64,000 nt of DNA, from the sequence record MW748999.1; one strand, written 5' to 3'. Source of the DNA: Escherichia phage vB_EcoM_Skers. This document shows positions 1 to 64,000 of this stretch, one piece after another (position 1 is the stretch's first letter; the number at the start of each line of letters is the position of its first letter). The translations under genes and the position numbers were made by a program. The notes below the pieces were generated by a model. That model made no database searches, had not been told where the DNA came from, and saw only the letters and a program-made list of their open reading frames with translations.

Positions 1-137
1 TTCAACGGTAACATTATTAGCCAGATCCACATCGTCTAAAGTCACCGTAACGCGTCGAGATGGATATGCTACCTGTTCTACTTCAACATGTGCACTTTCG
101 CAAGTAACCTTCATATCAATCATAATTAATTCCTCTA

Positions 138-1139
138 TTAGTAATGGCTAAAACCTTCGGTTACATCTTCAACCACATAGTAACGATGACAGCGCATTTT
201 GGCATTCGCATAATCTTTCGGGATACTTACAACGTGACGCGGATCAACTTTGCATTTAATGATTCGGCCTCGCCCACCGCCATAGTGCGGAATATAGTGT
301 TTCGCTGCAACGTGGAGGCCATTAGAGCAAGTACGATCATCATCTGGGTCCACGTCTTTACGCTTCATTTTAACCGTTCGCCCTGGGCTATTATCAAACG
401 TATGCGTAAAGAAATCTTTATAATCAACATCAACACGTTTCCATGCATAGAAACAACCGTCTTCCCCGATCTCAATGTCGTTGTGCTCTAAGAAGTCAAA
501 CAGACGATCTACGGCCTTACGGCTAGGGTTTTTCTTGCACTTCTCAAAGAAGTTCAGATAGTGCGTATATGGCTTATTCTCTTTAATAGACTCCACAACT
601 CGACGAGTCAGATTATTATCAAGAACAATATTATGATAATACACAATACCATTTTCGATACGGAAAGCGCCGTGATAATATACTTCAACCGCTTTCTTAA
701 TGTCAATCAGCGTAATTGCTTTAATGAAATCATTCTGCTTAACTGCTTCCAGTGCTTCATTAAAGTTAACATGTGATGGATCAGCAGTATAAACAATGTC
801 ACCACATGTAATAGTAATAAACTTAGTTGAGGCTATGGCTACGATTTTTGAGGAAGTAGTCACGGGCTTTTTTGCGCGTTCACCGCCTTTTCCTTTACTG
901 GTTTTACGGCGTGCTTTACGTTTTTCTAGTGCCTTGCGACCTTCCGCTACTGCGTCTTTCTGAATCAGTAATACACGGGAGGCAGTACGACGAGATACCC
1001 CAAATGCTGCCGCAAGTGCTTCGCGGGTAGTAAACTTACCTTCGCCCCACTGTTTAGCCAGTTTGATTTGTTTTTCAGAATCCAGGCATTGAACGTTACG
1101 GTCAGAGACGGTGATTTTTGCTTTAGTCATAGTATTCAT
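138..1139 (-). CDS. rIIB: RIIB protein (membrane-associated rapid-lysis / Rex-exclusion protein B); true start probably the 4th codon (MTKAK, ~1130)
   Basis: C-terminal half matches the conserved RIIB signature as I recall it from T4 (RLFDFL..DIEI.EDG.FYAWK..TFDNSPG..VKM..SIP.DY.NAKMR..VVEDVTE); HTH-like N-terminus; lies directly downstream of rIIA. Confidence 0.8.
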   Translation of the reverse strand: MNTMTKAKITVSDRNVQCLDSEKQIKLAKQWGEGKFTTREALAAAFGVSRRTASRVLLIQKDAVAEGRKALEKRKARRKTSKGKGGERAKKPVTTSSKIVAIASTKFITITCGDIVYTADPSHVNFNEALEAVKQNDFIKAITLIDIKKAVEVYYHGAFRIENGIVYYHNIVLDNNLTRRVVESIKENKPYTHYLNFFEKCKKNPSRKAVDRLFDFLEHNDIEIGEDGCFYAWKRVDVDYKDFFTHTFDNSPGRTVKMKRKDVDPDDDRTCSNGLHVAAKHYIPHYGGGRGRIIKCKVDPRHVVSIPKDYANAKMRCHRYYVVEDVTEGFSHY

Positions 1140-1192
1140 TCCTCTATTAGTTGGGCGACTATCGCCGCCCGATTCACATCATTATACCAGAA

Positions 1193-1324
1193 TTATTTTG
1201 CTTCGACAACCTTGCGGATTGTGCGGTCTGATACATTATAGATTCGTGCCAGTTCGCCTTTAGTCAAGCCGCGAGCGTATTGTTTACGGATGGTTTCTTT
1301 CTGGATAGCGGTCAGTTTAGTCAT
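1193..1324 (-). CDS. small helix-turn-helix protein (43 aa) between rIIA and rIIB
   Basis: ORF MTKLTAIQKETIRKQYARGLTKGELARIYNVSDRTIRKVVEAK with strong SD (AAGAGGTGA) 7 nt upstream; not in six-frame track (<60 aa). Confidence 0.45.
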   Translation of the reverse strand: MTKLTAIQKETIRKQYARGLTKGELARIYNVSDRTIRKVVEAK

Positions 1325-1335
1325 AATATCACCTC

Positions 1336-3444
1336 TTAAAATTTAACATTCTTAACCAGTTTCATAAAGTCTTGTGCGCGTTTGTCGTTATGCAGAATAC
1401 GATACCAGTTATCTACAATATCATACAGTAACGGGCTATTCTCTTTAAACTTCGCACAAACTGCTTTAATTCGTTCGTTTGCTGCCGTGAATTTTTCATC
1501 ACAAATCTTTTTAGTTTCTTCGTCCATAATCCAACGAGTATGAAGGAGTAACTTGGAAACCTCTTTATTATAATGACGACCGTACAGTCTGTCAATAAAT
1601 TCTGGAACACAGCGTTCTAGTTCATCGTCATGAAACAACATAGTGATCACACCCAGATATTCGCCATACCCCAGATGATTGGTCTTAACCTTCTTAGCCA
1701 GACCAGCCAGCTTACCGCAAACAAATTCTAGCGCACATTCCAATTGTTCGTCAACGAGATATTTTTGTGTCTCGTTTCGAGTAATAATATACTTTGTTAC
1801 CCCGAAGTAGTCAAGCGCCGTGTGTAATGTATTTTCACTATGGATCGATTTACGACTACGGCTTTCGAATGCATCACCTACGCGGAACATGTGCAAGCCT
1901 GATAACTCGCGAATCTCTGCCGCTTTCATGTGATGGCTGGTTTTATGCCAATTGTCACCAATCTTTTCCATAATATACACGTTAGGCAGCTTGGGAGTAG
2001 CTTCACGTTGTGTACGCTCGGTCTTTTCCGGTTTAACTGCTTTAGCACGCAGATCATCGGCCTCAGACACCTTAATCACGGTCATTTCAGAATCATCATA
2101 ATACTGTTTGATGTACTCGAAAGTCTCCATATGTTTTTCGTTGCGCTGACGGAACACAAGTACCTTTTTATTGATGCCGTATTCCTGGACCATACCGTTA
2201 AGAGTCAGTGCACGCAGTTTCGGTTTATCGGTATCATCAATAAGACACGTAATATCTTCTTTATGCATCCATACAAAATGCGTAATGTTGTATTGACTGC
2301 TAACGAAAGCAGGGCGCAATTTGCTGATCGTGTGTCGATGATGATACAGAGTATACACTTGACCTTCTACGTCATTAGGCGAATCTTTACCCGCATTCAC
2401 AAACTTATTATAGATTGCTACCGGATCGTCCCATTGTCCGATCTTACCCATCTTGCTAATAATATTGCGTTGAGTCGATGAATACTCGCTCATAAATTGC
2501 GCAAGTTTACGCTCTGTTTTAATGTTGGCGATCTTTTCTTTAACCTTTTCCAACATCATTTCATTGATTTCTGCAATGCGTTTTTCGATGTTCGCTTTAG
2601 TCTCAATTGACAAGTGAACTTCTTCACGCGATGGCATCAGGTCCAGATCACCCAACTCAAAATTAATGTAAATGGTCTGGTGCTGGCGGTTTACAGCTTC
2701 TAACCATGTTCCGCGAACATATTCATACGGGATCGGATACTGGATCTTACCCATGATTGCATATACTACATAGGAATCGTTATCACGCCCATTACAAACA
2801 TAATAATTATCAAAGCTAGGGAAATAATTAATTTCGATTGCATTGATATTAGGTTTGTGTTCCCCAAAATGACGAAGTACAAATTGTGCTTCTCGATGCC
2901 ATGTTTGAATGTCTTTTTCTTTCACCGGAATAGTGATTTTCAGACCATTGTCTTCATAGGTCGGTTCGTCGAAAATCTGCACCATTTTCGGCATAGAGTT
3001 TTGCACAAATGCAGTAAAGCCATAAGCGCGACCATTGTAGTAGTTTACGATTGTAAAGGTGTCGGTATAGCTATAAGCAGACTTCGCACCCAAACCAAAA
3101 GACCCGATATAGTCATTAGTCTGGTCTTTTGTTGATTCAAAGTAAACCGTAAACAGTTGTTCTAATTCTTTCTTAGACGGAATACCAGTACCATAATCAC
3201 GCACAGAAAAATACGGTTCGATTGCAGTCGGTAAATGAATATCAAACGGACGATCTAAGGTTCCGGCTTCTTTGTGAGTGTCGGTAGCATTGCACGAATA
3301 CTCACGGACGCAAGCGCGTTCACAATATTGATAAGTGTTCTTAGAAAGCACCATAAAAGCCTTGCTACTTGCTTTCAGTGAAAAATCAACCGCACCGCTC
3401 AAGTCACTGCCAAATACTTCTTCATTATCAATATGCATTTTCAT
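1336..3444 (-). CDS. rIIA: RIIA protein (GHKL/histidine-kinase-like ATPase fold)
   Basis: 702 aa; N-terminal GHKL-type ATPase-like region (DYGTGI, GSFGLGAKSAY); size and position upstream of rIIB as in T4; GAGGA SD before ATG at 3444. Confidence 0.8.
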   Translation of the reverse strand: MKMHIDNEEVFGSDLSGAVDFSLKASSKAFMVLSKNTYQYCERACVREYSCNATDTHKEAGTLDRPFDIHLPTAIEPYFSVRDYGTGIPSKKELEQLFTVYFESTKDQTNDYIGSFGLGAKSAYSYTDTFTIVNYYNGRAYGFTAFVQNSMPKMVQIFDEPTYEDNGLKITIPVKEKDIQTWHREAQFVLRHFGEHKPNINAIEINYFPSFDNYYVCNGRDNDSYVVYAIMGKIQYPIPYEYVRGTWLEAVNRQHQTIYINFELGDLDLMPSREEVHLSIETKANIEKRIAEINEMMLEKVKEKIANIKTERKLAQFMSEYSSTQRNIISKMGKIGQWDDPVAIYNKFVNAGKDSPNDVEGQVYTLYHHRHTISKLRPAFVSSQYNITHFVWMHKEDITCLIDDTDKPKLRALTLNGMVQEYGINKKVLVFRQRNEKHMETFEYIKQYYDDSEMTVIKVSEADDLRAKAVKPEKTERTQREATPKLPNVYIMEKIGDNWHKTSHHMKAAEIRELSGLHMFRVGDAFESRSRKSIHSENTLHTALDYFGVTKYIITRNETQKYLVDEQLECALEFVCGKLAGLAKKVKTNHLGYGEYLGVITMLFHDDELERCVPEFIDRLYGRHYNKEVSKLLLHTRWIMDEETKKICDEKFTAANERIKAVCAKFKENSPLLYDIVDNWYRILHNDKRAQDFMKLVKNVKF

Positions 3445-3458
3445 AATATAATCCTCAC

Positions 3459-3716
3459 TTAATTAAAATCTTCTTTGTCCATCTCTGCGTAAATTACATC
3501 CCACGCCCATAAATCAATAAACGCATTATATGTCACGGTGCAATCGTTGTCAATCACTTCTTTCGCATATTTCTTGATGTTTTCGTAGGAAACTTGCGGA
3601 TCAATTTTGTGTTTACGAAGATGCGCATATTCATACCTCAAACACTCCATAAACAGGTCCATCGATTTCTTTTCTCGATGACACTTGGCGATCATAAAAT
3701 CAAAACTTCGACTCAT
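3459..3716 (-). CDS. hypothetical protein (rIIA.1 position)
   Basis: 85-aa ORF in the minus-strand gene train; synteny only. Confidence 0.4.
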   Translation of the reverse strand: MSRSFDFMIAKCHREKKSMDLFMECLRYEYAHLRKHKIDPQVSYENIKKYAKEVIDNDCTVTYNAFIDLWAWDVIYAEMDKEDFN

Positions 3717-3726
3717 TTTCTACTCC

Positions 3727-3921
3727 TTATACATTTTCAATCACCCATTGCAGATGGGCTTCTGCGTCAACCAGTTCAGCGCGGCTTTTCTCTAAGCACT
3801 TGCTGTATTCTTTACGTTCCCACTCGGCAATTTCGTTTTTCAGGACTTCTTCATAGTAAGCAATTACGCCTTTCAGATCGGAAACTTTACGGCTTGCCAG
3901 TTCGATGTAATGGTTACGCAT
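3727..3921 (-). CDS. hypothetical small protein
   Basis: 64-aa minus-strand ORF, tight spacing with neighbours. Confidence 0.3.
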   Translation of the reverse strand: MRNHYIELASRKVSDLKGVIAYYEEVLKNEIAEWERKEYSKCLEKSRAELVDAEAHLQWVIENV

Positions 3922-4117
3922 TTTGATTCTCCTTTGTTACTAGATAACGAATTTGGTCTTGCATTGCAATCAGTTCCCAGCGTGCTACTTTCATCATAGA
4001 AACCGACTCTTTGAACATAATATTAGCTTTTTCCTTATCCCCTGTCAAGTAGATTTCTGCAATTTTTTCACAAAATTTTTGAGTTTCTTCATTCTTAAAC
4101 GGTTTCATATAAGTCAA
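3914..4117 (-). CDS. hypothetical small protein
   Basis: 67-aa minus-strand ORF overlapping neighbour by 8 nt. Confidence 0.3.
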   Translation of the reverse strand: MTYMKPFKNEETQKFCEKIAEIYLTGDKEKANIMFKESVSMMKVARWELIAMQDQIRYLVTKENQNA

Positions 4118-4174
4118 CCTTTTGTTTTCGATGGGGATATTATGATATATCCCCGATCCGGTGTCAACAGATTT

Positions 4175-4474
4175 TTAATCTTTTTTCAGTGCATCCATTA
4201 CTCGCTCTGCGATCAGTTCTCTTAAGCACTGATAACCATGATATTTGATGGCAATGTCACGCAGATCATTAACCAGTTCCCGTACTTCATGGTCTTTCAG
4301 ATCGTCTCTGTATTTCGATTTAATCGTATCTTTAGGTGGATTGCGGATAACCTGAAAACCTTGTTCTGCAATCACTGCGGCTTCTCGCTGGCGTTCATGC
4401 TGTACTGTATTTTTGATCAGGTCTGCTTCCATGAACTTTGCCACACTCATCATCATGTTATTCTTTTTGCTCAT
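4175..4474 (-). CDS. hypothetical protein (start at MSKKN, shorter than track ORF)
   Basis: GAGGA SD 7 nt upstream of ATG at 4474; track ORF 4175..4555 has an N-terminal extension running through the promoter. Confidence 0.4.
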   Translation of the reverse strand: MSKKNNMMMSVAKFMEADLIKNTVQHERQREAAVIAEQGFQVIRNPPKDTIKSKYRDDLKDHEVRELVNDLRDIAIKYHGYQCLRELIAERVMDALKKD

Positions 4475-4508
4475 CGTTAAATCCTCATAAAAGAAAAGGG
4501 AGACTCCC

Positions 4509-4536
4509 ATTATAGAGAATCTCCCTTGTATGTCAA
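4509..4536 (-). promoter_or_regulatory. sigma70-type early promoter (TTGACA-16-TATAAT) with flanking inverted repeat
   Basis: Reverse complement reads TTGACAtacaagggagattctcTATAAT; GGGAGA/TCTCCC arms bracket the -10. Confidence 0.45.
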
Positions 4537-4539
4537 GTG

Positions 4540-6363
4540 TTATGATTGCATCCAAATTTTGCGTTGATCTGCATCTTCACTATAGAGCAAATCGAATAGC
4601 TCTTTATAGTTTTCCGGTAACGTGATGATCTCCATTACAGGATCGTTGATCACGCGATGATAATCTGATTCTGTAAGCGATGCTAACCCTTTGATATATC
4701 GAATGTTGTAACCTTTGATATTATCTCGGTCGTTCTCGAAATCTTCTAGGTCATAATACCATCGAACATCATCACCTTTCTTTGGTTCCGCAATGATAAT
4801 AGGTGTTTTGATAAACCGGATTCGACCATCTTCGAACAATTCAGGCCAACGAGCAAAGAAAGAGATCAGACTAGGCTTAATAGACCCGATCCCGTCGGTA
4901 TCAGCGTCTGTCATAATCGCAATATTTTTGTATTGCATAACTTCCAATGCATCAACACCAAATTGCAAACCAGTGATCGCCATGATGTTAAAAATTTCAG
5001 CGTTCTTAACGATCTTTGCCTCCGGTTGTTCCCACGTTGTAAGAGTTTTGCCTCGCAACGGGAAACCGCCATGTAAATCTTGATCACGTACAGAGATCAG
5101 ATAGTTGATCGCGGAATCACCTTCCGTCAAAAACAGGGTAGTTTCTGCGTCAGTTCCAATAAGGTTAGCTTTAACGTGCTTTGCTACCTTAGCCCGTTTT
5201 GCTGCCTTTGCTGCCTTAGTCGCTGCCGCTTTATCTGCTGCCTCTTTGCGTGCCAGGACTACAGCAATAATAGGCATGATAATGTTTTCTTTCTTCGCAA
5301 TGACTTTAGCCAGCTTTTTAAAATCAAGATCAATATGACGCTTGATATCACCAGTCGGGTTAGTCAAGCGTTCTTTTGTCTGTGAATCAAAACGAAGGTT
5401 AGGCAATTCACGAACAATAAGAATACAGGTCAATCCAGATTTAACCGCAGCTTTAGTAACATCAACCTTATATTCTTTTTTGATTCGTTTTACAATCTCT
5501 TCACAAAGATCATCTGTCACATAATCAACGTGTGTTCCCCCGTTTTTGGTAAACAGACCGTTAGCAAAGGATACTGATTTAAAACCTTCTCCCTCGACCG
5601 CCGGAACGAGGGCAAGTGAAAAGTTTTTATCTTCAATGACAAACGGATCATCATTGTATAGTTTGGCATAATCCTTGAACTTGCTGGTTATCTTTTTGCC
5701 ATTAAACTTAAACGTGATCTTAGGAAAGATTACACTCAATGAATACATTCGATCGCAAATCACATCTGAAATTTCTTGTGACATGATCATACCTTCAAAA
5801 TGATCGAAATCGGGGCAGAACGTAACCTTAGTTCCTTTCAGTTTTGACGGCTTAGATGACCAGCTAATATTTTCTGCACCATTGGTACATTGAACGGTCA
5901 GTTCATTCTCTCCGTCACACGTCACACCAGTAAACCAGGACGAGAAAAATGATGTGAGCGCGCTTCCGATCCCATTCATACCCATAGTAACACGATTTGT
6001 ATCATCAAAGTTAGACCCTGCTTTAGCTCGTGTCCATGCAGCAACTGGTTGTGGAATCTGTTTCCCCTCTGGCGTCGTAACAATATGTTGCGGAATACCG
6101 CGACCATTATCTGTTACTGACACAATGTTATCTTTTATATCCACACTAATAACATTAGCGTACTCAAAATTAGTGCGGATCGCCTCGTCTACCGAGTTGT
6201 CGATGATCTCATCAATGATTTTAACCAGTCCAGGAACGTATGAAACTTTGGTCCATTTTCCAAATAGGAAACGATTGTGTGATTCATAAGTCGTTGACCC
6301 GATGTACATTGAAGGTCTCTTAAGACAGTGAGCGCGATCATCTAACAGCAAAAATTCAGACAT
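4540..6363 (-). CDS. 39: DNA topoisomerase II large subunit, unsplit (T4 gene 39 plus gene 60 equivalent in one ORF)
   Basis: 607 aa; N-terminus KRPSMYIGS..FGKW..YVPGLVKIIDEIIDNSVDEAIRT (GHKL ATPase) and C-terminal Toprim motif IAIMTDADTDG. Confidence 0.9.
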   Translation of the reverse strand: MSEFLLLDDRAHCLKRPSMYIGSTTYESHNRFLFGKWTKVSYVPGLVKIIDEIIDNSVDEAIRTNFEYANVISVDIKDNIVSVTDNGRGIPQHIVTTPEGKQIPQPVAAWTRAKAGSNFDDTNRVTMGMNGIGSALTSFFSSWFTGVTCDGENELTVQCTNGAENISWSSKPSKLKGTKVTFCPDFDHFEGMIMSQEISDVICDRMYSLSVIFPKITFKFNGKKITSKFKDYAKLYNDDPFVIEDKNFSLALVPAVEGEGFKSVSFANGLFTKNGGTHVDYVTDDLCEEIVKRIKKEYKVDVTKAAVKSGLTCILIVRELPNLRFDSQTKERLTNPTGDIKRHIDLDFKKLAKVIAKKENIIMPIIAVVLARKEAADKAAATKAAKAAKRAKVAKHVKANLIGTDAETTLFLTEGDSAINYLISVRDQDLHGGFPLRGKTLTTWEQPEAKIVKNAEIFNIMAITGLQFGVDALEVMQYKNIAIMTDADTDGIGSIKPSLISFFARWPELFEDGRIRFIKTPIIIAEPKKGDDVRWYYDLEDFENDRDNIKGYNIRYIKGLASLTESDYHRVINDPVMEIITLPENYKELFDLLYSEDADQRKIWMQS

Positions 6364-6369
6364 ATTATA

Positions 6370-7128
6370 TCATTCTCCGTCAGTTCGTTTCAGGTATTCC
6401 AATGCCGCATATAATCTTTGAGGATCGTCTTTGAACATCCCTAATCCGGCATTACATTTTCCACAAAGAACACCTCTTATCTTACCAGTCTTATGATTAT
6501 GGTCAAGATGTTTCCACTTTTGGCGTTTTCTCTCGCCGCATCGTTCATTTATGAATTTTACACCGCATATCTCGCAATTGTCAACTCTGCCTAAAATTTC
6601 TAACGCTTCTCTTTTTGATATTTTTATACCATTTTCGGCATGATGATATGGCCTATCTAGTTCTCGCTCTCGCTTCTCAAACAATCGACACTCATCAGAA
6701 CAATACTTTTGAGATGCGTTTATTGCAACAAATGGTTTACCACATTTAGCGCATTCTCGTTCAATCTTTATGTTTTGTGCCTGGTCCAACGATGCGCAAC
6801 GAGAACAGCAAAATTTATGATAGCCTCTAGAGTATGTATGATAATTTACAGGATTTGGGCATCTTGCACACTTAACTATTCCTGTTATTCCGTGGCGCAA
6901 TCTATAAACAGCCTCGTTATATGGTTGTTGATTTCTGAGACCTCCATTACAGAACTTAAACTCATTCCTTATAATCTGAAATTCCGCAGGATACAATTTT
7001 TCCATTTCTGGAATTTTATTTTCTTTAAAAAGATTTGAGTTTAGTCTATTTCCGCTTTTCGCCTCCAGAACATCAACAATAAACTTTTTGATGTTCACTT
7101 TTCTCTCTCCAATACATAACATAACCAT
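6370..7128 (-). CDS. HNH endonuclease of the endonuclease VII type with N-terminal zinc ribbons (putative free-standing homing endonuclease); start uncertain
   Basis: C-terminus CEICGVKF..WKHLDHNHKTGKIRGVLCGKCNAGLG resembles the EndoVII/gp49 catalytic motif (compare gp49 at 40824: HLDHDHDL..GRVRGLLHSCCN); several CxxC pairs upstream. Confidence 0.55.
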   Translation of the reverse strand: MVMLCIGERKVNIKKFIVDVLEAKSGNRLNSNLFKENKIPEMEKLYPAEFQIIRNEFKFCNGGLRNQQPYNEAVYRLRHGITGIVKCARCPNPVNYHTYSRGYHKFCCSRCASLDQAQNIKIERECAKCGKPFVAINASQKYCSDECRLFEKRERELDRPYHHAENGIKISKREALEILGRVDNCEICGVKFINERCGERKRQKWKHLDHNHKTGKIRGVLCGKCNAGLGMFKDDPQRLYAALEYLKRTDGE

Positions 7129-7200
7129 AACTTACTGCAACCGCCACAAAGACGGCTGCAACAATCATATTAAAAATTGAGTGATTGTCAAGTATATGAC

Positions 7201-7373
7201 TCATGACACGCGCACATTTTTATCATAGTACCCGCCATTAATCCCGCGCGGGGCAGTTAATCCCTGTTTGCATTCTTTACCACATTCAGGGCATTCTGCC
7301 TTTTCACGCTCGGAAATTTTGCGGATTTTCTGAAATTGACCGTGTTCTTCACAAGAATAATCGTATAATGGCA
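7201..7373 (-). CDS. FmdB-like zinc-ribbon small protein (start at MPLYDY)
   Basis: MPLYDYSCEEHGQF...ECPECGKE matches the FmdB-family zinc ribbon pattern; AGGGGA SD upstream of ATG at 7373. Confidence 0.4.
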
Positions 7374-7375
7374 TA

Positions 7376-8044
7376 TTATCCCCTTTGTTTCTTAACTGAA
7401 TTTGGATCTGGATTTTCTGGTAGGTCTTCCAGACCCATAGCATAACGTTGTGCATAGATTAGCATAAGAATATCGCGAGCGCAATCATGAATTGCATCAT
7501 GTGCGATAAAACCATCTAGCGTACCCATTGGTAACGGACACTCACACATCCCGCGATGCATCAATGTACGCTCAATGGCGGTGCGAACATCTCGGATATT
7601 CCAGAATCGCACAGGTTCAAGGCTGAACGTCTCTCGTGTATTGTGTGCACGGCGGATCATATCAACTAGTAACGGAATATCAAACGCATTACCGCGTGAC
7701 CACAATACGGATTTAACCGGATCTACTCCTACGGCTTCACAGAATGCGTTAAAACGCGCTAAACCTTCTTTAGTTGATACTTCCGTACCATTTGTGATTA
7801 ATTGCTTTCTCATGCCTTCTGAGGCGGTATTCTTCCACCATTCAACCACACCATGATCAAACACCCTTACACCTTTCTGGGAAGGAATATCAAATTTTAC
7901 CAGAAAGGAATTGTCCACCAGTTCTTTAAATGTAGGTGGATTGTGCGGATCTTCTTTAAATCCGATTGCCGCCATATTGATCACCGCCCCATCAGGCGGA
8001 TAACCTAAACTTTCAAAGTCAATCATTAAATCCACTGGAAGCAT
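7376..8044 (-). CDS. dexA: exonuclease A (DnaQ-like 3'-5' exonuclease)
   Basis: Starts MLPVDLMIDFESLG (DxE exonuclease motif); GGAGGA SD upstream of ATG at 8044; position between gene 39 region and dda as in T4. Confidence 0.7.
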   Translation of the reverse strand: MLPVDLMIDFESLGYPPDGAVINMAAIGFKEDPHNPPTFKELVDNSFLVKFDIPSQKGVRVFDHGVVEWWKNTASEGMRKQLITNGTEVSTKEGLARFNAFCEAVGVDPVKSVLWSRGNAFDIPLLVDMIRRAHNTRETFSLEPVRFWNIRDVRTAIERTLMHRGMCECPLPMGTLDGFIAHDAIHDCARDILMLIYAQRYAMGLEDLPENPDPNSVKKQRG

Positions 8045-8045
8045 T

Positions 8046-8288
8046 TTAAATATCCTCCGCGATATGCCGGAACAACTCCAGATCGTTTTTATCCAGAATG
8101 AAACCGCTACAATCAATAATCCCGTTACCGTAATTATCGGTTAACAGTCGGTCCGTTGCCATGTATGCGCGTACTTTGTTGTTAAAATTCATTACATGTT
8201 GTGCATAGTCACAATGAATCTTTTGACGGTTCCACGCGACAATTGATTGTAGATGTATTACATTAGCCATATTATTAATAACAACCAT
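8046..8288 (-). CDS. hypothetical small protein (dexA.x position)
   Basis: 80-aa ORF starting MVVINNMANV immediately after stop of upstream ORF (TGATATG junction). Confidence 0.35.
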   Translation of the reverse strand: MVVINNMANVIHLQSIVAWNRQKIHCDYAQHVMNFNNKVRAYMATDRLLTDNYGNGIIDCSGFILDKNDLELFRHIAEDI

Positions 8289-8340
8289 ATCAAAACCCTC
8301 GCTTAGTGGAATGTTCTGGCATTTTATTGATACATACAGC
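8285..8340 (-). repeat. direct repeat copy 1 (~56 bp, spans 3' end of a small gene plus start of the next)
   Basis: ccatatcaaaaccctcgcttagtggaatgttctggcattttattgatacatacagc is ~85% identical to 8463-8518. Confidence 0.5.
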
Positions 8341-8466
8341 TTGGTAGTCACGAGATTTTTTTGACGAATTAAGAGCTACAGCCAAAAAATCCTGTAACTG
8401 TTCGTTTGTCATTTTTGGCTTACACCGCGTATCTAAACCCTTCGTTCTTCTAGCTTCATTAGCCAT
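8290..8466 (-). CDS. hypothetical small protein (58 aa)
   Basis: ORF MANEARR...CINKMPEHSTKRGF; C-terminal 14 aa paralogous to the next small ORF. Confidence 0.35.
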   Translation of the reverse strand: MANEARRTKGLDTRCKPKMTNEQLQDFLAVALNSSKKSRDYQAVCINKMPEHSTKRGF

Positions 8467-8518
8467 ATCAAAAACCTCGCTTAGTGAAATGCTCGATCAT
8501 TTTATTGATACATGCAGC
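8463..8518 (-). repeat. direct repeat copy 2
   Basis: ccatatcaaaaacctcgcttagtgaaatgctcgatcattttattgatacatgcagc, partner of 8285-8340. Confidence 0.5.
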
Positions 8519-8635
8519 TTCACTATCGCCGGACACGTTCCAGCCGTATAGACCCCATCTAAAGCACATGGTAACAGTTCCATTGTGACGGCTTACCGTC
8601 ACATCATTAAATTCTGGGATACTTCGCATAATCAT
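8468..8635 (-). CDS. hypothetical small protein (55 aa)
   Basis: ORF MIMRSIPEF...CINKMIEHFTKRGF with GAGGAA SD. Confidence 0.35.
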   Translation of the reverse strand: MIMRSIPEFNDVTVSRHNGTVTMCFRWGLYGWNVSGDSEAACINKMIEHFTKRGF

Positions 8636-8645
8636 AATAATTTCC

Positions 8646-10037
8646 TCAAATATAGTCTACTCGATACCGCGCACGGGTAACACCCACATATAATAACTGC
8701 ATTGCCAATTCAAAGTCAACATTGTCTGTACACATGCAAGGAGTATACAGGAACACGCGGTCTACGCTGATCCCTTGTGACTTATGAATGGTGCAAGCTG
8801 GTAATGCTTTTACATTCAAGAACATACGCTTCATCGTCCAGAAGGAATCCCAATCTGGTTTAAATTTTGGATTCTCTTTCTTCATTTCGCGATATTGTCC
8901 GGCGACCGTATTCAGATAGATAGAGAAAATGTTCTTCTGACGTTGTTCTGTCAGAATGTTGATTTCTACTAAATCTGGTTTATCTGTAGTGATTCCGACT
9001 GCATCTAAACCGACTTTCTGATTTAGGATTTCTTTGTCTTCGTCATCATCGACGCTTTCCACTTTCAGAGTATAGCCTAAAACTGGTTGCGGATCTACCC
9101 CCGTGCAACGTAATGTAAATTCGCGCGGGATGACCTCTTTAACTCGGATCATCTCACCATTGTTAAAAATAACATTGGGAATCTTCTTCCCGCGTTCATC
9201 TCGCAGATATTCGATCAATGGTTCCTGAGTAACCAGAATTTCATCTACAATCACTGGTTCATCGGTGTTATAAACGCGCTTACGCACAATTTCATTGAGT
9301 TTTTCGACGCTCTTGTTAGTGTAGGCCAGAATACGGTTTTCTAGCAGGTCTTCCGGCGTTTTAACGGTTTCGAAATAATGCTTCATAAACTCCGGCAGAG
9401 TTGAGCTATGGAATACACCCTCGTTGCCGCACTGCTTTTCGAATACCCATTTACCATTACGGACAGCGGTCGCCACATCAATGATCGGTGCATTAGATCG
9501 TTTAATTTCTGTCAACTCCACGTTTTGAAAATTTTCATCCGTGAAGAAAGGAGAGATCGACGTTGCACCGCTCGGATCAACTGGTCGTAACTGGTGCGGA
9601 TCGCCAACTGCAATAACAACAATTCGACCGTTGATACTCTTCATGAGAATATCAAATAGTTTCTTATCGACCATACTCGCTTCATCAACAATGATGATCT
9701 GAACATCATCTAGCTTAGGAGTATCTTTTTGTTCAAATACTTGAGTATCTTCATAGTTGGTTGGATTTAGTCGCAGTAGTGCATGTAAAGTAAATGCTTG
9801 ACGACCTACCGCCTTACTCAAAACTTTTTTAGCCTGGTGGGTAGGCGTTGCCAAAACCACACCAGTTACACCACGGCGGACCATTTCCTGAACAATGAAT
9901 TTCATCATTGCGGTTTTACCAGTACCCGCCGCACCACGGACAGTTGTATGCTTCTTTTGTTCAATACGTTTCATTAGAACATCAAAAGCATGTTTTTGCC
10001 CGTCTGTTAACATATCGAAAGTTAATACTCTGCTCAT
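8646..10037 (-). CDS. dda: Dda DNA helicase (SF1)
   Basis: 463 aa; Walker A GAAGTGKT, DEASMVD motif II; N-terminus LTDGQKHAF like T4 Dda. Confidence 0.85.
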   Translation of the reverse strand: MSRVLTFDMLTDGQKHAFDVLMKRIEQKKHTTVRGAAGTGKTAMMKFIVQEMVRRGVTGVVLATPTHQAKKVLSKAVGRQAFTLHALLRLNPTNYEDTQVFEQKDTPKLDDVQIIIVDEASMVDKKLFDILMKSINGRIVVIAVGDPHQLRPVDPSGATSISPFFTDENFQNVELTEIKRSNAPIIDVATAVRNGKWVFEKQCGNEGVFHSSTLPEFMKHYFETVKTPEDLLENRILAYTNKSVEKLNEIVRKRVYNTDEPVIVDEILVTQEPLIEYLRDERGKKIPNVIFNNGEMIRVKEVIPREFTLRCTGVDPQPVLGYTLKVESVDDDEDKEILNQKVGLDAVGITTDKPDLVEINILTEQRQKNIFSIYLNTVAGQYREMKKENPKFKPDWDSFWTMKRMFLNVKALPACTIHKSQGISVDRVFLYTPCMCTDNVDFELAMQLLYVGVTRARYRVDYI

Positions 10038-10387
10038 TATCCTAAAATCCTCACCTTGCGAACACAGATAGTATTGAGTTCTCGCCGTACCCGTTCTTTT
10101 TCATATTCAGGAATTTTATATTCGATACCATCCCGAACAATTTCAGAAGACCGGATTATGCCAAATTTTCGTTTAGGTACAACCTTGTATTTCGGTTCAC
10201 CCGCCAATAGACTCTCACAATAATCTATCTGATCACACATTGACGCTAACGCAGCATCATGTGTTTCGCAAGTTAGGACGCGACCCTTCGCGTCCACTGA
10301 GTATTGAAAGAATCCGTCTTTATCACGATAACATACAGCAAATACATGCATTATAAACCTACCTTCGCTTTCATCAATTCGATCCAC
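10037..10387 (-). CDS. hypothetical protein (dda.1 position)
   Basis: 116-aa minus-strand ORF. Confidence 0.4.
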   Translation of the reverse strand: MDRIDESEGRFIMHVFAVCYRDKDGFFQYSVDAKGRVLTCETHDAALASMCDQIDYCESLLAGEPKYKVVPKRKFGIIRSSEIVRDGIEYKIPEYEKERVRRELNTICVRKVRILG

Positions 10388-11106
10388 GACGCATCAATCG
10401 GAAGCCCGTATTTCACGCGTTCTTTTTGTGCTGGCGTTAAGTTCTCATACTTAGAAAGAGATTCAATCAAAACGCTGGTATATTTTAGCACGATTTCGGT
10501 ATTGTTTGCAATAGCCTTAAGTTTTTCTTCTTTCTTGTTGATTTCGCTAAGGGCTTGCTTGAGATCTGCAATTTTCTGATAACGTTCTTCCATACGTAAG
10601 AGAGTATTTTTAATCGCTCGCTCGGCTGCCTCTGCTTTCTCCGGTTCGTTGTGCTTTTTGTGGCGCTCTATTGCTAATTTCTTTTCTTCGATTGCCATTT
10701 CCTGATTTTTGATGCGATTCTCGTTAAGTTCGATCCACTCGATGTACTTCGCACGTAGGGCAATTTCATCATCAGAAAGTTTACCGTTAGTTCCTAGTTC
10801 CTGGATCTCTTTAAGAGATTCGATAGTGTGATTGCCACGGAAAGAATTGTATTTCAGTTTAACCGGAATTACATTGCCATCAACATATCCCAGATTGCAA
10901 TCAATGCGCTCTAAGGAGAGTCCGTCATCACCTTCACCGAAAGCCTCACCTGAATAGGCACAATGAGTCTGGCGGTAAATGTTACGCACAGTGACTAAGC
11001 TCATAGAGAAGTCTTTGTTGCGACGTGAAGCACCAGCCATGATAGAGTTCAGCCGGAAAACAACCAGCGCCAATTCTTCGTTAGATTTAAAAGCAAACAG
11101 TTTCAT
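10351..11106 (-). CDS. hypothetical protein with C-terminal coiled coil (occupies the T4 srd position; identity not established)
   Basis: 251 aa; GGAGAA SD; heptad-rich C-terminal half. Confidence 0.45.
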   Translation of the reverse strand: MKLFAFKSNEELALVVFRLNSIMAGASRRNKDFSMSLVTVRNIYRQTHCAYSGEAFGEGDDGLSLERIDCNLGYVDGNVIPVKLKYNSFRGNHTIESLKEIQELGTNGKLSDDEIALRAKYIEWIELNENRIKNQEMAIEEKKLAIERHKKHNEPEKAEAAERAIKNTLLRMEERYQKIADLKQALSEINKKEEKLKAIANNTEIVLKYTSVLIESLSKYENLTPAQKERVKYGLPIDASWIELMKAKVGL

Positions 11107-11135
11107 AATTGATTCTCCTTAGTTGGTATGTGTGT

Positions 11136-11164
11136 ATTATTGTCTATCTGGTTTGTGCTGTCAA
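11136..11164 (-). promoter_or_regulatory. sigma70-type early promoter candidate
   Basis: TTGACA on minus strand 17 nt upstream of an AATAAT-like -10, just upstream of start at 11106. Confidence 0.35.
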
Positions 11165-11167
11165 CAC

Positions 11168-11671
11168 TTAAATTAAAGAAAATTTGTAAATCTCTATCAG
11201 ATCGCCATTACACGCGTAAACTTCCTCGATCTCATCAAGGATCATGGTCGTCCCTGTCTTGTATATGCACTCGCGCTCATCTGCCAACATAGCATACAAA
11301 GACAGTCGAGTAGTCGGATTGTCATACTCTTTAGACACCACTCGGTCAATAGCATGTTCGTAATAATTCATGCAAGGCTTGGTAGGTTTTATTGCAATAA
11401 TCTTTCCTGTTGCATAAACATCGGTTGCAAAGTCCTCTGCTGTTGATTGCAGTGGCGTAAAGCTCATAGGACGCTCTACAACGAAAGAATCGCCTACAAT
11501 TAAGGTATCCAGCTTACGGCCTTCTCTTTTGCTCACACCGCGATACAAGGCTTCATGATGCACTAACCGCTCAGTCTTTTCAATCAATCCATTAAGGATC
11601 GACATATCGATATTTTCTTTAGAGTTCATCACCTCATCAATGATGTTAAGTTCTTCTGGTGTAAATTGCAT
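11168..11671 (-). CDS. putative mono-ADP-ribosyltransferase (ModA/ModB-like R-S-E class)
   Basis: 167 aa; candidate R (LYRGVS), STS-like (MSFTPLQST) and ExE (ADERECIY) motifs in the expected order; synteny with T4 modA/modB slot. Confidence 0.4.
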   Translation of the reverse strand: MQFTPEELNIIDEVMNSKENIDMSILNGLIEKTERLVHHEALYRGVSKREGRKLDTLIVGDSFVVERPMSFTPLQSTAEDFATDVYATGKIIAIKPTKPCMNYYEHAIDRVVSKEYDNPTTRLSLYAMLADERECIYKTGTTMILDEIEEVYACNGDLIEIYKFSLI

Positions 11672-11740
11672 AATAAAAAAGCCTCCAATCTTTCGACGGG
11701 AGGCATAATAAAACCATTATAGAGTAGTGTCAACTAATTT

Positions 11741-12265
11741 TTAGTAGCCGCGTTCTTGACGGGCGAAGTTTTCAGCATTTTTCAGATAGTACAGAATAAA
11801 GAGTTCTTGAGCGTCAATACCCAGCGGGATCATCTTTGACAGAATGAAGTGGATCGCGTCCACAAATTCAAATTTCACTTCAAGCTGATCTTCCGGTGAC
11901 AGTTCAGAGAATTTACGCGCTCGCGCTTCCCCGTGGTTCTTTTTCCACATTTTCCAGATTGCACTTGCATCTTTACCATTGGACATTCCACCCAGCGATG
12001 TGTAAAGCTCTCGTGTTTCGTCTGCGATAGCGTCATCCATCCGTTGCATCCAATCCAGCATTTCACCGCAAGTCTCTAGCTTAGTTGGATTTGGGACCCA
12101 ATCAAATTTTTCGGATAATGCAACCTGCAAACCAGTTTGCATTTCGAGCATCACCTGAAACGGATCTTTACCTTCTGCAATCGCGTGATGATATGCGGCG
12201 ATAGCCGCGTTAATATCTTTTTCGTTAACCAGACCAGCACAAGAATTAAATTCTGACATATTCAC
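11741..12265 (-). CDS. 56: dCTP pyrophosphatase (MazG-like dCTPase/dUTPase)
   Basis: Matches T4 gp56 as recalled: KDPFQVMLEMQ, KLETCGE, RELYTSLGGMS, SPEDQLEVKFEFVD, LYYLKNAENFARQERGY. Confidence 0.8.
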   Translation of the reverse strand: MNMSEFNSCAGLVNEKDINAAIAAYHHAIAEGKDPFQVMLEMQTGLQVALSEKFDWVPNPTKLETCGEMLDWMQRMDDAIADETRELYTSLGGMSNGKDASAIWKMWKKNHGEARARKFSELSPEDQLEVKFEFVDAIHFILSKMIPLGIDAQELFILYYLKNAENFARQERGY

Positions 12266-12273
12266 CTCATTAA

Positions 12274-13302
12274 TTAAAATTTACAATATTTCATAAACCG
12301 CATTTTAGCCATCAGACCTTGTACGGTGTTCTCTTTGATATATTCCATGATCTGGTCGCGTGTAGCGCCCTCGTCCTGAATCATGGCGTTAACGTCTTTA
12401 GAATGCCACGGGCAGCGATCCCACAAAACAATCTTTTCCCCTGCATTGATAAACTTTTCCAGTCGGTGCATTGTATCGGCAGACCGTGGTTCCGCATCAA
12501 GTACAAACACTCGCTGATCAGGGAAAGGAATTTCATCTAATCCCAAAGTACCGCCAGTAATTGCACACCCGTTATCAATAAACAATGAATCGATCGGACC
12601 TTCTAAGAAATACACAGGTTTACTCGGATCGGCGCGTTCAAGACCATAGACCTTACTCGCTAACTCATGAGTTTTAATCGTCATATATTTGGTCTTTCCG
12701 TAATCCTTTCTCAATGCTCGCCCCTGAATGGATTCTATCTTGTTCTCGCGGTTAAAGATAGGAATCACTAAACGCGGTTCAGGTTGTGGATTCTTGAAAG
12801 TATCAGCCTTAATGTGATTTGCTACCTTTTGCCATTCTCTCGTGAAATACAGAAGATCCCATTTATCGTGAGGAATACAGCGATCACTGACATACTTTAT
12901 TATAGGATGATTAGCCGGAAGAGTATCTAATCTCTCGCAGAAAGGCAATGTTTGCACTTTCTTAATCTCCGGCTTTTCTACCTTTTTCAGTGGCTTGAAC
13001 GTGGTGTTCTTGTGGTCGCCTTGTTCCTTCCGTCTCTCCATAAGCCATTCCCTGAATAGGTCCGGCTTATACTGTTTGAGAAATTCACCTAACGGCTGAT
13101 TGTAGTTACAGTTGAAACAACCACAACGCAAACTATCTTTATAGGTATAGATACGGAATCGCGCTTGAGTATGATTTTTCTTTGAGTCACCGCAGATCGG
13201 ACAACTACAGACCAGCGTAAATGAGCTAGTATGCAACCGTTTAAAATTTCGTTCGCCGTATATGGCTTTTTCCGCTATTTCATAATCTGCGTAGTAAATC
13301 AT
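12274..13302 (-). CDS. 61: DNA primase
   Basis: 342 aa (same as T4 gp61); zinc-ribbon CPICGDSKKN...CFNCNY; Toprim-like core. Confidence 0.85.
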   Translation of the reverse strand: MIYYADYEIAEKAIYGERNFKRLHTSSFTLVCSCPICGDSKKNHTQARFRIYTYKDSLRCGCFNCNYNQPLGEFLKQYKPDLFREWLMERRKEQGDHKNTTFKPLKKVEKPEIKKVQTLPFCERLDTLPANHPIIKYVSDRCIPHDKWDLLYFTREWQKVANHIKADTFKNPQPEPRLVIPIFNRENKIESIQGRALRKDYGKTKYMTIKTHELASKVYGLERADPSKPVYFLEGPIDSLFIDNGCAITGGTLGLDEIPFPDQRVFVLDAEPRSADTMHRLEKFINAGEKIVLWDRCPWHSKDVNAMIQDEGATRDQIMEYIKENTVQGLMAKMRFMKYCKF

Positions 13303-13311
13303 AATAACCTC

Positions 13312-13515
13312 TTATAGCTCAAATTTCATGAAAGTTCCTACACTTTCATTTTCATTCTCTCCGTTTTCATCTAAGCCAAATTTGTAGACACTACCATCTG
13401 GCGATGTGTAAGAGAATACACGAAAACGGCCTACCGAATCAAGTTCTGTAAATTCATATTCTTTTCCGGCTTCAAAAAGTGCATATGTGCTTTTAAGACA
13501 TTTCATCGTAATCAT
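13312..13515 (-). CDS. hypothetical small protein (61.x position)
   Basis: 67-aa ORF; ATG overlaps upstream stop (ATGA). Confidence 0.4.
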   Translation of the reverse strand: MITMKCLKSTYALFEAGKEYEFTELDSVGRFRVFSYTSPDGSVYKFGLDENGENENESVGTFMKFEL

Positions 13516-13655
13516 TTAAGCGCCACCGACAACAGAATGAGAACTACACCAACATACATTGTGATCTCGGATAACTTTTCTGTTTTTGTTTTGTGTCCAG
13601 ATAATCCGAAAACAACAACACCGATAATAGCGGACAGCAAGCCAACGATAAACAT
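13512..13655 (-). CDS. small hydrophobic membrane protein (47 aa)
   Basis: ORF MFIVGLLSAIIGVVVFGLSG...; not in track (<60 aa). Confidence 0.3.
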   Translation of the reverse strand: MFIVGLLSAIIGVVVFGLSGHKTKTEKLSEITMYVGVVLILLSVALK

Positions 13656-13662
13656 GATGATA

Positions 13663-13839
13663 CTAAGCACCGTCTTTCTCCTTTTTGCGTTTTTCTTTAC
13701 CCGCTACACTAGGTCCACGATTGGTAATAGATCCGCTCGTTTCACCTGCTGCGATCTTCTCAGGATTGCCGCCAGCATCGCCAGCGGTCATATCTTCTTT
13801 GAGTTTATTTTCTTCAACAAACTGTTTAAAGCCAATCAT
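13663..13839 (-). CDS. small basic protein (58 aa)
   Basis: ORF MIGFKQFVEENKLKEDMTAGDAGGNPEK...; ATGA overlap with upstream gene. Confidence 0.3.
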   Translation of the reverse strand: MIGFKQFVEENKLKEDMTAGDAGGNPEKIAAGETSGSITNRGPSVAGKEKRKKEKDGA

Positions 13840-14213
13840 AGAATAATCTCTTTCAGTAAGTCAACAATCTGGTCTTTCGTCAGTTTATCCTGATTCTCTA
13901 CAATCTTGATAACACAAGCGTTAACATCTTTTCGAGTAACGCGGGAGATCGTTTTAATACGATGAAACGGTTCGTAGAAATATACTGCTTCATTATAGAG
14001 CGCAGCAATTTTTCGACGCATTTGATCTTTATCCGACAAGAAAACAAGTGCTGTTTTATGACCTTCTACACCCGCCACGTTATATAGTTCAGCAACACCC
14101 CAGCGACCTTCCGGTTCAATCATTCCGGCGTGTTTACCGTCGATAAAAATAAGAATATCTCCGTTGAATGCGGTTTTGAATGCTACATCTTCCGGCGTAA
14201 TCATATTTTTCAT
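13836..14213 (-). CDS. hypothetical protein
   Basis: 125-aa minus-strand ORF. Confidence 0.4.
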   Translation of the reverse strand: MKNMITPEDVAFKTAFNGDILIFIDGKHAGMIEPEGRWGVAELYNVAGVEGHKTALVFLSDKDQMRRKIAALYNEAVYFYEPFHRIKTISRVTRKDVNACVIKIVENQDKLTKDQIVDLLKEIIL

Positions 14214-14243
14214 AATATAGTCTCCTTAGAGTTTCATTATAGA

Positions 14244-14879
14244 TCAATCGAATGTAGAAAGCAAATGTTTTGTTTCTTTCAGTTGTCGTTCAAGATCTTT
14301 GCGTTTCTCTTTAAGTTGCATTTTAGCATTATTTCGCTGTTTTTCAACATCTTTATCAATGCTCTTATTCCAGTTATCAATATCAGAATAAGTTGGCATA
14401 CCCAATTCTAGACCTAATGCGGTTGGATACAGGGTAACAGTCCATAAACCGCTAATCTTCTTAAATAGGTCGGGGTGTAGTGTACTATCTACATCTTCCG
14501 GTGTCAACTCTTTTTCTTCTTTCAGTGGTGGGATCTCGTCATATGGTTCCAGTGCATTTACTTTAATATCAGATACCTCATCAAAGAATCCGCGTACATC
14601 CGCAGGAAATACACAAGCAATTTCCCAACCGTGATCACGCAGAGAAGTAATATTTTTCACTCCCCCACCATGTGTGATGATTGATGTGACATTGCCATCA
14701 AGGTCCACCGAATTTACGAGAAATGGCTTATCGTCTGTCAGATCATTATAAAACTGTGCTTCGGCTGTAGTCATCTCCAGAAACAGATCTCGGATCGGAC
14801 GACCATCAGGTGCGTTACCTTCCTTGAGAGTATAAAAGCGACTTACGATCCATTTTGGCGGTAAAGCATTAGCGATCAT
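14244..14879 (-). CDS. hypothetical protein
   Basis: 211-aa minus-strand ORF downstream of gene 41. Confidence 0.45.
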   Translation of the reverse strand: MIANALPPKWIVSRFYTLKEGNAPDGRPIRDLFLEMTTAEAQFYNDLTDDKPFLVNSVDLDGNVTSIITHGGGVKNITSLRDHGWEIACVFPADVRGFFDEVSDIKVNALEPYDEIPPLKEEKELTPEDVDSTLHPDLFKKISGLWTVTLYPTALGLELGMPTYSDIDNWNKSIDKDVEKQRNNAKMQLKEKRKDLERQLKETKHLLSTFD

Positions 14880-14929
14880 GTTATATCTCCTATCAAATCA
14901 TTCACCAGCGCCCCGCAGGGCGCATTTTA

Positions 14930-16342
14930 TTAGAAAGTCATGTTATTTGCTAGCTCGTCGAGTTTTTCTCGTTTCTCGGCTTGCTGTGCGCTTTGTGGTT
15001 TAACTTGTGCATTCTCCTGATCTGCGATCTGGTTTGGTACTTCATACCAACGCTGATTGCCTTTCTTCACACCAACGTTAAACCGTGAATAATAGTTCTT
15101 GTCACCGTAACGAGACTTGATCTGCTTCATGAGTTGGACGCCCATTTTAGCCAGGTCTTCGGTTTCGATAACACCCAACATAAAGTCGGCAGTAGCCGGA
15201 AGACCTGCTGATTCAGCGGTATCACTCATGTTAAGGTCGGAAGCATCCCAACCCGCGCGGGTAGTCTGTGCCGCAGTCCAACCAACAACATCCCACTTAA
15301 CAAAAAATCCTCGCAGTTCTTCCGCAATCGCCTTAACTAGTGTGTAACTATTTTCAGAGTATACACGCAAGCGAGACGATGCGCAAATCCCAAGATAGTC
15401 AACAATCACAACATCAGGTTTAAACTGTTTCTTGAGTCGCAATTCATTCATTAACGCCTCAAAGTGATTGGAGTTTGCGCCACCAGTCGGATACTGCTTG
15501 ATCATCAATTTTCCAACCGGACGATCTCCGATCTTCTTATTCTTAACACGCTTCATGCGTGCGGAATATTCCGCAAAAGAAACATTACCATTATCCAATT
15601 CATCTAATGTAATGTCAAGCAAGTTTGCGTCGATACGTTTTGCTACTACATGCTCTGCCATCTCCATTGAGATATACAATACATCATAACCACATTCCAT
15701 ATAATCCGCAGCAAGAGAACACAAGCCAAGCGATTTACCAACGTTTACACCAGCAAGCAACACATTTAGCGTTTTTCTTTCCGCCCCTCCTTTCGTGATT
15801 TTATTCAACATCGGCAGCTTAAACGGGATCTTATTCGCCTTAGTCTGATATAGCAAGAATCGTTTTTCAAAGTCATTAAACCAGTCATGACCTACATCAG
15901 AATCAAACGTAATGGATAGTGCTTCCTGCATGATCTCAGGAATAGCACCCTCACTCGGCAATTTCTTATTCTGTTTCTCTTTTGGTAGTTGTGCGTTCGC
16001 CTGAATCTCTAGCGCCCGTGACATTGCATTGTACATAGCACGGTCACGAATAAATTTTTCGGTTTCCTTCATTAACCAATCAAGGTCTTCCGGTGTATTC
16101 TCCAGCGAATCGAGAAGATTTTTAGCCCCTTCATATGTTGTCTGATTGCCTCTCTCCTTGTCTAAAGCAATCTGTAATGCAGTTGGCGTAGGAATATTGG
16201 AATATTCGTCTACGTGCTTTTTAATCAGCTTATAAATCAGTTTTTCTTCGTCTTCGGTGAAGTAGTCCGCTTTAAGGTGAGGCCATACATTCGTAAAGAA
16301 TGCGCCATTGTAAATCAACTGTGAAAAGATAGTTTTAATCAT
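14930..16342 (-). CDS. 41: replicative DNA helicase (DnaB-like)
   Basis: 470 aa; Walker A GVNVGKS; N-terminus resembles T4 gp41. Confidence 0.9.
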   Translation of the reverse strand: MIKTIFSQLIYNGAFFTNVWPHLKADYFTEDEEKLIYKLIKKHVDEYSNIPTPTALQIALDKERGNQTTYEGAKNLLDSLENTPEDLDWLMKETEKFIRDRAMYNAMSRALEIQANAQLPKEKQNKKLPSEGAIPEIMQEALSITFDSDVGHDWFNDFEKRFLLYQTKANKIPFKLPMLNKITKGGAERKTLNVLLAGVNVGKSLGLCSLAADYMECGYDVLYISMEMAEHVVAKRIDANLLDITLDELDNGNVSFAEYSARMKRVKNKKIGDRPVGKLMIKQYPTGGANSNHFEALMNELRLKKQFKPDVVIVDYLGICASSRLRVYSENSYTLVKAIAEELRGFFVKWDVVGWTAAQTTRAGWDASDLNMSDTAESAGLPATADFMLGVIETEDLAKMGVQLMKQIKSRYGDKNYYSRFNVGVKKGNQRWYEVPNQIADQENAQVKPQSAQQAEKREKLDELANNMTF

Positions 16343-16656
16343 ACATAGCTCCCAACTACACGCATAACAAAGGTCTTGAGTTTATACCAGAAAGTTTCTT
16401 TTTTCAACTTTTCTTCTGCTTCTTTGATCTGCGCGGTTAACGCCTTAATGACGTGTGGATATACCACATCACGATCTGACGGCGTGGAGTAGTCGACCAC
16501 AATACCTTTAGTGTCTGGATCGTATTCAACATTATGAATATAGACAATATGATGTTCTCCCTCTTCATCAACAATTATCAGTTCCTGGATAACTGTCTTC
16601 ATTGCTTCTTGAATCAAGCTGTGTGCTTCTTCTAAACTTGTTGGTTTCTTATCCAT
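16339..16656 (-). CDS. hypothetical protein with C-terminal hydrophobic segment (T4 gene 40 position)
   Basis: 105 aa; GAGAGGA SD; synteny between uvsX and gene 41. Confidence 0.4.
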   Translation of the reverse strand: MDKKPTSLEEAHSLIQEAMKTVIQELIIVDEEGEHHIVYIHNVEYDPDTKGIVVDYSTPSDRDVVYPHVIKALTAQIKEAEEKLKKETFWYKLKTFVMRVVGSYV

Positions 16657-16678
16657 AATATAATCCTCTCTAGATATG

Positions 16679-16698
16679 AAAAAGGGGCACGTAGCCCC
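16679..16698 (-). terminator. rho-independent terminator after uvsX
   Basis: On the minus strand GGGGCTACGTGCCCC hairpin followed by TTTTT. Confidence 0.5.
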
Positions 16699-16711
16699 TT
16701 TACTACCATTG

Positions 16712-17782
16712 TTATGCTAACATATCTTCGATTTCTTTGTCAACTGCTTCGTCGCTGATCACTTGCCCCAGCTTATAATGATCGTTGATTGCTTCGTTAA
16801 ACTTATCGTTTGTCAGAAGTGGTTTCCAGAACTCAATGCTATTGGTTTCTTTAGCACGGAACTTGCGTTCTTCGGTTTCCATCTCTCCGGTCTCGGTATT
16901 TAGGATTGAACGAGAATACCAGCCGTTTGACGGTTTCACTACCCAGCCTAACTCTACAGCCAATTCCAGCAAGCCGGAATAAGGATCGATGCCACCGCTA
17001 AATGTTACGCTAATCGGGAACTTAGATTTTTCTTTAACGGTTCGTGATTTTTCCGCATTCAGGATAAAATCATAACCAGTAATTTCGGTTCCTTCTTTCT
17101 GCTGACGACGACCAATAATGAAAACTTCATTGGCTGAATACATCGCGCCAGTACCGCCGGACATAACGGTCTTACTAAACATTTCTTGCGTTTCGTAAGT
17201 GTGGTTAATAGCGATGCACGGGATATCATTCATAGTCAGATACGGCGTAACCATACGGAACAAGCCTTTAAGTGCTTTCGCTCGCGTCATATCCTGTGCG
17301 GATTTCTCATTAATCGCGTCTTCAACTTCTTTTTTACTTGCTAAGTTACCGATTGAGTCAATAAAGATGATCACTTTATCTTCACGGGTAATTTGCTCAA
17401 GCTGGTTCATGATTTCAAATTTAAGTTCTTCGATGTTCTTGATTGGAACATGCACCACGCGATCAGGATCTACGCCCATAGATTCCAGATAAGCGGATGT
17501 AATACCGAACTCAGAATCAAAGAACAAACACGCCGCATCAGGATTCTGTTTCATGTATGCACTAACACAGGTTAATCCCATGTTTGATTTAAAGTGCTTA
17601 GACGGACCAGCAAAGAAAATCAGACCAGATTGAAAGCCTTTTTTAAGATCACCTGAAAACGCAATATTCAGCATCGGGATCTTAGTGCGAGTATTTGTTT
17701 TTTCGTTAAAGAAGCTGGATTTAGACAGTACCGCAGTAGTTTTCAGGGTAGAGTTCTTTTTCAGTTTTTCCAGTACAGACAT
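16712..17782 (-). CDS. uvsX: UvsX recombinase (RecA-like)
   Basis: N-terminus FFNEKTNTRTKIPMLNIAFSG..GLIFFAGPSKHFKSN matches T4 UvsX as recalled. Confidence 0.9.
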   Translation of the reverse strand: MSVLEKLKKNSTLKTTAVLSKSSFFNEKTNTRTKIPMLNIAFSGDLKKGFQSGLIFFAGPSKHFKSNMGLTCVSAYMKQNPDAACLFFDSEFGITSAYLESMGVDPDRVVHVPIKNIEELKFEIMNQLEQITREDKVIIFIDSIGNLASKKEVEDAINEKSAQDMTRAKALKGLFRMVTPYLTMNDIPCIAINHTYETQEMFSKTVMSGGTGAMYSANEVFIIGRRQQKEGTEITGYDFILNAEKSRTVKEKSKFPISVTFSGGIDPYSGLLELAVELGWVVKPSNGWYSRSILNTETGEMETEERKFRAKETNSIEFWKPLLTNDKFNEAINDHYKLGQVISDEAVDKEIEDMLA

Positions 17783-17793
17783 TATTAATACCT

Positions 17794-18021
17794 CTATTCA
17801 GTTAATCCGTAATACTTTAATTGCTTCATTGTTATTCGATCTTTGTAGTGCTCTTGAATTAACTTTTTCATCGCACCAACATCGATCGTCACAAATACTT
17901 CGTTGCTGTGATTTCCGTGAACTTTCTTGAAATGCTCTATGCCTTCCTCACGTCCACGTTTAATCTTTTCAATGTATCTCATAATATATTTCTCACATTG
18001 ACGGGTATCGTCACCCAACAC
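17794..18021 (-). CDS. hypothetical small protein (sits where T4 has beta-gt/42/imm)
   Basis: 75-aa ORF between uvsX and gene 43. Confidence 0.4.
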   Translation of the reverse strand: MLGDDTRQCEKYIMRYIEKIKRGREEGIEHFKKVHGNHSNEVFVTIDVGAMKKLIQEHYKDRITMKQLKYYGLTE

Positions 18022-18043
18022 CCGCCATTATACACACTTTATC

Positions 18044-20722
18044 TTAAATGTCAAACAGGTCAGTCAGAGAAGCAACTTTTTCATATTGCAGCTTTGCAGC
18101 CGTGGTAATGTTCTCCAGTGGTTTGACGAAAGTCTTATTAAACAACAAAGGCCAGTCCAACCACTTCAACACCTCTGATTCAATTTCTGGCGGAATACGA
18201 GTACCGGACAACCAACCAAAACAGATTTCTCCAAACGGATTTCGATCTTTAAGCGGTACAATCATAACCTTCTCGCCTTCACGAATCGGATCTAGTCCGA
18301 ATTTTCGAGCATTACGATTATAACACAATACACTCTTAACCGCATACGGACAACCCTTAATCGGATACCCGTTTGAATCGCTGTATTTCTGTAGGTTGTT
18401 TGCAGATGATACCGCAGCAACCTCAAGATAGTCAAGTTTTCTAAACTCTTGCTCAAAAATACCGTAGTATTCCTGCAATGACTCTTCACCTTCCTGCAAC
18501 ATACGGCGAATACATTCTTTCAGTGATTTCTGACATGCTTTAGGGGTGGAGCTACGTTGCGTTTCCAAGCCCATGATTTTTAGCTTAGGCTCAGCAAAGC
18601 GCGTTCCTTCCATATCCCAAACATTAAGAGCATAACGCTTTTTGCCAGTCCAGAATCCACCGATACCCGCAGATTTCAACGGAGGACCAGCAATTGCCTC
18701 ACGGTCCATAAACATCAAGTGCTCATAGTTGTTCATGTACTCGCATAACTCGCGATATCCCTTGTCGATAATCGGTTCCATTCTATGTTTACCGAAATTA
18801 TCAAGGAAGTCAACAAGTTTTTCGGTATCGTCGAAACGATCTTCCCCGCCAACCTTATCAACAACATTGTTAACCAGCACATAAACGGAGTCAGTATCAC
18901 AATAACGAACATATGCAAAATCAGTTGTTCCGCAAAGCTCGTTTAAGTATTCGTTAATCTTGCGCTCAATCCACTGAATTGCAAGCTGACCGAACAAGGT
19001 GATCGCACTAGCGTTGCGGAGATCATAAAAACGGAATTTAGGATTCCCCAACGCACCATAAAGGGAGTTGATCAAAACTTTTCGAGAAAGCTGGTTTGTA
19101 TTGCACAAGATCGACTCGTCTTTACATTCTTCCAGCAATTTCTCTAAGGCATCTTTACTTAATTCAGAAAGCATCGATTTAAACGCTTCATCGAAGTCGT
19201 GACGTACTTCAACGCTATAGCTAATGGTTCCCCCATAAACATGATTTTCATCGTGTAGAATCGCTTTACAGAGTTCAGCATTGCGATCACATGCCAACAT
19301 CATGTTTTTGTACTGCTTACGCTGATCGAATACCTTTTTAATCTCAATAGGTACGATACCGTGAATATCTTTTCTATACATCCATCCGTTAGGCGAGCAA
19401 GAATACTCATCACTCGGACGTGGTGCAGTTTTATTGATATACTCGTGCATCGGTGCAGCATCAAAAGATCCGGCGATTGTTTCCGGCGAAATGTTAACCT
19501 GTCGAATAATAGATGGATACAGACTTGTTAGGTCAAAGCTCATCATCCAACGGTAAGCATTCGGCACAGGTTCTTTTACAAATGCGCCTGGATACGTCTG
19601 CTTAGGATGTATCTTATTTTCCGGTACTACTTTACCCTCAGCTTTCAGAGATCCGAAGATAATAGCATCCCATACTTTCATCGGGTTATAAACATGGTTA
19701 AATTTAATCTTTGCATAGAAACATAGGCTATACACCAGATCGATAAATCCGCGCTTTTTATCAATCGCCAGCACACGATCAACGTCGCCGATGTTATAAT
19801 CGATGTAAAGTTGATGGTTGTCATCACGCAATTTCTTTAACGGACCATCATAATCAACCTTACCGATTCCGGTCTCATATTCAGCAACATAATCTAATGC
19901 ATATGTTGGTTGAGTCGTAAAGCTAAACTTCTTGTACAGGTCAATATAATCAAGGCTTTCGATCCCCATGATCGTAAATGCTTCACGCTCGTTGCCAAAA
20001 TCATCCTGTGAGATTCGGGATTTAATCTTACCGCACGGGCTTAGACGGTTTGCCGTTCGACTTCCAAACTTATTCCCGATACGTTTAATGATATATGGAA
20101 TATCGAATGTTTCTGTGTTCCAGCCAGTGAAACCAACGGGTCGGTTTTCCTCAAAGAATCGGATGTATTCTAACAGCAATTCATCTTCTGTGTCATAGAC
20201 GTTATAAACAACGCGCTCTACAATATCAGGTCGAAGAATAGACTTGCTAGATTCCCAGATTTCACCGTTTTTTCCTTTCAAATCAAATACAAAGAAACGA
20301 TCATGTACGGAATCATAATGCGTAATTGCATCGATAGGATATTTCGCTTCTTCTGGTTTAGGAAATTCTGGGGCAGTGACCTCAATATCAACCCATGCTA
20401 CACGGATTTTATTTCGGTCATATCGAATCTCGCCTTTATATGTATCGGACAGATAGGAGATGATAAAATCATCCATCCCTAGTGCCTCCTGCCCCATTTC
20501 TCCCATCTTTTTACGCCATTTGTTGGCCTCGTTCATAGATGGGAATTTTTTAGCAATGCAAGGCTTGCCGTAGATATCTTTATAATTCGTAACCATACCA
20601 GGCGCGGCATGATGAAATAAAGTTGGCATATATTCAACGTAACGCTCTTGTTCTTGTCCAGCATCATCAATATAACGCTCGTAGATCTTATCACCCACTC
20701 GCTCACATGACAGAAAATACAT
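18044..20722 (-). CDS. 43: DNA polymerase (family B); start at MYFLS, not the upstream ATG of the track ORF
   Basis: Exo motif WVDIEV, pol motifs DLTSLYPSII and CDTDS; AAGGAG SD 9 nt upstream of ATG at 20722. Confidence 0.9.
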   Translation of the reverse strand: MYFLSCERVGDKIYERYIDDAGQEQERYVEYMPTLFHHAAPGMVTNYKDIYGKPCIAKKFPSMNEANKWRKKMGEMGQEALGMDDFIISYLSDTYKGEIRYDRNKIRVAWVDIEVTAPEFPKPEEAKYPIDAITHYDSVHDRFFVFDLKGKNGEIWESSKSILRPDIVERVVYNVYDTEDELLLEYIRFFEENRPVGFTGWNTETFDIPYIIKRIGNKFGSRTANRLSPCGKIKSRISQDDFGNEREAFTIMGIESLDYIDLYKKFSFTTQPTYALDYVAEYETGIGKVDYDGPLKKLRDDNHQLYIDYNIGDVDRVLAIDKKRGFIDLVYSLCFYAKIKFNHVYNPMKVWDAIIFGSLKAEGKVVPENKIHPKQTYPGAFVKEPVPNAYRWMMSFDLTSLYPSIIRQVNISPETIAGSFDAAPMHEYINKTAPRPSDEYSCSPNGWMYRKDIHGIVPIEIKKVFDQRKQYKNMMLACDRNAELCKAILHDENHVYGGTISYSVEVRHDFDEAFKSMLSELSKDALEKLLEECKDESILCNTNQLSRKVLINSLYGALGNPKFRFYDLRNASAITLFGQLAIQWIERKINEYLNELCGTTDFAYVRYCDTDSVYVLVNNVVDKVGGEDRFDDTEKLVDFLDNFGKHRMEPIIDKGYRELCEYMNNYEHLMFMDREAIAGPPLKSAGIGGFWTGKKRYALNVWDMEGTRFAEPKLKIMGLETQRSSTPKACQKSLKECIRRMLQEGEESLQEYYGIFEQEFRKLDYLEVAAVSSANNLQKYSDSNGYPIKGCPYAVKSVLCYNRNARKFGLDPIREGEKVMIVPLKDRNPFGEICFGWLSGTRIPPEIESEVLKWLDWPLLFNKTFVKPLENITTAAKLQYEKVASLTDLFDI

Positions 20723-20754
20723 AATATAAACTCCTTCACTTACGAAAGACACTC

Positions 20755-20783
20755 ATTATAGGGGAATCGACCTAGTTTGTCAA
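20755..20783 (-). promoter_or_regulatory. sigma70-type promoter upstream of gene 43 (TTGACA-17-TATAAT)
   Basis: Reverse complement TTGACAaactaggtcgattccccTATAAT about 30 nt upstream of the gp43 ATG. Confidence 0.5.
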
Positions 20784-20804
20784 TACCCCTATCCCATCAG
20801 TATC

Positions 20805-21167
20805 TTATCGCCCGATCTGATATTTCTCTATCAGCGTCCACTCTTCTTTCTGTTTGAAAGACAGTACACGGAAATTATTAACTTCGGTAGTTTCAAAATC
20901 ACTATCAATCAGGGTACACAGATTCCACTGCGCCAGAAGTTTTGCAATGTTATTACGGCGTAATTCATCTTCCCACGTCATTTTAACACTACGACCATCT
21001 AATTTCAACAACTCCTTGAAATGAACGATGTAATAGCGCCCTTTCTTCTGGAGAATATGACAAGACTGATACAGTGTCTTGTCACGATTGTTGGCAATGC
21101 CGCAGCGGGTTAAAGTTTCCTTAATTTTAAGGAAGTTTTCAGGACTAATCAAATTAATTTCAATCAT
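20805..21167 (-). CDS. regA: RegA translational repressor
   Basis: 120 aa; near-identical blocks to T4 RegA as recalled (KETLTRCGIANN.DK.LYQSCHILQKKG.YYIVHFKE, NNFRVLSFKQK). Confidence 0.9.
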   Translation of the reverse strand: MIEINLISPENFLKIKETLTRCGIANNRDKTLYQSCHILQKKGRYYIVHFKELLKLDGRSVKMTWEDELRRNNIAKLLAQWNLCTLIDSDFETTEVNNFRVLSFKQKEEWTLIEKYQIGR

Positions 21168-21168
21168 T

Positions 21169-21747
21169 TTACCACCTTTCTATAATCTTTTTAAGTCGTT
21201 TCCTTTCTGTCTGATTCTTAGTAACACCCGCCAAAAGTTCATCGGTCGCATACGGTTTAATGTGCTTCAATAACTTGTCCATATATCCCTTTTCATTAGC
21301 CAAATCGAGATAAAACCGGGCGTCATCCATATTTACACAATATGCTTTCGCCACTGCCATTAAAACCAATTTTTGGTCCAATTCTTCTGTTAGTTTAGCC
21401 CATTTACCGTATCGTTTCCCCTTAGAAATACTCTGTAAGAGATAATCAAAATGCATTTGATCTGGGAGGCCATGACCGATTAAATTCATCACATACGCGC
21501 TATATAGGCAATCTGCGTGCTGGGAAAGAGCGGTATTAATCCATCTCTGATTGTATGCAGAATTATTCCCAACATTCACGCGCTGTTTATCTAAGGTGAT
21601 ATGATCCATCAGAGCAAATAATGCATTGTCGGTTTTCTCGGTGAATGTATCCGCTAATTCAGACACCTTTTCCCAATCACGAGAGCGCCATGCAATTTCA
21701 TGCTCGTTTAATTGTGTATCATCTTCACCGAAAAATTGACCTAACAT
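21169..21747 (-). CDS. 62: clamp-loader small subunit
   Basis: 192 aa; position between gene 44 and regA with overlapping stop/start. Confidence 0.7.
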   Translation of the reverse strand: MLGQFFGEDDTQLNEHEIAWRSRDWEKVSELADTFTEKTDNALFALMDHITLDKQRVNVGNNSAYNQRWINTALSQHADCLYSAYVMNLIGHGLPDQMHFDYLLQSISKGKRYGKWAKLTEELDQKLVLMAVAKAYCVNMDDARFYLDLANEKGYMDKLLKHIKPYATDELLAGVTKNQTERKRLKKIIERW

Positions 21748-22721
21748 TATACGAACTCCAATTCAACCATTAATTGCATTAACAAAAAGACAATGTGAAT
21801 CTCTTTATCAGCCGCGTGCGCAAACATCTGATTATTTTCACCGATAATCTCGGTCAGACGAATAATCGACGCTGGCTTAACTTGAGTATACAACTCATTA
21901 TAAAGTTTCTTGATAAATTGAGGGTATGTATTGGTATATCGCGGTGCAAGTTTACGCACATTAGCAAACTGTTTAGTTTTCAGTGCTTCCACCACATCGG
22001 TTACTTCGGTATTGCTACTTTCGATAACCATGCTCAATACGCCAGCATCAATTTTACCATGTTTAGCGTAGCGGTCCAAAAGTTTCATTACGCGTCGGAA
22101 GTCTGGGAAGTTCTGCTTAACCAATTCCGCTAATACGCGCATTTCTTCTACTGGTACACCTTCTTTATCAAGAATTGCTTTACACCGGACGATCATTTCT
22201 TTCATCATGCGAAGCTGATCATCTTTAGTCGGAGATCCAAACGTGATGGGGTCAAAACGAGATCGTAACGCTGGGATAATACCTTCTAGATCGTTTGCTG
22301 TGATAATGAATGTTACATTGTTTGAGTATGCCTCAGAGAAACTACGCAAGTGTCTTTGAGCGTCAGCCAACCCCGCTCGGTCATACTCATCGATAATAAC
22401 AACTTTGCCTTTTTCTCGTTTTTCTTCATCGAGTGATACACTCTGCGCAAAGCGTGTAATCTCATCGCGGATAAAATCAATCTTACAATCTGCGCCGTTA
22501 ACAAACAGATAATCAACACCCACATCTTCGCAAAGCGCCTTAGCAACGGTTGTTTTACCAGTACCCGGCGATGGGCTATGCAGGATCATAGAAGGGATTC
22601 GGCCTTGCTTAACAATCTGCGCGAAGATCTTTTTATCTGCTTCCGGCAGAATACATTCAGAAATTGATTTCGGACGGTATTTCTGTTCCCACTGAAACTC
22701 ATTTTCATTAACACTCAGCAT
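21747..22721 (-). CDS. 44: clamp-loader ATPase (RFC-like); start at MLSVNENEF
   Basis: EQKYRP...ILHSPSPGTGKTTVAKALC matches T4 gp44; GAGGTGA SD upstream of ATG at 22721. Confidence 0.9.
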   Translation of the reverse strand: MLSVNENEFQWEQKYRPKSISECILPEADKKIFAQIVKQGRIPSMILHSPSPGTGKTTVAKALCEDVGVDYLFVNGADCKIDFIRDEITRFAQSVSLDEEKREKGKVVIIDEYDRAGLADAQRHLRSFSEAYSNNVTFIITANDLEGIIPALRSRFDPITFGSPTKDDQLRMMKEMIVRCKAILDKEGVPVEEMRVLAELVKQNFPDFRRVMKLLDRYAKHGKIDAGVLSMVIESSNTEVTDVVEALKTKQFANVRKLAPRYTNTYPQFIKKLYNELYTQVKPASIIRLTEIIGENNQMFAHAADKEIHIVFLLMQLMVELEFV

Positions 22722-22786
22722 ATAATCACCTCTCACAAATTACATCATTAAAACGGGGAGTATTTACACTCCCCACAAACATTATA

Positions 22787-23476
22787 TTAGTCGGTGTAGC
22801 TGGAGTCAAGGTCACACGCGATCATATAAGATACGGTTTCACTTGCCAGCCATACAGCCTTACGGCGAGTGAAGCTCAGTTTGTAATCGCCGAAGTCAGT
22901 AGCAACCAGTTTCATGTTATCTTTACGAATAAAGAAATGGAAGTCGGCGGTTCCGGCATATTCGCCCATGTCAAGACAAAACATCTCATTAGGATTATTT
23001 TTGTCAATCTCTTCCCAACCTTTGATCATCAGACGACCATCAATCGGAAGAAATTCAAGGCGGTCCACTTTAAGCTGATTGCTCATTTTCATAAGCTGTT
23101 TCAGATCGTCGTTGCTCAGTTCGTAATCTACATCGCTTGCAGGTGGAGTAACTCGGCCTTTCGGTGATACGATAGCAGCAGCACTAGCACCAGGATAATT
23201 AATTTTCAGACGATCATTAGACACACGAATGTTTCCGGTGCGGTTATCAACCGTAATATCTGCTTCATCGCCTACCAGATTCAGAATACCCAAGAAAGAG
23301 TTAAGATCATAGATCCCAATTTCGTGTTCCAGTTCTTGATTCAGAGTCGCTTCACCATATACAACGTTTGTCATGTTTTTGGTGATCAGGACGTTTCCTT
23401 TTTTCAGGATGATACCTGGGTTAATAGCGGAAAAGTTTTTCAGGGTAGCAATGGTTTCTTTAGTCAGTTTCATCAA
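22787..23476 (-). CDS. 45: sliding clamp
   Basis: 229 aa; N-terminus KLTKETIATLKNFSAINPGI and IYDLNSFLGIL match T4 gp45 as recalled. Confidence 0.85.
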   Translation of the reverse strand: MMKLTKETIATLKNFSAINPGIILKKGNVLITKNMTNVVYGEATLNQELEHEIGIYDLNSFLGILNLVGDEADITVDNRTGNIRVSNDRLKINYPGASAAAIVSPKGRVTPPASDVDYELSNDDLKQLMKMSNQLKVDRLEFLPIDGRLMIKGWEEIDKNNPNEMFCLDMGEYAGTADFHFFIRKDNMKLVATDFGDYKLSFTRRKAVWLASETVSYMIACDLDSSYTD

Positions 23477-23503
23477 ATCACCTTTATCATGTTAATCAAT
23501 TAA

Positions 23504-23902
23504 TTACGGGTTTACTTCGTGCTCATTTTGAATCTTTAGCATTCTTTCGATAAATTTTTTCTCGGCTTCCTTATCGGATGAGTGAGTATACTTCAATCCA
23601 ATGTAAGCTGTCAAGTATTGTTGCAGAGCATAGACAGTAACAGGATTCTTTGCGGTCTTTTTTCCGTCGAGATATACCAGATCACCACGAACATCAAACG
23701 CAAGTTTACGACGAATCACATCATCAACAAATTTATCTAGGACAAAATACCACTCAATACACTCTATCCCGTGACGGTAGTTCATTACATCATTATCTTT
23801 GATATAGTCAAACGGAATATGACATAATTTACTATTTTGTAGGATGAATAGCATTTGTTCTTTTAAGCTCATACGTTTCATTCTATCACTTCCCATCAGC
23901 AA
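23504..23902 (-). CDS. hypothetical protein (RpbA position)
   Basis: 132-aa ORF upstream of gene 45; synteny only. Confidence 0.35.
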   Translation of the reverse strand: MLMGSDRMKRMSLKEQMLFILQNSKLCHIPFDYIKDNDVMNYRHGIECIEWYFVLDKFVDDVIRRKLAFDVRGDLVYLDGKKTAKNPVTVYALQQYLTAYIGLKYTHSSDKEAEKKFIERMLKIQNEHEVNP

Positions 23903-24278
23903 TTGCGATCAGACGAGTTACTACTACGCTAGCGGCTTCAATCAGCAGTTCATCAGTGTCAATCTGATAACCCTTTTCGAGAATATCTTTACCTCGAATA
24001 GTTTTAGCGCCTTTAGCAATTGAATCATCGTAATACTTGCGCATTGCCGCGATCCATTCTTTTTGCACCATATCATCAATATGCGCGTACAGTTCAAAGC
24101 GTGCTTGCTGCGGGATAACCTTCATTTTAGCTTTCTCGCTTTCCGGCATTTGTAGTACCCACGCTTTACGGATCTTGTTCATTGCTCGGTCAAATTCGAG
24201 ACTGGTTTTCTTGTTCTGAATGTCTGCTACAGTAATTTTAGCCAGGTTTGCGGAATTAGTCATAATATTAATCTCCAA
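23886..24278 (-). CDS. hypothetical protein
   Basis: 130-aa minus-strand ORF. Confidence 0.4.
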   Translation of the reverse strand: MEINIMTNSANLAKITVADIQNKKTSLEFDRAMNKIRKAWVLQMPESEKAKMKVIPQQARFELYAHIDDMVQKEWIAAMRKYYDDSIAKGAKTIRGKDILEKGYQIDTDELLIEAASVVVTRLIAIADGK

Positions 24279-24292
24279 ATAAAATCAGTATA

Positions 24293-24523
24293 TCACGTTC
24301 TAAAGTTTGTTGCAACCCCAGCATCAGGGTAATCAAGTTTATCAAAGTTGGGGACCAGCATAAACTCATGATGACGGCAAGACAACATTTTTGTTATGTC
24401 TTCATCGCTGTATATGCTGTTTTTCATATCCCCCATACTAACTACATATTCTTCACCGGAATATAGATTGATTAAGGTATACAATTCTAACTCCGGCTGC
24501 GTTACTCTGTCAAATGTTAACAT
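24293..24523 (-). CDS. hypothetical small protein
   Basis: 76-aa minus-strand ORF. Confidence 0.35.
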   Translation of the reverse strand: MLTFDRVTQPELELYTLINLYSGEEYVVSMGDMKNSIYSDEDITKMLSCRHHEFMLVPNFDKLDYPDAGVATNFRT

Positions 24524-26192
24524 TCATTTCAGTGAATCGCCCACGTTTAACCATCTTGAGATGACGGCTAAAATCATCAGGGTTATGGTCACGATGGCTG
24601 ATAATATACACGTTATCATCTAACTTGTCAATGATGGAATCAAGTGCTTTTACGCCTTGAACGTCCGTAGCCCCATCATAAATTTCGTCGAGTACCAACA
24701 AAGAAATATTAGTACCAGATACTTTACCAGCAACATCACGCCATGTAAAGAGCATCGCAAGGTCAATACGTGCTTTTTCGCCTTGACTGAATGATGTATA
24801 CGAAAACGATTCACGCCCCCGTGATTTGATTGTTTCGTTAAACTCTTCATCTAGCGTAAAGATATAATCCGCTTCCATGATATCTAGATAATACGCAATC
24901 CGATCATTGAAATATGGAATATATTTCTTGACGATAGACGCCTTAACACCGGAATCCTTCAACATTTCTGTTACAAATCCACGATGATATTTTTCAAGAA
25001 CTAGCTTTGATTTTTCATTAGTAATCTCTACCAGTTCGTGTTCCAGTTTAGCAAGTTCTTCGGAATTGTCAACCCTTTCTTTTTGTAATTCCTGAATTGC
25101 TTTCTGGATCTGTTTAGCCCGACCTACAGATGCCGTTAAATTCGCTCTCTGTGACTCTATAGCGCGTTTAATTTCCAAGACCTTAGTTTGTGCTGTCTGG
25201 AAAGAATTGGCCTTCTCCGCGTATTCTACGCGTTTCTCGTCAATCAGAGACAGTTTATGTTCTGCTTGTGCTTTTTGTTCGCGTACAGCTTGATCATTAC
25301 CTTGAATGATCGGTTGTGTGCACGTAGGACAGACCCCGCCTTTCTCATGCATATGAATAACACGGTCAAAGTTCTGGATCTGCGCACCAATCTGTGCGAT
25401 AGCCGTATTAATTTTAGCCAATGCCGCGCTAGGATCTTCCGGCATAACAACAGCCAATAGCTCATCGGTCAAGCGCGTTTCTTCGGCTTTAAATGCTTTA
25501 GCCGATTCTACCTCTTTATCATACATATTCTGTAAACGCTGGATATTCTCGGCACTCGCCTTGCTAGCGTCTTCTATGTACTTTTTATGAGTGTTGATTT
25601 GTTGCTGAACGTGATTAGCTTTCATTTCCTGCATTTGGATATTCTGGGTAATCTCGCGCACATACGCTTTATTCAGTTTATCCATTTCGCCTAGCGTAGC
25701 AATATCAAGCAAATCCTCTACCAGTTTACGGCGACCCGCTGCCGGAAGACTCATAAACGGAACATAACCAGCAGTGCCTAAAACAACGATCTGTTTGAAG
25801 CTGGCTAGGTTCATGCCTATGATACCTTCAAAATATTCCTGAAAGTCTTTGGTGCTTGCGCTCTCGTCGATCTTTTGACCGTCGCGATGCACTTCGAATA
25901 CTTCCGGCTTTTGACCACGTTTGATATAAAACTCTTTCCCGTCCAGTTCAAACCAGACTTCGACTAACAGTTTCTTTTTGTTGACGCTGTTAATCAATTG
26001 GCCTTTCTTGATACTACGAAACGGTTTACCGAACAACACAAAGCAAAGCGCCTCGATCATGGTCGATTTACCAGCACCGTTAACACCAGTGATTAGTGTC
26101 TTTTTGAATCCGTCTAGCTGAATCTCAACAGGTTCAGCACCCACGCTCATTATATTTTGATAGCGCAAGGTTTTAAAATTTAACTTTGCCAT
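24510..26192 (-). CDS. 46: recombination nuclease subunit (Rad50/SbcC-like ATPase); start at MAKLNFKTL
   Basis: Walker A GVNGAGKST; N-terminal block matches T4 gp46; coiled-coil middle; CPTC zinc hook. Confidence 0.85.
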   Translation of the reverse strand: MAKLNFKTLRYQNIMSVGAEPVEIQLDGFKKTLITGVNGAGKSTMIEALCFVLFGKPFRSIKKGQLINSVNKKKLLVEVWFELDGKEFYIKRGQKPEVFEVHRDGQKIDESASTKDFQEYFEGIIGMNLASFKQIVVLGTAGYVPFMSLPAAGRRKLVEDLLDIATLGEMDKLNKAYVREITQNIQMQEMKANHVQQQINTHKKYIEDASKASAENIQRLQNMYDKEVESAKAFKAEETRLTDELLAVVMPEDPSAALAKINTAIAQIGAQIQNFDRVIHMHEKGGVCPTCTQPIIQGNDQAVREQKAQAEHKLSLIDEKRVEYAEKANSFQTAQTKVLEIKRAIESQRANLTASVGRAKQIQKAIQELQKERVDNSEELAKLEHELVEITNEKSKLVLEKYHRGFVTEMLKDSGVKASIVKKYIPYFNDRIAYYLDIMEADYIFTLDEEFNETIKSRGRESFSYTSFSQGEKARIDLAMLFTWRDVAGKVSGTNISLLVLDEIYDGATDVQGVKALDSIIDKLDDNVYIISHRDHNPDDFSRHLKMVKRGRFTEMNVNI

Positions 26193-26436
26193 TAATCCAC
26201 TCCGCAATCACACATTCCATAATATTAAATGCTAACACATCTTCATCAATGTTGTAAACACTTGCTGCCTTCACTTTAACTAATGTGTCTCTGCGATCTG
26301 GCAGCATGATCACATAATCCAGTGTCGCAGGATCATATGTCATAAAGGGATCAATGTAAACCCCTTTATTCAGTGCCAGATATTCGCGAAGACCTTCTAT
26401 AACCCTATGTCTAAGGTAGGTCATCGATAGAATCAT
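26173..26436 (-). CDS. hypothetical protein
   Basis: 87-aa minus-strand ORF. Confidence 0.4.
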   Translation of the reverse strand: MILSMTYLRHRVIEGLREYLALNKGVYIDPFMTYDPATLDYVIMLPDRRDTLVKVKAASVYNIDEDVLAFNIMECVIAEWINGKVKF

Positions 26437-27029
26437 TTTAGTTTATGTTCCTCTAAAAATTCTTCAATTTCACCTTGCAGGTCTTCCGCTTGCTGTTCCA
26501 GAATATCGCGAAATTCACCTACAGTCAAGCGGTAATCACATTTCACCAGTCGATGCGGGAGAATATACCCTTTATACATTGTCTCTGACGCTTCCAGGAA
26601 TACCCCACTATGCATGACAGAGATCCAACCTGTTAACGTCAATGGAGTATTCGGAAAATAATACTTGCTGGATTGTTTCCACTGTACGAAAGCACCATAT
26701 ACAATCGGATTATATTCACCAACCACACTCTTAATAATGGATTCTACTTTGTCTTTTACAAAGTCGCCAATGTCCATAGTTACCATCAAATCCTGTGGAT
26801 GAATCACTTTAAGGTAACGACGATAACCGTCATCATACCACATCTTAACCACTGGCTGACCCCACATTTTAGCAATACGCGCTTTCAGATAGCCATAGAT
26901 CGGATTCTTGTAATATGATTGTTTTAGTGTGTATGTGTGCACCAATTTAATAAAATGTTCCATTACCAGCAAATCAGAATCAGCCGCGACCATAGTCGTA
27001 TTCATAATATGTTCCTCGTTCAATCTCAT
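26433..27029 (-). CDS. hypothetical protein (start probably internal Met)
   Basis: 198-aa minus-strand ORF between genes 46 and 47. Confidence 0.4.
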   Translation of the reverse strand: MRLNEEHIMNTTMVAADSDLLVMEHFIKLVHTYTLKQSYYKNPIYGYLKARIAKMWGQPVVKMWYDDGYRRYLKVIHPQDLMVTMDIGDFVKDKVESIIKSVVGEYNPIVYGAFVQWKQSSKYYFPNTPLTLTGWISVMHSGVFLEASETMYKGYILPHRLVKCDYRLTVGEFRDILEQQAEDLQGEIEEFLEEHKLK

Positions 27030-27297
27030 ATTGTTTCAGGTCTTCTAAAAGTTCATCCACTGCTTGTTTCAGCACATGACGCAGCGTAAAGTAATAACTT
27101 TCATCAAATTCTATTTCCGCGCGAGGAATAGAGCGAAACTTACACTTAACAGTAGTATCGGTGAGTCGCTTTTCGACCATCATCCGAACTTCTTCATGCT
27201 CTTTGGAATACCATACATCAACGGAGATCCCCTTACGTCGAGCAAACATAGGCAACGCTGAATTAAATTCCATTACTTTTTGTGCAAGTGTTTTCAT
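26980..27297 (-). CDS. hypothetical protein
   Basis: 105-aa minus-strand ORF. Confidence 0.4.
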   Translation of the reverse strand: MKTLAQKVMEFNSALPMFARRKGISVDVWYSKEHEEVRMMVEKRLTDTTVKCKFRSIPRAEIEFDESYYFTLRHVLKQAVDELLEDLKQYEIERGTYYEYDYGRG

Positions 27298-27557
27298 CGT
27301 ACAGACTCCATAGATCCACGCGCAATAACATTCTGGGTAATATCAGCAACCTTACGGGATACGATGTTTGTTAGCCCCTCTTTGGTGATATTTTCACGAT
27401 CAAATGGGATTTCGTCATGAGTCCACAAACCATAGTTAGACCGAAATGATAGCATATACTGACCATCTCGCACAACCTCAAATACATGGATCTTAGTGAA
27501 TTTCGATAAACCTTCGTTGATTTCTTTCAGTGCATTAGTAATCATAACAACCTCCAA
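27294..27557 (-). CDS. hypothetical protein
   Basis: 87-aa ORF; GGAGG SD. Confidence 0.4.
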   Translation of the reverse strand: MEVVMITNALKEINEGLSKFTKIHVFEVVRDGQYMLSFRSNYGLWTHDEIPFDRENITKEGLTNIVSRKVADITQNVIARGSMESVR

Positions 27558-27571
27558 TCAATTTTTAGAGA

Positions 27572-27599
27572 GTATAACGGGGATTTCTCCCCGCGTCAA
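27572..27599 (-). promoter_or_regulatory. promoter candidate (TTGACG-16-TATACT) with GGGGA/TCCCC hairpin in the spacer
   Basis: Motifs read on the minus strand upstream of ORF starting at 27557. Confidence 0.35.
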
Positions 27600-28625
27600 C
27601 TAACTTTTTGCGCTATTTACTTCGGCTAAAAGTTCATCAGAAATACGCTTGACCGCCGCAAGTTCTTCCGGTTCTAGGTTTTGTTCTTCCAGATATTCAT
27701 AGACCATCTGAATAGTGCTTTTAACTTCAATAACACCTGTTTCCTGTGATGCGCTACTCTCCAGCTTATGGACCACTTTTAGCTTGTGCACAACGGACTC
27801 TAACGCGCTTTCTAACTTAGTTAACCCATTATCAGCGACCGTTGCGATAAGACGCACACTAAGCCCTTTAAAGCGTTCTACGTCGATTTTATCATCTGAC
27901 GGGTAAGTGATACGCACATGATAAGTTTTGTCATTCTGAATAAACTCTTTTTTGTGTGTATCGGTATCGAATACCCAAAAACCACGAGGGTCGTTTTCGT
28001 CACCCGCCGTTAGTGTGTATGGTGTACCGATATATGTTACGTTACCGCCATCGCTGATAGTATGAAAATGACCGGAAAACACTTCACGGTATTTCTTTAG
28101 GAAGTCCGCGCTATAACCTTCGGATTTTAGTCCTTTATAGAAATAGTAGCCAGACAATTCCCAATGGCCTACACAATATTCACTGAATGAGTTTTGAATA
28201 AACTCTAAAATCTCTGATTTATTGTCATCACAAAACCACGGGAACAGATCAAATGATACACCATCAAAGGTAACTGTTTCCGGTTTATCGATAACCTTAA
28301 TGCAATCATACTGGCTTAACACTTCACGCGGTGCGTTAGGCTGGATCTTGTTTCGTTTAAACATATCATGATTCCCGACCGTGGTATAACAAGTAATATC
28401 AGCCTCTTCCAGTAACGGGATGACCTTAGTACGGTTAAATTTCATGGTTTCATGGGTAATTGCTTTTCGGCAATCAAACCAATCCCCTGTTTGAATCCAT
28501 GTCTTAATATTATGCTCTTTGGAGTATTCAACCGCTTTCTTGATGGTATCAAGAATATACTCATGCACCCACGGATCATCGCCACCGATACCAGTATGCA
28601 GATCACCCAAAAGCAAAATTTTCAT
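27600..28625 (-). CDS. 47: recombination nuclease subunit (Mre11/SbcD-like phosphoesterase)
   Basis: 341 aa; MKILLLGDLHTG and GNHD metallophosphoesterase motifs. Confidence 0.85.
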   Translation of the reverse strand: MKILLLGDLHTGIGGDDPWVHEYILDTIKKAVEYSKEHNIKTWIQTGDWFDCRKAITHETMKFNRTKVIPLLEEADITCYTTVGNHDMFKRNKIQPNAPREVLSQYDCIKVIDKPETVTFDGVSFDLFPWFCDDNKSEILEFIQNSFSEYCVGHWELSGYYFYKGLKSEGYSADFLKKYREVFSGHFHTISDGGNVTYIGTPYTLTAGDENDPRGFWVFDTDTHKKEFIQNDKTYHVRITYPSDDKIDVERFKGLSVRLIATVADNGLTKLESALESVVHKLKVVHKLESSASQETGVIEVKSTIQMVYEYLEEQNLEPEELAAVKRISDELLAEVNSAKS

Positions 28626-28715
28626 AGTCTCTTCCTCTCTTCGTTTTCGATGCTCTCACTATATCACAGAAAAATAAAAAGGGAAACCCCTTTCAGAGTC
28701 TCCCTTATAAAGCCA

Positions 28716-29030
28716 TTACAGCATACTTAATACCGTTTGCCGTGTACTAATCCACATAGCAGAAAGCAGTTCTGGCGTGTGTGGCTGTTTGTAGATATCA
28801 CGTAACTTTCCGATAGCGTAGATATACGCATCACGGTTATCATCGATGATAGCTTGTTCAGCCCACCGCTTAAGGCGTGCAATCTCTCGCGAGTTCTTAC
28901 GCAAGATCTTTTCCGCTTTCTTAGCGGCTTTAGCCTCTAGTTCTGCTTGTACTTTGTCTACTTCACTCACTGCAATCTGGTCATGCTGTTCATCGTAAGT
29001 CATGTTATTTTCCTTCTGGGATATAATCAA
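28716..29030 (-). CDS. hypothetical protein (coiled-coil rich)
   Basis: 104-aa ORF in the slot where T4 carries alpha-gt. Confidence 0.35.
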   Translation of the reverse strand: MIISQKENNMTYDEQHDQIAVSEVDKVQAELEAKAAKKAEKILRKNSREIARLKRWAEQAIIDDNRDAYIYAIGKLRDIYKQPHTPELLSAMWISTRQTVLSML

Positions 29031-29238
29031 TTATTAAAGAAAATTCATCTTCTGATACATTATAGCTATGTGAGATTGTACCCGTCAAGACCTCAAGATC
29101 CGGTGATTTGATATTGCACGGATCGATAATCACCGGAACGCCGCAATCTCTCAAAAATAATTTGGCGAAATACGGCACAAGGTCAGTTTCAAACTCTGCT
29201 TCTTCCAGCAAACGGGAAATGTTAATTTTCAATCTCAT
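29005..29238 (-). CDS. hypothetical small protein
   Basis: 77-aa minus-strand ORF. Confidence 0.35.
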
Positions 29239-29755
29239 AAAATTGGTCCAGGCTAGGCAATTCCTCGGTCAATACATCTTCAACCTTTGGCGCTTTCGGT
29301 TTATTGACCGATTCCTCGTAGTTGTTGATTTTATCGTAAATGTCCTGTATGAATGCCTCATCAGCAATCTGGCACATATCAGCGTCGCGTTCGTCATATA
29401 CATGATGCACAAAATATTTGTATTTTGCGGCTGTCGCTGTTCTCTCTTTTTTAATGCGCTGTACAAAAGCATTAAAGCACGCTTGCGTGATGTAAGCATG
29501 AGGATTTTTATACTTTGTCTCGTCAAAATTAATCAAACCCTTGACCGCCGCTTCGATTCCGTCGTCGATCATTTCTTCGCGCCATGTTTGACTATAACCA
29601 GAAAAGTTAAAACGACGTGATAGATTTTTAGAGATTTGCATAATTGCTAGGCCGATTTGATCGCTCATTGGAACTTGCCGACCTTCTGCTGCAATTCGTT
29701 GTTTCCAACGGCAAATTTCTTCGTAAAGCTCTTTATTGTTTACATAATCAGACAC
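29222..29755 (-). CDS. 55: late-transcription sigma factor
   Basis: [55 protein letters not shown] match T4 gp55 almost exactly. Confidence 0.9.
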
Positions 29756-29795
29756 TTCGCACCCTCGCTATTATTTAGGAAATAACCCTTTCGGA

Positions 29796-31265
29796 CTATT
29801 CCCCATTACCATTATACTTTCTTTGTTTAGTTATCCACACTCTAACCATCTCTACTGATTCACCGTCAGACGGGTCAAGAGTTTTTCCCTTTTTCTTCAT
29901 GCGGTACTTAAATCCGTTAAATCTTGCATTCTCTTGTTCGTTAAAGTCGAACATCTTTTTAAATGATTTTCGCCCTTTACGCTCACCACATTCTAGCGGA
30001 ATCATTCGGTCTGTTATTACATTGGCATTAGGTAGAAACGTTTTTAGATAATCGACCAACGCCCAATCAGGAACATATAGATTAACATTCTCCTTGCTCT
30101 CGTTGTCTCTCAGGTTACAACGCAAACATAATTGAAATGCTGGTTCCAGATAATCAGACACATGACGCGCTTTCAAAAACTCGTTTGTTGGGAGATCGCA
30201 ACTATTAGCAAGACCTTTTAAAATATCAATCTCCCATCGTTGAGGGTTAAAGCTGAACATCACAGCAACATTTTTATGATGAATGTAAGAGTTAAGACCA
30301 TAAGATCCGTAAGGTATCCGCTCACCAATACCATTTGTACACGCTTCACGGTCCCGATTCACGGTATAAATGAAGTCATCGCCACATTCATTTTTAACCA
30401 TATCAACAAGACGTTCAAAGGTATTGTTTGTTTCTGACTGGTGACGAGACCATCGTTCGGAGTCCGTCATAAGGATGATGTTAACTCTATCTGTATTTTT
30501 ATACTCTTTGAAATATAGTCTGGATTCTAGCGCACTCGGAACAAAATCGCAATTTGCATAGTATCGTAGATACTTCCCACTATATGTATCAAAGAGATTT
30601 GCACATGCTATCGTAACCTTTTTAAAGTCTCCCCACGTACCGTGTTTGTTATCGTTCAAGAAAACAATTTTCGACCCATTCTTCCGGTGTCCTTCGTTAT
30701 GTTTTACCATAACGTTGATTTTCTTCTCTAATAACGCCTCATAAAGCCCTCTAAGAGAAGAATCGATCATATCAGTACCATCCTTTGCACTTTCTATCTT
30801 TTCTTTGATAGCGGCCTTCTCAGAGTCTTTTAGAACTAAGTTCTGTAGGCATTCCGATTCGTCGGCGATTGGTTCGCAATGCTTCGTGATAAGTTCAAGA
30901 TTAGACTTAAACGGATACTCATTAAATTCAACCAGTTGAGGAACTTCATCAATATAAAGAGCATATTCACTAAACATTTTTGAACGTTCCATATTAGATA
31001 ACGCTGTATGTGTGATGAATATCACATCAGCACCATCTTTAACTGATTGCATTATCGACGCTTGCACTGTCTTAAGGCTTCTTAGTCTGGTGCTATCAAT
31101 CAAGACAGCACGACCGCCCATTCTTTTAAACTTATTGTAAGATTGTTCACTTAAAACACGAGATGGCGAAGCAATAACCGCTTTTTCTTTTGTCTCTAGG
31201 ACGTGGGAAAGTATAGCATCCGTTTTCCCCGCCGCTGGCAATGCGATTAATGTTTCAATCTTCAT
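29796..31265 (-). CDS. P-loop NTPase-like protein of unknown function (489 aa)
   Basis: Deviant Walker A ALPAAGKT, Ia-like IASPSRVL, Walker B-like YIDEVPQ; no T4 counterpart recognised. Confidence 0.5.
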   Translation of the reverse strand: MKIETLIALPAAGKTDAILSHVLETKEKAVIASPSRVLSEQSYNKFKRMGGRAVLIDSTRLRSLKTVQASIMQSVKDGADVIFITHTALSNMERSKMFSEYALYIDEVPQLVEFNEYPFKSNLELITKHCEPIADESECLQNLVLKDSEKAAIKEKIESAKDGTDMIDSSLRGLYEALLEKKINVMVKHNEGHRKNGSKIVFLNDNKHGTWGDFKKVTIACANLFDTYSGKYLRYYANCDFVPSALESRLYFKEYKNTDRVNIILMTDSERWSRHQSETNNTFERLVDMVKNECGDDFIYTVNRDREACTNGIGERIPYGSYGLNSYIHHKNVAVMFSFNPQRWEIDILKGLANSCDLPTNEFLKARHVSDYLEPAFQLCLRCNLRDNESKENVNLYVPDWALVDYLKTFLPNANVITDRMIPLECGERKGRKSFKKMFDFNEQENARFNGFKYRMKKKGKTLDPSDGESVEMVRVWITKQRKYNGNGE

Positions 31266-31570
31266 TAGAAACCCTTACGTCGTGCTTTCTGGCATTTCTT
31301 GATCATTTTATCAGAAATTTCGCGCTTAGGTGCAATCTCTTTCACACCGAAAGCACTAATGCCAAATTCAGAGAGAATATATTCAACTAACAATTCACGC
31401 ACACGCGCTTTACCGATATTCACGCCGTTATTTTTCAGATATGTCTGGCCTTCGACTTGCATCAGATCTAAATCTGCGTCGGTAATATTGATTTCTTCCA
31501 TGCGCCCAAATCGAGAATAAACCATGTGTGCGATTGCATTGTGTACTAACATAATATATTCCTCACTCAA
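31265..31570 (-). CDS. hypothetical protein
   Basis: 101-aa ORF; ATGA overlap with downstream gene. Confidence 0.4.
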   Translation of the reverse strand: MSEEYIMLVHNAIAHMVYSRFGRMEEINITDADLDLMQVEGQTYLKNNGVNIGKARVRELLVEYILSEFGISAFGVKEIAPKREISDKMIKKCQKARRKGF

Positions 31571-31573
31571 GAA

Positions 31574-31732
31574 TTACTTAATGATACTTACTTTACCAGA
31601 TCCGTGACAATGAGCACAACACCCATCACCACGCAATCCTGTTCCGTTACAGTGTTTACACTTCTTCAACGGTAAAGTCATTATAGCAAATAAAGCAATA
31701 ATGAACACCGAAACTAAATTCTCAATAATCAT
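31574..31732 (-). CDS. small membrane-anchored zinc-ribbon protein (52 aa)
   Basis: ORF MIIENLVSVFIIALFAIMTL...CKHCNGTG..CCAHCHGSG; not in track. Confidence 0.35.
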   Translation of the reverse strand: MIIENLVSVFIIALFAIMTLPLKKCKHCNGTGLRGDGCCAHCHGSGKVSIIK

Positions 31733-31991
31733 AAATCGCCCTCAGTTCTTTATAGCCTCCAATGTGCTCGTTGTCAATGAATATCTGGGGGTATACAAAC
31801 CGGAGGCTCTTTGAGTTCAGCCTCCCCGCCAGTTCTTCAATCATATCACGGTCGGGAATAATGTCAACCCCGACCTGCTTGAATACTGGTTTAAGTGTAT
31901 ACGGAATACCCAGATCATCCAGTAGCTTCATTGCACTAATACAACCATAACAATGATAAGCCTCTTTCGGTATACCGTATATCTCGATCAT
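31722..31991 (-). CDS. nrdH: glutaredoxin-like protein (NrdH-type redoxin)
   Basis: 89 aa; CYGC redox motif near N-terminus and C-terminal IGGY; position upstream of nrdG region. Confidence 0.6.
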   Translation of the reverse strand: MIEIYGIPKEAYHCYGCISAMKLLDDLGIPYTLKPVFKQVGVDIIPDRDMIEELAGRLNSKSLRFVYPQIFIDNEHIGGYKELRAIYDY

Positions 31992-32488
31992 TTCTCAGCC
32001 TTTAATCTTTCTAGTTCTTCTTCCAGTTCCTTGATCCGTTGGTCACGTTCAAAGTCACGCTGTATCTTAGTGGCGAATACTCGTTTAAACTGATTGTAAT
32101 CATCGATTTTAAACACTTCTTCTTCGCCATAGCGACGCACAGAAACTTCGTAGTTATTGAAGAATTGTTGCATCATTGCTTCGGATGATAGCTCTGCTGA
32201 TACCACTTTAAAATATTGATCTTCGGTAGGTGAAAACCAATTACAAGCATAAAGATAAACCTTTTCATTGTCTGGACACTGGTAAGCCTTACCATCGATT
32301 TCAATCACAGAAACATATTCAGGTATACTAGATGAATCAATAGCTAAGACTTTAAACGCACGGTCCCCGATAAACTCGGAGATCACACGATTCGCATCAC
32401 TGGTTGCAAATGCTTTACGCGCTTGTTCGTTTTTCCACTGATAGGTCATACCAACAACAAACATATTACCAACCTCGCTCTTTACCAA
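31988..32488 (-). CDS. repeat-domain/coiled-coil paralogue family member A1 (1 domain)
   Basis: GMTYQWKNEQARKAF...AFKVLAID...IEIDGKAYQ...YFKVV then coiled-coil tail; paralogous to 32466-34308 and 38123-40820. Confidence 0.55.
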   Translation of the reverse strand: MVKSEVGNMFVVGMTYQWKNEQARKAFATSDANRVISEFIGDRAFKVLAIDSSSIPEYVSVIEIDGKAYQCPDNEKVYLYACNWFSPTEDQYFKVVSAELSSEAMMQQFFNNYEVSVRRYGEEEVFKIDDYNQFKRVFATKIQRDFERDQRIKELEEELERLKAEK

Positions 32489-33290
32489 TCAAAAATTCAA
32501 CTTCACGACGTTTAATGTCTTCTTGAAGGTCTTTAATCTTCTGGCGATCTTGCATTATTTCATCCATCTTGTCAAGTGCCGCAATGAAATCATCGAAACG
32601 TTCAAAGGTTTTACCTTCATTTGCTTCGCCAAATTTAACCATTGTCAGGCCATAACGACTACTAAAAAGACGCTTCAACTGTCCAACGATCTTAGAATCA
32701 GTGGTTATAACTTCCAATTCTTCTACTTCTTGAAAGAATTTTCTATCAGAATCAATAAACCAGCTAGTTCCTTTATGGTCGCTATCTTCTGTTGCACTCA
32801 TTAGAGTATGGTCTTTACCATCAATTTCAATTACATTAACTTGCCCACATAGACTAACATTTTTAACAGTAAAAGGTCTATAATTTATTGCTCGTGCAAT
32901 AACATAATTAAGGTTAGATACGTTTTCAGCATAATGACAGAAGTCGGTCATAGCATTCGCATCTTTCCAAGTATAAGTTTTACCAACTTCCCATTTCTGG
33001 GGAACTTCTTCAACTTCACGAAAGAATTTTCGATCGAATGGACTAAAGAAATATGTTGCAGTCCAAATGTCTTTTCCTGTAGCAGTTTTCGCCGTATGAT
33101 AAACACCGTCTAGCTCTATTGCATTAATCCAACCGTTACCCTCGATCTCGATGATGGTAAATGGCTTGTCACCAATAGCTGCACTAATATCGCTGTTAAG
33201 TGGAGAAAGAACACCTTCTCCGTTAGTAATAAACTCAGTTTTAGCGTTTTCATCTTTCCAAGTGTAAGTTTTACCAATTTCCCATTTCAT
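32466..33290 (-). CDS. paralogue family member A2 (2 tandem domains + coiled-coil tail)
   Basis: Two internal copies beginning KWEIGKTYTWKDENA and KWEVGKTYTWKDANA, each ending RKFF.EVEE. Confidence 0.55.
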   Translation of the reverse strand: MKWEIGKTYTWKDENAKTEFITNGEGVLSPLNSDISAAIGDKPFTIIEIEGNGWINAIELDGVYHTAKTATGKDIWTATYFFSPFDRKFFREVEEVPQKWEVGKTYTWKDANAMTDFCHYAENVSNLNYVIARAINYRPFTVKNVSLCGQVNVIEIDGKDHTLMSATEDSDHKGTSWFIDSDRKFFQEVEELEVITTDSKIVGQLKRLFSSRYGLTMVKFGEANEGKTFERFDDFIAALDKMDEIMQDRQKIKDLQEDIKRREVEFLIGKERGW

Positions 33291-33302
33291 AATATATTCC
33301 CC

Positions 33303-33782
33303 TTAACCGATTTTATCAAGTTCGTTTAATGCTTTCTCTGCTTCCTGTATAGCTTGCACCCTTTCCGGCATTTTGTCAAGAAAATCTTTCAACTCTTCAA
33401 AACTGGAGATATGACGCAAGGCGTTAGCACCGATAGCTGCATGTGATTTGCATTCAAAGCGGATTTTATAATTATCCATAGCCAGCTTGAGTAGGTCCAT
33501 TAGTTTAGATTCTTCTGGAATACTAATTTCTTCAAATCTGCTACGGTCGTGATCCAGAAACCAACAATATAGACCTACATCGGTTGAACTCATATAAGTT
33601 CCATCATGAAGATATACAGATCGCACGTATCCTTTTTTCGCATCAACCGACGCAACTTTAAACGGTAATCGCAGATATTTCAAATAATCAACATCATACC
33701 ATTTAAAAAATTGGTTTGCATCTTTTACATCTTTCCATACATAGGTCTTACCAGCTTCCCATTTCATAATATCATCTCTCAT
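33303..33782 (-). CDS. paralogue family member A3
   Basis: KWEAGKTYVWKD...RSRFEEI then helical tail with FLDKMP motif. Confidence 0.55.
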   Translation of the reverse strand: MRDDIMKWEAGKTYVWKDVKDANQFFKWYDVDYLKYLRLPFKVASVDAKKGYVRSVYLHDGTYMSSTDVGLYCWFLDHDRSRFEEISIPEESKLMDLLKLAMDNYKIRFECKSHAAIGANALRHISSFEELKDFLDKMPERVQAIQEAEKALNELDKIG

Positions 33783-34308
33783 TTTTGATACGTGATTCTA
33801 ATTGGATCATACGGTCGCGCGTTTGTTTGTATTCTCGGATAGCACCGATCCGGCTAGGCATACCATCCAGTACGCTCTTAATACCTTCTAGGGTAGTAAT
33901 TTTGGCAATGCTATTATGTAACCCCATCTTATCGATCAACTGAATGTCGTAGGCTTCCATAAGCAGACCCAGGCGTTCTAAAGTTAGGTCTTCTTCTTTT
34001 TCTTCTGAATCTGGAATCTTAGGTTCAATAGTAACTTCGGTAAAGAAACGACGCTCACCCGACCAAAACCACACACCAGAACAACCAATAGGGGATTCTT
34101 TTAACGTCATAGAGTCGAAATCACTACCAATAATAGTAATTTCTCTAACATCACCATCATCGTCAAGGTCTTCTACCCTAAACGGGCGACCAGCCAACAA
34201 GTCAACAATACATCTGTTAATAAACGACGAAAATTTAGTCAGTTCGGCTTTCGACGCTTCGCATTCGATCTTGTAAGTTTTACCAACTTCCCATTCCATA
34301 ATAATCAC
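33772..34308 (-). CDS. paralogue family member A4
   Basis: EWEVGKTYKIE...RRFFTEV then helical tail VLDGMP... Confidence 0.55.
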   Translation of the reverse strand: MIIMEWEVGKTYKIECEASKAELTKFSSFINRCIVDLLAGRPFRVEDLDDDGDVREITIIGSDFDSMTLKESPIGCSGVWFWSGERRFFTEVTIEPKIPDSEEKEEDLTLERLGLLMEAYDIQLIDKMGLHNSIAKITTLEGIKSVLDGMPSRIGAIREYKQTRDRMIQLESRIKNER

Positions 34309-34309
34309 C

Positions 34310-34819
34310 TCAAATAATTTTCACTGGAATACTATTAACAATCTTGTATTGTACTTGATTGTCAGATCCCCGCCACGGCTTCTTCGTTGGCATATCTTTA
34401 ATATAACGCCCATCGATGAACATGTCAACTGATTCTACAATTTTTCTTTGCTCATCATTCAATTGGTCAAGGGTATAACCAGACCATAGCCAAATATCTT
34501 TATTTGGCATCCATGATTTTACTTCATCGATGATCCGCTGTACACCCTTTAAATTGCGTTTATACAATGGATCGCCACCTAAGAATGTTAGCCCCTGAAT
34601 AAAATCAGGTCTAAGCAGATCCAGAATCAATCCCATTGTATCATCGGTGAATGGTTCCCCGTTCTTAGGATTGAGTAGACTGGAATTAAAGCAACCATCA
34701 CATGCGTGTGAACATCCGGTAACGTAAAGGGAGACTCTCACTCCCTCACCGTTAACCATATCACAATCTTTAATATCGGCATAGCGTAGTTTGCCGTATG
34801 TATCAGAACTCATATTCAA
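34310..34819 (-). CDS. nrdG: anaerobic ribonucleotide reductase activating protein (radical SAM)
   Basis: CSHACDGC (Cx3Cx2C) radical-SAM cluster motif; 169 aa; adjacent to nrdD module. Confidence 0.85.
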   Translation of the reverse strand: MNMSSDTYGKLRYADIKDCDMVNGEGVRVSLYVTGCSHACDGCFNSSLLNPKNGEPFTDDTMGLILDLLRPDFIQGLTFLGGDPLYKRNLKGVQRIIDEVKSWMPNKDIWLWSGYTLDQLNDEQRKIVESVDMFIDGRYIKDMPTKKPWRGSDNQVQYKIVNSIPVKII

Positions 34820-35030
34820 TTACCCCGAACTCGTTTACAATCTGCGCTTTATAGTAACCACCGCGAGATGCTAATAGATAAGCTGGGCTTAGGTATTCGT
34901 ATTCACGGATTTCTACTTGTGCGTTTTCAGTTTCCCAAATCAGTAAAGTCCACATATTTGATTCTCCTGTAAAGTTGTATCTCGTCTTGATGAATATAGT
35001 ATAGGGGATCTCGCGATCCCCGTCAAGCAT
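34803..35030 (-). CDS. hypothetical small protein
   Basis: 75-aa minus-strand ORF. Confidence 0.3.
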   Translation of the reverse strand: MLDGDREIPYTIFIKTRYNFTGESNMWTLLIWETENAQVEIREYEYLSPAYLLASRGGYYKAQIVNEFGVIEYEF

Positions 35031-35564
35031 TTATTTTAAATTTTTTCGAATGTATTCAGACCATTCCTTCCCTGTCATTTCGGACCCATTCTGGAAACTG
35101 AAATATTCATACGGCATCGAGTCAAGATAAAACAGGATCATACATCGCGCCATATAATACCAATCACGATTAAAGTAAACTACGTTATCGCCAGTACCAT
35201 CAGCACCTTTATCATAACCATCGCGGGTACGGGCGACCCATTGAATGGTATCATTTTTCTCACGGATAGTAACAGGTTCCCAATATCCAGCACATCCAGC
35301 ATGACCACACGAACAAGTAAGGAAATATTGACCTTTTGCTTTGTTGTCATCCCATTCACGATGAATTGGTTCGATTTCGTGAAACAGTGCTAAGCAATCA
35401 TGATTATGCAACACTGGCTCACCATCAATCAATGCATGGAATGTATACAAACGACCCGTAGACAAATAGCTATCCTCACGCTCAACCAGTTCAATAGCAA
35501 TCTTTTTAGCTTGTTCTTTGTGTCGTTGTGCTTTACGTTTACGGTTTAATGATTTCATAGTCAC
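35031..35564 (-). CDS. hypothetical protein (Cys/His-rich)
   Basis: 177-aa ORF between nrdG and nrdD. Confidence 0.4.
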   Translation of the reverse strand: MTMKSLNRKRKAQRHKEQAKKIAIELVEREDSYLSTGRLYTFHALIDGEPVLHNHDCLALFHEIEPIHREWDDNKAKGQYFLTCSCGHAGCAGYWEPVTIREKNDTIQWVARTRDGYDKGADGTGDNVVYFNRDWYYMARCMILFYLDSMPYEYFSFQNGSEMTGKEWSEYIRKNLK

Positions 35565-35575
35565 CTCACATTATT

Positions 35576-36115
35576 TCAAAGATCGCGATATTGTACATTA
35601 TGAAAATGAGAACTTGCATTACCAATATTGTAGATAACAAATTCTTCATCCGGCGCTTGCGCTACAAATTGAGTATGAGCAACCGCTACGACTTTAAAAA
35701 TACGATCCGTGATCTTGTGTTTAATTTCGACTCCTACTTCCATAGGAACATATTCATGTGTTTCTGTTTCAGTCGCAAAACAGCCATCTTCTTCATAAGC
35801 ACGAACAAATCGATCGCAATCAGTACGCTTAACAAATTCAAGAGTATACAATTCTCGTGAATTGTCGGTATAGACCAATACAGAATTATTATGATAGCGA
35901 ATCACATACAGGTTATTATCATCGTCAATTACGCAAAAGCTACGGATTCCTTCGCCTTGACTCCAGCAGATATTAACCACCGTTCCTCTAATAAAAAAAC
36001 TTTCCTTTAAATTAAAACTAGTCAATGTGCTAGCGTGCATTTTAACAACAACACCATCGCCAATTTCCAGTTTACGAAGTTTAACTTCTTTGCTCAGTAC
36101 ACAAAACATCATCAT
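35576..36115 (-). CDS. hypothetical protein
   Basis: 179-aa ORF downstream of promoter cassette at 36144-36171. Confidence 0.4.
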   Translation of the reverse strand: MMMFCVLSKEVKLRKLEIGDGVVVKMHASTLTSFNLKESFFIRGTVVNICWSQGEGIRSFCVIDDDNNLYVIRYHNNSVLVYTDNSRELYTLEFVKRTDCDRFVRAYEEDGCFATETETHEYVPMEVGVEIKHKITDRIFKVVAVAHTQFVAQAPDEEFVIYNIGNASSHFHNVQYRDL

Positions 36116-36143
36116 GTTGTCCTCTCGTTGTTTTCGATGTGAA

Positions 36144-36171
36144 CATTATACATTAGCTAATCAGGTTGTCA
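36144..36171 (-). promoter_or_regulatory. sigma70-type early promoter (TTGACA-16-TATAAT)
   Basis: Minus-strand TTGACA and TATAAT hexamers directly downstream of the nrdD terminator. Confidence 0.45.
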
Positions 36172-36176
36172 ACACC

Positions 36177-36209
36177 TAAAAACGAAAAAGCCGACCCTTT
36201 CGGATCGGC
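36177..36209 (-). terminator. rho-independent terminator after nrdD
   Basis: Hairpin AGCCGAtCCgaaaGGgTCGGCT followed by U-tract on the minus strand. Confidence 0.5.
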
Positions 36210-36215
36210 TGAAAA

Positions 36216-38078
36216 TTACATGTGCTTAACGCGGTTTACCATCTCGGAGTGTTTCCCGTGGTTAAATGGACGCAGATCAACAGATCCAAGATATCCACTA
36301 ACGCGACGGATAACATTCATCTTTTCCAGATTATCATTTCCGCAATCAGGACAAACAAAACCAAACTCGGTCGCTCTCATTTCCTTAGTAGACCCGCATA
36401 CATGACATACATCAGAAGGAGTATTAACACCGAAGTAGTGCAATTTATCCATTGCATAGTCTACTACAGTTTCAAGACCTTTCAGGTTGTTTTTCATGTC
36501 TGGGAACTCAACATAAGAGATCATGCCACCGGACGCCAGCCAGTGATAATCTTTCTCAAAGTCGATTTTCTCAAATGGAGTGACTTTCCGGTCTACGTCA
36601 AGGTGGAATGAGTTGGTGTACCAGTCTTTATCGGTAGCACCCTTAACAATACCAAATTGCTCTCGGTCCAGTCGATTAAATCGATAGCAAAGGCTCTCGG
36701 CTGGCGTACCGTAAAGACTAAACCCAAGTCCGGTTTCGTCCTTCCATTTTTCAGTATAATGACGCAAGATCTTAAGAATATGTTTACCGTATCGCTGCGC
36801 ATCTTCCGAATCAAACGGATGAACACCAAACAGGACGCTCAATACCTCATGTAAACCAATATATCCAAGAGAGATACTAGCGCGACCATCTTTCAACACT
36901 TCCAAAATTTCATCGTTTTGATGAATACGGAAAAATGCACCTTCTGTATACAGCACCGGAGCAACATTGGCTTTAGCCCCTTTTAAAGCGTCTACGCGAC
37001 TCATGAGCGCATCAAAGCAAATAGGCATACGATTAGCTAGCTCTTGTTCGAATAGCTCAATTCTGCGCATTACAGACGCTTTACCAGCACGACGCGCGGC
37101 AATAAGGGCAATACGCGGAAGATTCAGAGTCACAACACCTAAGTTATTACGTCCGTCTAATACTTCCTCGCCTTTCTCATTATGCCACACACCCAGGAAG
37201 CTACGACAACCCATCGGGCTAACCGGAACACTAGATCCGGTGATGCTACGGTTATTCTTCGCAGAGATATAATCAGGGTAAAGACGCTTACTAGAACATT
37301 CCAATGCAAGTTGCTTAATGTCGTAGTTCGGATCTTCCGGTTTAAGGTTTAATCCTTCTTCTAAGAACATCACCAGCTTAGGAAACACCGGAGTGATACC
37401 ATCTTTACCTAAACCTTTAGTTCGAACGTTCAGGATCGCTTTCTGAATCAGTTTTTCTTCCCAGCTAGTCCCCATACCAAAGGTTAAAGTCACAAAAGGT
37501 GTTTGACCGTTGGTAGAGAACAAAGTGTTGATCTCATATTCCAACGCCTGATATCCGTCTAACGTTTCTTTTTCTGTCTTCTCTTGTGCATAGAGAGTAT
37601 CAGCTTTGATTCCGTAGGTTTCGGCATCAGCAAGGTGTTTATGATATGTTTTCTCAACGTATGGCGCTAAAACCTGATCGATGTTTGCAATTGTGGTCCC
37701 GCCATATTGATGACTTGCCACCTGTGCGATAATTTGAGCGGTTACAGCACAAGCAACGCCGATCGATTTCGGGCTTTCGATTTGTGCGCTACCCAATTTA
37801 AAACCATTCTCTAACATGTCTTTGAGATTAACAAGACAGCAGTTAGTAAACGGCATAGCGGGTGCATAATCCATATCATGATAATGAATGTCACCGTCTA
37901 CATGCGCTTTATAGATGTGCTCAGGTAACACGGTTTTAGCAATCTGTTTAGACACAGCACCAGAAATCAGATCTCGACGTGTCGGGAATGTTCGCGCGTC
38001 TTTGTTCGCGTTCTCTTTGCTTACTTCGTTTTCTTTACCCGTTGCGATCTCTGTAATGTCTTTGATTAGTTTTTCCAT
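36216..38078 (-). CDS. nrdD: anaerobic ribonucleoside-triphosphate reductase (class III), uninterrupted
   Basis: 620 aa; C-terminal glycyl-radical motif RVSGYLGS and zinc ribbon CHVCGS..CPDCGN. Confidence 0.9.
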   Translation of the reverse strand: MEKLIKDITEIATGKENEVSKENANKDARTFPTRRDLISGAVSKQIAKTVLPEHIYKAHVDGDIHYHDMDYAPAMPFTNCCLVNLKDMLENGFKLGSAQIESPKSIGVACAVTAQIIAQVASHQYGGTTIANIDQVLAPYVEKTYHKHLADAETYGIKADTLYAQEKTEKETLDGYQALEYEINTLFSTNGQTPFVTLTFGMGTSWEEKLIQKAILNVRTKGLGKDGITPVFPKLVMFLEEGLNLKPEDPNYDIKQLALECSSKRLYPDYISAKNNRSITGSSVPVSPMGCRSFLGVWHNEKGEEVLDGRNNLGVVTLNLPRIALIAARRAGKASVMRRIELFEQELANRMPICFDALMSRVDALKGAKANVAPVLYTEGAFFRIHQNDEILEVLKDGRASISLGYIGLHEVLSVLFGVHPFDSEDAQRYGKHILKILRHYTEKWKDETGLGFSLYGTPAESLCYRFNRLDREQFGIVKGATDKDWYTNSFHLDVDRKVTPFEKIDFEKDYHWLASGGMISYVEFPDMKNNLKGLETVVDYAMDKLHYFGVNTPSDVCHVCGSTKEMRATEFGFVCPDCGNDNLEKMNVIRRVSGYLGSVDLRPFNHGKHSEMVNRVKHM

Positions 38079-38122
38079 TGTATCACCTATGAAAAAGCGG
38101 GATTTCTCCCGCTCGTTGATAG

Positions 38123-38617
38123 TTATTTTACCAGTTCTGCTAATTCTTTTTCTTTAGCTTCCAGTTCAGCTTTAAGCTGTTTAATCTCTTGTCGCTTCTT
38201 ATTAGCGGCTTCCTGCTTACTATTGCGGATAATCTGATCTAGATACAACTCCCAATCCTGAATATTTTTGATAATGTAGCCGTCAACATTAATTGGTCGG
38301 AGATTCAGTACAGCTTCCAGTTTAGTTGCAAAAACTTTAATTGCTGGTGTGAAGTATTCATACTCGTTATCTTCAAACCAATAACCTAGACTTGCATTAT
38401 CAATACGAAGACGAAGTTTAAGATCAAGGTCTTTATCGTCGGTGTAAAGATCTTTCACCTGACCCAGCGAACTAACAACAACTTTAAAACGAATTTTATC
38501 TACACCGCCAAAAACATCTTCAAGAATATCAGCAATTGAGCTATTAGCGCAAGATTGGTCGCTGAATGCGTCAAGGTTTTCTTTAGTTACAGTATACCAA
38601 ACATCTTGTACCCACAT
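38123..38617 (-). CDS. paralogue family member B1 (divergent domain + coiled-coil tail)
   Basis: 164 aa; WYTVTKENLDAF...IRFKVVV...; C-terminal EIKQLKAELEAKEKELAELVK coiled coil. Confidence 0.45.
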   Translation of the reverse strand: MWVQDVWYTVTKENLDAFSDQSCANSSIADILEDVFGGVDKIRFKVVVSSLGQVKDLYTDDKDLDLKLRLRIDNASLGYWFEDNEYEYFTPAIKVFATKLEAVLNLRPINVDGYIIKNIQDWELYLDQIIRNSKQEAANKKRQEIKQLKAELEAKEKELAELVK

Positions 38618-38647
38618 AATATAATCCTCTCGTTGTTAAGTGGGAGT

Positions 38648-38675
38648 ATTATAGCATACTCCCTTCGCATGTCAA
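38648..38675 (-). promoter_or_regulatory. promoter-hairpin cassette (TTGACA-16-TATAAT inside GGGAGTAT/ATACTCCC palindrome)
   Basis: -35 overlaps the stop codon of the upstream family gene. Confidence 0.45.
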
Positions 38676-39850
38676 GCACTAACTTTTTTCTTTACTGCTT
38701 TCACCTTCTGGCGAATTGCTCGAATCTCTTCGATCTCTTTTTCAGTCTCTTTAACAATTTCTTTGCGATTCTGAATATCTGTATCGAGATTATCATCAAG
38801 TTTAGGCAGCATGTCAATCAAGAACTTTTTAAAGTCTTTCAGGTTTCGAATAACAGCACCTTCGCCCATTACCGCAACACCCACACCATCCGGCAGATCA
38901 CCAAACAGCTTAACCAGTTCAGACAGATGATCATGATCTTCTAGTGCTTCTTCCGGTTCAGATGGCAGTTCAACAAAGTTATAACGTTCATCATTGCTGA
39001 TCAAGTGATACCAGCAAAGCCCGAAAGATTTCGGTGTATATTCTACACCATCAATTTCAACCGCGTCAACACTTCCATAATCATCTACTTTAGTTACCTT
39101 AAATCCTTGTCCCAGCTTTTGAACAATTTCAACAACATGACTTGATACAGTTTCAGCGGTAAACCAATATGGCAGATTATGCTGATTTGGCTTGTAGCGT
39201 TCACCGACTTTAAATCTCTGACCAGCAGCTTGCATAGCATGAAATTGTTGTTTCGTGATTTCCGCGAAGTATTCAAATTCGCTACAATCAAACACACAAG
39301 CCCATTGATCACAAAAACGATCTGCCTTAACAGTTTCACCTTTCGCGGTGATCATGGTAGCTGATCCGTGAGATTCTTCTTCAACTAAAAAGCCATATTC
39401 GACAAAATCAACAAGTTTCATGGCTTCTTTGTGCTCTGGATCATGCTCTCCCCAGAATCGCTTAAATTCTTGCAAACCTTCCGGGGTAAACGAATAGCAC
39501 TTACCTTTTTCAAAGTAAGTAGGCATTGCATCCTCTTTCTTGTTCATCGCTTCGTATGCCTCTTTTGAGATGCGTTTAAAGTATTTACGCTCATTGTTCA
39601 TAATCATAGTAGCCCAATAATCCACAATATCATTAGCGGAATAAACTACATCTCCAGCTTCAATAGTAATAACATGACCGTGGTCATCTTTTTCTAATAC
39701 TTTAAAGCCCTTTTCTACGATTTCAGCAACCCGAATATGACCACGGCGCGAAGCATCGGTCAGAATAATTGAATAGCGAGAAAAGTCTAGAAACTCATCT
39801 TTACCGCCTTCACGGAATGCATAGTAATGACCTTCAAAGAATTTAGCCAT
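38672..39850 (-). CDS. paralogue family member B2 (3 tandem domains + coiled-coil tail)
   Basis: 392 aa; three copies starting GHYYAFREG, GKCYSFTPEG, GERYKPNQ, each with GFKV and YF.x(I/L) elements; ends in coiled coil. Confidence 0.55.
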   Translation of the reverse strand: MAKFFEGHYYAFREGGKDEFLDFSRYSIILTDASRRGHIRVAEIVEKGFKVLEKDDHGHVITIEAGDVVYSANDIVDYWATMIMNNERKYFKRISKEAYEAMNKKEDAMPTYFEKGKCYSFTPEGLQEFKRFWGEHDPEHKEAMKLVDFVEYGFLVEEESHGSATMITAKGETVKADRFCDQWACVFDCSEFEYFAEITKQQFHAMQAAGQRFKVGERYKPNQHNLPYWFTAETVSSHVVEIVQKLGQGFKVTKVDDYGSVDAVEIDGVEYTPKSFGLCWYHLISNDERYNFVELPSEPEEALEDHDHLSELVKLFGDLPDGVGVAVMGEGAVIRNLKDFKKFLIDMLPKLDDNLDTDIQNRKEIVKETEKEIEEIRAIRQKVKAVKKKVSA

Positions 39851-39881
39851 AATATAATCCTCTCGTTGTTTAGATGGGAGT

Positions 39882-39910
39882 ATCTTACTACTCCCGTTTC
39901 ATCATGTCAA
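39882..39910 (-). promoter_or_regulatory. promoter-hairpin cassette (TTGACA-17-TAAGAT, GGGAGTA/TACTCCC palindrome)
   Basis: Same architecture as 38648-38675. Confidence 0.4.
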
Positions 39911-40491
39911 GCGTTAAATGACTTTTGGATCTCTTTCAGTTCAGCTACTTTATCGGCGCTATATTTTGCTTGATGTTCCATGCGCTTAAGCTCACCTTTG
40001 ATATAGGTTTCTAGCTTAGGTTTATTCTCAATCAGAAAATCTTTCAAGTCATCGGCATTTTTAAAGTATAGCTGATTATCAAAGCTAAAATCTTCCAGCG
40101 TCAATGATACCAAAGAAGACTTCGCAAACAAGTTAATCAGATCTTCCAGAGATTCTTCTTTCTTAACTGGTTTCATTTCTTCAAACTGCTTTTTAGTGAT
40201 GCGTTTAAAGTATTTGCGCTCGCTTGCATCAATCATGATTGACGCACCCTCATAATCATGAGTTTCTACCAAATACACTTTACCCATAACATTAACCGTA
40301 AGAACTTTAAAGCCCCTGTGAAGCACACCATACAGGAACTTGTTATGTTGTGGATAGCGTTTAACAAATTCCTCTGCGGACTCAGCATTACGGAAAGTGT
40401 AATAACGACCTCGTTCAAAAACAGCATCATTTGAAGACTTAGCCGGATACAATTTATACGTTTTCTGTACCATAGTATAATCCTCTATCAT
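39907..40491 (-). CDS. paralogue family member B3
   Basis: 194 aa; GRYYTFRNAESAEEF...GFKVLTV...ERKYFKRITK; tail LKDFLIENKP + coiled coil. Confidence 0.55.
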   Translation of the reverse strand: MIEDYTMVQKTYKLYPAKSSNDAVFERGRYYTFRNAESAEEFVKRYPQHNKFLYGVLHRGFKVLTVNVMGKVYLVETHDYEGASIMIDASERKYFKRITKKQFEEMKPVKKEESLEDLINLFAKSSLVSLTLEDFSFDNQLYFKNADDLKDFLIENKPKLETYIKGELKRMEHQAKYSADKVAELKEIQKSFNA

Positions 40492-40760
40492 TTCACTAAT
40501 TGAACAGCACGAAACAGAATGCGGTCACACGGAAGCAGCATAAATTCCCAACGCGGATCAAAGTCTTTAGCGGTGTATGTTTTCCCGTCAACCGAGATTT
40601 CACTTACATAACCAATGGGTGACACTTTAAGAACAGTAAATCCATTCTTGATGACTTCGTAGGTATCTTTCAAACCTTCGTAGTCATCCTCTAAGAAGTC
40701 TTTACGTGCTTGCTCAGATTTAAAAACATAGGCAACACCGGATTTAAACATCTTACGCAT
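40488..40760 (-). CDS. paralogue family member B4 (single domain, no tail); start at MRKMFKSG
   Basis: GVAYVFKSEQARKDF...GFTVLKV...ISVDGKTYT...RILFRAV; AGGAGAA SD; track ORF extends falsely to 40820. Confidence 0.5.
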   Translation of the reverse strand: MRKMFKSGVAYVFKSEQARKDFLEDDYEGLKDTYEVIKNGFTVLKVSPIGYVSEISVDGKTYTAKDFDPRWEFMLLPCDRILFRAVQLVK

Positions 40761-40791
40761 TGTTGATTCTCCTTCTTGATTAGATGGGAGT

Positions 40792-40820
40792 ATTTTACTA
40801 CTCCCATTTCTTATTGTCAA
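40792..40820 (-). promoter_or_regulatory. promoter-hairpin cassette (TTGACA-17-TAAAAT, GGGAGTA/TACTCCC palindrome)
   Basis: Located between gene 49 stop and B4 start. Confidence 0.4.
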
Positions 40821-40823
40821 CTA

Positions 40824-41297
40824 CTATCTTAATCTTTGTATAAATTGTTTCTTATACTTCTTCGTGATCTCTTCTCTTGTATCAGCGTCGCAGTAATCGA
40901 AACCTTCTGCGTCCATAATAGCAACCATCTCCGCGCGTGTCAAGCGTGAAAATCGTTTTACTTTATCAACAGCATATTGAGGATGTAAATGGTTGTTGGT
41001 GTAATCTCCTTTGATGTAATTAACATAGTTTGTAGCCCAAACAACGAAATCAGCACCTAAAGCACCAACACCAAACCGCTTAAAGTCTCCGGTCAACGAT
41101 CCTTCTAGGCGGTTGCAACACGAATGAAGCAATCCCCTTACGCGGCCTTGCCCTTTCCCATCTAGATCGTGGTCATGGTCAAGATGGTTTTTGCTCATAT
41201 CCTCAAAAAGTGGCAATTGACAAAGGGGGCAAATGCCCCCCTGTTTTTCGAATAGTTCTTGTTTGTACTCTTTAGCACTCTTAGCAGTCAGTAACAT
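40824..41297 (-). CDS. 49: endonuclease VII (Holliday-junction resolvase); start at MLLTAK
   Basis: CPLCQ...NHLDHDHDLDGKGQGRVRGLLHSCCN matches the T4 gp49 catalytic/zinc motif. Confidence 0.8.
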   Translation of the reverse strand: MLLTAKSAKEYKQELFEKQGGICPLCQLPLFEDMSKNHLDHDHDLDGKGQGRVRGLLHSCCNRLEGSLTGDFKRFGVGALGADFVVWATNYVNYIKGDYTNNHLHPQYAVDKVKRFSRLTRAEMVAIMDAEGFDYCDADTREEITKKYKKQFIQRLR

Positions 41298-41321
41298 AAA
41301 TTCACCCTCCAAAGAAGGTAT

Positions 41322-41615
41322 TTAACCATTAATCTTGTTTTTGACTACAAAGGATCGGAACTCATCAAAGCCACCAATATAATCACCATTATAGAAAATC
41401 TGCGGCATGGTGGCAATAACTTCTACCCCTGCGCGATCCTGAATGTCGACAATTATAGAATCAATCTTTACAGGGCGACCGTTTTCGTCTACACCATCAT
41501 TAACCGGAATGTATATATAAGGGATCTTACGCGATTCACAAAGGCGCTTTGCATTCTGGCAATACTTACAGTTGTAACCTTCAAAACCAAAAATTTCTAC
41601 CATGTTATACCTCAA
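41322..41615 (-). CDS. nrdC: thioredoxin/glutaredoxin-like redoxin
   Basis: CKYC redox motif and TMPQIF..G.YIGGFDEF as in T4 NrdC; start may be MVEIFG. Confidence 0.6.
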   Translation of the reverse strand: MRYNMVEIFGFEGYNCKYCQNAKRLCESRKIPYIYIPVNDGVDENGRPVKIDSIIVDIQDRAGVEVIATMPQIFYNGDYIGGFDEFRSFVVKNKING

Positions 41616-42424
41616 TCTACGTTAGTTACATAAACTTCTTGTGTATCAGAAGACTTGCCACCTGAACGATCTAGGCAATAGGTCTTATTCAACAGGACGC
41701 AGTTTAAATCATTCCGCTTGATAAAGTCAAGGAGATGATCATTTACCTTTCCCTTATGATGTGTGACATTACTGATACCAAACCGAAAACCACGCGCCAT
41801 AATAGATTCTACCCACTGATAGAATTTAATCTCTTCCTCGTCACTCCAGAACTTATTATATTCCGCAGAAGTGATAAGGTACGGAGGGTCCAAATAAACG
41901 AAATCACCTGGCAAGATCTCGATCTCGTCATAACGACCAGACGTAAAATTGATTCGACCGTCTTTGTTTTCTTCTTTAAAATTCAGGACACGCTCTACCG
42001 CGTTTTCGTTAAAAGTCCGGCGACCAAAATTAGCATTAAATTCTCCCTTCCGGTTATGACGGTTAATGTTGCTAAAACTATGCTGAATCAACACAAACAG
42101 CGATAGTGGATCTGGATTCTCGTTATACTTCTTACGGAATGCCATGTAAGCATCTTTATCATCACGAGACAAACCATTTTCGGAAATAATCCGCTTGATC
42201 GTAGAAACCGGATCAGGACACTCGTCAATCGCTTTGTAAGCATCAATTAAGCGGTGATCATAGTCATTAGCCAGCACATCACCTTCGACGTACAGAGACA
42301 CGCTCAAGCCGCCACAAAAGGCATCAACAAAGCGGTTATAATGCTTAGGGAAATACTTACTAACACCAGGCAATAACTTTTCCTTATTGCCCGTATAGGG
42401 AATTAAACCTAATGCTTTCTTCAT
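41612..42424 (-). CDS. dam: DNA adenine methyltransferase (GATC-type N6-adenine MTase)
   Basis: 270 aa; motif I FVDAFCGGLSVSL, motif IV DPPY; long colinear similarity to T4 Dam as recalled (PYTGNKEKLLP, GDFVYLDPPYLIT, YNKFWSDEEE). Confidence 0.85.
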   Translation of the reverse strand: MKKALGLIPYTGNKEKLLPGVSKYFPKHYNRFVDAFCGGLSVSLYVEGDVLANDYDHRLIDAYKAIDECPDPVSTIKRIISENGLSRDDKDAYMAFRKKYNENPDPLSLFVLIQHSFSNINRHNRKGEFNANFGRRTFNENAVERVLNFKEENKDGRINFTSGRYDEIEILPGDFVYLDPPYLITSAEYNKFWSDEEEIKFYQWVESIMARGFRFGISNVTHHKGKVNDHLLDFIKRNDLNCVLLNKTYCLDRSGGKSSDTQEVYVTNVD

Positions 42425-42858
42425 TATCCCTTCCTCAAATAAGTTCTTTCAATTTCTACCAGTTCGAAAAATTCTTCCCAACCACACGGAAAATTGCAGT
42501 TTCCAAAATGGTCTTCATTGTAAAGTTCTTTACCGGATGGCAACTTAATATCTGTTACAGTATACCAACCGCAACAATCGCAATCACCCTCAGCAACAGA
42601 AACCTTCGTAGGAATTTGCATCATTGCCAGATAGGTTGGCACGTCAGACTGTTCAAAGATCATGTAACCTTCATGGTCAAACGAGACAAAATTGTCATCA
42701 CCCAAAAAAGGAATGTAATGGTCATAATCGGTTACAGGTTGACCGTGTAATTCCCATTCTACAATATTAATCTTACCGCTAAAAGTGATACCCATCATAT
42801 CAACCATAAAATGGGTATCATCGATGTAAATCTTACTAGGAGTTGGATAAACCATCAT
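42424..42858 (-). CDS. hypothetical protein (nrdC.x-like cluster)
   Basis: 144-aa minus-strand ORF; no motif recognised. Confidence 0.4.
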   Translation of the reverse strand: MMVYPTPSKIYIDDTHFMVDMMGITFSGKINIVEWELHGQPVTDYDHYIPFLGDDNFVSFDHEGYMIFEQSDVPTYLAMMQIPTKVSVAEGDCDCCGWYTVTDIKLPSGKELYNEDHFGNCNFPCGWEEFFELVEIERTYLRKG

Positions 42859-42865
42859 ATAATCC

Positions 42866-43162
42866 TCATATCTCAGAGAATAGAATCTCTGTTAATCGTA
42901 CTGACTGCTCTCTGAATGTTAGCGTATACTCGAAAGGAAAGTCAACACCCAACTTCAAAAGAGAATAGCCTACCGACTCTTTATGCTTATCGGTTAGGGC
43001 GATCCTAACCAATTCCCGTTGAATCTCTTTAGGCGGTGAATGGATAGTAACACGGGTATCATGTAATGTCCAGTCACCATTTCGAATTAAGATTAACGGT
43101 TTATCATCATTGAAGATCACCGACCCCTTTCCGGTCGGTGAATGTTTTATATTAATCATCAA
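42866..43162 (-). CDS. hypothetical protein
   Basis: 98-aa minus-strand ORF. Confidence 0.35.
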   Translation of the reverse strand: MMINIKHSPTGKGSVIFNDDKPLILIRNGDWTLHDTRVTIHSPPKEIQRELVRIALTDKHKESVGYSLLKLGVDFPFEYTLTFREQSVRLTEILFSEI

Positions 43163-43373
43163 ATTCTAAGAAATATTCTGGAACGATATAACCGTTAAAG
43201 TCATTGCACTTATAAAAATGTGGTGCATTTAATGCTGGGTGAGCGTTTGTAAACCGCACGTCAGCCAGAAACAGAACGTAATTAATAGGTCTAATACCGA
43301 CAGAATCAGGGTCTAAACCTTTTTCTTTCAGTTCAGCCAGCGTTAAAACTCGTCCAGATCGTAACTTAGCCAT
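43152..43373 (-). CDS. hypothetical protein
   Basis: 73-aa minus-strand ORF. Confidence 0.35.
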   Translation of the reverse strand: MAKLRSGRVLTLAELKEKGLDPDSVGIRPINYVLFLADVRFTNAHPALNAPHFYKCNDFNGYIVPEYFLEFDD

Positions 43374-43659
43374 GATTTACCCCCAATTCATCAAGATTGT
43401 GTCGCAGCATTTCAGAGTATTTTTCTACTTCCTTGATCTTAGTGTGGATCTCCACGATCTCATCTTCACTATCAGAAAGTTTAATGGCAATTGCTAGCGT
43501 GCTTTTACCAGCTTTCATAGTCTCTTTACGTTCAACCAATAGATCCGCGTGTTTCAGTAGCAGTTCTTCACGTCGAACATAAGCAACAGTTAGAGCTTCA
43601 TCAGCGATTTCTAAAGCATTTTCAGCGACGCCAACAACCATTTTACGAGTAGACAGCAT
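43366..43659 (-). CDS. hypothetical protein
   Basis: 97-aa minus-strand ORF. Confidence 0.35.
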   Translation of the reverse strand: MLSTRKMVVGVAENALEIADEALTVAYVRREELLLKHADLLVERKETMKAGKSTLAIAIKLSDSEDEIVEIHTKIKEVEKYSEMLRHNLDELGVNHG

Positions 43660-43673
43660 AAATTCACCTCACA

Positions 43674-43982
43674 TTATTTCACGTTAACGCCGTCATCAAT
43701 CCAGCCGACGCTATTTGGTTTAACAGTTTTACCATAGGATGCATACTTAATCAAGCATGGTTTAACATCGTTATCAAATCTTCCTAAACGCACTCCAAAA
43801 TCAGGAATATCCATGTATGCGGCTTTATATCCCCATGTGCCATATTCAGAATCAATCTCAACCGGACGGCCTTTAAAAGCATACACTACACCTTGACGGT
43901 CAACGATAACATAGCAATAACCAGCCGGAAGATACACAGTTTCGCCGTAAACTTTAACTGGAGTAGCCGAAGAGATAAACAT
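43674..43982 (-). CDS. hypothetical protein
   Basis: 102-aa minus-strand ORF. Confidence 0.35.
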   Translation of the reverse strand: MFISSATPVKVYGETVYLPAGYCYVIVDRQGVVYAFKGRPVEIDSEYGTWGYKAAYMDIPDFGVRLGRFDNDVKPCLIKYASYGKTVKPNSVGWIDDGVNVK

Positions 43983-44051
43983 AATATAATCCTCACATCG
44001 TTCATTTGATGCGGCTATTATAGATTAACCGCATTTTCATGTCAACCGTTT

Positions 44052-44426
44052 TTAAAAATCTTCTTCCGGTTTATATCGACCGTCATCGACTGGTTTTGGA
44101 GTAAATCCTTTATGTTTGCGCTGCTTCGCTTCCGGTTTCCCCGCGATCGATAGTCCAAGCCATTTAAGAAGTTTGTATGAGTAAGCGATGATCACAACTA
44201 CCCACGTTAAAGGCCATACAATAGAACAAATGGCATATGCTCCAGTATCGACCTCTTTGGTGTCCTTATCGAATCTGGCATACAAGCAAATTATAAGATA
44301 GGTGATCATTGCACCAGTAGGCCAGATATAAAGAACATTAACAATATCTTGTGTTGTCACGTTATCCTCCTTACATGTCTTGCAGTGCATAAAAGCATTT
44401 TTCTTCGTAGTCATAGAAAATGTCAA
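44052..44426 (-). CDS. hypothetical membrane protein
   Basis: 124-aa ORF with two hydrophobic segments. Confidence 0.35.
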   Translation of the reverse strand: MTFSMTTKKNAFMHCKTCKEDNVTTQDIVNVLYIWPTGAMITYLIICLYARFDKDTKEVDTGAYAICSIVWPLTWVVVIIAYSYKLLKWLGLSIAGKPEAKQRKHKGFTPKPVDDGRYKPEEDF

Positions 44427-44649
44427 AGTATGCTTTTTCTACATACTCGCCATTGATCCAAGCGGCAGTAACAATCAGAGTGGTCCAGTTAGATCCGCTC
44501 TCAACCGTAAAGGTTTTAATACCCAGCTTCGCTGCTAAGTCGAACGCAAACCGGACGCAACCACGGCAGGAAGTGATATTGGAAGTTTTGATTTTAAAGC
44601 CACCGCGAGTTTTAGAAATTTCTACTTTAGCGAAAGACAGGTTGCTCAT
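44371..44649 (-). CDS. hypothetical protein
   Basis: 92-aa ORF; AGGAGAATCAAA SD. Confidence 0.4.
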   Translation of the reverse strand: MSNLSFAKVEISKTRGGFKIKTSNITSCRGCVRFAFDLAAKLGIKTFTVESGSNWTTLIVTAAWINGEYVEKAYFDIFYDYEEKCFYALQDM

Positions 44650-44691
44650 TTTGATTCTCCTTAAGAAAGTGTGTTTCGTTTTGATGTGTGT

Positions 44692-44720
44692 AGTATAGGG
44701 GATACGTGATCCCCTGTCAA
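44692..44720 (-). promoter_or_regulatory. promoter-hairpin cassette (TTGACA-17-TATACT, GGGGAT/ATCCCC palindrome)
   Basis: Minus-strand motifs upstream of ORF starting at 44649. Confidence 0.4.
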
Positions 44721-44728
44721 CAACTTTT

Positions 44729-45058
44729 TTATGATTTTAGTGAATTAACTACTACATCAAAATGATGTACAGAGTACACCTTATTAAACACATACTCATC
44801 GTGTTTAGGAATAGCGCCTAACCGCTTTATTTCGCTCGCTGACACGATAAACCGTTTATCCGGTGCATTTACCTTATATGCTTCAACAACGCACGGGAAA
44901 CGCGTTTCAGAGAGTTCTGGATAGTTTTCTGAATCCATCAGGACAATGAATACCCTGTTACATTGATTGTAGAATCCTGTTTTTGATTTCATCAAGTTTT
45001 CTTCTCTGTACAATTCGTGCAATCTTCCTTTCATGATTTCGTTGGTTCTTGTCTTCAC
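44729..45058 (-). CDS. hypothetical protein (start probably internal)
   Basis: Track ORF overlaps upstream ORF by 100 nt, so the true start is likely a later Met. Confidence 0.3.
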   Translation of the reverse strand: MKTRTNEIMKGRLHELYREENLMKSKTGFYNQCNRVFIVLMDSENYPELSETRFPCVVEAYKVNAPDKRFIVSASEIKRLGAIPKHDEYVFNKVYSVHHFDVVVNSLKS

Positions 45059-45299
45059 AGTTTACCCACTCAACAAGATCTTTACCTAACTCGAAAGCCC
45101 ATTCTCGGTCTTGCTTTACGTTTTGTAGGTATGGACTTTCTGACACTCTACGAAGTGATGTTGTCGTAACAAGAATGATCCCAGGAATGGTCGGATGTTC
45201 TTTTCCATATACAATAGGACGCGAGTCACTATCAATACCTTGTAAGAAGGTGTATCCTGAATCACTTAGAATCATATACATTTTCATTTCACACATCAC
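44958..45299 (-). CDS. hypothetical protein
   Basis: 113-aa minus-strand ORF. Confidence 0.35.
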   Translation of the reverse strand: MMCEMKMYMILSDSGYTFLQGIDSDSRPIVYGKEHPTIPGIILVTTTSLRRVSESPYLQNVKQDREWAFELGKDLVEWVNCEDKNQRNHERKIARIVQRRKLDEIKNRILQSM

Positions 45300-45553
45300 A
45301 GTTTCCTCAACCAGTTATTAAAGCGAGCAAACCATGACGCTTTTCGTGCTTCTTTTACTTTATGTGCACGAAAACCACTGAAACACCATTCATAATCATC
45401 ACTGAAACATGATTCAACAGGAACACCCGCATTTCGTAGTTCTCTGGTCTTTATCATGAATCCTTGACATAAGGGGCGACCTTCAACAATGATAGGAAGT
45501 TTAACTTTTTCCATGAAAGTATACCCAGCACGGTCAATAATTTCAATTTTCAT
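45296..45553 (-). CDS. hypothetical protein
   Basis: 85-aa minus-strand ORF, ATGA overlap. Confidence 0.35.
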   Translation of the reverse strand: MKIEIIDRAGYTFMEKVKLPIIVEGRPLCQGFMIKTRELRNAGVPVESCFSDDYEWCFSGFRAHKVKEARKASWFARFNNWLRKL

Positions 45554-45798
45554 TTTACATTATCTCCATAGATCTTTCCATCAATATCAATTTCACCAGC
45601 GCGAACATCTAGGATAAGATGCGGTAGGTGAATGCAGTTTTCCCACCCTACGCGCTTCATTTCTGAAACAGTGACGTAAGCCCATCCGTTCGCTGTAATA
45701 AAGTCTACTTCAACCTTGAGAGGAAAGCAAGACTTTTCTATGTTTTCAAATCCGATAATGTGTTTTGTCGTTGAATATGGAATATATCCGGTGATCAT
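45550..45798 (-). CDS. hypothetical protein
   Basis: 82-aa minus-strand ORF, ATGA overlap. Confidence 0.35.
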   Translation of the reverse strand: MITGYIPYSTTKHIIGFENIEKSCFPLKVEVDFITANGWAYVTVSEMKRVGWENCIHLPHLILDVRAGEIDIDGKIYGDNVK

Positions 45799-46301
45799 TT
45801 TGTGATCTCCTTATACTCAACACACCATAAGCGGGTAGCCCATGATAAACGCTCATAACGCTGGCAGAAATCGGACCATAGATATTGTGTACCGTCTTGC
45901 ATGGTTGAAATATGCGTTTTCTCACCTACTTTCACGAAAGAAGTATTCGATTTTGTGATCTCGACCGGAGTATATCCGAAAGCTGGTTCCAAGCCAACAT
46001 CTGAACTAAATGACAATTTAACAGAATTTGTTTTTCTGACCGCTGTCCGGTTTCCTTCTGGGTATAGCACAGCAGGTTTAGCGCCTAAGCGGATAAACTC
46101 AGTATTTTTAATGAACAGAATATCATGATAACCGTCATATTCCGACACTTCCATAGTAACAGGAAAATCGACATGTTTTAAACCTGGTAGATCTCGCATA
46201 TCATGAAATGTAGCCATCAACTTTTTCATATTGTATTCCTCACTCTTCTGTTTCATTTCTTTTATATGGTACGATAACAGGATTAATACAGCAAGCACCA
46301 A
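45795..46301 (-). CDS. hypothetical protein (start probably internal Met)
   Basis: 168-aa track ORF overlapping neighbour. Confidence 0.35.
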   Translation of the reverse strand: MVLAVLILLSYHIKEMKQKSEEYNMKKLMATFHDMRDLPGLKHVDFPVTMEVSEYDGYHDILFIKNTEFIRLGAKPAVLYPEGNRTAVRKTNSVKLSFSSDVGLEPAFGYTPVEITKSNTSFVKVGEKTHISTMQDGTQYLWSDFCQRYERLSWATRLWCVEYKEITK

Positions 46302-46476
46302 TTACGTTATGAGCACCACAATTTAAGCATTTATAGTCATGGAACTTATTAAGGAATCGACCAAACTCATAACCGACTAGCGCCGCATGTACTTGAGTCT
46401 CGATCTCATCCATATCAGCCAATGTTTTAACATTCATAGTATAATCCTCAAATGGTAGTTTTGCGAAGATGGTCAT
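46240..46476 (-). CDS. hypothetical small Cys-containing protein
   Basis: 78-aa ORF with CLNCG...GACC. Confidence 0.3.
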   Translation of the reverse strand: MTIFAKLPFEDYTMNVKTLADMDEIETQVHAALVGYEFGRFLNKFHDYKCLNCGAHNVIGACCINPVIVPYKRNETEE

Positions 46477-46738
46477 TACACGCTTTTAATGCATCAGTCG
46501 CGGTGTCATAGCGAGTATTATCATAGCACCAATAACCATCTGTCAACTGATAAATTAATCCATCCTTTTTAGCTTCGATGAAAGACAATTCTTTGAATGT
46601 TTCTACTTTCTTTGCTGATACTCCACGGTCACGGCGTTTATAGAGTTTAGCTAAAATGCGTTCAGCTTGTTCCTCTTTATCACCAGACAGATCCCAGATG
46701 ATGTTTCGGATATGCTTGATTAATTGTTTAGTGGTCAT
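46448..46738 (-). CDS. hypothetical protein
   Basis: 96-aa ORF downstream of promoter cassette. Confidence 0.4.
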   Translation of the reverse strand: MTTKQLIKHIRNIIWDLSGDKEEQAERILAKLYKRRDRGVSAKKVETFKELSFIEAKKDGLIYQLTDGYWCYDNTRYDTATDALKACNDHLRKTTI

Positions 46739-46767
46739 CTTTGATTCTCCTTAGTTGGTATGGTTAC

Positions 46768-46795
46768 ATTATACGGGGATTTCTCCCCGTGTCAA
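46768..46795 (-). promoter_or_regulatory. promoter-hairpin cassette (TTGACA-16-TATAAT, GGGGA/TCCCC palindrome)
   Basis: Minus-strand motifs upstream of ORF starting at 46738. Confidence 0.45.
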
Positions 46796-46798
46796 CAA

Positions 46799-47020
46799 TT
46801 AAATGATCTCTGCTTCACCGTTAAGGAAGAAAGACCATGTTTTGTTAGGATAGCGAAGCGCCCATGATTCAGCAGTTTTAACACCAGCTTCGAACAATTG
46901 ACGGCTGGTTACTTTAGCCATACCATCTTCGATGGCAACGTTTTCAATAATCATCGGGTACTTAGCGCCACGCATGAAACCGAAGCCAGCGGAAGATTTG
47001 ATAATTTTAACAGTTGCCAT
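46799..47020 (-). CDS. hypothetical protein
   Basis: 73-aa minus-strand ORF. Confidence 0.4.
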   Translation of the reverse strand: MATVKIIKSSAGFGFMRGAKYPMIIENVAIEDGMAKVTSRQLFEAGVKTAESWALRYPNKTWSFFLNGEAEII

Positions 47021-47060
47021 TTTTTGATTCTCCTAGAAAGTGTCGTGTTTCGATGGGTGT

Positions 47061-47089
47061 ATTATGCAATAACACCGGATCGCTGTCAA
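47061..47089 (-). promoter_or_regulatory. promoter cassette (TTGACA-17-CATAAT)
   Basis: Minus-strand motifs upstream of ORF starting at 47020. Confidence 0.4.
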
Positions 47090-47107
47090 CACTTTCTAAG
47101 AAAAAAT

Positions 47108-47392
47108 TTAAACTAATCGAATATAACCAAGAATTTCAGCGCCTTTAGCCAGTCCTAAAACTTCCCATTCAAGGTCGCCGTAGTCATAATTTGCAACCAT
47201 CAACTGATCATTTTTCATGCAGCAATCATGAGAGAAAATTTGCCCCGCATAAACTACGATAGTAATAAACTTTCCTGATTCTGGCGGTGTGGAAGACAAA
47301 GCGACCATATGACCATTCAGCTTAGTCACCAGTGATGGAACAATAAAATTCGGGCTTACCTGAATCCCTTTCAATTCGTTAATATCTTTCAT
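47108..47392 (-). CDS. hypothetical protein
   Basis: 94-aa minus-strand ORF. Confidence 0.35.
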   Translation of the reverse strand: MKDINELKGIQVSPNFIVPSLVTKLNGHMVALSSTPPESGKFITIVVYAGQIFSHDCCMKNDQLMVANYDYGDLEWEVLGLAKGAEILGYIRLV

Positions 47393-55722: not shown

Positions 55723-55914
55723 TTAGATTCCGGCGATCCTGCATATAGTTCTTGTATTAGCACCAATCAGGATCGCATTAACGACAACCATTCCCCAATC
55801 AACCCACTGATTATTATAAATGCTAAACCCGTTTGCAAGACCAAATACAAGCATTCCGGTACACATACTCAGAGCAATAATCAACATCACGGTAAAACCA
55901 AATGCAAATCTCAT
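55723..55914 (-). CDS. small hydrophobic membrane protein
   Basis: 63-aa ORF, two predicted TM segments. Confidence 0.3.
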   Translation of the reverse strand: MRFAFGFTVMLIIALSMCTGMLVFGLANGFSIYNNQWVDWGMVVVNAILIGANTRTICRIAGI

Positions 55915-55915
55915 A

Positions 55916-56182
55916 TTATTTTCCTTTTCTCTGTTTACGTTTATAAAAGTAATACATTACCTCATCGCGTCCGGTGATCCAACATGCTAGGGCGGTAAAC
56001 AGGTTTACAATTCCCAACACACCTACGGATGCGGCGCTGTCAACAGACATAGGAACAGTAAAGGCCATAGCTAACATAGCAACGCCACAAATGACATTAA
56101 GCACCATTATAATAAGACCGAAGAAAACCATTGTCAATCCTCCGACACAAGAAAACCAACAATCACGCCAGTGATAAGACAT
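55916..56182 (-). CDS. small hydrophobic membrane protein
   Basis: 88-aa ORF. Confidence 0.3.
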   Translation of the reverse strand: MSYHWRDCWFSCVGGLTMVFFGLIIMVLNVICGVAMLAMAFTVPMSVDSAASVGVLGIVNLFTALACWITGRDEVMYYFYKRKQRKGK

Positions 56183-56325
56183 GATGCGCCGCTAATCAGA
56201 CAACCCACACCAAGTGATTCCCACCAGATCAGAGAAGCGACAATAACACAGAATCCCCATACTACCGCAATCACAACATAGGCAAGGGTCGCCCAAAACA
56301 TATATTTGTTCATAATAAATCCCAT
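56134..56325 (-). CDS. small hydrophobic membrane protein
   Basis: 63-aa ORF. Confidence 0.3.
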   Translation of the reverse strand: MGFIMNKYMFWATLAYVVIAVVWGFCVIVASLIWWESLGVGCLISGASCLITGVIVGFLVSED

Positions 56326-56498
56326 TCACCAAACAAATAAGAAAAAAGCCATATCAACAGAAACGAGGCAATTGATCCGGCAAGCAAAATGATATTAGAG
56401 AATCCGCCGTCTATCCAGGCGACAAAACAGAATACGCCAGTATAGAAGCATAAACCCAGTACAAAGCATACTATAAGCAACCATAGATAAAACGCCAT
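56310..56498 (-). CDS. small hydrophobic membrane protein
   Basis: 62-aa ORF. Confidence 0.3.
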   Translation of the reverse strand: MAFYLWLLIVCFVLGLCFYTGVFCFVAWIDGGFSNIILLAGSIASFLLIWLFSYLFGEWDLL

Positions 56499-56559
56499 AG
56501 AAATCCCTCCAGTGAGCTAATTTAGTGCGGGTAGTACATTACCCTACCCGTATTGTTAA

Positions 56560-56718
56560 TCATCGCAGAGCTTCTTCTAGCGCGATCCCAAACCATCCAC
56601 AAACAACGCCCATACAGACAGCTACAAGAAGATTCATTCTCTCTTTAGGGATCATTGCAATCATAACAACAACCATACAGAAAGCCATTACCATTGAAGT
56701 TAACATTTGTTCAACCAT
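56560..56718 (-). CDS. small hydrophobic membrane protein (52 aa)
   Basis: ORF MVEQMLTSMVMAFCMVVVMIAMIP...; its 5' part is duplicated in the artifact at 56906-56978. Confidence 0.3.
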   Translation of the reverse strand: MVEQMLTSMVMAFCMVVVMIAMIPKERMNLLVAVCMGVVCGWFGIALEEALR

Positions 56719-56757
56719 TATCACACCTTTAAAGTCATAGACGCATAAACATTAATG

Positions 56758-57017
56758 GAAGAGCGTCGTGTAGGGTTGGGGGGTCGGGGGGCCAAACAAC
56801 GCCCATACAGACAGCTACAAGAAGATTCATTCTCTCTTTACACAACGAACACAAAACTCTACAGAAATCTAAACACTCAAAGTCTACACGACGCTCTTCC
56901 GATCTCTTTAGGGATCATTGCAATCATAACAACAACCATACAGAAAGCCATTACCATTGAAGTTAACATTTGTTCAACCATTATCACACCTTTAAAGTCA
57001 TAGACGCATAAACATTA
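56758..57017. other. probable assembly artifact: Illumina adapter sequence plus re-duplicated flanking phage sequence
   Basis: GGAAGAGCGTCGTGTAGGG (adapter reverse complement) + poly-G junk, then copy of 56601-56647, then ACACGACGCTCTTCCGATCT (adapter), then second copy of 56643-56757. Confidence 0.8.
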
Positions 57018-57322
57018 ATGCCAGGCCAGTTAGGATCGCAATTATACTCAACATCCCACAAATAAAGCGGTTTAGATGTATCAGCCAAGTTTTTAAAATC
57101 TTCTACCCACATTTCAAGGCTATAGGATGGATAAACTAGGCTATCATATCCGCCGTAACGTTGGCCTACTGGTCGGTCAGTAAAAACTACCTCAAGATCC
57201 GGTAATTCTTTTTCAAGGATAACCGCCAGCGCATAAATCAGACGGTCTTCCTTGTTACGCTGCCGAAGGACCGTTGTCAGTTGGTTTTTCTGGTTCACTA
57301 GCAAGCACCTCCACATTTTCAC
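56984..57322 (-). CDS. hypothetical protein (start uncertain, possibly GTG at ~57298)
   Basis: 112-aa ORF; its 3' end lies in the duplicated segment. Confidence 0.35.
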   Translation of the reverse strand: MKMWRCLLVNQKNQLTTVLRQRNKEDRLIYALAVILEKELPDLEVVFTDRPVGQRYGGYDSLVYPSYSLEMWVEDFKNLADTSKPLYLWDVEYNCDPNWPGINVYASMTLKV

Positions 57323-57575
57323 AGAATGAAATTTTCACAGACACAATTTTACCATAAGTGAAGAATGAATATACATTATCGAGATATTCAACGTCACCTA
57401 CAATCACATCAAACTGCGGATCAGCAACCGCCGCAACATATTCTACCAGTTCATCAAGAGAATGCAACTTAATTTCATCAATTCGGCTGTATTTGGTTGC
57501 ATCTTTAATTTTAAAACCACGTTCTTTCAGTTTGTCAATCAGAATTTCACGCGGAGTTTCAAACAGTTTGCTCAT
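57255..57575 (-). CDS. hypothetical acidic protein
   Basis: 106-aa minus-strand ORF. Confidence 0.35.
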   Translation of the reverse strand: MSKLFETPREILIDKLKERGFKIKDATKYSRIDEIKLHSLDELVEYVAAVADPQFDVIVGDVEYLDNVYSFFTYGKIVSVKISFCENVEVLASEPEKPTDNGPSAA

Positions 57576-57596
57576 AATATAATCCTCACATTAAAT

Positions 57597-57797
57597 CTAA
57601 AATTTGTTAACGACGAATTGCATAATTAGACTAATCACAAACATTGCAAACCAAGTATAAATGCAACAGATAAAAGCTACATACAATTCAATCTGGTCAG
57701 AGAATACACCGGGTAAAAGCATTAGCAAAATAACAACAGTAAAGACGCTAGCGATACCCGCAACAAAACCAATATCATTTTTCCTAATCGTCATCAA
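57597..57797 (-). CDS. small hydrophobic membrane protein
   Basis: 66-aa ORF. Confidence 0.3.
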   Translation of the reverse strand: MMTIRKNDIGFVAGIASVFTVVILLMLLPGVFSDQIELYVAFICCIYTWFAMFVISLIMQFVVNKF

Positions 57798-57991
57798 GTC
57801 ACCGTTTTGTAAAGAAACACAATAAAATCCAAGACAAGAAAGACAGTGTAAATGATCATCGTCAAGCCAGTAAACACTGTCAGATTTTCATCGTTAGTTA
57901 ATTCATAGTCGCCCATCCATACAATCACAAGATATAGCATTGAAATAATGGAAGCACATACGAAGTTGAAAAACATATTCTTGATCGTCAT
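57794..57991 (-). CDS. small hydrophobic membrane protein
   Basis: 65-aa ORF. Confidence 0.3.
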   Translation of the reverse strand: MTIKNMFFNFVCASIISMLYLVIVWMGDYELTNDENLTVFTGLTMIIYTVFLVLDFIVFLYKTVT

Positions 57992-57992
57992 A

Positions 57993-58175
57993 TTAACAAT
58001 CCTCGCGGCTTAAGTCAACTGCAATTGCATACAGCATAATGAATATGCTAGCAGATCCGAGAATCAATGCACCGTCACATTTTGAAACTCGCTCATCAAA
58101 ATGCAACATTATCAATCCGAGGATGTTAAAGGCGCATACCGCGCCTATGTTCGCTAACCAATTAATCTTTTTCAT
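57993..58175 (-). CDS. small hydrophobic membrane protein
   Basis: 60-aa ORF. Confidence 0.3.
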   Translation of the reverse strand: MKKINWLANIGAVCAFNILGLIMLHFDERVSKCDGALILGSASIFIMLYAIAVDLSREDC

Positions 58176-58183
58176 AATATACC

Positions 58184-58510
58184 TTAGAAAGAAACCGTTT
58201 TCAAGAAATCCAGATTTTCAGTACCGAAAACAGAAAAGTAGTGTTTTCCTTTTTCGGTTTTAGAGAAAGCGATTGTCTTCTCTACATGGTGACGGAAGCC
58301 AGACAGACGATCACCCAGGTCAAGGCGGCAAGCGTAAGTAGTGCCGTTTTCGAAAGTAACCTCGATTTGAGTTTTGTCATATTCGCTTTCATAGGCTTTT
58401 GCTGCCGCGTCCAGTGCTTTACGCTCGAAGTCTTCGAAGTGGAATACTTCGTTTGCGTTAGCGAATACAGAAGATTCAGAGAAGATAACTTTAACAGATA
58501 CTGGTTTCAT
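58184..58510 (-). CDS. hypothetical protein
   Basis: 108-aa ORF with SD. Confidence 0.4.
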   Translation of the reverse strand: MKPVSVKVIFSESSVFANANEVFHFEDFERKALDAAAKAYESEYDKTQIEVTFENGTTYACRLDLGDRLSGFRHHVEKTIAFSKTEKGKHYFSVFGTENLDFLKTVSF

Positions 58511-58601
58511 TTGATACTCCTTAGTGTGTTTCGATGAGGTAACTATACTCTAGCCACCTCATTAAGTTTTAACAAAAAGTGCTATTTTCTAGTTTAATGT
58601 A

Positions 58602-58745
58602 TCAATCCCAGACAATCCAAACCTGTATAGAAGACTTTGCATCTGGGTTATCTTTAAGGATTTTATCAATGGCATTGTTTAGCTTCTCTCTTGTTTTGAA
58701 CAAACCAACAATACAACCCATTGCTTGTAATTTAAAAACTGGCAT
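58602..58745 (-). CDS. hypothetical small protein (47 aa)
   Basis: ORF MPVFKLQAMGCIVGLFKTREKL... downstream of promoter cassette; not in track. Confidence 0.3.
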   Translation of the reverse strand: MPVFKLQAMGCIVGLFKTREKLNNAIDKILKDNPDAKSSIQVWIVWD

Positions 58746-58779
58746 TTACCCCCCCATATCTTCTCGTTTCGATGGGTGT

Positions 58780-58808
58780 ATTATGCTATACACCCTCTCG
58801 TATGTCAA
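58780..58808 (-). promoter_or_regulatory. promoter-hairpin cassette (TTGACA-17-CATAAT inside GGGTGTAT/ATACACCC palindrome)
   Basis: Minus-strand motifs. Confidence 0.45.
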
Positions 58809-58815
58809 CAACTTT

Positions 58816-59004
58816 TTAGTCTTTTTTCATAATTTCTAGAGCAGTTTCTACAGCACCTTTCCAACCTTCCCACATAATGGACATAGTAAGGAAGTTAAAG
58901 CACCCGCAGGAATCAACCTTTTTAGAGATAAACCACTCTAAAAACGCTTCGCTCATACCATGCTCTTTAGCGGATTCGCGTAATTGTTCAATTTGGTCTT
59001 CCAT
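58816..59004 (-). CDS. hypothetical small protein
   Basis: 62-aa ORF. Confidence 0.35.
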   Translation of the reverse strand: MEDQIEQLRESAKEHGMSEAFLEWFISKKVDSCGCFNFLTMSIMWEGWKGAVETALEIMKKD

Positions 59005-59026
59005 AGTATCACCTCAACACTTAACG

Positions 59027-59227
59027 TTATTCAAACTCAAACGGTCTATTCAACCTATTGTAAAAGTACATATAACAAGCAAAATTATGCTTTGGCTGTA
59101 CCGTATCAGATAGACACGCTTTTACAGCCTCGCGGTCCGATGGATCTACACCCTCAGCTTTAAGTAATGCTAAAATCTGGTTATAGCGTACTCTTAGTTG
59201 TACTAATGGTAATGGTTTATCCCCCAT
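59027..59227 (-). CDS. hypothetical small protein
   Basis: 66-aa ORF. Confidence 0.35.
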   Translation of the reverse strand: MGDKPLPLVQLRVRYNQILALLKAEGVDPSDREAVKACLSDTVQPKHNFACYMYFYNRLNRPFEFE

Positions 59228-59236
59228 ATTACCCCC

Positions 59237-59458
59237 TTATAGTTGATCAGCGATGTAAGCGTGACAAGCGCGGAGTTTCATTAATGCACTACCTTTCACT
59301 TCGCCTACGATGTTCATAACTTCTAAGCGGTCGGATGGATTCATCTTAGAGCACCAGATCTGGTTAGCCAATTCCAGTTTACTCATATTTGGTTCCATCT
59401 CAAACAGTTCACGCTCAAAGTCGATAATTTCTTTTGCTGCGTCTTTAAAGTTAATCAT
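59237..59458 (-). CDS. hypothetical small protein
   Basis: 73-aa ORF with GGAGAATCAAA SD. Confidence 0.4.
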   Translation of the reverse strand: MINFKDAAKEIIDFERELFEMEPNMSKLELANQIWCSKMNPSDRLEVMNIVGEVKGSALMKLRACHAYIADQL

Positions 59459-59487
59459 TTTGATTCTCCCGTTTCGTTGATGGTTGT

Positions 59488-59516
59488 ATTGTAGGGGAGT
59501 TATCCTCCCCTGTCAA
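59488..59516 (-). promoter_or_regulatory. promoter-hairpin cassette (TTGACA-17-TACAAT, GGGGAG/CTCCCC palindrome)
   Basis: Minus-strand motifs. Confidence 0.4.
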
Positions 59517-59524
59517 CACTTTTA

Positions 59525-59710
59525 TCAGAAATATGCAATATAGTTTGCCAGTCCTACAGAGTCATCATTCGGCATTGCTTTTACTGCCAGTTCAAACCCT
59601 GCTTCAACTTTCTGTTTAGCGGATTCTTCGTTATAACCCCAGATTACCAGAATAGCTACTACGTTTTCTTTGCTTACTGCTTTCAGTGCTTTAGTGATGC
59701 GACGTGCCAT
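59525..59710 (-). CDS. hypothetical small protein
   Basis: 61-aa ORF with SD. Confidence 0.4.
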   Translation of the reverse strand: MARRITKALKAVSKENVVAILVIWGYNEESAKQKVEAGFELAVKAMPNDDSVGLANYIAYF

Positions 59711-59756
59711 AATTTGATTCTCCGTTTAAGAAAGTGTGTTTCGTTTCGATAGGTGT

Positions 59757-59785
59757 ATTATGCTATAGGAGTGATCTGGTGTCAA
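59757..59785 (-). promoter_or_regulatory. promoter cassette (TTGACA-17-CATAAT)
   Basis: Minus-strand motifs upstream of ORF starting at 59710. Confidence 0.4.
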
Positions 59786-59810
59786 CAACTTTTTTAAAAA
59801 AATTTTAGGC

Positions 59811-59838
59811 AATAAAAAAGCCACTCCGAAGAGTGGCT
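59811..59838 (-). terminator. rho-independent terminator
   Basis: Hairpin AGCCACTCttcgGAGTGGCT followed by U-tract on the minus strand. Confidence 0.55.
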
Positions 59839-59983
59839 TATAGGGAAGGTAGCGAATCTTCCTTGTCTCCAACCTGCTAGCGGCCTAGCAAGTGAATGCT
59901 TTAGCGTACCGGATCGCCCACATACGCTGTAATAAATGCGGCTAGGTGACGTCCAAATCATTCTAACCGCGCTGTCTTTAGTT
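59839..59983 (-). ncRNA. candidate small non-coding RNA (~145-170 nt) between a late-promoter core and a terminator
   Basis: No convincing ORF or SD; several internal inverted repeats (CCTAGC/GCTAGG, GGAAG/CTTCC, TGCTAG/CTAGCA); bounded by TATAAATA and an intrinsic terminator. Confidence 0.25.
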
Positions 59984-59988
59984 CACTA

Positions 59989-60207
59989 TTATTTATATCG
60001 CTTTCTCTCGCGACGTTTTTGATCTTCTTCCTTGATAGAGTTAAATGCATCAAAAAGACACATGACACTAATAATAAACATAACCGTATTTTCTACGATA
60101 TCCCACGGCTTCGCATCAGTACAGATCCCCCAAACGGTAAGAAATGCAAATAGTGCAGAAGAGATCACAAGCATGATACTTGCTAAGATATAAAAAGTCA
60201 TTTTCAT
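59989..60207 (-). CDS. small hydrophobic membrane protein
   Basis: 72-aa ORF. Confidence 0.3.
   Translation of the reverse strand: MKMTFYILASIMLVISSALFAFLTVWGICTDAKPWDIVENTVMFIISVMCLFDAFNSIKEEDQKRRERKRYK
59990..59997 (-). promoter_or_regulatory. T4-type late promoter core (TATAAATA)
   Basis: Exact TATAAATA on the minus strand overlapping the stop of ORF 59989-60207. Confidence 0.35.
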
Positions 60208-60398
60208 GGTTTTACCTCAATTCTTCGATATTCATCACACATCCACGCAGTAAGCAAGAATCCCAACACATAAGCAACAAAATACGTTAATGCTTCTTCT
60301 GGTTCGGTGCTATGCGCCATCATCAGACCAGCGAGAAAGGTCTTAACAATCACATTTAAAATAATTAGCCACGCAAATAATTTCATCGTTTGCCCCAT
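60204..60398 (-). CDS. small hydrophobic membrane protein
   Basis: 64-aa ORF. Confidence 0.3.
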   Translation of the reverse strand: MGQTMKLFAWLIILNVIVKTFLAGLMMAHSTEPEEALTYFVAYVLGFLLTAWMCDEYRRIEVKP

Positions 60399-60622
60399 TT
60401 CGGTCGAGTCTTTTCAAACTTATACATTCCGTAACAATCTCGAATCATCCACGTAACAAGAGCACCAGTCAACACAGACAATACACAGAAGAAGTAAAAC
60501 GGTCCGGTTGCATTATCAACATGAGCAAGCCAGGTAAAGAAAACACATGCTAAGAATGTAAAGAACATCATAAAGCACAAGAAAGCGAAATATTTTATAC
60601 TACTCATAGCGCCACCATACAA
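60383..60622 (-). CDS. small hydrophobic membrane protein
   Basis: 79-aa ORF. Confidence 0.3.
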   Translation of the reverse strand: MYGGAMSSIKYFAFLCFMMFFTFLACVFFTWLAHVDNATGPFYFFCVLSVLTGALVTWMIRDCYGMYKFEKTRPKWGKR

Positions 60623-60710
60623 AAGATCATAAGAAAACCCAACGCAATAAGAATTGCATCAAATTTAGTGAACTCAGGTCCACCTATCAACATCATTCGT
60701 TCTATTTCGT

Positions 60711-60953
60711 TCATAGCGTACAAAGCCATTTAAAAGCACCACATAAAGCGAGCAGAATACTAGGTATAAACGAGATCAAAACAAGTTGGCAAAAATCATC
60801 TAAGGTAACACCGGAATAGCTACCTACTGTAACAACACCGATCATCAGACACAGAAAGAAAACAAATGCAATCATAAACAAAGTATTGCTAAACAGTTTA
60901 GTGATCATTAGACACCCCACGACAATCAATTTCAAAAACTTTTTTATCATCAA
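60711..60953 (-). CDS. small hydrophobic membrane protein
   Basis: 80-aa ORF. Confidence 0.3.
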   Translation of the reverse strand: MMIKKFLKLIVVGCLMITKLFSNTLFMIAFVFFLCLMIGVVTVGSYSGVTLDDFCQLVLISFIPSILLALCGAFKWLCTL

Positions 60954-61101
60954 CGAAGCATGTCACAACTGCCTCGTTGACTTCCGCAAATTGTTGTGTT
61001 ACCCACTTAAGGTCAGAGCGAAACAATGTTCTATTAATAACAAATGTTTTACCGCTCTTATCCTTACCCATAAATTTTGCTTTAACCATATCCAATTCCA
61101 T
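60898..61101 (-). CDS. hypothetical small protein
   Basis: 67-aa ORF. Confidence 0.3.
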   Translation of the reverse strand: MELDMVKAKFMGKDKSGKTFVINRTLFRSDLKWVTQQFAEVNEAVVTCFVDDKKVFEIDCRGVSNDH

Positions 61102-61110
61102 ATTATCACC

Positions 61111-61269
61111 TTATTTGCTAATCGCTAAACCCAATCCGAAGAGAGCACCCGATGCTACAGTATACCCGAAAGTTTCAAAGGCAGTAAAGATATCTAAGCC
61201 ACCAGCTAACAGAGTTGCAGTAAACAGAGTACCAGCTACGAACATAAAAGTTTTACCGATAAATTTCAT
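61111..61269 (-). CDS. small hydrophobic membrane protein (52 aa)
   Basis: ORF MKFIGKTFMFVAGTLFTATLLAGG... with GGAGAATCAAA SD; not in track. Confidence 0.3.
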   Translation of the reverse strand: MKFIGKTFMFVAGTLFTATLLAGGLDIFTAFETFGYTVASGALFGLGLAISK

Positions 61270-61299
61270 TTTGATTCTCCTTTCGTTTGTTTGTGGGGG

Positions 61300-61329
61300 T
61301 ATCTTACTACCCCCGTTTCATGTTGTCAA
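61300..61329 (-). promoter_or_regulatory. promoter-hairpin cassette (TTGACA-18-TAAGAT inside GGGGGTA/TACCCCC palindrome)
   Basis: Minus-strand motifs. Confidence 0.4.
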
Positions 61330-61335
61330 CTGTTT

Positions 61336-61710
61336 TTAAGAAAATTTTACTTCGTCTACAATGTCTTTCATGACATTGATTTCCATTCCGGTCAGAACAC
61401 GTTGGAACATGTGCTGCACATACGCTTTCAGGTATTCATTTGATGGCTTGCTATCGAAAGTCTTTTTAGTGTAGTAGTCATCACCGAAAGCTACTGTAAT
61501 TACATTTTCGTCGTCGTTCCAAGCGATATAAGCAAATTTGCCGTTATCCCAGAAGCGAGCACTAATTGCTACTTTTGTTGAATCGAATCCTACTTCGCTG
61601 TGAGATTCAAGAACTACTTGCGTGCCAGTTTCTTTATGAATGTAGTAGCGGGATACTAAGTCAAAGTTACGTGTGTAGTGACATTCGAATTTATCTTTAA
61701 ACATCATCAT
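61336..61710 (-). CDS. hypothetical protein (start at MMMFKDK)
   Basis: AGGAGAATCAAA SD before ATG at 61710; track ORF over-extended into the promoter. Confidence 0.4.
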   Translation of the reverse strand: MMMFKDKFECHYTRNFDLVSRYYIHKETGTQVVLESHSEVGFDSTKVAISARFWDNGKFAYIAWNDDENVITVAFGDDYYTKKTFDSKPSNEYLKAYVQHMFQRVLTGMEINVMKDIVDEVKFS

Positions 61711-61747
61711 TTTGATTCTCCTAAGTGTGTTTCGTTTCGATATGTGC

Positions 61748-61776
61748 ATTATGCTATAGTCGTTTATGGTTGTCAA
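61748..61776 (-). promoter_or_regulatory. promoter cassette (TTGACA-17-CATAAT)
   Basis: Same cassette as 36144-36171 and 48303-48331. Confidence 0.45.
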
Positions 61777-61781
61777 CACCT

Positions 61782-61817
61782 AAAAACAAAAAAAAAAACC
61801 CCGAAAAATTTTCGGGG
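61782..61817 (-). terminator. rho-independent terminator
   Basis: Hairpin CCCCGAAAAtTTTTCGGGG with long U-tract on the minus strand. Confidence 0.55.
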
Positions 61818-61824
61818 TATAAAA

Positions 61825-62295
61825 TTACAGTTTGGTCGTCCACTCCAGGTCTAGATCTTCGACATACTCATGAGATCGGACAATCTCTAAATCGAACTCT
61901 AGGTCAGTGCCAAATTTACGCGCACCAACATCATAAGAAAGCGTGATATGCGGTACATATTCAGGATAATCCCACGTCGCGCCTAAAGCAGTTCCGATAT
62001 CGTGTCTGAATTGCATGTAGTCGCTTTCAAATGCCAGCACAAGTGCATTAGTACCGGATTGAGTTTCAAACACTTTCAGATGACACAGAGAGCCTAAGAA
62101 CTTTTCCCCTTCTTCTGGGATAAACGGAACATATACACGAGAATATAAGATAGTGCTATGCAGTTTATCACGAGGAACGGCATTAGGCAGATCGTAGAAC
62201 TCCTGCAATTTTTCAATGCGGTCTAGTGTATCCTCAGTGAATTTAACCGCCGCATATGTACCTTTAACGGATTCTCTAAACGGGGTCATAATCAA
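61825..62295 (-). CDS. 2H-phosphoesterase (LigT-like), positional and motif equivalent of T4 57B/Acb1 anti-CBASS nuclease
   Basis: Two H-x-T/S-x motifs (HSTILYS and HITLSY) with spacing typical of 2H phosphoesterases; lies directly upstream of 57A and gene 1. Confidence 0.55.
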   Translation of the reverse strand: MIMTPFRESVKGTYAAVKFTEDTLDRIEKLQEFYDLPNAVPRDKLHSTILYSRVYVPFIPEEGEKFLGSLCHLKVFETQSGTNALVLAFESDYMQFRHDIGTALGATWDYPEYVPHITLSYDVGARKFGTDLEFDLEIVRSHEYVEDLDLEWTTKL

Positions 62296-62558
62296 GCCTC
62301 CGTGATCAGTTCTACTTCCTCTTTAGCGTCTTCCTCTGCTTCGTCTTTAGGGAGAAGTGCTTTCACTTCTTCGACAATAGCATCAAGGGAAACAGTGCCG
62401 TTTTCGTCTGGCTGAATACCCAGAATGCGTACCAGTTCCATCAATACACGCTCACGATCTTTCAGTTGGCCTTCTAAGAATGCGGCCTTTTCTTGAGTGT
62501 CAAACAGACGTACTTTCAGGACATTAATCATTTGTTCATGCTGATTGGACATATTCAC
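62292..62558 (-). CDS. 57A: tail-fibre assembly chaperone 57A
   Basis: 88-aa coiled-coil protein directly upstream of gene 1. Confidence 0.55.
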   Translation of the reverse strand: MNMSNQHEQMINVLKVRLFDTQEKAAFLEGQLKDRERVLMELVRILGIQPDENGTVSLDAIVEEVKALLPKDEAEEDAKEEVELITEA

Positions 62559-62584
62559 ATCTCCTACTTGTTGATAACTTTTTA

Positions 62585-63241
62585 TTAAATGTTCGCGAGA
62601 ATCGCGCTTTCAAATTCTTCTAATGTACCATTATTTATGATAATGGTTTCACCGTCAATAGGCAAAATTCCTTTTTCGGTGGAGTGAGTCGATACAATAC
62701 CAGTATCACGCTGAATATGCAACACCTTAGCACCCATAGCACGCACGAGAGCAATTTCAATAGGCTGACGCACATCAACCACTACAAAATAACCTTCTTC
62801 ATTTTTGCGCTTCATAAACTCATTCACAAAGAGATTACACCAATAAAGCGGATTGATCAAGTTAACCATTATATCAGTACCGAGAGTGGTTAACATGAGA
62901 CGAATAGACCAGACGTTATTATGTTTTTCGCCAATCTCATTAACGACCTTGTAAATCTCAGCCAGACGATCACAAGTAAAGGAACTACCGCCATACTTCG
63001 AATCTAGCATAAGCAGACACTGAATAAACCACTTATGCGCGGTATAGGTATCAATACCTAGATCGGCTTCTCTGTCACGCCCTAACCCGTCAAAGTCAAG
63101 ATAAGTCAGACCTAAGTCTGGTTGACATTCACATAAGATTTCTTTGATCGGTGCTGCCAGTTGATAACTATGTCCATCAATGATTAACGCGGCAGTGTCT
63201 TTTCCTACTCGCTTTTTACCACAAAGTGCAATCAATTTCAT
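62585..63241 (-). CDS. 1: deoxynucleoside monophosphate kinase
   Basis: MKLIALCGKKRVGKDT P-loop, MGAKVLHIQR and ST.HSTE blocks consistent with T4 gp1. Confidence 0.8.
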   Translation of the reverse strand: MKLIALCGKKRVGKDTAALIIDGHSYQLAAPIKEILCECQPDLGLTYLDFDGLGRDREADLGIDTYTAHKWFIQCLLMLDSKYGGSSFTCDRLAEIYKVVNEIGEKHNNVWSIRLMLTTLGTDIMVNLINPLYWCNLFVNEFMKRKNEEGYFVVVDVRQPIEIALVRAMGAKVLHIQRDTGIVSTHSTEKGILPIDGETIIINNGTLEEFESAILANI

Positions 63242-63256
63242 TATATAAGCCTCTTA

Positions 63257-63847
63257 TTACTTTCTAAAAGCAGGGTGCATAGCTTTAATACCTTCCACCC
63301 TCTGACGATCCGCCGCCTGAATTGCTGGGCGAGGAACGATCAGTTGACCATCACGTTCAATGCTCATTGTTTTAAAGGGAAGAATTGCAGTACACACCAG
63401 AGATTCATGCATATCATTGGTGTATGTTAACTCAAGTTCCCCCAATTGTGAACACCAACAACCATAAAAGTTAAAAGTGCACACAATGTTACGTCGTTCG
63501 TTGTCCATCATGTGAACTTGAACGGCTTCCGGCATTGAATCCTTCCACGCAGTGGAGTTACCGTTATTGTAGTCTACTATAGAAAGCATCCATGTGTAAA
63601 GGTTTAGATAGCTTTCCAAATGCTCATCGACAATAAACCGGACTACCAACGGGTCAAACTCCACATGACTAGACGGATAATCAGCGACCGCCAAACCATA
63701 TTGACCAGCAACTTGCTTAGTCGGTGGAATGGTTATAGCCGGAAGTGTAACACCTTGAGCATTTAAAGTAAAGCCTTTTGTTAGTTGTCCATCTGGAATA
63801 TTGATCTGCCAGTTGCTGGGGTTAGCATAGTTAAAGAGATTAGACAT
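63257..63847 (-). CDS. 3: putative tail sheath stabiliser/tail completion protein (gene 3 position)
   Basis: 196-aa ORF immediately after gene 1; synteny only. Confidence 0.45.
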   Translation of the reverse strand: MSNLFNYANPSNWQINIPDGQLTKGFTLNAQGVTLPAITIPPTKQVAGQYGLAVADYPSSHVEFDPLVVRFIVDEHLESYLNLYTWMLSIVDYNNGNSTAWKDSMPEAVQVHMMDNERRNIVCTFNFYGCWCSQLGELELTYTNDMHESLVCTAILPFKTMSIERDGQLIVPRPAIQAADRQRVEGIKAMHPAFRK

Positions 63848-64000
63848 TACTGATTCCTCAAATGAAAATATTTATTAACAATTGTCGCTTTGCGACGTGC
63901 CGGAGGCACTGACTACTTTTTAACCGAAACAAATTTTTATTATTCTAAAGATCTTTCTTCGTTTTGGTTATGTTTTAACCAATAACTATATTTTTATACA

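Follow-up and report, generated by a model that had tools for sequence, protein, structure and literature searches.

[quoted passage not shown] RIIB counters RexAB and triggers CARD/gasdermin defences (PMC10312443), and Iyer et al. (2021, PMC7824862) count it among the specific transcription factors. In T4, rIIB adjoins rIIA directly, and the same is true of Jiaodavirus, of Marfavirus and of a Slopekvirus-like phage. Within the 64-kb stretch of phage DNA analysed here (the window), a 43-codon open reading frame (ORF43) instead lies between the two genes. The locus thus raises the question of whether ORF43 is a gene at all, and if so, how it is related to the RIIB protein encoded just downstream and how it came to stand at this junction.

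Gene order at the rIIA/rIIB junction

Bases 1-3500 of the window are 96-98% identical to 58 RB49-like coliphages (genus Krischvirus). PHROG matches, together with the annotation of near-identical phages, give the minus-strand order rIIA, ORF43, a 62-nt spacer and rIIB (Table 1). The translation of ORF43 is MTKLTAIQKETIRKQYARGLTKGELARIYNVSDRTIRKVVEAK, and the junction upstream of it reads TAA-GAGGTGATATT-ATG, where TAA is the stop codon of rIIA, such that ORF43 begins 11 nt past this stop. The original prediction, made from the letters of the window, had reported a small ORF with a strong Shine-Dalgarno (SD) sequence between rIIA and rIIB, and its coordinates, its sequence and the GAGGTGA motif are as described; its statement that the two genes are directly adjacent in T4 is likewise correct. 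The TAA-(GAGGTGA)-ATG layout of ORF43 matches that of canonical rIIA/rIIB junctions, as seen at the rIIB starts of Jiaodavirus and Marfavirus, and ORF43 occupies the exact place where rIIB usually starts.

ORF43 had also been called unlisted, which does not hold for the public records. It is already a CDS in RefSeq, as RB49p274 and as KFS-EC gp160, both of them named "hypothetical protein", while its UniRef name is "HTH psq-type domain-containing protein". The exact peptide is found on 515 public contigs, and it matches PHROG 15481 (unknown function) over its full length (E 3e-34, positions 1-43 of 43). On the rIIB side of the spacer, the start is ambiguous in the mechanical ORF call (1128-1145, minus strand): the AGAGGA SD runs straight into the ATG at 1139, leaving no spacer, while the ATG at 1130, which is the annotated start (MTK), has a 9-nt spacing from the SD.

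Table 1. Features of the rII locus in the window, with positions counted from its first letter.
Feature	Position	Strand	Basis and remarks
ORF43 (= RB49p274)	1193..1324	-	43 codons + TAA; ORF list, CDS annotation in relatives
rIIA, 702 aa	1336..3444	-	phrog_612, E 2e-188; annotation of relatives
rIIB, 330 aa from the annotated MTK start	138..1130	-	phrog_609, E 2e-106; annotation; AF2 pLDDT 88
Resident diverged HTH module of RIIB (residues 12-57), putative ORF43 paralogue	960..1097	-	RIIB_N profile and AF2 helices
Shine-Dalgarno GAGGTGA of ORF43, strong	1329..1335	-	Read directly; abuts the rIIA stop codon 1336..1338
Perfect sigma-70 consensus promoter, TTGACA-17-TATAAT	1567..1595	-	Inside the 3' part of rIIA
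Second perfect sigma-70 consensus, TTGACA-17-TATAAT	3525-3553	-	Upstream of rIIA
Promoter-like site, TTGTCG-17-TGnTATAAT	1181..1209	-	Overlaps the ORF43 3' end
GC-rich hairpin GGGCGGC-GAUA-GUCGCCC, without U-tract	1153..1170	-	ORF43-rIIB spacer

ORF43 is a gene under purifying selection

ORF43 is intact in all of the cultured relatives (58/58), with at least 99% protein identity in 53 of them and an identical sequence in more than 50. The layout of rIIA, small ORF and rIIB is furthermore common to four divergent metagenomic lineages (L006, L007/L008, L009 and L010). Between lineages, synonymous differences in ORF43 are near saturation (pS 0.56-0.81) while nonsynonymous differences are few (pN 0.05-0.10), giving a dN/dS of 0.04-0.08. 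When the window is compared with L007, L009 and L006, the identity of ORF43 is 73-86%, that of RIIB is 55-66% and that of RIIA is 38-44%. ORF43 is therefore a genuine gene under purifying selection and the best conserved product of the rII locus. A non-coding reading, in which the stretch would be, for example, the rIIB promoter region alone, is ruled out by the low dN/dS values.

ORF43 is separated from the RIIB core by its TAA stop, by the 62-nt spacer and by a change of frame, and the same is true of L006, L007, L009 and L010. A fusion of ORF43 to RIIB by read-through or frameshifting was also considered and is excluded, as the two frames differ and their offsets vary between lineages; in addition, the promoter-like site and the hairpin intervene. 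Having no covalent link to the RIIB core, ORF43 is to be regarded as a free-standing paralogue and not as a RIIB. In the representative protein library, we also observe a truncated or divergent 32-aa sequence (P0159) whose first 13 residues are the same as those of ORF43 (MTKLTAIQKETIR...); a frameshift or incomplete copying in a metagenome assembly may account for it.

Relationship to the RIIB N-terminal domain

The central evidence on the origin of ORF43 comes from a profile (RIIB_N) that covers residues 1-50 of RIIB proteins and from which the Krischvirus clade was left out. This profile scores ORF43 at 51.5 bits (E 3e-18), in the same range as the held-out T4 RIIB (49-55 bits), whereas the window's own RIIB reaches only 24.7 bits (residues 12-54). 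When the ORF43 family is aligned to the RIIB N-terminus alignment with hhalign, the probability is 99.2% (E 3e-19) and all 42 columns are covered. In tblastn searches of 50,697 phage genomes, the best non-self match of ORF43 is to residues 3-42 of the Jiaodavirus RIIB (52.5% identity), and the next matches are RIIB N-termini of other T4-like genera. The reverse search from the Jiaodavirus RIIB N-terminus retrieves ORF43 (35 bits) and not the Krischvirus RIIB, with HNH endonucleases following at 31-32 bits. Within Pfam, PHROG and NCBIfam, no family except ORF43's own exceeds 26 bits, and in a six-frame profile scan of the window, ORF43 and RIIB are the sole matches. Together, these comparisons support the homology of ORF43 to the N-terminal helix-turn-helix (HTH) domain of RIIB.

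The comparison with the phage's own RIIB is less telling. ORF43 and the N-terminus of this protein are ~37% identical, with Smith-Waterman p values of ~0.003 when the first 70 residues are used and ~0.02 for the whole protein, and BLASTP of ORF43 against the window's own RIIB gives no match. As far as sequence can decide, it is thus the RIIBs of other phages that are decisive, and the resident RIIB is marginal. The resemblance to the RIIB N-terminus in the original prediction accordingly stands when the RIIBs of other phages are used and is marginal for the phage's own RIIB. That both ORF43 and RIIB begin with MTK, which had been read as a sign of their relationship, is a coincidence, as the corresponding starts in relatives are MVK/MKR (L007) and MSK/MPR (L009). 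The prediction had otherwise hung on similarity to the RIIB N-terminus and on conservation of the ORF in relatives, and both are found.

Compared with the T4 RIIB N-terminal HTH (residues ~4-50; the N-terminal part of the PF26926 Phage_T4_rIIB proteins), which is a three-helix HTH like that predicted for ORF43, we observe a shared signature, L-x-x-x-Q-K-x-x-I ... G-x-T-K-x-x-L-A ... V-S-x-R-T-I-R-R-V. The two have the same slot directly after rIIA, a similar SD and start layout and an equal profile score. Unlike the T4 domain, however, ORF43 stops after 43 residues, the spacer behind it contains both the promoter-like site and the hairpin, and the RIIB encoded downstream lies in another frame and bears its own diverged HTH. 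ORF43 and the Jiaodavirus RIIB N-terminus are 48.8% identical, while the RIIB cores of the two phages are 48.9% identical, which is the pattern expected under vertical descent.

Predicted fold

The HTH character that had been proposed for the peptide is borne out by both family profiles and structure prediction. ORF43 matches the Pfam family CENP-B_N (PF04218) at 26 bits, above the gathering cutoff of 21.2, while ~17 further Pfam HTH families match below their cutoffs. The AlphaFold2 (AF2) model has three helices (residues 6-18, 22-28 and 33-41) with a mean pLDDT of 90.7, and a three-helix HTH fold is thus predicted. The nearest folds in the PDB according to Foldseek are those of IstA, Hin/gamma-delta resolvase, CENP-B and NarL-type HTHs (TM 0.7-0.83), although, for so small a domain, every E-value exceeds 0.09; sequence searches of the PDB with ORF43 and RIIB gave no informative matches. 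The best superpositions are on the HTHs of IstA, CENP-B, Hin and gamma-delta resolvase (TM 0.74-0.83), with an rmsd of 1.0-1.6 Å for the first three and of 4.3 Å for gamma-delta resolvase. ORF43 differs from these domains in that it lacks a recombinase or transposase context, and the identity to them is 17-28%. The Hin HTH is known to bind DNA as an isolated peptide of ~50 residues.

In the AF2 model of the window's RIIB, the N-terminal HTH helices (residues 18-29, 36-43 and 47-56) follow the same three-helix pattern as ORF43. They are followed by a long basic helix, a disordered linker (residues 81-92) and a well-folded core. For the core (residues 96-330, window 138-845), most of which is modelled with pLDDT above 90, Foldseek gives no neighbour in the PDB (best E ~0.5), and sequence comparison gives no homologue of solved structure.

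The free-standing and resident modules

The two modules at this junction differ in the recognition helix. That of ORF43 (VSDRTIRKVV) compares with VSVDTIRRVL in T4, while that of the resident RIIB module is FGVSRRTASRVL and is preceded by ~10 extra residues that are kept in the clade (ITxSDRNVQ). An ORF43-like module is marked by YNVSDRTIRKVV, and a resident-like one by FGVSRRTASRV. Judged by sequence, it is the free-standing ORF43, and not the resident module, that is the conservative copy resembling the canonical RIIB N-terminus.

Elsewhere, this module has clearly been multiplied. The RIIB of L006 (P0009, 459 aa, L006 4685-6064) carries three HTH modules in tandem, with a free-standing ORF43 besides, and the RIIBs of Aeromonas phage phiAS5 (P0079) and of P0102 have three tandem N-terminal HTH modules each. 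Other RIIBs have two modules or unrelated inserts at the N-terminus. Among T4-like phages, the N-terminal region of RIIB is a hotspot at which the number of modules varies. What the L006 and phiAS5 proteins share with the window is the multiplication of the HTH module at the rIIA/rIIB junction; the difference is that their extra modules are fused in one polypeptide, whereas one module of the window has a gene to itself. The L006 RIIB begins with a canonical-looking module despite the presence of ORF43, and therefore more than one duplication must be assumed, as a one-step fission does not fit some lineages.

A fused intermediate, with an ORF43-like and a resident-like module in one RIIB, was not found in IMG/VR or in the JGI metagenomes, and a search of the same collections for further ORF43 lineages returned near-identical Krischvirus loci and unrelated HTHs only. 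Two small free-standing HTHs from the representative library (P0253 and P0197) were examined as possible counterparts of ORF43 and set aside, their contexts being unrelated and non-rII. A set of metagenomic proteins of 220-720 aa (P0126-P0143) consists almost wholly of 4-10 tandem copies of the ORF43-type HTH.

Alternative origins

Which sequences come closest to ORF43 differs between the two largest collections: RIIB N-termini lead in the 50,697 phage genomes, and endonuclease HTHs lead in a library of 1.84 billion representative proteins, which we scanned by HMMER with a profile of ORF43. When the library matches are ranked by whole protein, the top is taken by proteins of 4-10 tandem HTHs. 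The top single-domain matches are the C-terminal HTHs of homing endonucleases, led by P0144 (NUMOD4+HNH_3; 48.8 bits, ~56% identity) and including P0162, P0220 and P0228 (HNH_3), P0195 (GIY-YIG) and P0214 (T5orf172), while the best RIIB N-terminus reaches 33.5 bits only. These HTHs are the closest individual sequences to ORF43, with which they have the motif KLT..Q..IR..Y..G.T..ELA..YNVS..TI in common, and the PHROG endonuclease families also give weak matches. T4-like genomes are rich in intergenic homing endonucleases. ORF43 is thus consensus-like for a broad class of HTHs, and an endonuclease origin must be considered. In this case, a homing endonuclease of the HNH_3/NUMOD4 or GIY-YIG type would once have entered the junction of rIIA and rIIB and left its HTH behind as ORF43, or the HTH would have been captured from such a gene; it would later have been domesticated, and its likeness to RIIB N-termini would reflect this shared broad class only.

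We regard such an origin as unlikely. The endonuclease matches come from the far end of a very large library, and in the phage genomes, RIIB N-termini outrank every endonuclease in both search directions. As a control, we gathered endonucleases whose nuclease domain is homologous to that of P0144, and 13/119 of them carry an ORF43-type HTH. The profile of these endonuclease HTHs, which is built from a small sample of 13 sequences, scores ORF43 at 32.5 bits, 19 below the 51.5 bits of RIIB_N. When the two profiles are set against each other, four ORF43 sequences fall on the RIIB side by +10 to +22 bits, compared with +20 to +41 bits for held-out RIIB modules and -22 to +1 for held-out HNH HTHs, although a GIY-YIG-associated HTH likewise prefers RIIB_N and the test is therefore not fully specific. 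A further profile, made from ORF43-like HTHs of the library, scores ~80 bits on ORF43 and was discarded as circular because its member sequences had been chosen by similarity to ORF43. The setting of the gene points the same way as the profiles. No nuclease domain or remnant is found beside ORF43, there is no room for one after rIIA and there is no nuclease-like ORF nearby. Moreover, ORF43 starts at a domain boundary, 11 nt past rIIA, and is N-terminal and free-standing without a nuclease, unlike the endonuclease HTHs, which are C-terminal.

A second alternative accepts the relationship to RIIB and places its source in a different phage: a second T4-like phage, such as a Tevenvirinae relative, would have supplied its rIIB 5' end by copying or recombination, and this piece would have come to lie, as ORF43, upstream of the rIIB already resident. 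Mosaic recombination is common among T4-like phages, and ORF43 is indeed nearer to the RIIB N-termini of Jiaodavirus and others (~49-52%) than to its own RIIB (~37%). However, a donor closer than ~52% was not found in any collection searched, and the split is old, being common to lineages in which RIIA identity is only 38-44%. The divergence between ORF43 and the Jiaodavirus N-terminus equals that between the cores, which fits vertical descent and not a copy from a donor phage. We therefore consider an insertion of this kind quite improbable.

Lastly, ORF43 may be read as a general small transcription factor, or a mimic of sigma region 4, that serves the early programme and whose location at rII is incidental. 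Such a protein could, for example, replace functions that are absent in MotA-less phages of the RB49 type, as RB49 is without MotA and middle promoters (PMC1524935). One public record labels ORF43 a sigma-24 family protein, and there are weak matches to Sigma70_r4 (PF04545; 21.1 bits against a gathering cutoff of 24.1), to Mor (17.6 bits) and to phrog_836, "late transcriptional activator" (24.7 bits). All three of these matches are below the family cutoffs, however, and the RIIB_N profile fits ORF43 far better than the sigma and activator families do. All of the lineages with ORF43 have it between rIIA and rIIB, and it is not known to occur in RB43 or Aeh1, other T4-like phages without MotA. 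This reading is, in our estimation, very unlikely.

Expression signals and the spacer

The perfect sigma-70 consensus inside the 3' part of rIIA (Table 1) has near-perfect counterparts 220-400 nt upstream of the ORF43 ATG in L006, L007 and L009, and it is likely the early promoter for ORF43 and rIIB. In T4, the rIIB promoters also lie inside distal rIIA. The promoter-like site at the ORF43 3' end is a possible separate promoter for rIIB: TGGTATAAT is also present in L006, and L009 has TTGACA-17-TATTAT.

In 5/5 lineages (the window, L006 at ~4641-4660, L007, L009 and L010), a GC-rich hairpin follows the stop codon of ORF43 and precedes the SD of rIIB, and in the window and L006, it is found just downstream of TGGTATAAT. 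These hairpins have stems of 7-10 bp and no U-tract, and their sequence is different in every lineage. The hairpin may serve in 5' stabilisation, in processing or in attenuation.

A proposed origin and action of ORF43

Taken together, the reading that we favour, and which we hold to be probable if by no means certain, is that ORF43 is a translated early gene encoding an HTH paralogue of the RIIB N-terminus, which arose by module duplication and subsequent fission. In the ancestor of the Krischvirus clade, the HTH module encoded at the rIIB 5' end would have been duplicated, after which rIIB was split and the first module became the separate gene ORF43. This first module would have kept both the ancestral start site after rIIA and the ancestral recognition helix (VS-x-R-TIR-K/R-V), while the second (FGVSRRTASRV) would have diverged, still attached to the RIIB core. 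In between, the spacer would have gained a stop codon, the promoter-like site, the hairpin, and a new SD and ATG for rIIB. Duplication followed by fission is favoured by the conservative character of the free copy, by its position at the usual rIIB start, by the identities expected under vertical descent and by the multiplication of modules at this junction.

The original prediction had instead proposed a partial duplication of the rIIB 5' region that became an independent small regulator. Two parts of this proposal, the homology to RIIB and the existence of an independent, selected gene, are upheld, but copying the rIIB 5' end to an upstream position explains the locus no better than duplication followed by a split, which fits at least as well.

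In terms of action, we infer that ORF43 is made early, together with rIIA and rIIB. It would bind the ligand of canonical RIIB N-termini, which by analogy with the structurally closest HTHs is probably DNA, and it would act in trans, uncoupled from the effector domain and core of RIIB. The resident RIIB module may have acquired another specificity. One early transcription unit would then yield two polypeptides, one for the ancestral N-terminal function and one for the core function. From the frameshift region of Crick et al. and the T4 deletion r1589, the RIIB N-terminus is reportedly dispensable for growth on lambda lysogens.

A bolder version of this action, which we put forward as highly speculative and think most unlikely to be correct, is that the junction is a copy-number-variable array of RIIB HTHs shaped by the arms race of phage and host. 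ORF43 would then be a soluble module acting in trans on the partner of RIIB, be it DNA, RIIA or a host immune sensor of RIIB such as CARD/NLR-gasdermin, for example as a decoy or competitor that parts the anti-RexAB activity from detectability. Our literature search found no publication on a conservative free copy or on variable HTH copy number at the rIIA/rIIB junction.

Implications for the rII locus

ORF43 and its HTH character are already present in databases, while its relation to RIIB_N is apparently undescribed, as we found no publication on ORF43 or on its tie to the RIIB N-terminal domain. A specific annotation is possible for the ~60 phage genomes in which ORF43 is labelled "hypothetical". 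As a lineage-restricted, free-standing or split form of a known domain, ORF43 is a modest evolutionary curiosity. It nonetheless suggests that the RIIB N-terminal HTH is a mobile module that can be multiplied, and that one phage genus, Krischvirus, keeps this HTH as a separate gene that is better conserved than the rest of the locus. ORF43 may thus offer a natural "domain-split" allele with which to ask what the role of the RIIB HTH is, whether it acts on DNA, on RIIA or on a host factor, and whether it does so independently of the RIIB core.

Follow-up and report, generated by a model that had tools for sequence, protein, structure and literature searches.

Repeated promoter-and-hairpin cassettes of Escherichia phage vB_EcoM_Skers very probably belong to the PeSLs of RB49-type phages

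A family of promoter cassettes on the minus strand

The window, a stretch of 64,000 nucleotides from Escherichia phage vB_EcoM_Skers (MW748999.1), comes from a Krischvirus (RB49-like T4-type coliphage) with ~96-97% identity to RB49, and all of its genes lie on the minus strand. At least 24 intergenic spacers carry a module in the same order: an A/T tract, TTGACA, a spacer of 16-17 nt, a -10 element, a start region of the CATCGAAAC type and a GGAGAATCAAA ribosome-binding site (Table 1). The initial annotation had counted at least 18 such spacers on the minus strand; we found a good -35/-10 pair in 24, plus ~5 weaker ones. The 20 nt upstream in the aligned cassettes follow the A/T-rich consensus aaaa.tttt.AaaaA.ttG, and 17 of the 24 fall in the 34-62 kb region, where ORFs are mostly 50-200 codons long.

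The pattern TTGACA-N15-19-TANNNT matched 39 times, never on the plus strand, compared with 5.45 ± 2.63 in shuffled sequence, and none of 100 shuffles reached 39. A relaxed promoter scan gave 68 minus-strand and 6 plus-strand matches against a Markov expectation of 10.7, while the minus strand has 12 copies of GGAGAATCAA and the plus strand none. A repeat search independently recovered cassettes as families D1, D2, D4, D7, D9 and D10. We confirm the repeated promoter-plus-hairpin modules as real; both the repeats and their enrichment were observed directly. Three copies described earlier as nearly identical over ~70 bp proved less alike, with only 72-86% identity over 43-64 nt (36157-36199 versus 48316-48358, 86% over 43 nt; 36157-36199 versus 61761-61803, 72% over 43 nt; 48285-48348 versus 61730-61793, 83% over 64 nt) and a truly identical core of ~20-25 nt, GTTTTTAGGTGTTGACAACC.

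Table 1 Cassettes, terminators and the insertion located in the window
Feature	Coordinates	Strand	Details
Cassette with separate upstream terminator	61711..61824	-	CCCCGAAAATTTTTCGGGG + T-run 61798-61818; TTGACA-17-CATAAT 61748-61776; ATCGAAACGAAACACAC leader; AGGAGAATCAAAATG; no hairpin at -10
PeSL	61270..61335	-	TTGACA-17-TAAGAT 61301-61329; hairpin GGGGGTA/TACCCCC 61295-61314 around -10; z -5.2
Terminator + promoter	59711..59839	-	Canonical terminator (stem + T-run) 59818-59839, then TTGACA-17-CATAAT 59757-59785; no promoter hairpin in this genome
PeSL	59459..59524	-	Hairpin AGGGGAG/CTCCCCT occupies -35/-10 spacer, 59488-59516; z -5.2
PeSL	58746..58815	-	TTGACA-17-CATAAT 58780-58808; hairpin GGGTGTAT/ATACACCC over -10; upstream junction of window-specific insertion at CATCGAAACGA
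Window-specific insertion	58534..58763	-	47-aa ORFan 58602-58745 + second cassette; direct repeats CATCGAAAC(GA) at ends
Drexlerviridae-type cassette	58511..58601	-	21-nt repeat AAATAGCACTTTTTGTTAAAA 58567-58587; hairpin GAGGT/ACCTC around TATAGT; CATCGAAAC leader; SD + ATG of LPD25-domain gene
PeSL	52903..52961	-	Hairpin GGGGGTA/TACCCCC 52927-52946 over -10 TAATAT; z -4.2
Promoter upstream of regB	52055..52139	-	TTGACT-17-TATTAT inside 12-13 bp stem CTTGACTTTCTG/CAGAAAGTTAAG pairing -35 with +1 region; z -4.8
Terminator + promoter	48274..48372	-	AGCCATCC-GAAA-GGGTGGCT + T-run 48345-48370, then TTGACA-17-CATAAT 48303-48331
PeSL	47021..47107	-	TTGACA-17-CATAAT; weak GGTGT/ACACC stem only
PeSL	46739..46798	-	Spacer hairpin CGGGGA/TCCCCG; RB49, phi1, JSE and others have g38 (~900 bp) + different PeSL allele here
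PeSL	44650..44728	-	Spacer hairpin GGGGAT/ATCCCC; arms conserved, loop variable among relatives
PeSL	43983..44051	-	Hairpin GCGGTTA/TAGCCGC over -10; relatives have AG, GA or AA opposite TT, all three pair
PeSL	40761..40823	-	Hairpin ATGGGAGTA/TACTCCCAT over -10 TAAAAT
PeSL	39851..39910	-	Hairpin GGGAGTA/TACTCCC over -10 TAAGAT; upstream stop codon overlapped by -35
PeSL	38618..38675	-	Hairpin GGGAGTAT/ATACTCCC 38642-38663 over -10 TATAAT
Terminator + promoter, downstream of nrdD	36116..36215	-	AGCCGATCC-GAAA-GGGTCGGCT + T-run (~36180-36201), then TTGACA-16-TATAAT 36145-36172
PeSL	34956..35030	-	TTGACG-17-TATACT; spacer hairpin GGGGATC/GATCCCC
PeSL	27546..27599	-	TTGACG-17-TATACT; spacer hairpin CGGGGA/TCCCCG; paralogue of copy at 46795
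PeSL upstream of DNA polymerase g43	20723..20804	-	Long interrupted stem TAGGGG.ATTGAC/GTCGAT.CCCCTA across -35 + spacer
Promoter downstream of g43	17983..18054	-	TTGACA-16-TATAAT; hairpin CGGGT/ACCCG 3' of -10
Promoter + hairpin	11672..11740	-	Promoter, then hairpin GCCTCC/GGAGGC + T6; SD within hairpin
Promoter	11107..11167	-	TTGACA-17-AATAAT; CATACCAACTAAGGAGAATCAA leader; no hairpin
Promoter in stem	4475..4539	-	TTGACA-16-TATAAT within 13-bp stem, then TTTTCTTTT; only embedded hairpin with terminator-like T-run; z -5.9
PeSL	4109..4174	-	Hairpin GGGGATAT/ATATCCCC over -10 CATAAT

Correspondence to the PeSLs of RB49 and phi1

Promoter-early stem-loops (PeSLs) were defined and functionally tested in RB49 and phi1 (Arbiol, Comeau, Kutateladze, Adamia and Krisch 2010, Genome Biol Evol 2:140; PMC2839356). 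By that definition, a PeSL is located between a stop codon and the SD/ATG of a small ORFan in hyperplastic regions; it has an early promoter of the sigma70 type with an A/T-rich tract upstream, and a G...C stem-loop that can take any of five positions (PMC2839356). The window cassettes agree with it on each point of anatomy, and all five published stem-loop positions are represented among them. Alignments with seven relatives placed orthologous cassettes at the same loci in RB49, phi1, JSE, FL15, GoldenSnicker, ECD7 and SSG23; BLAST with one cassette matched 58 Krischvirus records, at 5-9 places each; and several cassette sites are annotated as early promoters in the RB49 and GEC-3S records. 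The shared anatomy and the orthologous sites in RB49, phi1 and JSE support the initial annotation's reading of the modules as PeSL-like cassettes of RB49-like phages, and we consider them very probably to be the published PeSLs, the compact cassettes with which RB49-type (Krischvirus) phages express early genes.

As PeSLs have already been described for RB49 and phi1 (Arbiol et al. 2010), the finding is already known. With the modules being published PeSLs and the window a close relative of RB49, it is also an ordinary one, save for one seemingly imported cassette. Comeau and colleagues reportedly extended PeSLs to other T4-like phages in 2014.

Each cassette would provide a strong host sigma70 promoter, in which an A/T-rich, UP-like tract precedes TTGACA and a 16-17 bp spacer leads to a -10 of the TATAAT/CATAAT type. 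The A of the conserved CATCGAAAC box is the probable start of transcription, which would proceed through an A/C-rich leader and a strong GGAG-containing ribosome-binding site to a small early gene's ATG. We found no paper giving Krischvirus transcription start sites; the RB49 early consensus (C or T at -12, C-rich from -3 to -1) is consistent with 5' end mapping (PMC1524935).

Position, stability and conservation of the hairpins

Among 24 cassettes, the hairpin holds the -10 inside it in ~9 (the initial annotation had overstated this as most), lies between -35 and -10 in 5, forms a longer promoter-spanning stem in 2-3 and lies downstream in 2-3, with none at the promoter in 5. Both palindromes first given as examples, GGGGGTAgtaatatACCCCC at 52927-52946 and GGGAGTAT..ATACTCCC at 38642-38663, were right in coordinates and sequence. 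Most modules contain a G/C-rich hairpin whose stability far exceeds that of shuffled sequence and also that of look-alikes within genes: the folding z-score averaged -2.19 for 28 intergenic promoter matches (16 below -2) compared with -0.12 for 40 intragenic look-alikes (2 below -2; Mann-Whitney p=7e-5). The stems are also evolutionarily conserved in the seven relatives, with 9 of 220 columns variable in orthologue alignments compared with 96 of 1014 other non-box columns (Fisher p=0.0075) and 12 of 110 loop columns (p=0.029), and stem substitutions mostly preserve pairing (T-A to T-G; AG, GA and AA variants in the cassette at 44045; one double change in that at 20783).

The stems overlap the -10 or occupy the -35/-10 spacer, which is precisely the region that RNA polymerase binds, and their 3' arm is a C-rich discriminator (ACCCCC) immediately 3' of the -10. 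Along with the missing T-runs of embedded stems, this would fit palindromes that act as DNA and not as RNA hairpins, be it as cruciforms or as sites at which phage proteins tune or shut off the early promoter or start recombination (for example, as the target of a structure-specific nuclease). We consider this improbable. Arm sequences differ among copies with complementarity kept (GGGGGTA, GGGAGTA, GGGTGTAT, GGGGATAT, GCGGTTA, GGGGATC), which argues for structure over a sequence-specific site. Sense-strand G-T pairs are tolerated, and in 29 of 36 distinct variants the sense strand folds more stably than the antisense strand, via G-U pairs (per cassette the asymmetry is marginal, 11 of 14, p=0.057), whereas a cruciform would need pairing on both strands; several cassettes without an embedded stem, moreover, have an ordinary upstream terminator in its place.

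Embedded stems and upstream terminators

Of the ~5 cassettes in 24 without a promoter stem, 4 have a terminator just upstream, a separate element with its own stem and T-run (Table 1). A strong upstream terminator accompanies 0 of 14 cassettes with a simple embedded hairpin compared with 4 of 10 without one (p=0.02). Embedded hairpins have 0-4 T within 8 nt after the stem, the exception being that at 4536, and a consensus scan of the coding strand called no embedded hairpin terminator-like, so canonical intrinsic termination is doubtful for them.

The G/C-rich stem-loop, within or beside the promoter, would lie largely upstream of its own start site, so that as RNA it would occur only in transcripts that read through from the preceding gene. 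Its likeliest role in them is to attenuate or terminate the message or to cap the message's 3' end, which would make each small gene an insulated unit, and we infer that every embedded hairpin in the window acts on such read-through RNA. In vivo promoter and terminator/attenuator activity has been published for PeSL193/192, 206/205 and 211/210, none of them inside the window.

A possible, if doubtful, alternative is that the hairpins do not terminate transcription but stabilise the 3' end of the upstream mRNA or serve for its processing, for instance once Rho or a nuclease has generated that end. It would account for the lack of a T-run in 13 of 14 embedded stems and for their short, G/C-rich form with small loops, which resembles 3' protective hairpins; the phage also encodes RegB, which cuts at GGAG, and its SDs are GGAG-rich, so early mRNAs are probably processed between genes. 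Against it stands the terminator assay of Arbiol et al. on one stem-loop, PeSL211/210 (located outside the window), which lowered lacZ downstream to the same degree as rrnB T1. Attenuation and 3' stabilisation are both compatible with the complementary distribution of embedded stems and canonical terminators.

Insertions, exchanges and a T1-like cassette

The window shows ~13 real structural differences from the seven relatives. One, at 58534-58763, is a clean PeSL-by-PeSL insertion; a second, partial case (46773-46799) is a swap of PeSL 'allele' tied to whether g38 is present; free-standing homing-endonuclease genes (Endonuclease_7, HNH_3+AP2) make up five, and the remainder had no PeSL at their junctions. 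The earlier suggestion that cassettes mediated the gene shuffling receives partial support, PeSL junctions being present in 1-2 of ~13 indels. At the ends of the clean insertion lie the CATCGAAAC(GA) repeats of two cassettes; relatives have only one cassette at this site, and the insertion was not present in any of the 58 Krischvirus records of the phage collection. A ~60-100 nt module repeated dozens of times would offer homology patches for phage recombination, by which ORFan-plus-cassette units could be gained, lost and swapped.

The cassettes might instead be ordinary promoters and terminators that stay alike because selection favours strong expression in E. coli, with little part in shuffling and with indels due mainly to homing endonucleases and illegitimate recombination. 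The share of homing-endonuclease genes and the several other indels without PeSLs at their junctions favour this; insertions survive only in intergenic DNA, where promoters sit regardless, and the similar -10/leader in unrelated T1-like and T7 phages could be convergence. We nevertheless regard it as rather unlikely: paralogues share non-box sequence (GTTTTTAGGTG upstream, ACACCCATCGAAACGAAACACAC downstream; 83-86% over 43-64 nt), both junctions of the 58534-58763 insertion fall within the conserved leader box, the PeSL before ORF078 had its spacer exchanged between genomes with the flanks retained, and mini-circles have been found experimentally (PMC2839356).

A new side result is that this window-specific ORFan insertion has a cassette with a 21-nt repeat typical of T1-like Drexlerviridae. 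The intergenic direct repeat aaATAGCACnnnTTGnTAAAA is known from the T1-like phages TLS, T1, Rtp and Rogue1 (PMC11447400). Its characteristic position is ~76 nt upstream of a start codon, and 58511-58601 has the same arrangement, with AAATAGCACTTTTTGTTAAAA at 58587-58567 in the transcription direction, 77 nt from the ATG at 58510, as the sole copy in the window. This cassette matched 212 phage records (82-86% over ~58 nt); the three that were inspected proved to be Drexlerviridae (Webervirus, Rogunavirus, Tlsvirus). It seems to have come from T1-like phages. With T1-like Drexlerviridae, PeSLs share their -10/leader half. The 21-nt repeat is not known to have been described within a PeSL-like unit.

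Comparison with known systems

Like intrinsic (Rho-independent) terminators, the cassettes have G/C-rich stem-loops at gene ends, and 4-5 carry a genuine stem and T-run just upstream of the promoter; the promoter-embedded stems differ in having no following T-run (0-4 T in 8 nt). With T7 promoter A2, the cassette at 61329 (61270..61335) has AAAAACAG, TTGACAACATGAA and GTAAGATAC in common, and T7 A3 likewise has its -10 within a palindrome (GGTAC-GAT-GTACC), but the T7 early promoters are three in tandem at one genome end and not a dispersed family between ORFans. Morons (Hendrix) and Botstein-Campbell linkers are similar in that a single gene brings its own promoter and terminator along and that exchange occurs at conserved flanks, whereas for PeSLs homologous exchange is proposed to take place in the regulatory sequence itself and the genes are oriented as their neighbours.

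The one window copy of the T1-like repeat (58567-58587) stands ~77 nt before its start codon, the same as in TLS. In Tlsvirus, a -10 hairpin, a CATCGAAAC leader and a GGAGAATC SD come after the repeat and together equal the downstream half of a PeSL. The T1-like upstream half is unlike that of a PeSL: where a PeSL has TTGACA 17 nt from the -10, it has TTGnTAAAA at ~22 nt. From the PeSLs of RB49 and phi1 the window cassettes differ in nothing essential, apart from the extra ORFan-plus-cassette unit at 58534-58763 and the lack of g38 at 46773-46799; they are orthologues, alike in phage genus, genomic sites, anatomy, stem-loop positional subclasses and the small ORFans of the hyperplastic region.

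Recurrent promoter cassettes in the intergenic spacers

Used as a megablast query against 50,697 phage records, 30–50 kb of the window matched 58 records, every one a Krischvirus (RB49, phi1, JSE and relatives), with 90–97% identity across the whole query. From a point about 1.3 kb short of the end of rIIA, the window runs through replication genes into a hyperplastic region ending at genes 57A, 1 and 3, with all of its genes on the minus strand.

The initial annotation had described a promoter–hairpin module repeated in at least 18 spacers. Its quoted sequences and coordinates were correct on re-checking, and the repetition is real and highly non-random: TTGACA-N15–19-TANNNT matched 39 times, always on the minus strand, compared with 5.45 ± 2.63 in dinucleotide-shuffled sequence (39 reached in 0 of 100 shuffles), and a relaxed promoter scan gave 68 minus-strand and 6 plus-strand matches (10.7 expected). 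Listing every spacer of at least 28 nt revealed a good promoter in 24 and a weaker one in about 5 more. When the copies were aligned on the -10, similarity extended beyond both hexamers, with an A/T tract that ends in ..AAAAAGTTG upstream of the -35 and, after the -10, a C-rich stretch and CATCGAAAC box, then an A/C-rich leader and, in many copies, AGGAGAATCAAAATG. The coding strand of the window has 12 copies of GGAGAATCAA and the opposite strand 0, and an independent repeat search recovered the cassettes as direct-repeat families. Three copies had been called nearly identical over ~70 bp; they share 72–86% identity over 43–64 nt, with an identical core of about 20–25 nt.

Exactly such elements were reported in RB49 and phi1 as promoter-early stem-loops (PeSLs) by Arbiol et al. 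2010 (PMC2839356), so the earlier interpretation of the cassettes as PeSLs was right and the finding itself is already known, mainly confirming published work in a close relative of the phage where PeSLs were first defined. That study counted about 51–52 per genome, mostly in hyperplastic regions, each with a sigma70-consensus promoter, an upstream region rich in A/T and a stem-loop (often polyG/polyC) that can take any of five positions; functional tests showed two PeSLs to be active as promoters and one as a terminator, and PeSLs were linked to ORFan indels and to mini-circles. The idea was carried to other T4-like phages by Comeau et al. 2014. RB49 early promoters have C or T at -12 and are C-rich from -3 to -1 (Nolan et al. 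2006, PMC1524935), and several cassette sites are annotated as early promoters in the RB49 and GEC-3S records. PeSLs explain the expression of small early genes as insulated units in RB49-type phages, and offer a homology-based route to ORFan gain and loss.

The window also encodes RegB, an endoribonuclease cutting at GGAG. As twelve cassettes carry an identical GGAG-containing Shine–Dalgarno sequence (SD; the recurrent AGGAGAATCAAAATG sites), they may also be RegB targets, shutting off early translation.

Position, conservation and role of the stems

For each promoter match, a 55-nt segment was folded against shuffles that kept both hexamers. The mean folding z-score was -2.19 for the 28 intergenic matches (below -2 in 16) and -0.12 for 40 intragenic look-alikes (below -2 in 2; Mann–Whitney p = 7e-5). 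The hairpins are not a curated RNA family: an Rfam scan of the entire window at gathering thresholds matched none. That the -10 is embedded in a hairpin in most copies proved an overstatement, because in our own sorting the stem encloses the -10 in only about 9 cassettes; it occupies the -35/-10 spacer in 5, extends across the entire promoter in 2–3, lies downstream in 2–3 and is absent from 5.

Conservation was assessed by aligning 20 cassettes to orthologues in RB49, phi1, JSE, FL15, GoldenSnicker, ECD7 and SSG23, taken from GenBank because a search of IMG/VR for loci related to the thymidine kinase locus gave one Krischvirus and eleven more distant loci. Counts were based on orthologues, and the idea of one fixed covariation model across all paralogues was dropped, since paralogue stems occupy two or more registers with respect to the -10. 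Stem columns varied less (9 of 220) than loop columns (12 of 110; Fisher p = 0.029) or other non-box columns (96 of 1,014; p = 0.0075). Most stem changes kept pairing, including T-A to T-G, the alternatives AG, GA and AA facing TT in cassette 44045 and, in SSG23, a double change in cassette 20783, while the arms of cassette 44720 were constant and its loop divergent.

Each distinct cassette variant was then folded on both strands. The mRNA-sense fold was stabler in 29 of 36 variants (mean -2.1 kcal/mol; Wilcoxon p = 2.6e-4) and, counted per cassette, in 11 of 14 (p = 0.057), an asymmetry that favours, though not decisively, a sense-strand RNA structure rather than a DNA element symmetrical between strands. 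Because all or part of each stem precedes the cassette’s own start site, the RNA stem can form only in transcripts that began further upstream. A consensus terminator scan of the coding strand flagged only separate upstream stems with T-runs, and none of the embedded stems (G/C-rich hairpins in or next to the cassette’s own promoter), of which 13 of 14 have 0–4 T in the 8-nt tail by our own count. A strong upstream terminator accompanies 0 of 14 cassettes with a simple embedded stem, versus 4 of 10 without one (p = 0.02); this complementary distribution suggests that the two are functionally equivalent, insulating each unit. An embedded stem may end the read-through transcript, attenuate it or do no more than protect its 3' end. 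The analysis contributes comparative support for selection on the stems as sense-strand structures, and a warning against taking most embedded stems for canonical terminators.

Two further hairpins involve an SD. Upstream of rI, CCCCAGATTT/AAATCTGGGG surrounds a T4-type late promoter motif, TATAAATA, and its 3' arm overlaps the SD; this resembles T4 lysozyme and soc, whose ribosome-binding site is masked in early read-through RNA but not in late transcripts. At the other site, an early promoter is followed by GCCTCC...GGAGGC and T6, with the SD within the 3' arm. The promoter’s own transcript probably begins inside or after the 5' arm, in which case the terminator and SD trap would arise in read-through RNA alone.

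Structural differences from relatives

Chained BLAST of the window against seven relatives gave about 13 real structural differences and one artefact. The proposal that cassettes mediated the gene shuffling held in part: one insertion is cleanly PeSL-bounded and one site shows a PeSL swap, but 5 of the ~13 differences are free-standing homing-endonuclease genes, and several are replacements with junctions lacking a PeSL. More local indels are thus due to homing endonucleases than to PeSL exchange. The window’s own Endonuclease_7-domain ORF (252 aa, between topoisomerase gene 39 and 39.2, not in RB49) is probably such a free-standing enzyme. Another difference is a tandem duplication of a small RB49 ORF009-like ORF with its ribosome-binding site. 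The indel at 48418-48489, which seemed PeSL-associated from its position, was rejected as a case, its junctions falling in coding DNA at the 3' end of the upstream gene, outside the cassette.

At the swap, six of the seven relatives (RB49, phi1, JSE, ECD7, SSG23 and GoldenSnicker) carry adhesin gene g38 and a terminator-type PeSL, whereas the window and FL15 lack g38 and have a hairpin-in-spacer PeSL before the same downstream gene. The flanks TTGTTGACA and ..ACCATACCAACTAAGGAGAATCAAAGATG are common to both, with the middle swapped. Absence of g38 may bear on host range.

Separately, all relatives lack a 145-nt block in which phage sequence copied from close by occurs together with poly-G junk and the ends of Illumina TruSeq adapters (GGAAGAGCGTCGTGTAGGG... 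and ...CTACACGACGCTCTTCCGATCT). The block, flanked by two 118-nt, 100% identical duplicates and with a second exact repeat pair, is almost certainly an assembly artefact and a source of spurious small ORFs.

Positions of cassettes, genes and other features (window unless stated)
Position	Feature	Detail
61798-61818, 59818-59839, 54171-54195, 48345-48370	Separate upstream stems with T-run	Consensus terminator scan
36144-36209, 48303-48367, 61748-61817	Three similar cassettes	
61270-61335	Cassette 61329	T7 A2-like part 61295-61335
43983-44051	Cassette 44045	
44650-44728	Cassette 44720	
20723-20804	Cassette 20783	
52140-52562	RegB gene	
49282-49344	Hairpin upstream of rI	
11672-11740	Early promoter with GCCTCC...GGAGGC	
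6370-7128	Homing-endonuclease difference	Endonuclease_7
RB49 ORF040	Homing-endonuclease difference	HNH/AP2
JSE 55320	One of three JSE homing endonucleases	HNH_3+AP2
8046-8288 and 8290-8466	Tandem ORF copies (difference at 8342-8463)	RB49 has one copy
46773-46799	PeSL swap	g38-lacking form 46739-46798
56758-56902	145-nt block	
56640-56757 / 56903-57020	118-nt duplicates	
56600-56647 / 56793-56840	Second exact repeat pair	
58534-58763	PeSL-bounded insertion	
58602-58745	ORFan	Unit between two CATCGAAACGA boxes
58511-58601	Second cassette	Unit between two CATCGAAACGA boxes
DanielBernoulli 31144, 38552, 40601, 43945	Examples of 21-nt repeat units	Hairpin at CATAAT-type -10, CATCGAAAC leader, GGAGAATC SD

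An inserted ORFan and a cassette of Drexlerviridae type

The insertion at 58534-58763 is the cleanest PeSL-bounded case among the ~13 differences. All 58 Krischvirus records have a single PeSL at this site, and every BLAST alignment ends at CATCGAAACGA; the window instead reads PeSL, CATCGAAACGA, 47-aa ORFan, second cassette, CATCGAAAC, LPD25-domain gene. The same insertion, with perfect CATCGAAACGA repeats, was found in two other Krischvirus-like contigs, one lying in an E. coli assembly, the other derived from a sequencing run. DNA and tblastn searches of the 50,697 phage records gave no match to the ORFan, and among 5.8 billion proteins there were only two near-identical copies, both from Krischvirus-like contigs at the same locus; no donor genome was identified in either collection.

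The ~58–100 nt that follow the ORFan match 212 records, from phages of Klebsiella, Escherichia, Salmonella and related phages, at 82–86%; Drexlerviridae taxonomy (Webervirus, Rogunavirus and Tlsvirus) was confirmed for the three records inspected. In three Drexlerviridae genomes, the translated proteins preceding the matching cassette had, on inspection, no obvious similarity to the ORFan. The matched stretch contains AAATAGCACTTTTTGTTAAAA, its sole copy within the window, 77 nt before the ATG as in TLS. Excerpts of the TLS genome paper (PMC11447400) describe AAATAGCACTTTTTGTTAAAA as a direct repeat, 21 nt long, between genes in TLS, T1, Rtp and Rogue1, give its function as an open question, and make no mention of PeSL-like units with it.

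Escherichia phage DanielBernoulli (Tlsvirus) has 17 copies of this repeat. Behind most of them comes a G/C hairpin that touches or overlaps a -10 of the CATAAT type, and after it (A/G)CACnCATCGAAACGAAAC and GGAGAATC..ATG, an arrangement that makes repeat, hairpin, -10, leader and SD together a PeSL-like unit. A log-odds matrix built solely from the window’s ‘-10 plus 20 nt’ blocks gave 13 matches of at least 12 bits in DanielBernoulli, against 1.28 expected (maximum 5 in 100 shuffles), and 10 of the 13 lie directly behind the 21-nt repeat. Such resemblances between phage families, including one to T7 promoters described below, may stem from exchange or from convergent evolution towards strong E. 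coli expression signals; the imported cassette in the window shows that exchange happens at least sometimes.

We tentatively propose, as a reading somewhat more apt to fail than to hold, that PeSLs are not private to T4-like phages and that their CATAAT-(A/G)CACCC-ATCGAAACGAAAC...GGAGAATCAA half (-10, start site, leader and SD) belongs to an early-cassette pool shared with T1-like Drexlerviridae, where this half comes after the 21-nt intergenic repeat. The homology of the common leader would be sufficient to let gene cassettes pass, in co-infection, from one virulent coliphage family to another unrelated one, and the 47-aa ORFan, lying with its Drexlerviridae-type cassette between two CATCGAAACGA boxes, would be an instance of such a transfer. 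On this reading the 21-nt repeat would be the upstream part of a PeSL-like promoter unit, which would suggest an answer to the question in the TLS genome paper; regulatory cassettes, if confirmed in this role, would serve as shared linkers through which genes flow among unrelated virulent coliphages.

One PeSL also has sequence in its promoter half in common with the T7 promoters A2 and A3. Cassette 61329 and T7 A2 share the 13-mer TTGACAACATGAA, the 9-mer GTAAGATAC and, upstream, AAAAACAG, at nearly equal spacing (within 1 nt), and T7 A3 has its own -10 within a 5-bp palindrome, GGTAC/GTACC.

What the first reader, a model, noticed from the sequence alone, without database searches (positions are those of the whole stretch)
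6370..7128. Free-standing EndoVII-type HNH endonuclease beside an unsplit topoisomerase gene 39
The ORF ends with a motif very close to the gp49 catalytic core (HLDHNH..G.IRGVLC..CN), preceded by zinc-ribbon-like Cys pairs, the typical architecture of phage homing endonucleases. It sits immediately upstream of gene 39, which here is a single 607-aa ORF, whereas T4 has 39 and 60 split with the HNH gene mobA between them. This looks like a homing-endonuclease insertion at the same hotspot without a gene split.
Basis: partly seen in the sequence, partly recalled or inferred. Interest (0 to 1): 0.45.

Follow-up and report, generated by a model that had tools for sequence, protein, structure and literature searches.

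The report
Homing endonuclease gene upstream of topoisomerase
This is an ordinary selfish "homing endonuclease" gene of the endonuclease-VII-motif type, wedged just in front of the topoisomerase gene of an RB49-like coliphage; relatives of it sit at the same spot in several other T4-like phage lineages, and a published paper already predicted one of them to be a homing endonuclease.

Summary
Window 6370-7128 (- strand) is an intact ORF with a C-terminal Endonuclease_7 domain (Pfam E=6e-16), preceded by two CxxC...CxxxC zinc ribbons. It ends 6 nt before an unsplit 607-aa gene 39. The conserved start is probably GTG at 7098 (242 aa).

The ORF is not the phage's Holliday-junction resolvase; that gene (gp49) lies at 40827-41297. 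It is a free-standing homing endonuclease gene (HEG) of the F-CphI/Hpy99I "DHHRN" clade.
- It is present in 12 of 58 Krischvirus records (about 51 distinct phages).
- Its boundaries are sharp: a 757-nt segment replaces 19 nt of the empty site.
- It is always linked to a foreign first ~700 nt of gene 39 (77% identical to RB49, against 98% for the rest of the gene).
- Relatives with 36-76% identity occupy the same position in every lineage where context could be read.
- No group I intron is present.

The homolog VR7 gp6 was already predicted to be a free-standing homing endonuclease (Fang et al. 2018). The "same hotspot as T4 mobA" idea is only loosely right. This gene sits at the 5' end of gene 39, about 1.3 kb from the position where T4 splits the gene, and it belongs to a different endonuclease family. 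Cleavage activity and the target site remain untested.

Verdict: new member of a known kind, of modest interest.

The parts
6370..7098 (-). Homing endonuclease gene from its conserved GTG start (242 aa; stop TGA 6370-6372).
   Evidence: ORF. The GTG after GGAGAGAG is the start annotated in JK32, G5211, FL04, E26 and others. It is the only start shared by the other HEG-positive genomes read, except MIZ4. Pfam and PHROG hits. Under purifying selection: pN 0.15 against pS 0.82 versus L012; dN/dS 0.047 for VR26 versus RZ.
7099..7128 (-). Ten extra codons of the mechanical ORF, open only in this phage and JK32. They overlap the 3' end of the small upstream ORF and the SD/A-run of the endonuclease gene.
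   Evidence: A4 here against A5 in most HEG-positive genomes; a 2-nt deletion in MIZ4 fuses the two ORFs. The tblastn matches of all records except JK32 start at residue 10.
6388..6582 (-). EndoVII-motif (DHHRN) beta-beta-alpha-Me nuclease domain: CxxC ... DHNH ... R ... CxxCN plus a C-terminal helix.
   Evidence: PF02945 at E=6e-16. Hpy99I nuclease domain E=5.6e-9 and T4 EndoVII E=6e-3. Foldseek top hit is Hpy99I. 49% identity over 47 aa to F-CphI. Catalytic and zinc residues are invariant in the family alignment.
6688..6870 (-). Two CxxC...(F/Y)C(C/S)xxC zinc-ribbon (treble-clef-like) units, the presumed DNA-binding modules.
   Evidence: The Cys ligands are conserved in the homologues wherever this region aligns. 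This unit recurs as tandem repeats in hundreds of unrelated proteins. Some of those proteins hit DUF2116 'treble clef', NinG or zf-MYND, most below Pfam's own cut-offs. The AF2 model shows short beta-hairpins here, at 60-88 pLDDT.
6871..7098 (-). Family-specific N-terminal helical region (about 76 aa), of unknown role; presumably contributes to target recognition.
   Evidence: Full-length matches to the N-terminal 165 aa are limited to a handful of proteins: P0001, P0012, P0013, P0020, P0021, P0026. Every one whose context could be read sits in front of gene 39. The AF2 model shows helices at low to medium confidence.
6358..7114 (-). The inserted segment relative to the empty site: 757 nt here replace 19 nt (AAGAGGTTTAATAATGAGT) of RB49, Phi1, Delraymugoa and G37-3.
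   Evidence: Junction comparison...GTTATGTTATG|TATTGGAGAG...GGAGAATGATATAATATGTCT|GAATTT against ...GTTATGTTATG|AAGAGGTTTAATAATGAGT|GA(A/G)TTT. The same upstream junction is used in the 76%-identical homologue L012.
6364..6378 (-). Replacement ribosome-binding region for gene 39, supplied by the insert: GGAGAA (the last codons of the endonuclease), then TGA, then TATAAT.
   Evidence: The native AGAGG-N7-ATG of the empty site is lost. All homologues keep a purine-rich SD-like run inside their last codons, just before gene 39. Its function is inferred, not shown.
5684..6363 (-). Foreign 5' tract of gene 39 (ATPase-domain half) that travels with the endonuclease gene. The tract ends between nt 680 and 720 of the gene (window 5644-5684).
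   Evidence: The first 240 codons are 77.2% nt identical to RB49, against 98.2% for the remaining 367 codons. A 120-nt probe from the tract is found in exactly 13 records: the 12 HEG-positive ones plus G37-3. Of 145 diagnostic sites, the last is at nt 680, and the end is the same in all ten HEG-positive genomes read.
4540..6363 (-). Unsplit gene 39 (topoisomerase II large subunit, 607 aa), chimeric. It is the presumed target gene.
   Evidence: PHROG 543 at E=1e-248; GyrB/HATPase/Toprim Pfam hits. Chimerism shown.
7073..7204 (-). Small hydrophobic ORF (homologue of RB49p006.1) whose 3' end was replaced by the insertion. 43 aa here, 36 aa in most relatives.
   Evidence: PHROG 25974 at E=8e-23. 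Annotated in RB49 and Phi1. C-terminal variants listed.
40827..41297 (-). The phage's own gp49 (endonuclease VII resolvase) orthologue. Not part of the element, but it shows the element is a second, different EndoVII-motif gene.
   Evidence: Only a 38-aa motif match to the 6370-7098 protein.

Best explanation
The ORF is a free-standing homing endonuclease gene of the EndoVII-motif ('DHHRN', F-CphI/Hpy99I-like) class. It is specialised for the 5' end of the topoisomerase II large-subunit gene (gene 39) of T4-like phages.

**Shown**
- It has an intact nuclease domain with all catalytic and zinc residues.
- It is a 757-nt insertion with sharp boundaries between the small ORF 006.1 and gene 39.
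- It is present in only a minority of otherwise 92-99% identical Krischviruses.
- It is completely linked to a foreign first ~700 nt of gene 39.
- It is under purifying selection.
- Relatives occupy the same position in every lineage whose context could be read.

**Inferred mechanism**
1. In a mixed infection, the protein binds through its N-terminal region and two zinc ribbons. It then nicks or cuts the endonuclease-less allele in or near the first ~60 bp of gene 39, the DNA encoding the conserved LSDxEHxxKRxGMYIG motif.
2. T4-type recombination-dependent repair copies the endonuclease gene, together with the adjacent recoded gene 39 sequence, from the donor genome.
3. The recoded 5' tract makes the carrier's own gene 39 immune to cutting.
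4. The insert preserves host fitness. It rides the existing transcription unit, starts at a weak GTG coupled to the upstream ORF's stop, and carries a new Shine-Dalgarno sequence for gene 39 inside its last codons.
For: **Domain and clade**
- PF02945 at E=6e-16, located at the C-terminus.
- Best solved relative is the sequence-specific restriction enzyme Hpy99I (E=5.6e-9), ahead of T4 EndoVII (E=6e-3).
- 49% identity to the characterised homing endonuclease F-CphI over the catalytic core, against 37% to the phage's own gp49.
- A separate gp49 orthologue lies at 40827-41297.

**Polymorphism and junctions**
- Present in 12 of 58 Krischvirus records.
- Exact empty and filled junctions recovered.
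- The upstream flank is identical to RB49 for 780 nt, right up to the junction.

**Linkage to the gene 39 tract**
- The foreign gene 39 tract is linked 12/12 to the endonuclease gene.
- On both sides of the block, the nearest relatives of the window are endonuclease-less phages.

**Selection**
- pN/pS 0.15/0.82 against L012; dN/dS 0.047 for VR26 against RZ.

**Same site in other lineages**
- Gaprivervirus VR7, VR26, RZ and TH15, where it is also polymorphic: absent from VR20, VR25 and SP18.
- Metagenomic contigs L011, L012, L025, L026/L027 and L028.

**Target hint**
- VR7 (with the gene) and VR25 (without) differ at 19 positions in the first 60 nt of gene 39, the last at about nt 57. Only 3 amino acids change, and two Ser codons are recoded TCN to AGC. 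The two genes are nearly identical afterwards.

**Other**
- No Rfam hit around the gene, so no intron.
- Fang et al. 2018 (PMC6083498) independently predicted VR7 gp6 to be a free-standing homing endonuclease.
Against: - No cleavage assay or mixed-infection data exist for any member of this subfamily. Activity, nick versus double-strand break, and the target site are all inferred.
- All ten HEG-positive Krischviruses examined, and G37-3, share the same distal end of the foreign gene 39 tract. The chimera therefore arose once. I found no variable co-conversion endpoints that would prove repeated homing.
- The varied flanking backgrounds could equally result from the very high general recombination of T4-like phages.
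- G37-3 carries the linked gene 39 tract without the endonuclease gene. Linkage is therefore not absolute in that direction. This could be loss of the gene, or a pre-existing resistant allele.
- The N-terminal two thirds of the AF2 model are of only moderate confidence.
Confidence: 0.8

Rival explanations
1. It is a decaying or already inactive relic of a homing endonuclease gene. It would be carried along passively because it supplies the ribosome-binding site of gene 39 and cannot be deleted cleanly.
For: - The chimera has a single origin, with the same tract end in all carriers.
- The junction with the upstream ORF is indel-prone. There are three length variants, and the start context differs between phages.
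- One metagenomic homologue (P0003) lacks 62 internal residues.
- T4's own mobA is annotated as defective.
Against: - The reading frame is intact in the ten Krischvirus copies whose DNA I read. tblastn matches the other two end to end, and the distant homologues are intact too.
- All catalytic and zinc ligands are invariant across the full-length homologues.
- Purifying selection is strong.
- The gene persists at 36-76% identity in many lineages, which a dead gene would not do.
Confidence: 0.08
2. It is a domesticated nuclease that benefits the phage, rather than a purely selfish element. It might exclude competing T4-like phages by cutting their topoisomerase gene, or act with or on the topoisomerase itself.
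For: - Long-term retention under purifying selection.
- The constant partnership with gene 39 in every context read.
- The zinc ribbons give weak structural matches to YacG, a zinc-finger inhibitor that binds gyrase (E about 1, so not significant).
Against: - The sporadic distribution within each genus is what a selfish element shows, not a useful core function.
- Marker exclusion is itself the normal by-product of homing, so this reading is hard to separate from the main one.
- The YacG resemblance is at chance level, and this cysteine pattern is generic.
Confidence: 0.1
3. It is a second Holliday-junction resolvase, a paralogue of gp49 used in recombination or packaging.
For: It shares the Endonuclease_7 catalytic motif and is annotated 'endonuclease VII' or 'recombination endonuclease' in several GenBank records.
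Against: - Only about 30-38 residues align to gp49.
- The motif is at the C-terminus, as in the endonuclease clade of Fang et al..
- No alignment extends into the C-terminal part of gp49.
- A bona fide gp49 is present in the window.
- The gene is absent from most Krischviruses.
Confidence: 0.02

Closest known systems
VR7 gp6 (VR7ORF006c) and its VR26/RZ/TH15 homologues in Gaprivervirus. Predicted as a free-standing homing endonuclease by Fang et al. 2018 (PMC6083498).
   Same: - Same architecture along the full length: N-terminal region, two zinc ribbons and a C-terminal EndoVII motif, at 40-45% identity.
- Same position directly upstream of an unsplit gene 39.
- Same sporadic distribution within the genus.
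   Different: - A different genus outside Tevenvirinae, and a different upstream neighbour (small ORF 006.1 instead of 39.1).
- In Gaprivervirus the ATG abuts a promoter-like TATAAT with no Shine-Dalgarno sequence. Here there is a GGAGAG Shine-Dalgarno sequence, a GTG start and stop/start coupling.
- The length of the linked divergent gene 39 tract differs: about 57 nt in VR7, about 1.1 kb in VR26/RZ, about 0.7 kb here.
F-CphI of cyanophage S-PM2, the founding and biochemically characterised member of the DHHRN (EndoVII-motif) homing endonuclease family.
   Same: - C-terminal EndoVII catalytic motif with D, H, H, R and N and both Cys pairs.
- 49% identity over the core, including the following helix.
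- Encoded by a T4-like phage that uses a different protein as resolvase.
   Different: [quoted passage not shown]
- This protein is 242 aa, with about 170 residues ahead of the nuclease domain that do not align with F-CphI's shorter N-terminal part.
- It sits beside gene 39, and no intron was detected there.
Hpy99I type II restriction endonuclease (PDB 3FC3).
   Same: Closest solved structure and sequence for the nuclease domain (E=5.6e-9; Foldseek E=5e-4). It shows that this fold can perform sequence-specific double-strand cleavage.
   Different: Hpy99I is a bacterial restriction enzyme. According to Fang et al. 2018, most of its Helicobacter relatives lie next to a methylase. Its N-terminal DNA-recognition domain is unrelated, and it is not mobile by homing.
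T4 MobA (and the Mob family), the HNH homing endonuclease between T4 genes 39 and 60.
   Same: A free-standing beta-beta-alpha-Me endonuclease gene associated with the topoisomerase large-subunit gene of a T4-like phage. It is promoter-less, has a GTG start and overlaps the upstream ORF (review PMC2988022).
   Different: - A different site: the 3' end/split point of gene 39 rather than its 5' end.
- MobA splits the gene; this element does not.
- The review describes Mob proteins as an HNH domain fused to a C-terminal DNA-binding region. Here the nuclease domain is C-terminal and belongs to PF02945.
- An HNH_3+AP2 endonuclease gene lies at the 3' end of gene 39 in G5211 and G37-3 and is absent from this window. 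Whether it is related to Mob was not tested.
T4 gp49 endonuclease VII (Holliday-junction resolvase).
   Same: Catalytic motif HLDH(D/N)H...R...CxxCN and the zinc site.
   Different: Only the motif aligns. The motif is N-terminal in gp49 and C-terminal here. gp49 is a core gene, and its orthologue is elsewhere in the window.

Membership tests
DHHRN / EndoVII-motif homing endonucleases (F-CphI family, Fang et al. 2018) | Conserved CX2-4C ... D-H-x-H ... R ... CX2C-N pattern (T4 EndoVII D40, H41, H43, R54, N62 and the four zinc Cys). | tested here: met
   In 252-aa numbering: C185xxC188, D209, H210, H212, R218, C222xxC225, N226, aligned to T4 EndoVII and Hpy99I. Invariant in the full-length homologues.
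DHHRN / EndoVII-motif homing endonucleases (F-CphI family, Fang et al. 2018) | Belongs to the 'endonuclease clade': motif at the C-terminus, and closer to F-CphI/Hpy99I than to resolvases. | tested here: met
   Motif at aa 183-247 of 252. Hpy99I E=5.6e-9 against EndoVII E=6e-3. F-CphI 49% over 47 aa, E=5e-12, against own gp49 37% over 38 aa, E=4e-4. No tree was built.
DHHRN / EndoVII-motif homing endonucleases (F-CphI family, Fang et al. 2018) | The genome has another protein serving as Holliday-junction resolvase. | tested here: met
   gp49 orthologue at 40827-41297, 44.6% identical to T4 gp49 over 157 aa.
DHHRN / EndoVII-motif homing endonucleases (F-CphI family, Fang et al. 2018) | Site-specific DNA cleavage that depends on the D/H catalytic residues. 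| not testable with these tools
   Needs purified protein and substrate DNA.
Free-standing homing endonuclease gene (functional class, as in T4 seg/mob genes) | Presence/absence polymorphism at one precise site among closely related genomes, with homologous flanks. | tested here: met
   12 of 58 Krischvirus records carry it. Junctions are identical in the ten filled genomes read, apart from short indels next to the upstream junction, and in the four empty genomes read. The same holds in Gaprivervirus.
Free-standing homing endonuclease gene (functional class, as in T4 seg/mob genes) | Not inside an intron or intein. | tested here: met
   No Rfam match at E<=1 in 3500-9000. The ORF lies between two ORFs, and gene 39 is continuous.
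Free-standing homing endonuclease gene (functional class, as in T4 seg/mob genes) | Flanking sequence co-inherited with the gene (co-conversion), and a variant, presumably uncleavable, target in the carrier. | tested here: inconclusive
   There is complete linkage to a 77%-identical first ~700 nt of gene 39, and a recoded first 57 nt in VR7 compared with VR25. However, the tract end is the same in all carriers, so repeated conversion events are not demonstrated, and resistance to cleavage is untested.
Free-standing homing endonuclease gene (functional class, as in T4 seg/mob genes) | Super-Mendelian inheritance in mixed infection, dependent on the nuclease. | not testable with these tools
   Needs phage crosses.
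T4 Mob family (MobA-E) | [quoted passage not shown] | tested here: not met
   The nuclease domain is C-terminal and hits PF02945, not HNH_3. An HNH_3+AP2 gene is found in G5211, not here. T4 MobA itself was not scanned.
T4 Mob family (MobA-E) | MobA position: between the two halves (39 and 60) of a split topoisomerase gene. | tested here: not met
   Here the gene lies upstream of the start codon of an unsplit gene 39.
Endonuclease VII resolvase (T4 gp49 orthologues) | Alignment along the whole of gp49 (N-terminal catalytic domain plus the C-terminal part), and conservation as a core gene. | tested here: not met
   Only about 30-38 residues align. The gene is absent from most Krischviruses.

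The most novel reading that the evidence does not exclude
This is a topoisomerase-dedicated endonuclease lineage. It recognises the DNA that encodes the near-universal N-terminal GHKL motif (LSDxEHxxKRxGMYIG) of type IIA topoisomerase ATPase subunits, and it travels as a two-part cassette: the nuclease gene plus a recoded, cleavage-immune 5' piece of gene 39. On this reading it has repeatedly driven replacement of the topoisomerase ATPase-domain half between distantly related T4-like phages of different genera. It would then be a motor of modular exchange in an essential replication enzyme, rather than a passive passenger.
Probability: 0.3. Interest if true: 0.5.

Novelty: new member of a known kind. 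Interest (0 to 1): 0.3.

Why it matters
It adds a well-documented case to the small EndoVII-motif (DHHRN) homing endonuclease family, which has only one biochemically characterised member (F-CphI).

The system is easy to test:
- Near-isogenic coliphages exist with the gene, without it, and with the linked gene 39 allele but no endonuclease (G37-3).
- All of them grow on laboratory E. coli.

It also shows that the start of the topoisomerase gene is a landing site shared by unrelated endonuclease families, and that carriers of this gene have a chimeric topoisomerase ATPase domain.

For genome annotation, records that label this ORF 'endonuclease VII' or 'recombination endonuclease' give a misleading product name. 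The true gp49 is a different gene.

Tried and rejected
- **Resolvase reading:** rejected, because a full-length gp49 orthologue lies elsewhere in the window.
- **Intron-encoded endonuclease:** rejected. There is no Rfam hit at E<=1 in 3500-9000, and gene 39 is one continuous ORF.
- **Window is Shigella phage JK32:** rejected. The endonuclease protein is identical, but the flanks are only 97-98% identical to JK32 and are closer to phages without the gene.
- **Variable co-conversion tract ends as proof of repeated homing:** not found. The end is the same in all carriers.
- **RNA hairpin hiding the endonuclease's ribosome-binding site:** none beyond chance (z = -0.59).
- **Promoter scan:** 11 sites against 7.8 +/- 2.7 expected, so uninformative as a whole.
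- **Fold search of the whole model:** only the Hpy99I hit is significant. The zinc-finger and YacG hits have E about 1.
- **IMG/VR scan for more family members:** only VR26 itself came back as a full-length relative.
- **Literature searches:** searches for VR7ORF006c and for Krischvirus homing endonucleases found no paper with either in its title or abstract; the full texts were not read.
Full report
**1. Observation**

The - strand ORF 6370..7128 (252 aa) exists.
- Its last 65 residues match Pfam Endonuclease_7 (PF02945) at E=6.1e-16, 58.5 bits against a gathering score of 23.6. They also match several PHROG 'endonuclease VII / HNH endonuclease' families.
- Aligned to T4 endonuclease VII and to Hpy99I, the protein has every residue that defines the motif. 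These are C185xxC188, D209, H210, H212, R218, C222xxC225 and N226 in 252-aa numbering.
- Ahead of the motif are two CxxC...CxxxC units: C87/C90/C107-108/C111 and C126/C129/C143/C147. Their cysteines are conserved wherever the homologues align.
- Six bases downstream starts an unsplit 607-aa topoisomerase II large-subunit gene, 4540..6363.

One correction concerns the start codon. The first ten codons are open only in this phage and JK32, because an A-run has four instead of five A's. In the other carriers whose junction I read, except MIZ4, the frame begins at GTG 7098 behind GGAGAGAG, which is the start most GenBank records annotate. In those phages the GTG overlaps the TGA of the small upstream ORF (GTGA).

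**2. Origin of the window**

The window comes from a Krischvirus, the RB49-like T4-type coliphages. It is not identical to any record.
- The endonuclease protein is 100% identical to that of Shigella phage JK32.
- The flanks, however, are closest to phages that lack the gene. G37-3 and Delraymugoa are 99.2-99.3% identical upstream. Sf20, KFS-EC and RB49 are 98.2-98.5% identical in the 3' part of gene 39. JK32 reaches only 97-98% in these flanks.

**3. It is an insertion, and it is polymorphic**

- Twelve of 58 Krischvirus records (about 51 distinct phages) carry the gene: JK32, PHB13, MIZ2-6, JEP8, G5211, G2248, FL04 and E26. RB49, Phi1, GEC-3S, ECD7, Delraymugoa, G37-3 and the rest do not.
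- The empty site reads ...GTTATGTTATG|AAGAGGTTTAATAATGAGT|GA(A/G)TTT. There the small ORF 006.1 overlaps the gene 39 start by 8 nt.
- The filled site reads ...GTTATGTTATG|TATTGGAGAGAGAAAAGTG...GGAGAATGATATAATATGTCT|GAATTT.
- Thus 757 nt (window 6358-7114) replace 19 nt. The native Shine-Dalgarno sequence of gene 39 is lost. A new GGAGAA, formed by the last codons of the endonuclease (..DGE*), takes its place, and Ser codon 2 of gene 39 is recoded from AGT to TCT.
- Upstream of the junction the window is identical to RB49 for 780 nt.

**4. A foreign piece of gene 39 travels with it**

- Downstream of the junction, the first 240 codons of gene 39 are only 77.2% identical (nt) to RB49. The remaining 367 codons are 98.2% identical, and the switch is abrupt.
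- A 120-nt probe from this tract finds exactly 13 records: the 12 carriers plus G37-3.
- Using 145 diagnostic sites, all ten carriers examined, and G37-3, have the foreign allele up to the same last site at nt 680. The chimeric gene therefore arose once. I could not show different co-conversion endpoints.
- The window and JK32 have a short RB49-like patch at about nt 120-180, and E26 and JEP8 carry a more diverged copy.
- G37-3 has the foreign tract but an empty junction. It is either a phage that lost the gene or a sample of a resistant allele.

**5. The same gene family sits at the same place elsewhere**

- Homologues of 40-45% identity lie directly upstream of unsplit gene 39 in Gaprivervirus VR7, VR26, RZ and TH15. 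Other Gapriverviruses (VR20, VR25, SP18 and more) lack them.
- Homologues of 76% (L012), 62% (L011) and about 36-38% (P0020/L025, P0021/L026-27, P0026/L028) were found in metagenomic contigs. In every case the next ORF begins 0-6 nt later, or overlaps by a few bases. Its product starts with the topoisomerase/GyrB N-terminal motif.
- A search of 1.8 billion representatives with the N-terminal 165 residues found only these few full-length relatives. The other hits are to the zinc-ribbon unit, which recurs as tandem repeats in many unrelated proteins.
- The family is under purifying selection: pN/pS is 0.15/0.82 between the window and L012, and dN/dS is 0.047 between VR26 and RZ.

**6. Where it probably cuts**

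This step is inference.
- VR7 (with the gene) and VR25 (without) differ at 19 positions in the first 60 nt of gene 39, the last at about nt 57, and are nearly identical afterwards. Only three amino acids change, and two serine codons are switched from TCN to AGC.
- In the Krischvirus carriers, and in L011 and L012, the same stretch is altered..LSDREHVLKRAGMYIG.. becomes ..LDDRxHxLKRPxMYIG...
- This points to the DNA encoding the conserved N-terminal motif of the ATPase domain, and/or the replaced junction, as the recognition region. The carrier's own copy would be protected by recoding.
- Free-standing T4 endonucleases are known to cut at a distance from their own gene, and to drag the intervening sequence along (review PMC2988022).

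**7. What it is not**

- It is not the resolvase. The gp49 orthologue is at 40827-41297 (44.6% identical to T4 gp49 over 157 aa) and shares only the motif with this protein.
- It is not intron-encoded. No Rfam family matches 3500-9000 even at E<=1.
- It is not a Mob-type gene. Its domain order and Pfam family differ from the Mob description in the review, and its site differs from that of mobA.

**8. Comparison with the known**

- Fang et al. 2018 (PMC6083498) characterised F-CphI of cyanophage S-PM2 and defined the 'DHHRN' family around the EndoVII motif.
- They separated a resolvase clade (motif N-terminal) from an endonuclease clade (motif C-terminal, containing Hpy99I and intron-encoded enzymes).
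- The window's protein is a homologue of VR7 gp6. It is 49% identical to F-CphI across the catalytic core. Its closest solved relative, by sequence and by fold, is Hpy99I.
- The AF2 model (pLDDT 73) is confident mainly in the nuclease domain and the second zinc ribbon.

**9. The 'hotspot' idea**

The insertion is not at the T4 mobA position. That position corresponds to about residue 443 of the fused protein, some 1.3 kb away. Gene 39 is nevertheless a repeated target.
- The same 5' junction holds a GIY-YIG/I-TevI-like gene in Gaprivervirus P479.
- It holds a NUMOD3-containing gene that matches a PHROG 'homing endonuclease' family in the Klebsiella phages Wolf_ER13 and Nispero.
- An HNH_3+AP2 gene follows the stop codon of gene 39 in G5211 and G37-3. 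JSE may carry it too, according to the G5211 annotation note, and about 14 records share those phages' divergent last 28 nt of gene 39.

**10. Verdict**

The element is a new (Krischvirus) member of an already described kind, with a prior published prediction for its Gaprivervirus homologue.

New here:
- the exact junctions;
- the linked chimeric gene 39;
- the family's strict association with the gene 39 start across lineages.

Activity and the target site remain to be shown experimentally.

Noticed in passing
L009:734-1297 (G5211); also L007:734-1297 (G37-3); absent from the window (gene 39 stop at 4540): A second, unrelated endonuclease gene (187 aa, Pfam HNH_3 + AP2) sits directly after the stop codon of gene 39 in some Krischviruses. 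About 14 records share the divergent last 28 nt of gene 39 seen in these two phages. Gene 39 can therefore be bracketed by two different endonuclease genes, as it is in G5211.
   Followed up: partly
L017:2430-3227 (Gaprivervirus P479); L013:1270-2019 and L014:1327-2019 (Klebsiella phages Wolf_ER13 and Nispero): The same 39.1|39 junction carries a GIY-YIG + I-TevI-type DNA-binding endonuclease gene in P479. In the two Klebsiella phages it carries a NUMOD3-containing gene that matches a PHROG 'homing endonuclease' family. Unrelated nuclease families therefore share this landing site.
   Followed up: partly
window 7099-7112 (- strand: GGAGAGAGAAAA before GTG): The (GA)n/A-run between the small ORF and the endonuclease start has three length variants among carriers. 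A5 is the common one and gives a GTGA stop/start overlap. A4 occurs in this window and JK32 and lengthens the small ORF from 36 to 43 aa. A 2-nt deletion in MIZ4 fuses the small membrane ORF to the endonuclease (277 aa). These could be sequencing errors or a real expression switch.
   Followed up: partly
window 5644-6363 and flanks 4540-5640, 7130-9000: The window matches no single database phage. The endonuclease block resembles JK32 and FL04, but both flanks are nearest to phages that lack the gene. The genome is a fine-scale mosaic.
   Followed up: yes
window 8290-8466 and 8468-8635 (- strand): Two adjacent small ORFs (58 and 55 aa) end with the same ..CINKMxEHxTKRGF tail, so they look like a tandem partial duplication. 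RB49 and several other phages lack the 58-aa one (= Phi1 ORF009.1), which is another presence/absence polymorphism.
   Followed up: no
L004:3400-3460, L006:3440-3510, L016:2375-2445 (Gaprivervirus): In Gaprivervirus the endonuclease ATG is created exactly at the junction, 6 nt after a promoter-like TTGCTT-N17-TATAAT that follows the 39.1 terminator hairpin. There is no Shine-Dalgarno sequence (ACCTCC precedes the ATG). The mRNA may be leaderless or poorly translated.
   Followed up: no
window 6555-6584 (- strand), inside the endonuclease ORF: A near-consensus sigma-70-like site (TTGACA-18-TAAAAT, 11 of 12 matches) lies about 190 nt upstream of the gene 39 start. T4 endonuclease genes are known to carry promoters for the downstream gene. 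The scan as a whole was not above chance, however.
   Followed up: no
protein residues 77-137 of the 242-aa form (window 6688-6870): The zinc-ribbon unit gives weak structural matches to YacG, the zinc-finger inhibitor that binds gyrase (4TMA; probability 0.6-0.9 but E about 1). This is curious for a gene next to a GyrB-like gene, but it is at chance level, and the cysteine pattern is generic.
   Followed up: partly
P0003 (ENA contig of 753 nt): A homologue (64% by BLASTP, 91% over the aligned columns) lacks 62 internal residues: the second zinc ribbon and the first CxxC of the nuclease domain. It may be a degenerating copy or an assembly artefact.
   Followed up: no
window 40827-41297 (- strand): This is the genuine gp49 endonuclease VII orthologue of the phage. 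GenBank records that name the 6370-7098 ORF 'endonuclease VII' or 'recombination endonuclease' risk confusing the two genes.
   Followed up: yes

Follow-up and report, generated by a model that had tools for sequence, protein, structure and literature searches.

The locus and its neighbourhood

The DNA analysed here, a stretch of 64,000 nucleotides from Escherichia phage vB_EcoM_Skers, referred to below as the window, carries on its minus strand a gene, mod, located at positions 11168..11671 (stop codon included). The gene encodes a putative Mod-family ADP-ribosyltransferase of 167 amino acids, identical to the protein named 'ModB' in phage RB49. The first-pass annotation had reported this reading frame together with three short motifs, LYRG, MSFT and ERE; all of them are present as described, and their codons were verified in the raw sequence. 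In both the list of open reading frames and the raw sequence, the minus-strand frame begins with ATG and runs for 167 codons. A GGAGG Shine-Dalgarno sequence lies 10 nt 5' of the ATG, and the stop-to-stop frame, which reaches only 15 codons further upstream, contains no other start codon. The short length of Mod is therefore real, and not the product of a mis-called start. The remark that Mod is shorter than its T4 counterparts is borne out, its 167 residues comparing with 200 for ModA and 207 for ModB.

Genes are arranged in the window in the order 61 - 56 - mod - srd - dda.1 - dda. Downstream of mod are located the genes for Srd (PHROG 1400, E 9e-74), for a Y01A/Dda.1 protein (Pfam, E 1e-20) and for the Dda helicase, while a MazG-like pyrophosphatase gene ('56') and then the primase gene are found upstream. 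The same neighbourhood (61, 56, mod, srd, ORF012c/dda.1, dda) surrounds the gene in RB49 and its Krischvirus orthologues, the RB49 order reading 41, ..., 61 (primase), 56, modB, srd, ORF012c, dda, dexA. In T4 the order is modB - modA - srd - dda.1 - dda. The placement of the gene in a modA/modB slot was thus correct, since srd - dda.1 - dda adjoin mod as they do in T4; lying immediately before srd, mod occupies the place of modA.

Two neighbouring genes deserve a comment of their own. Gene 56 (11741..12265, minus strand), labelled '56 dCTPase' in RB49, encodes a MazG-like NTP pyrophosphohydrolase (PHROG 173, E 5e-37), and its product reaches only 24.8 bits against the Pfam model dUTPase_2. In the window it lies directly between the primase gene and mod; in T4, the segF, soc, mrh and srh genes and the modA.2-.4 genes separate gene 56 from modB. 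The Dda.1/Y01A reading frame (10037..10387, minus strand) was called from a GTG start, by which it overlaps the end of srd (10351..11106, minus strand) by 37 nt. The RB49 counterpart is annotated with 104 amino acids, and would start at an ATG at position 10351 (MHVFAV...); this downstream ATG is probably the true start.

Signals upstream of mod

A hairpin of the form GCCUCC...GGAGGC is predicted at 11681..11704 on the minus strand, with a folding energy of -15 kcal/mol (z = -3.5), and is followed by a run of six U residues. The ribosome-binding site of mod, GGAGG (11682-11686), is part of its 3' arm. The hairpin had been missed by the terminator scan, its loop being above the limit of the scan, and was found by reading and folding the sequence. 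It directly follows the -10 hexamer of a promoter-like site of the sigma-70/T4-early type, TTGACA-17-TATTAT (11705..11733, minus strand), which fits the consensus at 11 of 12 positions; promoter-like sites are no more numerous in the mod region than in shuffled sequences, so that this one is to be read as a consensus match only. Folding indicates that a transcript starting about 7 nt past the -10 hexamer, being without the 5' arm, would form no hairpin and would leave the ribosome-binding site free. On these energy and consensus predictions, the hairpin may act as a terminator, or as a translational mask, only for transcripts reading through from gene 56, while mod would be served by a promoter of its own. 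Similar layouts of hairpin and promoter have been described at some T4 genes.

A second site matching the consensus at 11 of 12 positions, TTGACA-17-AATAAT, is located at 11136..11164 on the minus strand, within the 61 nt that separate the stop codon of mod from the start codon of srd. The match suggests that srd may have an early promoter of its own.

Homologues and family membership

Mod was compared by tblastn with 50,697 phage records. The protein is 100% identical to the RB49 'ModB ADP-ribosylase' (AAQ15305.1; AY343333, 8917-9420) and is encoded without any change in further Krischvirus genomes as well, and about 56 Krischvirus records hold it at an identity of at least 99%. A further 432 records, that of T4 modB included, hold homologues of less than 60% identity under the names ModA/ModB or RNA polymerase ADP-ribosylase. 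Mod homologues are counted in 490 phage records. RB49-type records match at one place, many T4-type records at two. The gene is therefore already known, as ModB ADP-ribosylase, in RB49 and in many of its relatives, and there is no difference between RB49 ModB and the protein of the window. At the DNA level, the 6 kb around mod are 98-99% identical to the listed Krischvirus genomes, which indicates that the window comes from an RB49-like phage of the T4 type.

More distant comparisons connect Mod to both T4 enzymes. Residues 2-153 match PHROG 832, 'RNA polymerase ADP-ribosylase', with an E-value of 1e-20. In pairwise BLASTP, the match to T4 ModB (E 8e-11, 33% identity) covers 113 residues in the N-terminal two thirds only, the C-terminal third being too diverged for BLASTP, while that to T4 ModA (E 2e-6, 23% identity) covers 159 residues and passes through the ExE motif. 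A word-indexed search for homologues returned three close relatives; when it was repeated with an alignment including T4 ModA and ModB, 15 were obtained. When 1.84 billion cluster representatives were searched with a profile, 220 relatives were detected at E <= 0.001, among which are both single-domain forms of 160-190 amino acids and domains within proteins of 2000-7000 amino acids. PF26816 is precomputed for every database homologue, including the clusters of T4 ModA type and ModB type. On these sequence comparisons, Mod is a member of the T4 Mod family (ModA/ModB; PHROG 832; PF26816).

No significant match to Mod was found in the local Pfam-A library, the best being DUF5507 at a below-threshold E-value of 0.13; T4 ModA and ModB have no significant match there either, and NCBIfam returned none for any of the three proteins. 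These negative results carry no weight, since libraries which miss the T4 enzymes as well contain no usable model. When the family profile was run on the reading frames of the window, mod scored 8e-69, a circular result, the reading frame itself being part of the profile alignment; the same search revealed no second Mod-like gene within the 64-kb window at E < 10.

Catalytic residues

The first-pass annotation had read the motifs of Mod as an R ... S-x-T ... E-x-E arrangement compatible with mono-ADP-ribosyltransferases (ARTs) of the R-S-E type, and had made this proposal depend on the positional equivalence of the residues to those of known ARTs. Such equivalence is observed for all three elements. 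R44, the arginine by which the R-S-E triad binds NAD, contained in LYRG (codon 11540..11542, minus strand), forms with G45 the column of R73-G74 in T4 ModB and R72-G73 in ModA in a three-way alignment, and its column is invariant in both family alignments. S70, the first residue of the S-x-[ST] motif S70-F71-T72 (11456..11464, minus strand), is likewise invariant, and aligns with the serine of S-F-T in ModB and of S-A-S in ModA. E132 and E134, of the catalytic ExE motif E132-R133-E134 (11270..11278, minus strand), share their columns with the E-Q-E of both T4 enzymes in the three-way alignment. In an alignment of 12 sequences the R-G, S and ExE columns show little or no variation, and all three elements are found in 34 of the 34 full-length representatives obtained from the profile search. 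For T4 ModB, R73 has been reported to be needed for both ADP-ribosylation and RNAylation, the R73A variant being inactive (PMC10468400).

The motif string was rejected as a diagnostic when taken by itself. A loose R..SxT..ExE pattern is matched by 17% of the shuffles of the Mod sequence, and by 4 of the 42 window reading frames of 120-260 amino acids; the stricter form [YFW]RG..Sx[ST]..ExE is matched by chance by one of these four, a 232-aa reading frame at 53420..54118 (minus strand). This latter gene encodes a nucleotidyltransferase of the RlaP family (RNA repair pathway, DNA polymerase beta-like; Pfam, E 6.6e-14). It is homology and predicted fold, and not the motif, that raise the Mod observation above chance.

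Predicted fold

An AlphaFold2 model of Mod, built from the 12-sequence alignment, has a mean pLDDT of 88.3 and a pTM of 0.81, with a compact core predicted at high confidence. In the model, strand 42-45 ends with R44, strand 69-72 holds S70-T72 and precedes helix 75-85, and E132 and E134 are placed at the junction just before strand 135-137. Such a layout is expected of R-S-E ARTs, where R belongs to strand 1, S-x-S/T to strand 2 with a helix after it, and ExE to the beginning of strand 5, and the predicted fold is that of the solved members of this class. A search of PDB sequences with the single Mod sequence returned no match, while the family profile gave a marginal one (E 0.02), which places the ExE segment onto the EQE segment of the ART-fold effector XopAI. 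Homology, catalytic columns and predicted fold together support the reading of Mod as an R-S-E mono-ADP-ribosyltransferase.

Toxins of the C3/VIP2-like R-S-E type (VIP2, 1qs1; Certhrax, 4fk7; C3, 1g24; iota Ia, 4h03; Tre1, 6drh) are 8-21% identical to Mod. Unlike these, Mod is without a secretion, translocation or immunity partner, and would be an intracellular early phage protein of minimal size.

A short clade within the Mod family

Alignments reveal two regions of the T4 enzymes which are missing from Mod. About 30 N-terminal residues of ModA and ModB have no counterpart, and a segment of 8-12 residues is absent between helices 103-113 and 119-132. When 33 sequences were placed in a neighbour-joining tree, Mod and five other proteins, ranging in size between 161 and 176 amino acids, form a clade of their own with 100% bootstrap support, which falls outside both the T4 ModA and the T4 ModB clades; being a simple distance tree, it does not settle the deep branching of the family. 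Since the short clade belongs with neither, the targets of neither T4 enzyme can be transferred to Mod.

T4 ModB (NP_049636, 207 aa) is an arginine-specific ADP-ribosyltransferase and RNAylase of S1, EF-Tu, trigger factor and L2. It belongs to the same family as Mod, shares with it the LYRG, S-F-T and ExE columns, and is likewise encoded in the early region; Mod is 40 residues shorter, lacks the N-terminal stretch and a 12-residue insert, and stands in a separate clade. That Mod is a functional orthologue of ModB, modifying the same four proteins and RNAylating with NAD-capped RNA, is possible, if doubtful. The BLASTP score is slightly better for ModB than for ModA, the two motifs are LYRG and S-F-T as in ModB, in place of LWRG and S-A-S, and the RB49 database annotation reads 'ModB'. 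However, LYRG and S-F-[ST] predominate across the family as a whole, and are probably ancestral, so that sharing them with ModB is no sign of orthology. The limitation of the BLASTP match to the N-terminal two thirds, the location of mod next to srd and the bootstrap-supported separation of the short clade also argue against this reading. The 'ModB' label and the note on S1, EF-Tu and trigger factor in the RB49 record are thus nominal, and orthology gives them no support.

T4 ModA (NP_049635, 200 aa), which ADP-ribosylates Arg265 of both RNA polymerase alpha subunits, is also a member of the family, and its gene is, like mod, directly upstream of srd; it differs from Mod in its LWRG and S-A-S motifs, in its greater length and in its clade. 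A role of Mod equivalent to that of ModA, lowering host and early transcription through modification of the same arginine, can be entertained only tentatively. The position of the gene is consistent with it, as are the BLASTP alignment with ModA, which spans the whole catalytic core including ExE, and the name of PHROG 832. In addition, the early promoters of RB49 differ from those of T4 at a position said to contact ADP-ribosylated alpha, and on the strength of this difference alpha modification is thought to be relevant in RB49 (PMC1524935). On the other side, Mod lies outside the ModA clade, its identity to ModA is only 23-25% (alignment and BLASTP), and the name of a PHROG family is no test of the target.

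Targets of the ModA type and of the ModB type appear about equally plausible for Mod, and a broader or defence-directed role would be possible. That the short Mods of 161-176 amino acids have a target spectrum different from those of both T4 enzymes is rather unlikely; it is suggested by their lack of the N-terminal stretch and of the insert, by their forming a clade of their own, and by mod being the sole gene of its kind in the window, as in RB49-type records with their single tblastn match. One minimal Mod might for instance serve both RNA polymerase alpha and the translation factors, or its main role might be directed at host defence, as reported for the related Alt.

Proposed function of Mod

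Mod is very probably an active, arginine-directed mono-ADP-ribosyltransferase, and would be the single Mod-family enzyme of a Krischvirus phage. Its catalytic activity, its arginine specificity, the timing of its expression and its targets are inferred from the mechanism described for the family, that of an early phage enzyme which uses NAD+ to transfer ADP-ribose to arginines of host proteins (PMC2988021, PMC3014915, PMC10468400). In the proposed sequence of events, mod would probably be expressed early, its transcripts coming from a sigma-70-type promoter of its own or from read-through across the early region. The protein would bind NAD+ in a C3/VIP2-like ART fold, with R44 and S70 positioning the dinucleotide, and the loop that precedes the fifth strand would supply E132-x-E134 to catalyse the transfer of ADP-ribose onto arginine side chains of host proteins. 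Like T4 ModA, ModB and Alt, Mod would thereby aid the take-over of host transcription and/or translation, and possibly the evasion of defence.

No enzyme assay was found, in the literature searched, for an RB49-type Mod or for any protein of the short clade. The missing N-terminal residues and the missing internal segment might change or weaken catalysis or the binding of substrates, and would be the ground for regarding Mod as a catalytically inactive ART-fold protein, serving for binding or as a decoy. This is very improbable, because all three motif elements are intact, and are kept in relatives at 63-74% identity and throughout the short clade, with the pattern of conservation expected of an active enzyme, and because the core of the predicted model is compact and of high confidence.

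The macrodomain protein

A second gene related to ADP-ribose is located at 50626..51081 on the minus strand. The macrodomain assigned to its product in the first-pass annotation is real, reaching 28.9 bits against the Pfam Macro model (cut-off 22; E 1.2e-6). The protein is an orthologue of T4 Tk.4/AdfM, being 44% identical to Tk.4 over its full length (E 4e-45). According to a 2025 preprint, tk.4, renamed adfM, is the single T4 gene needed when DarTG2, a host defence acting by ADP-ribosylation of DNA, is present, and Tk.4/AdfM is reported to counter this system (bioRxiv 10.1101/2025.11.20.689424); the use of orphan antitoxin-like erasers to oppose DarT toxins is well established among phages (PMC11825919). 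The nearest PDB sequence matches of the macrodomain are 5m3i, TARG1/OARD1 and the thymidine-ADPr hydrolase SCO6735. Entry 5m3i, deposited under the molecule name 'RNase III inhibitor', is presumably the DarG macrodomain of M. tuberculosis.

The suggestion had been made that the phage would encode both a writer and an eraser of ADP-ribosylation. Both domains are indeed encoded in the window, and T4, like the phage analysed here, also possesses an ART together with an ADP-ribosyl hydrolase; a functional pairing of the two is very improbable. A dedicated pair would consist of a writer and of a hydrolase which is linked to it, or distributed with it, and which is able to cleave the linkage formed. 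The two genes are instead 39 kb apart, and macrodomain homologues occur in 2736 phage records, which belong to many genera and of which many come from phage groups without Mod, as against the 490 with Mod. Among ADP-ribosyl hydrolase families, cleavage of the linkage between ADP-ribose and arginine is not known for macrodomains. The products of ModB are arginine-linked N-glycosides, which are removed by ARH1 and are resistant to NH2OH and to ARH3 (PMC10468400).

As an orthologue of Tk.4/AdfM, which T4 reportedly requires only in the presence of host DarTG2, and with the nearest solved relatives listed above, the macrodomain is unlikely to erase the modification made by Mod, and the idea that the two proteins act on the same substrates, in a reversible ADP-ribosylation controlled by the phage, is highly improbable. 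Most likely, Mod modifies host proteins, and the macrodomain cleans the phage DNA of ADP-ribose inflicted by the host.

Significance

The identification of Mod matters little beyond annotation hygiene, as the enzymes of T4 have already made both the family and its chemistry well known. What is added here is a confirmation at the level of residues and of predicted fold, the recognition of a distinct short clade in place of a ModB orthologue, and the placing of the macrodomain in the Tk.4/AdfM family. With its 167 amino acids, Mod is among the smaller R-S-E ARTs in which all motifs are intact, and could be suitable as a minimal model enzyme. For the biology of the phage, the picture of a writer and its eraser would be replaced by that of two separate systems: Mod for the take-over of the host, and a Tk.4/AdfM-like macrodomain against host DarT2.
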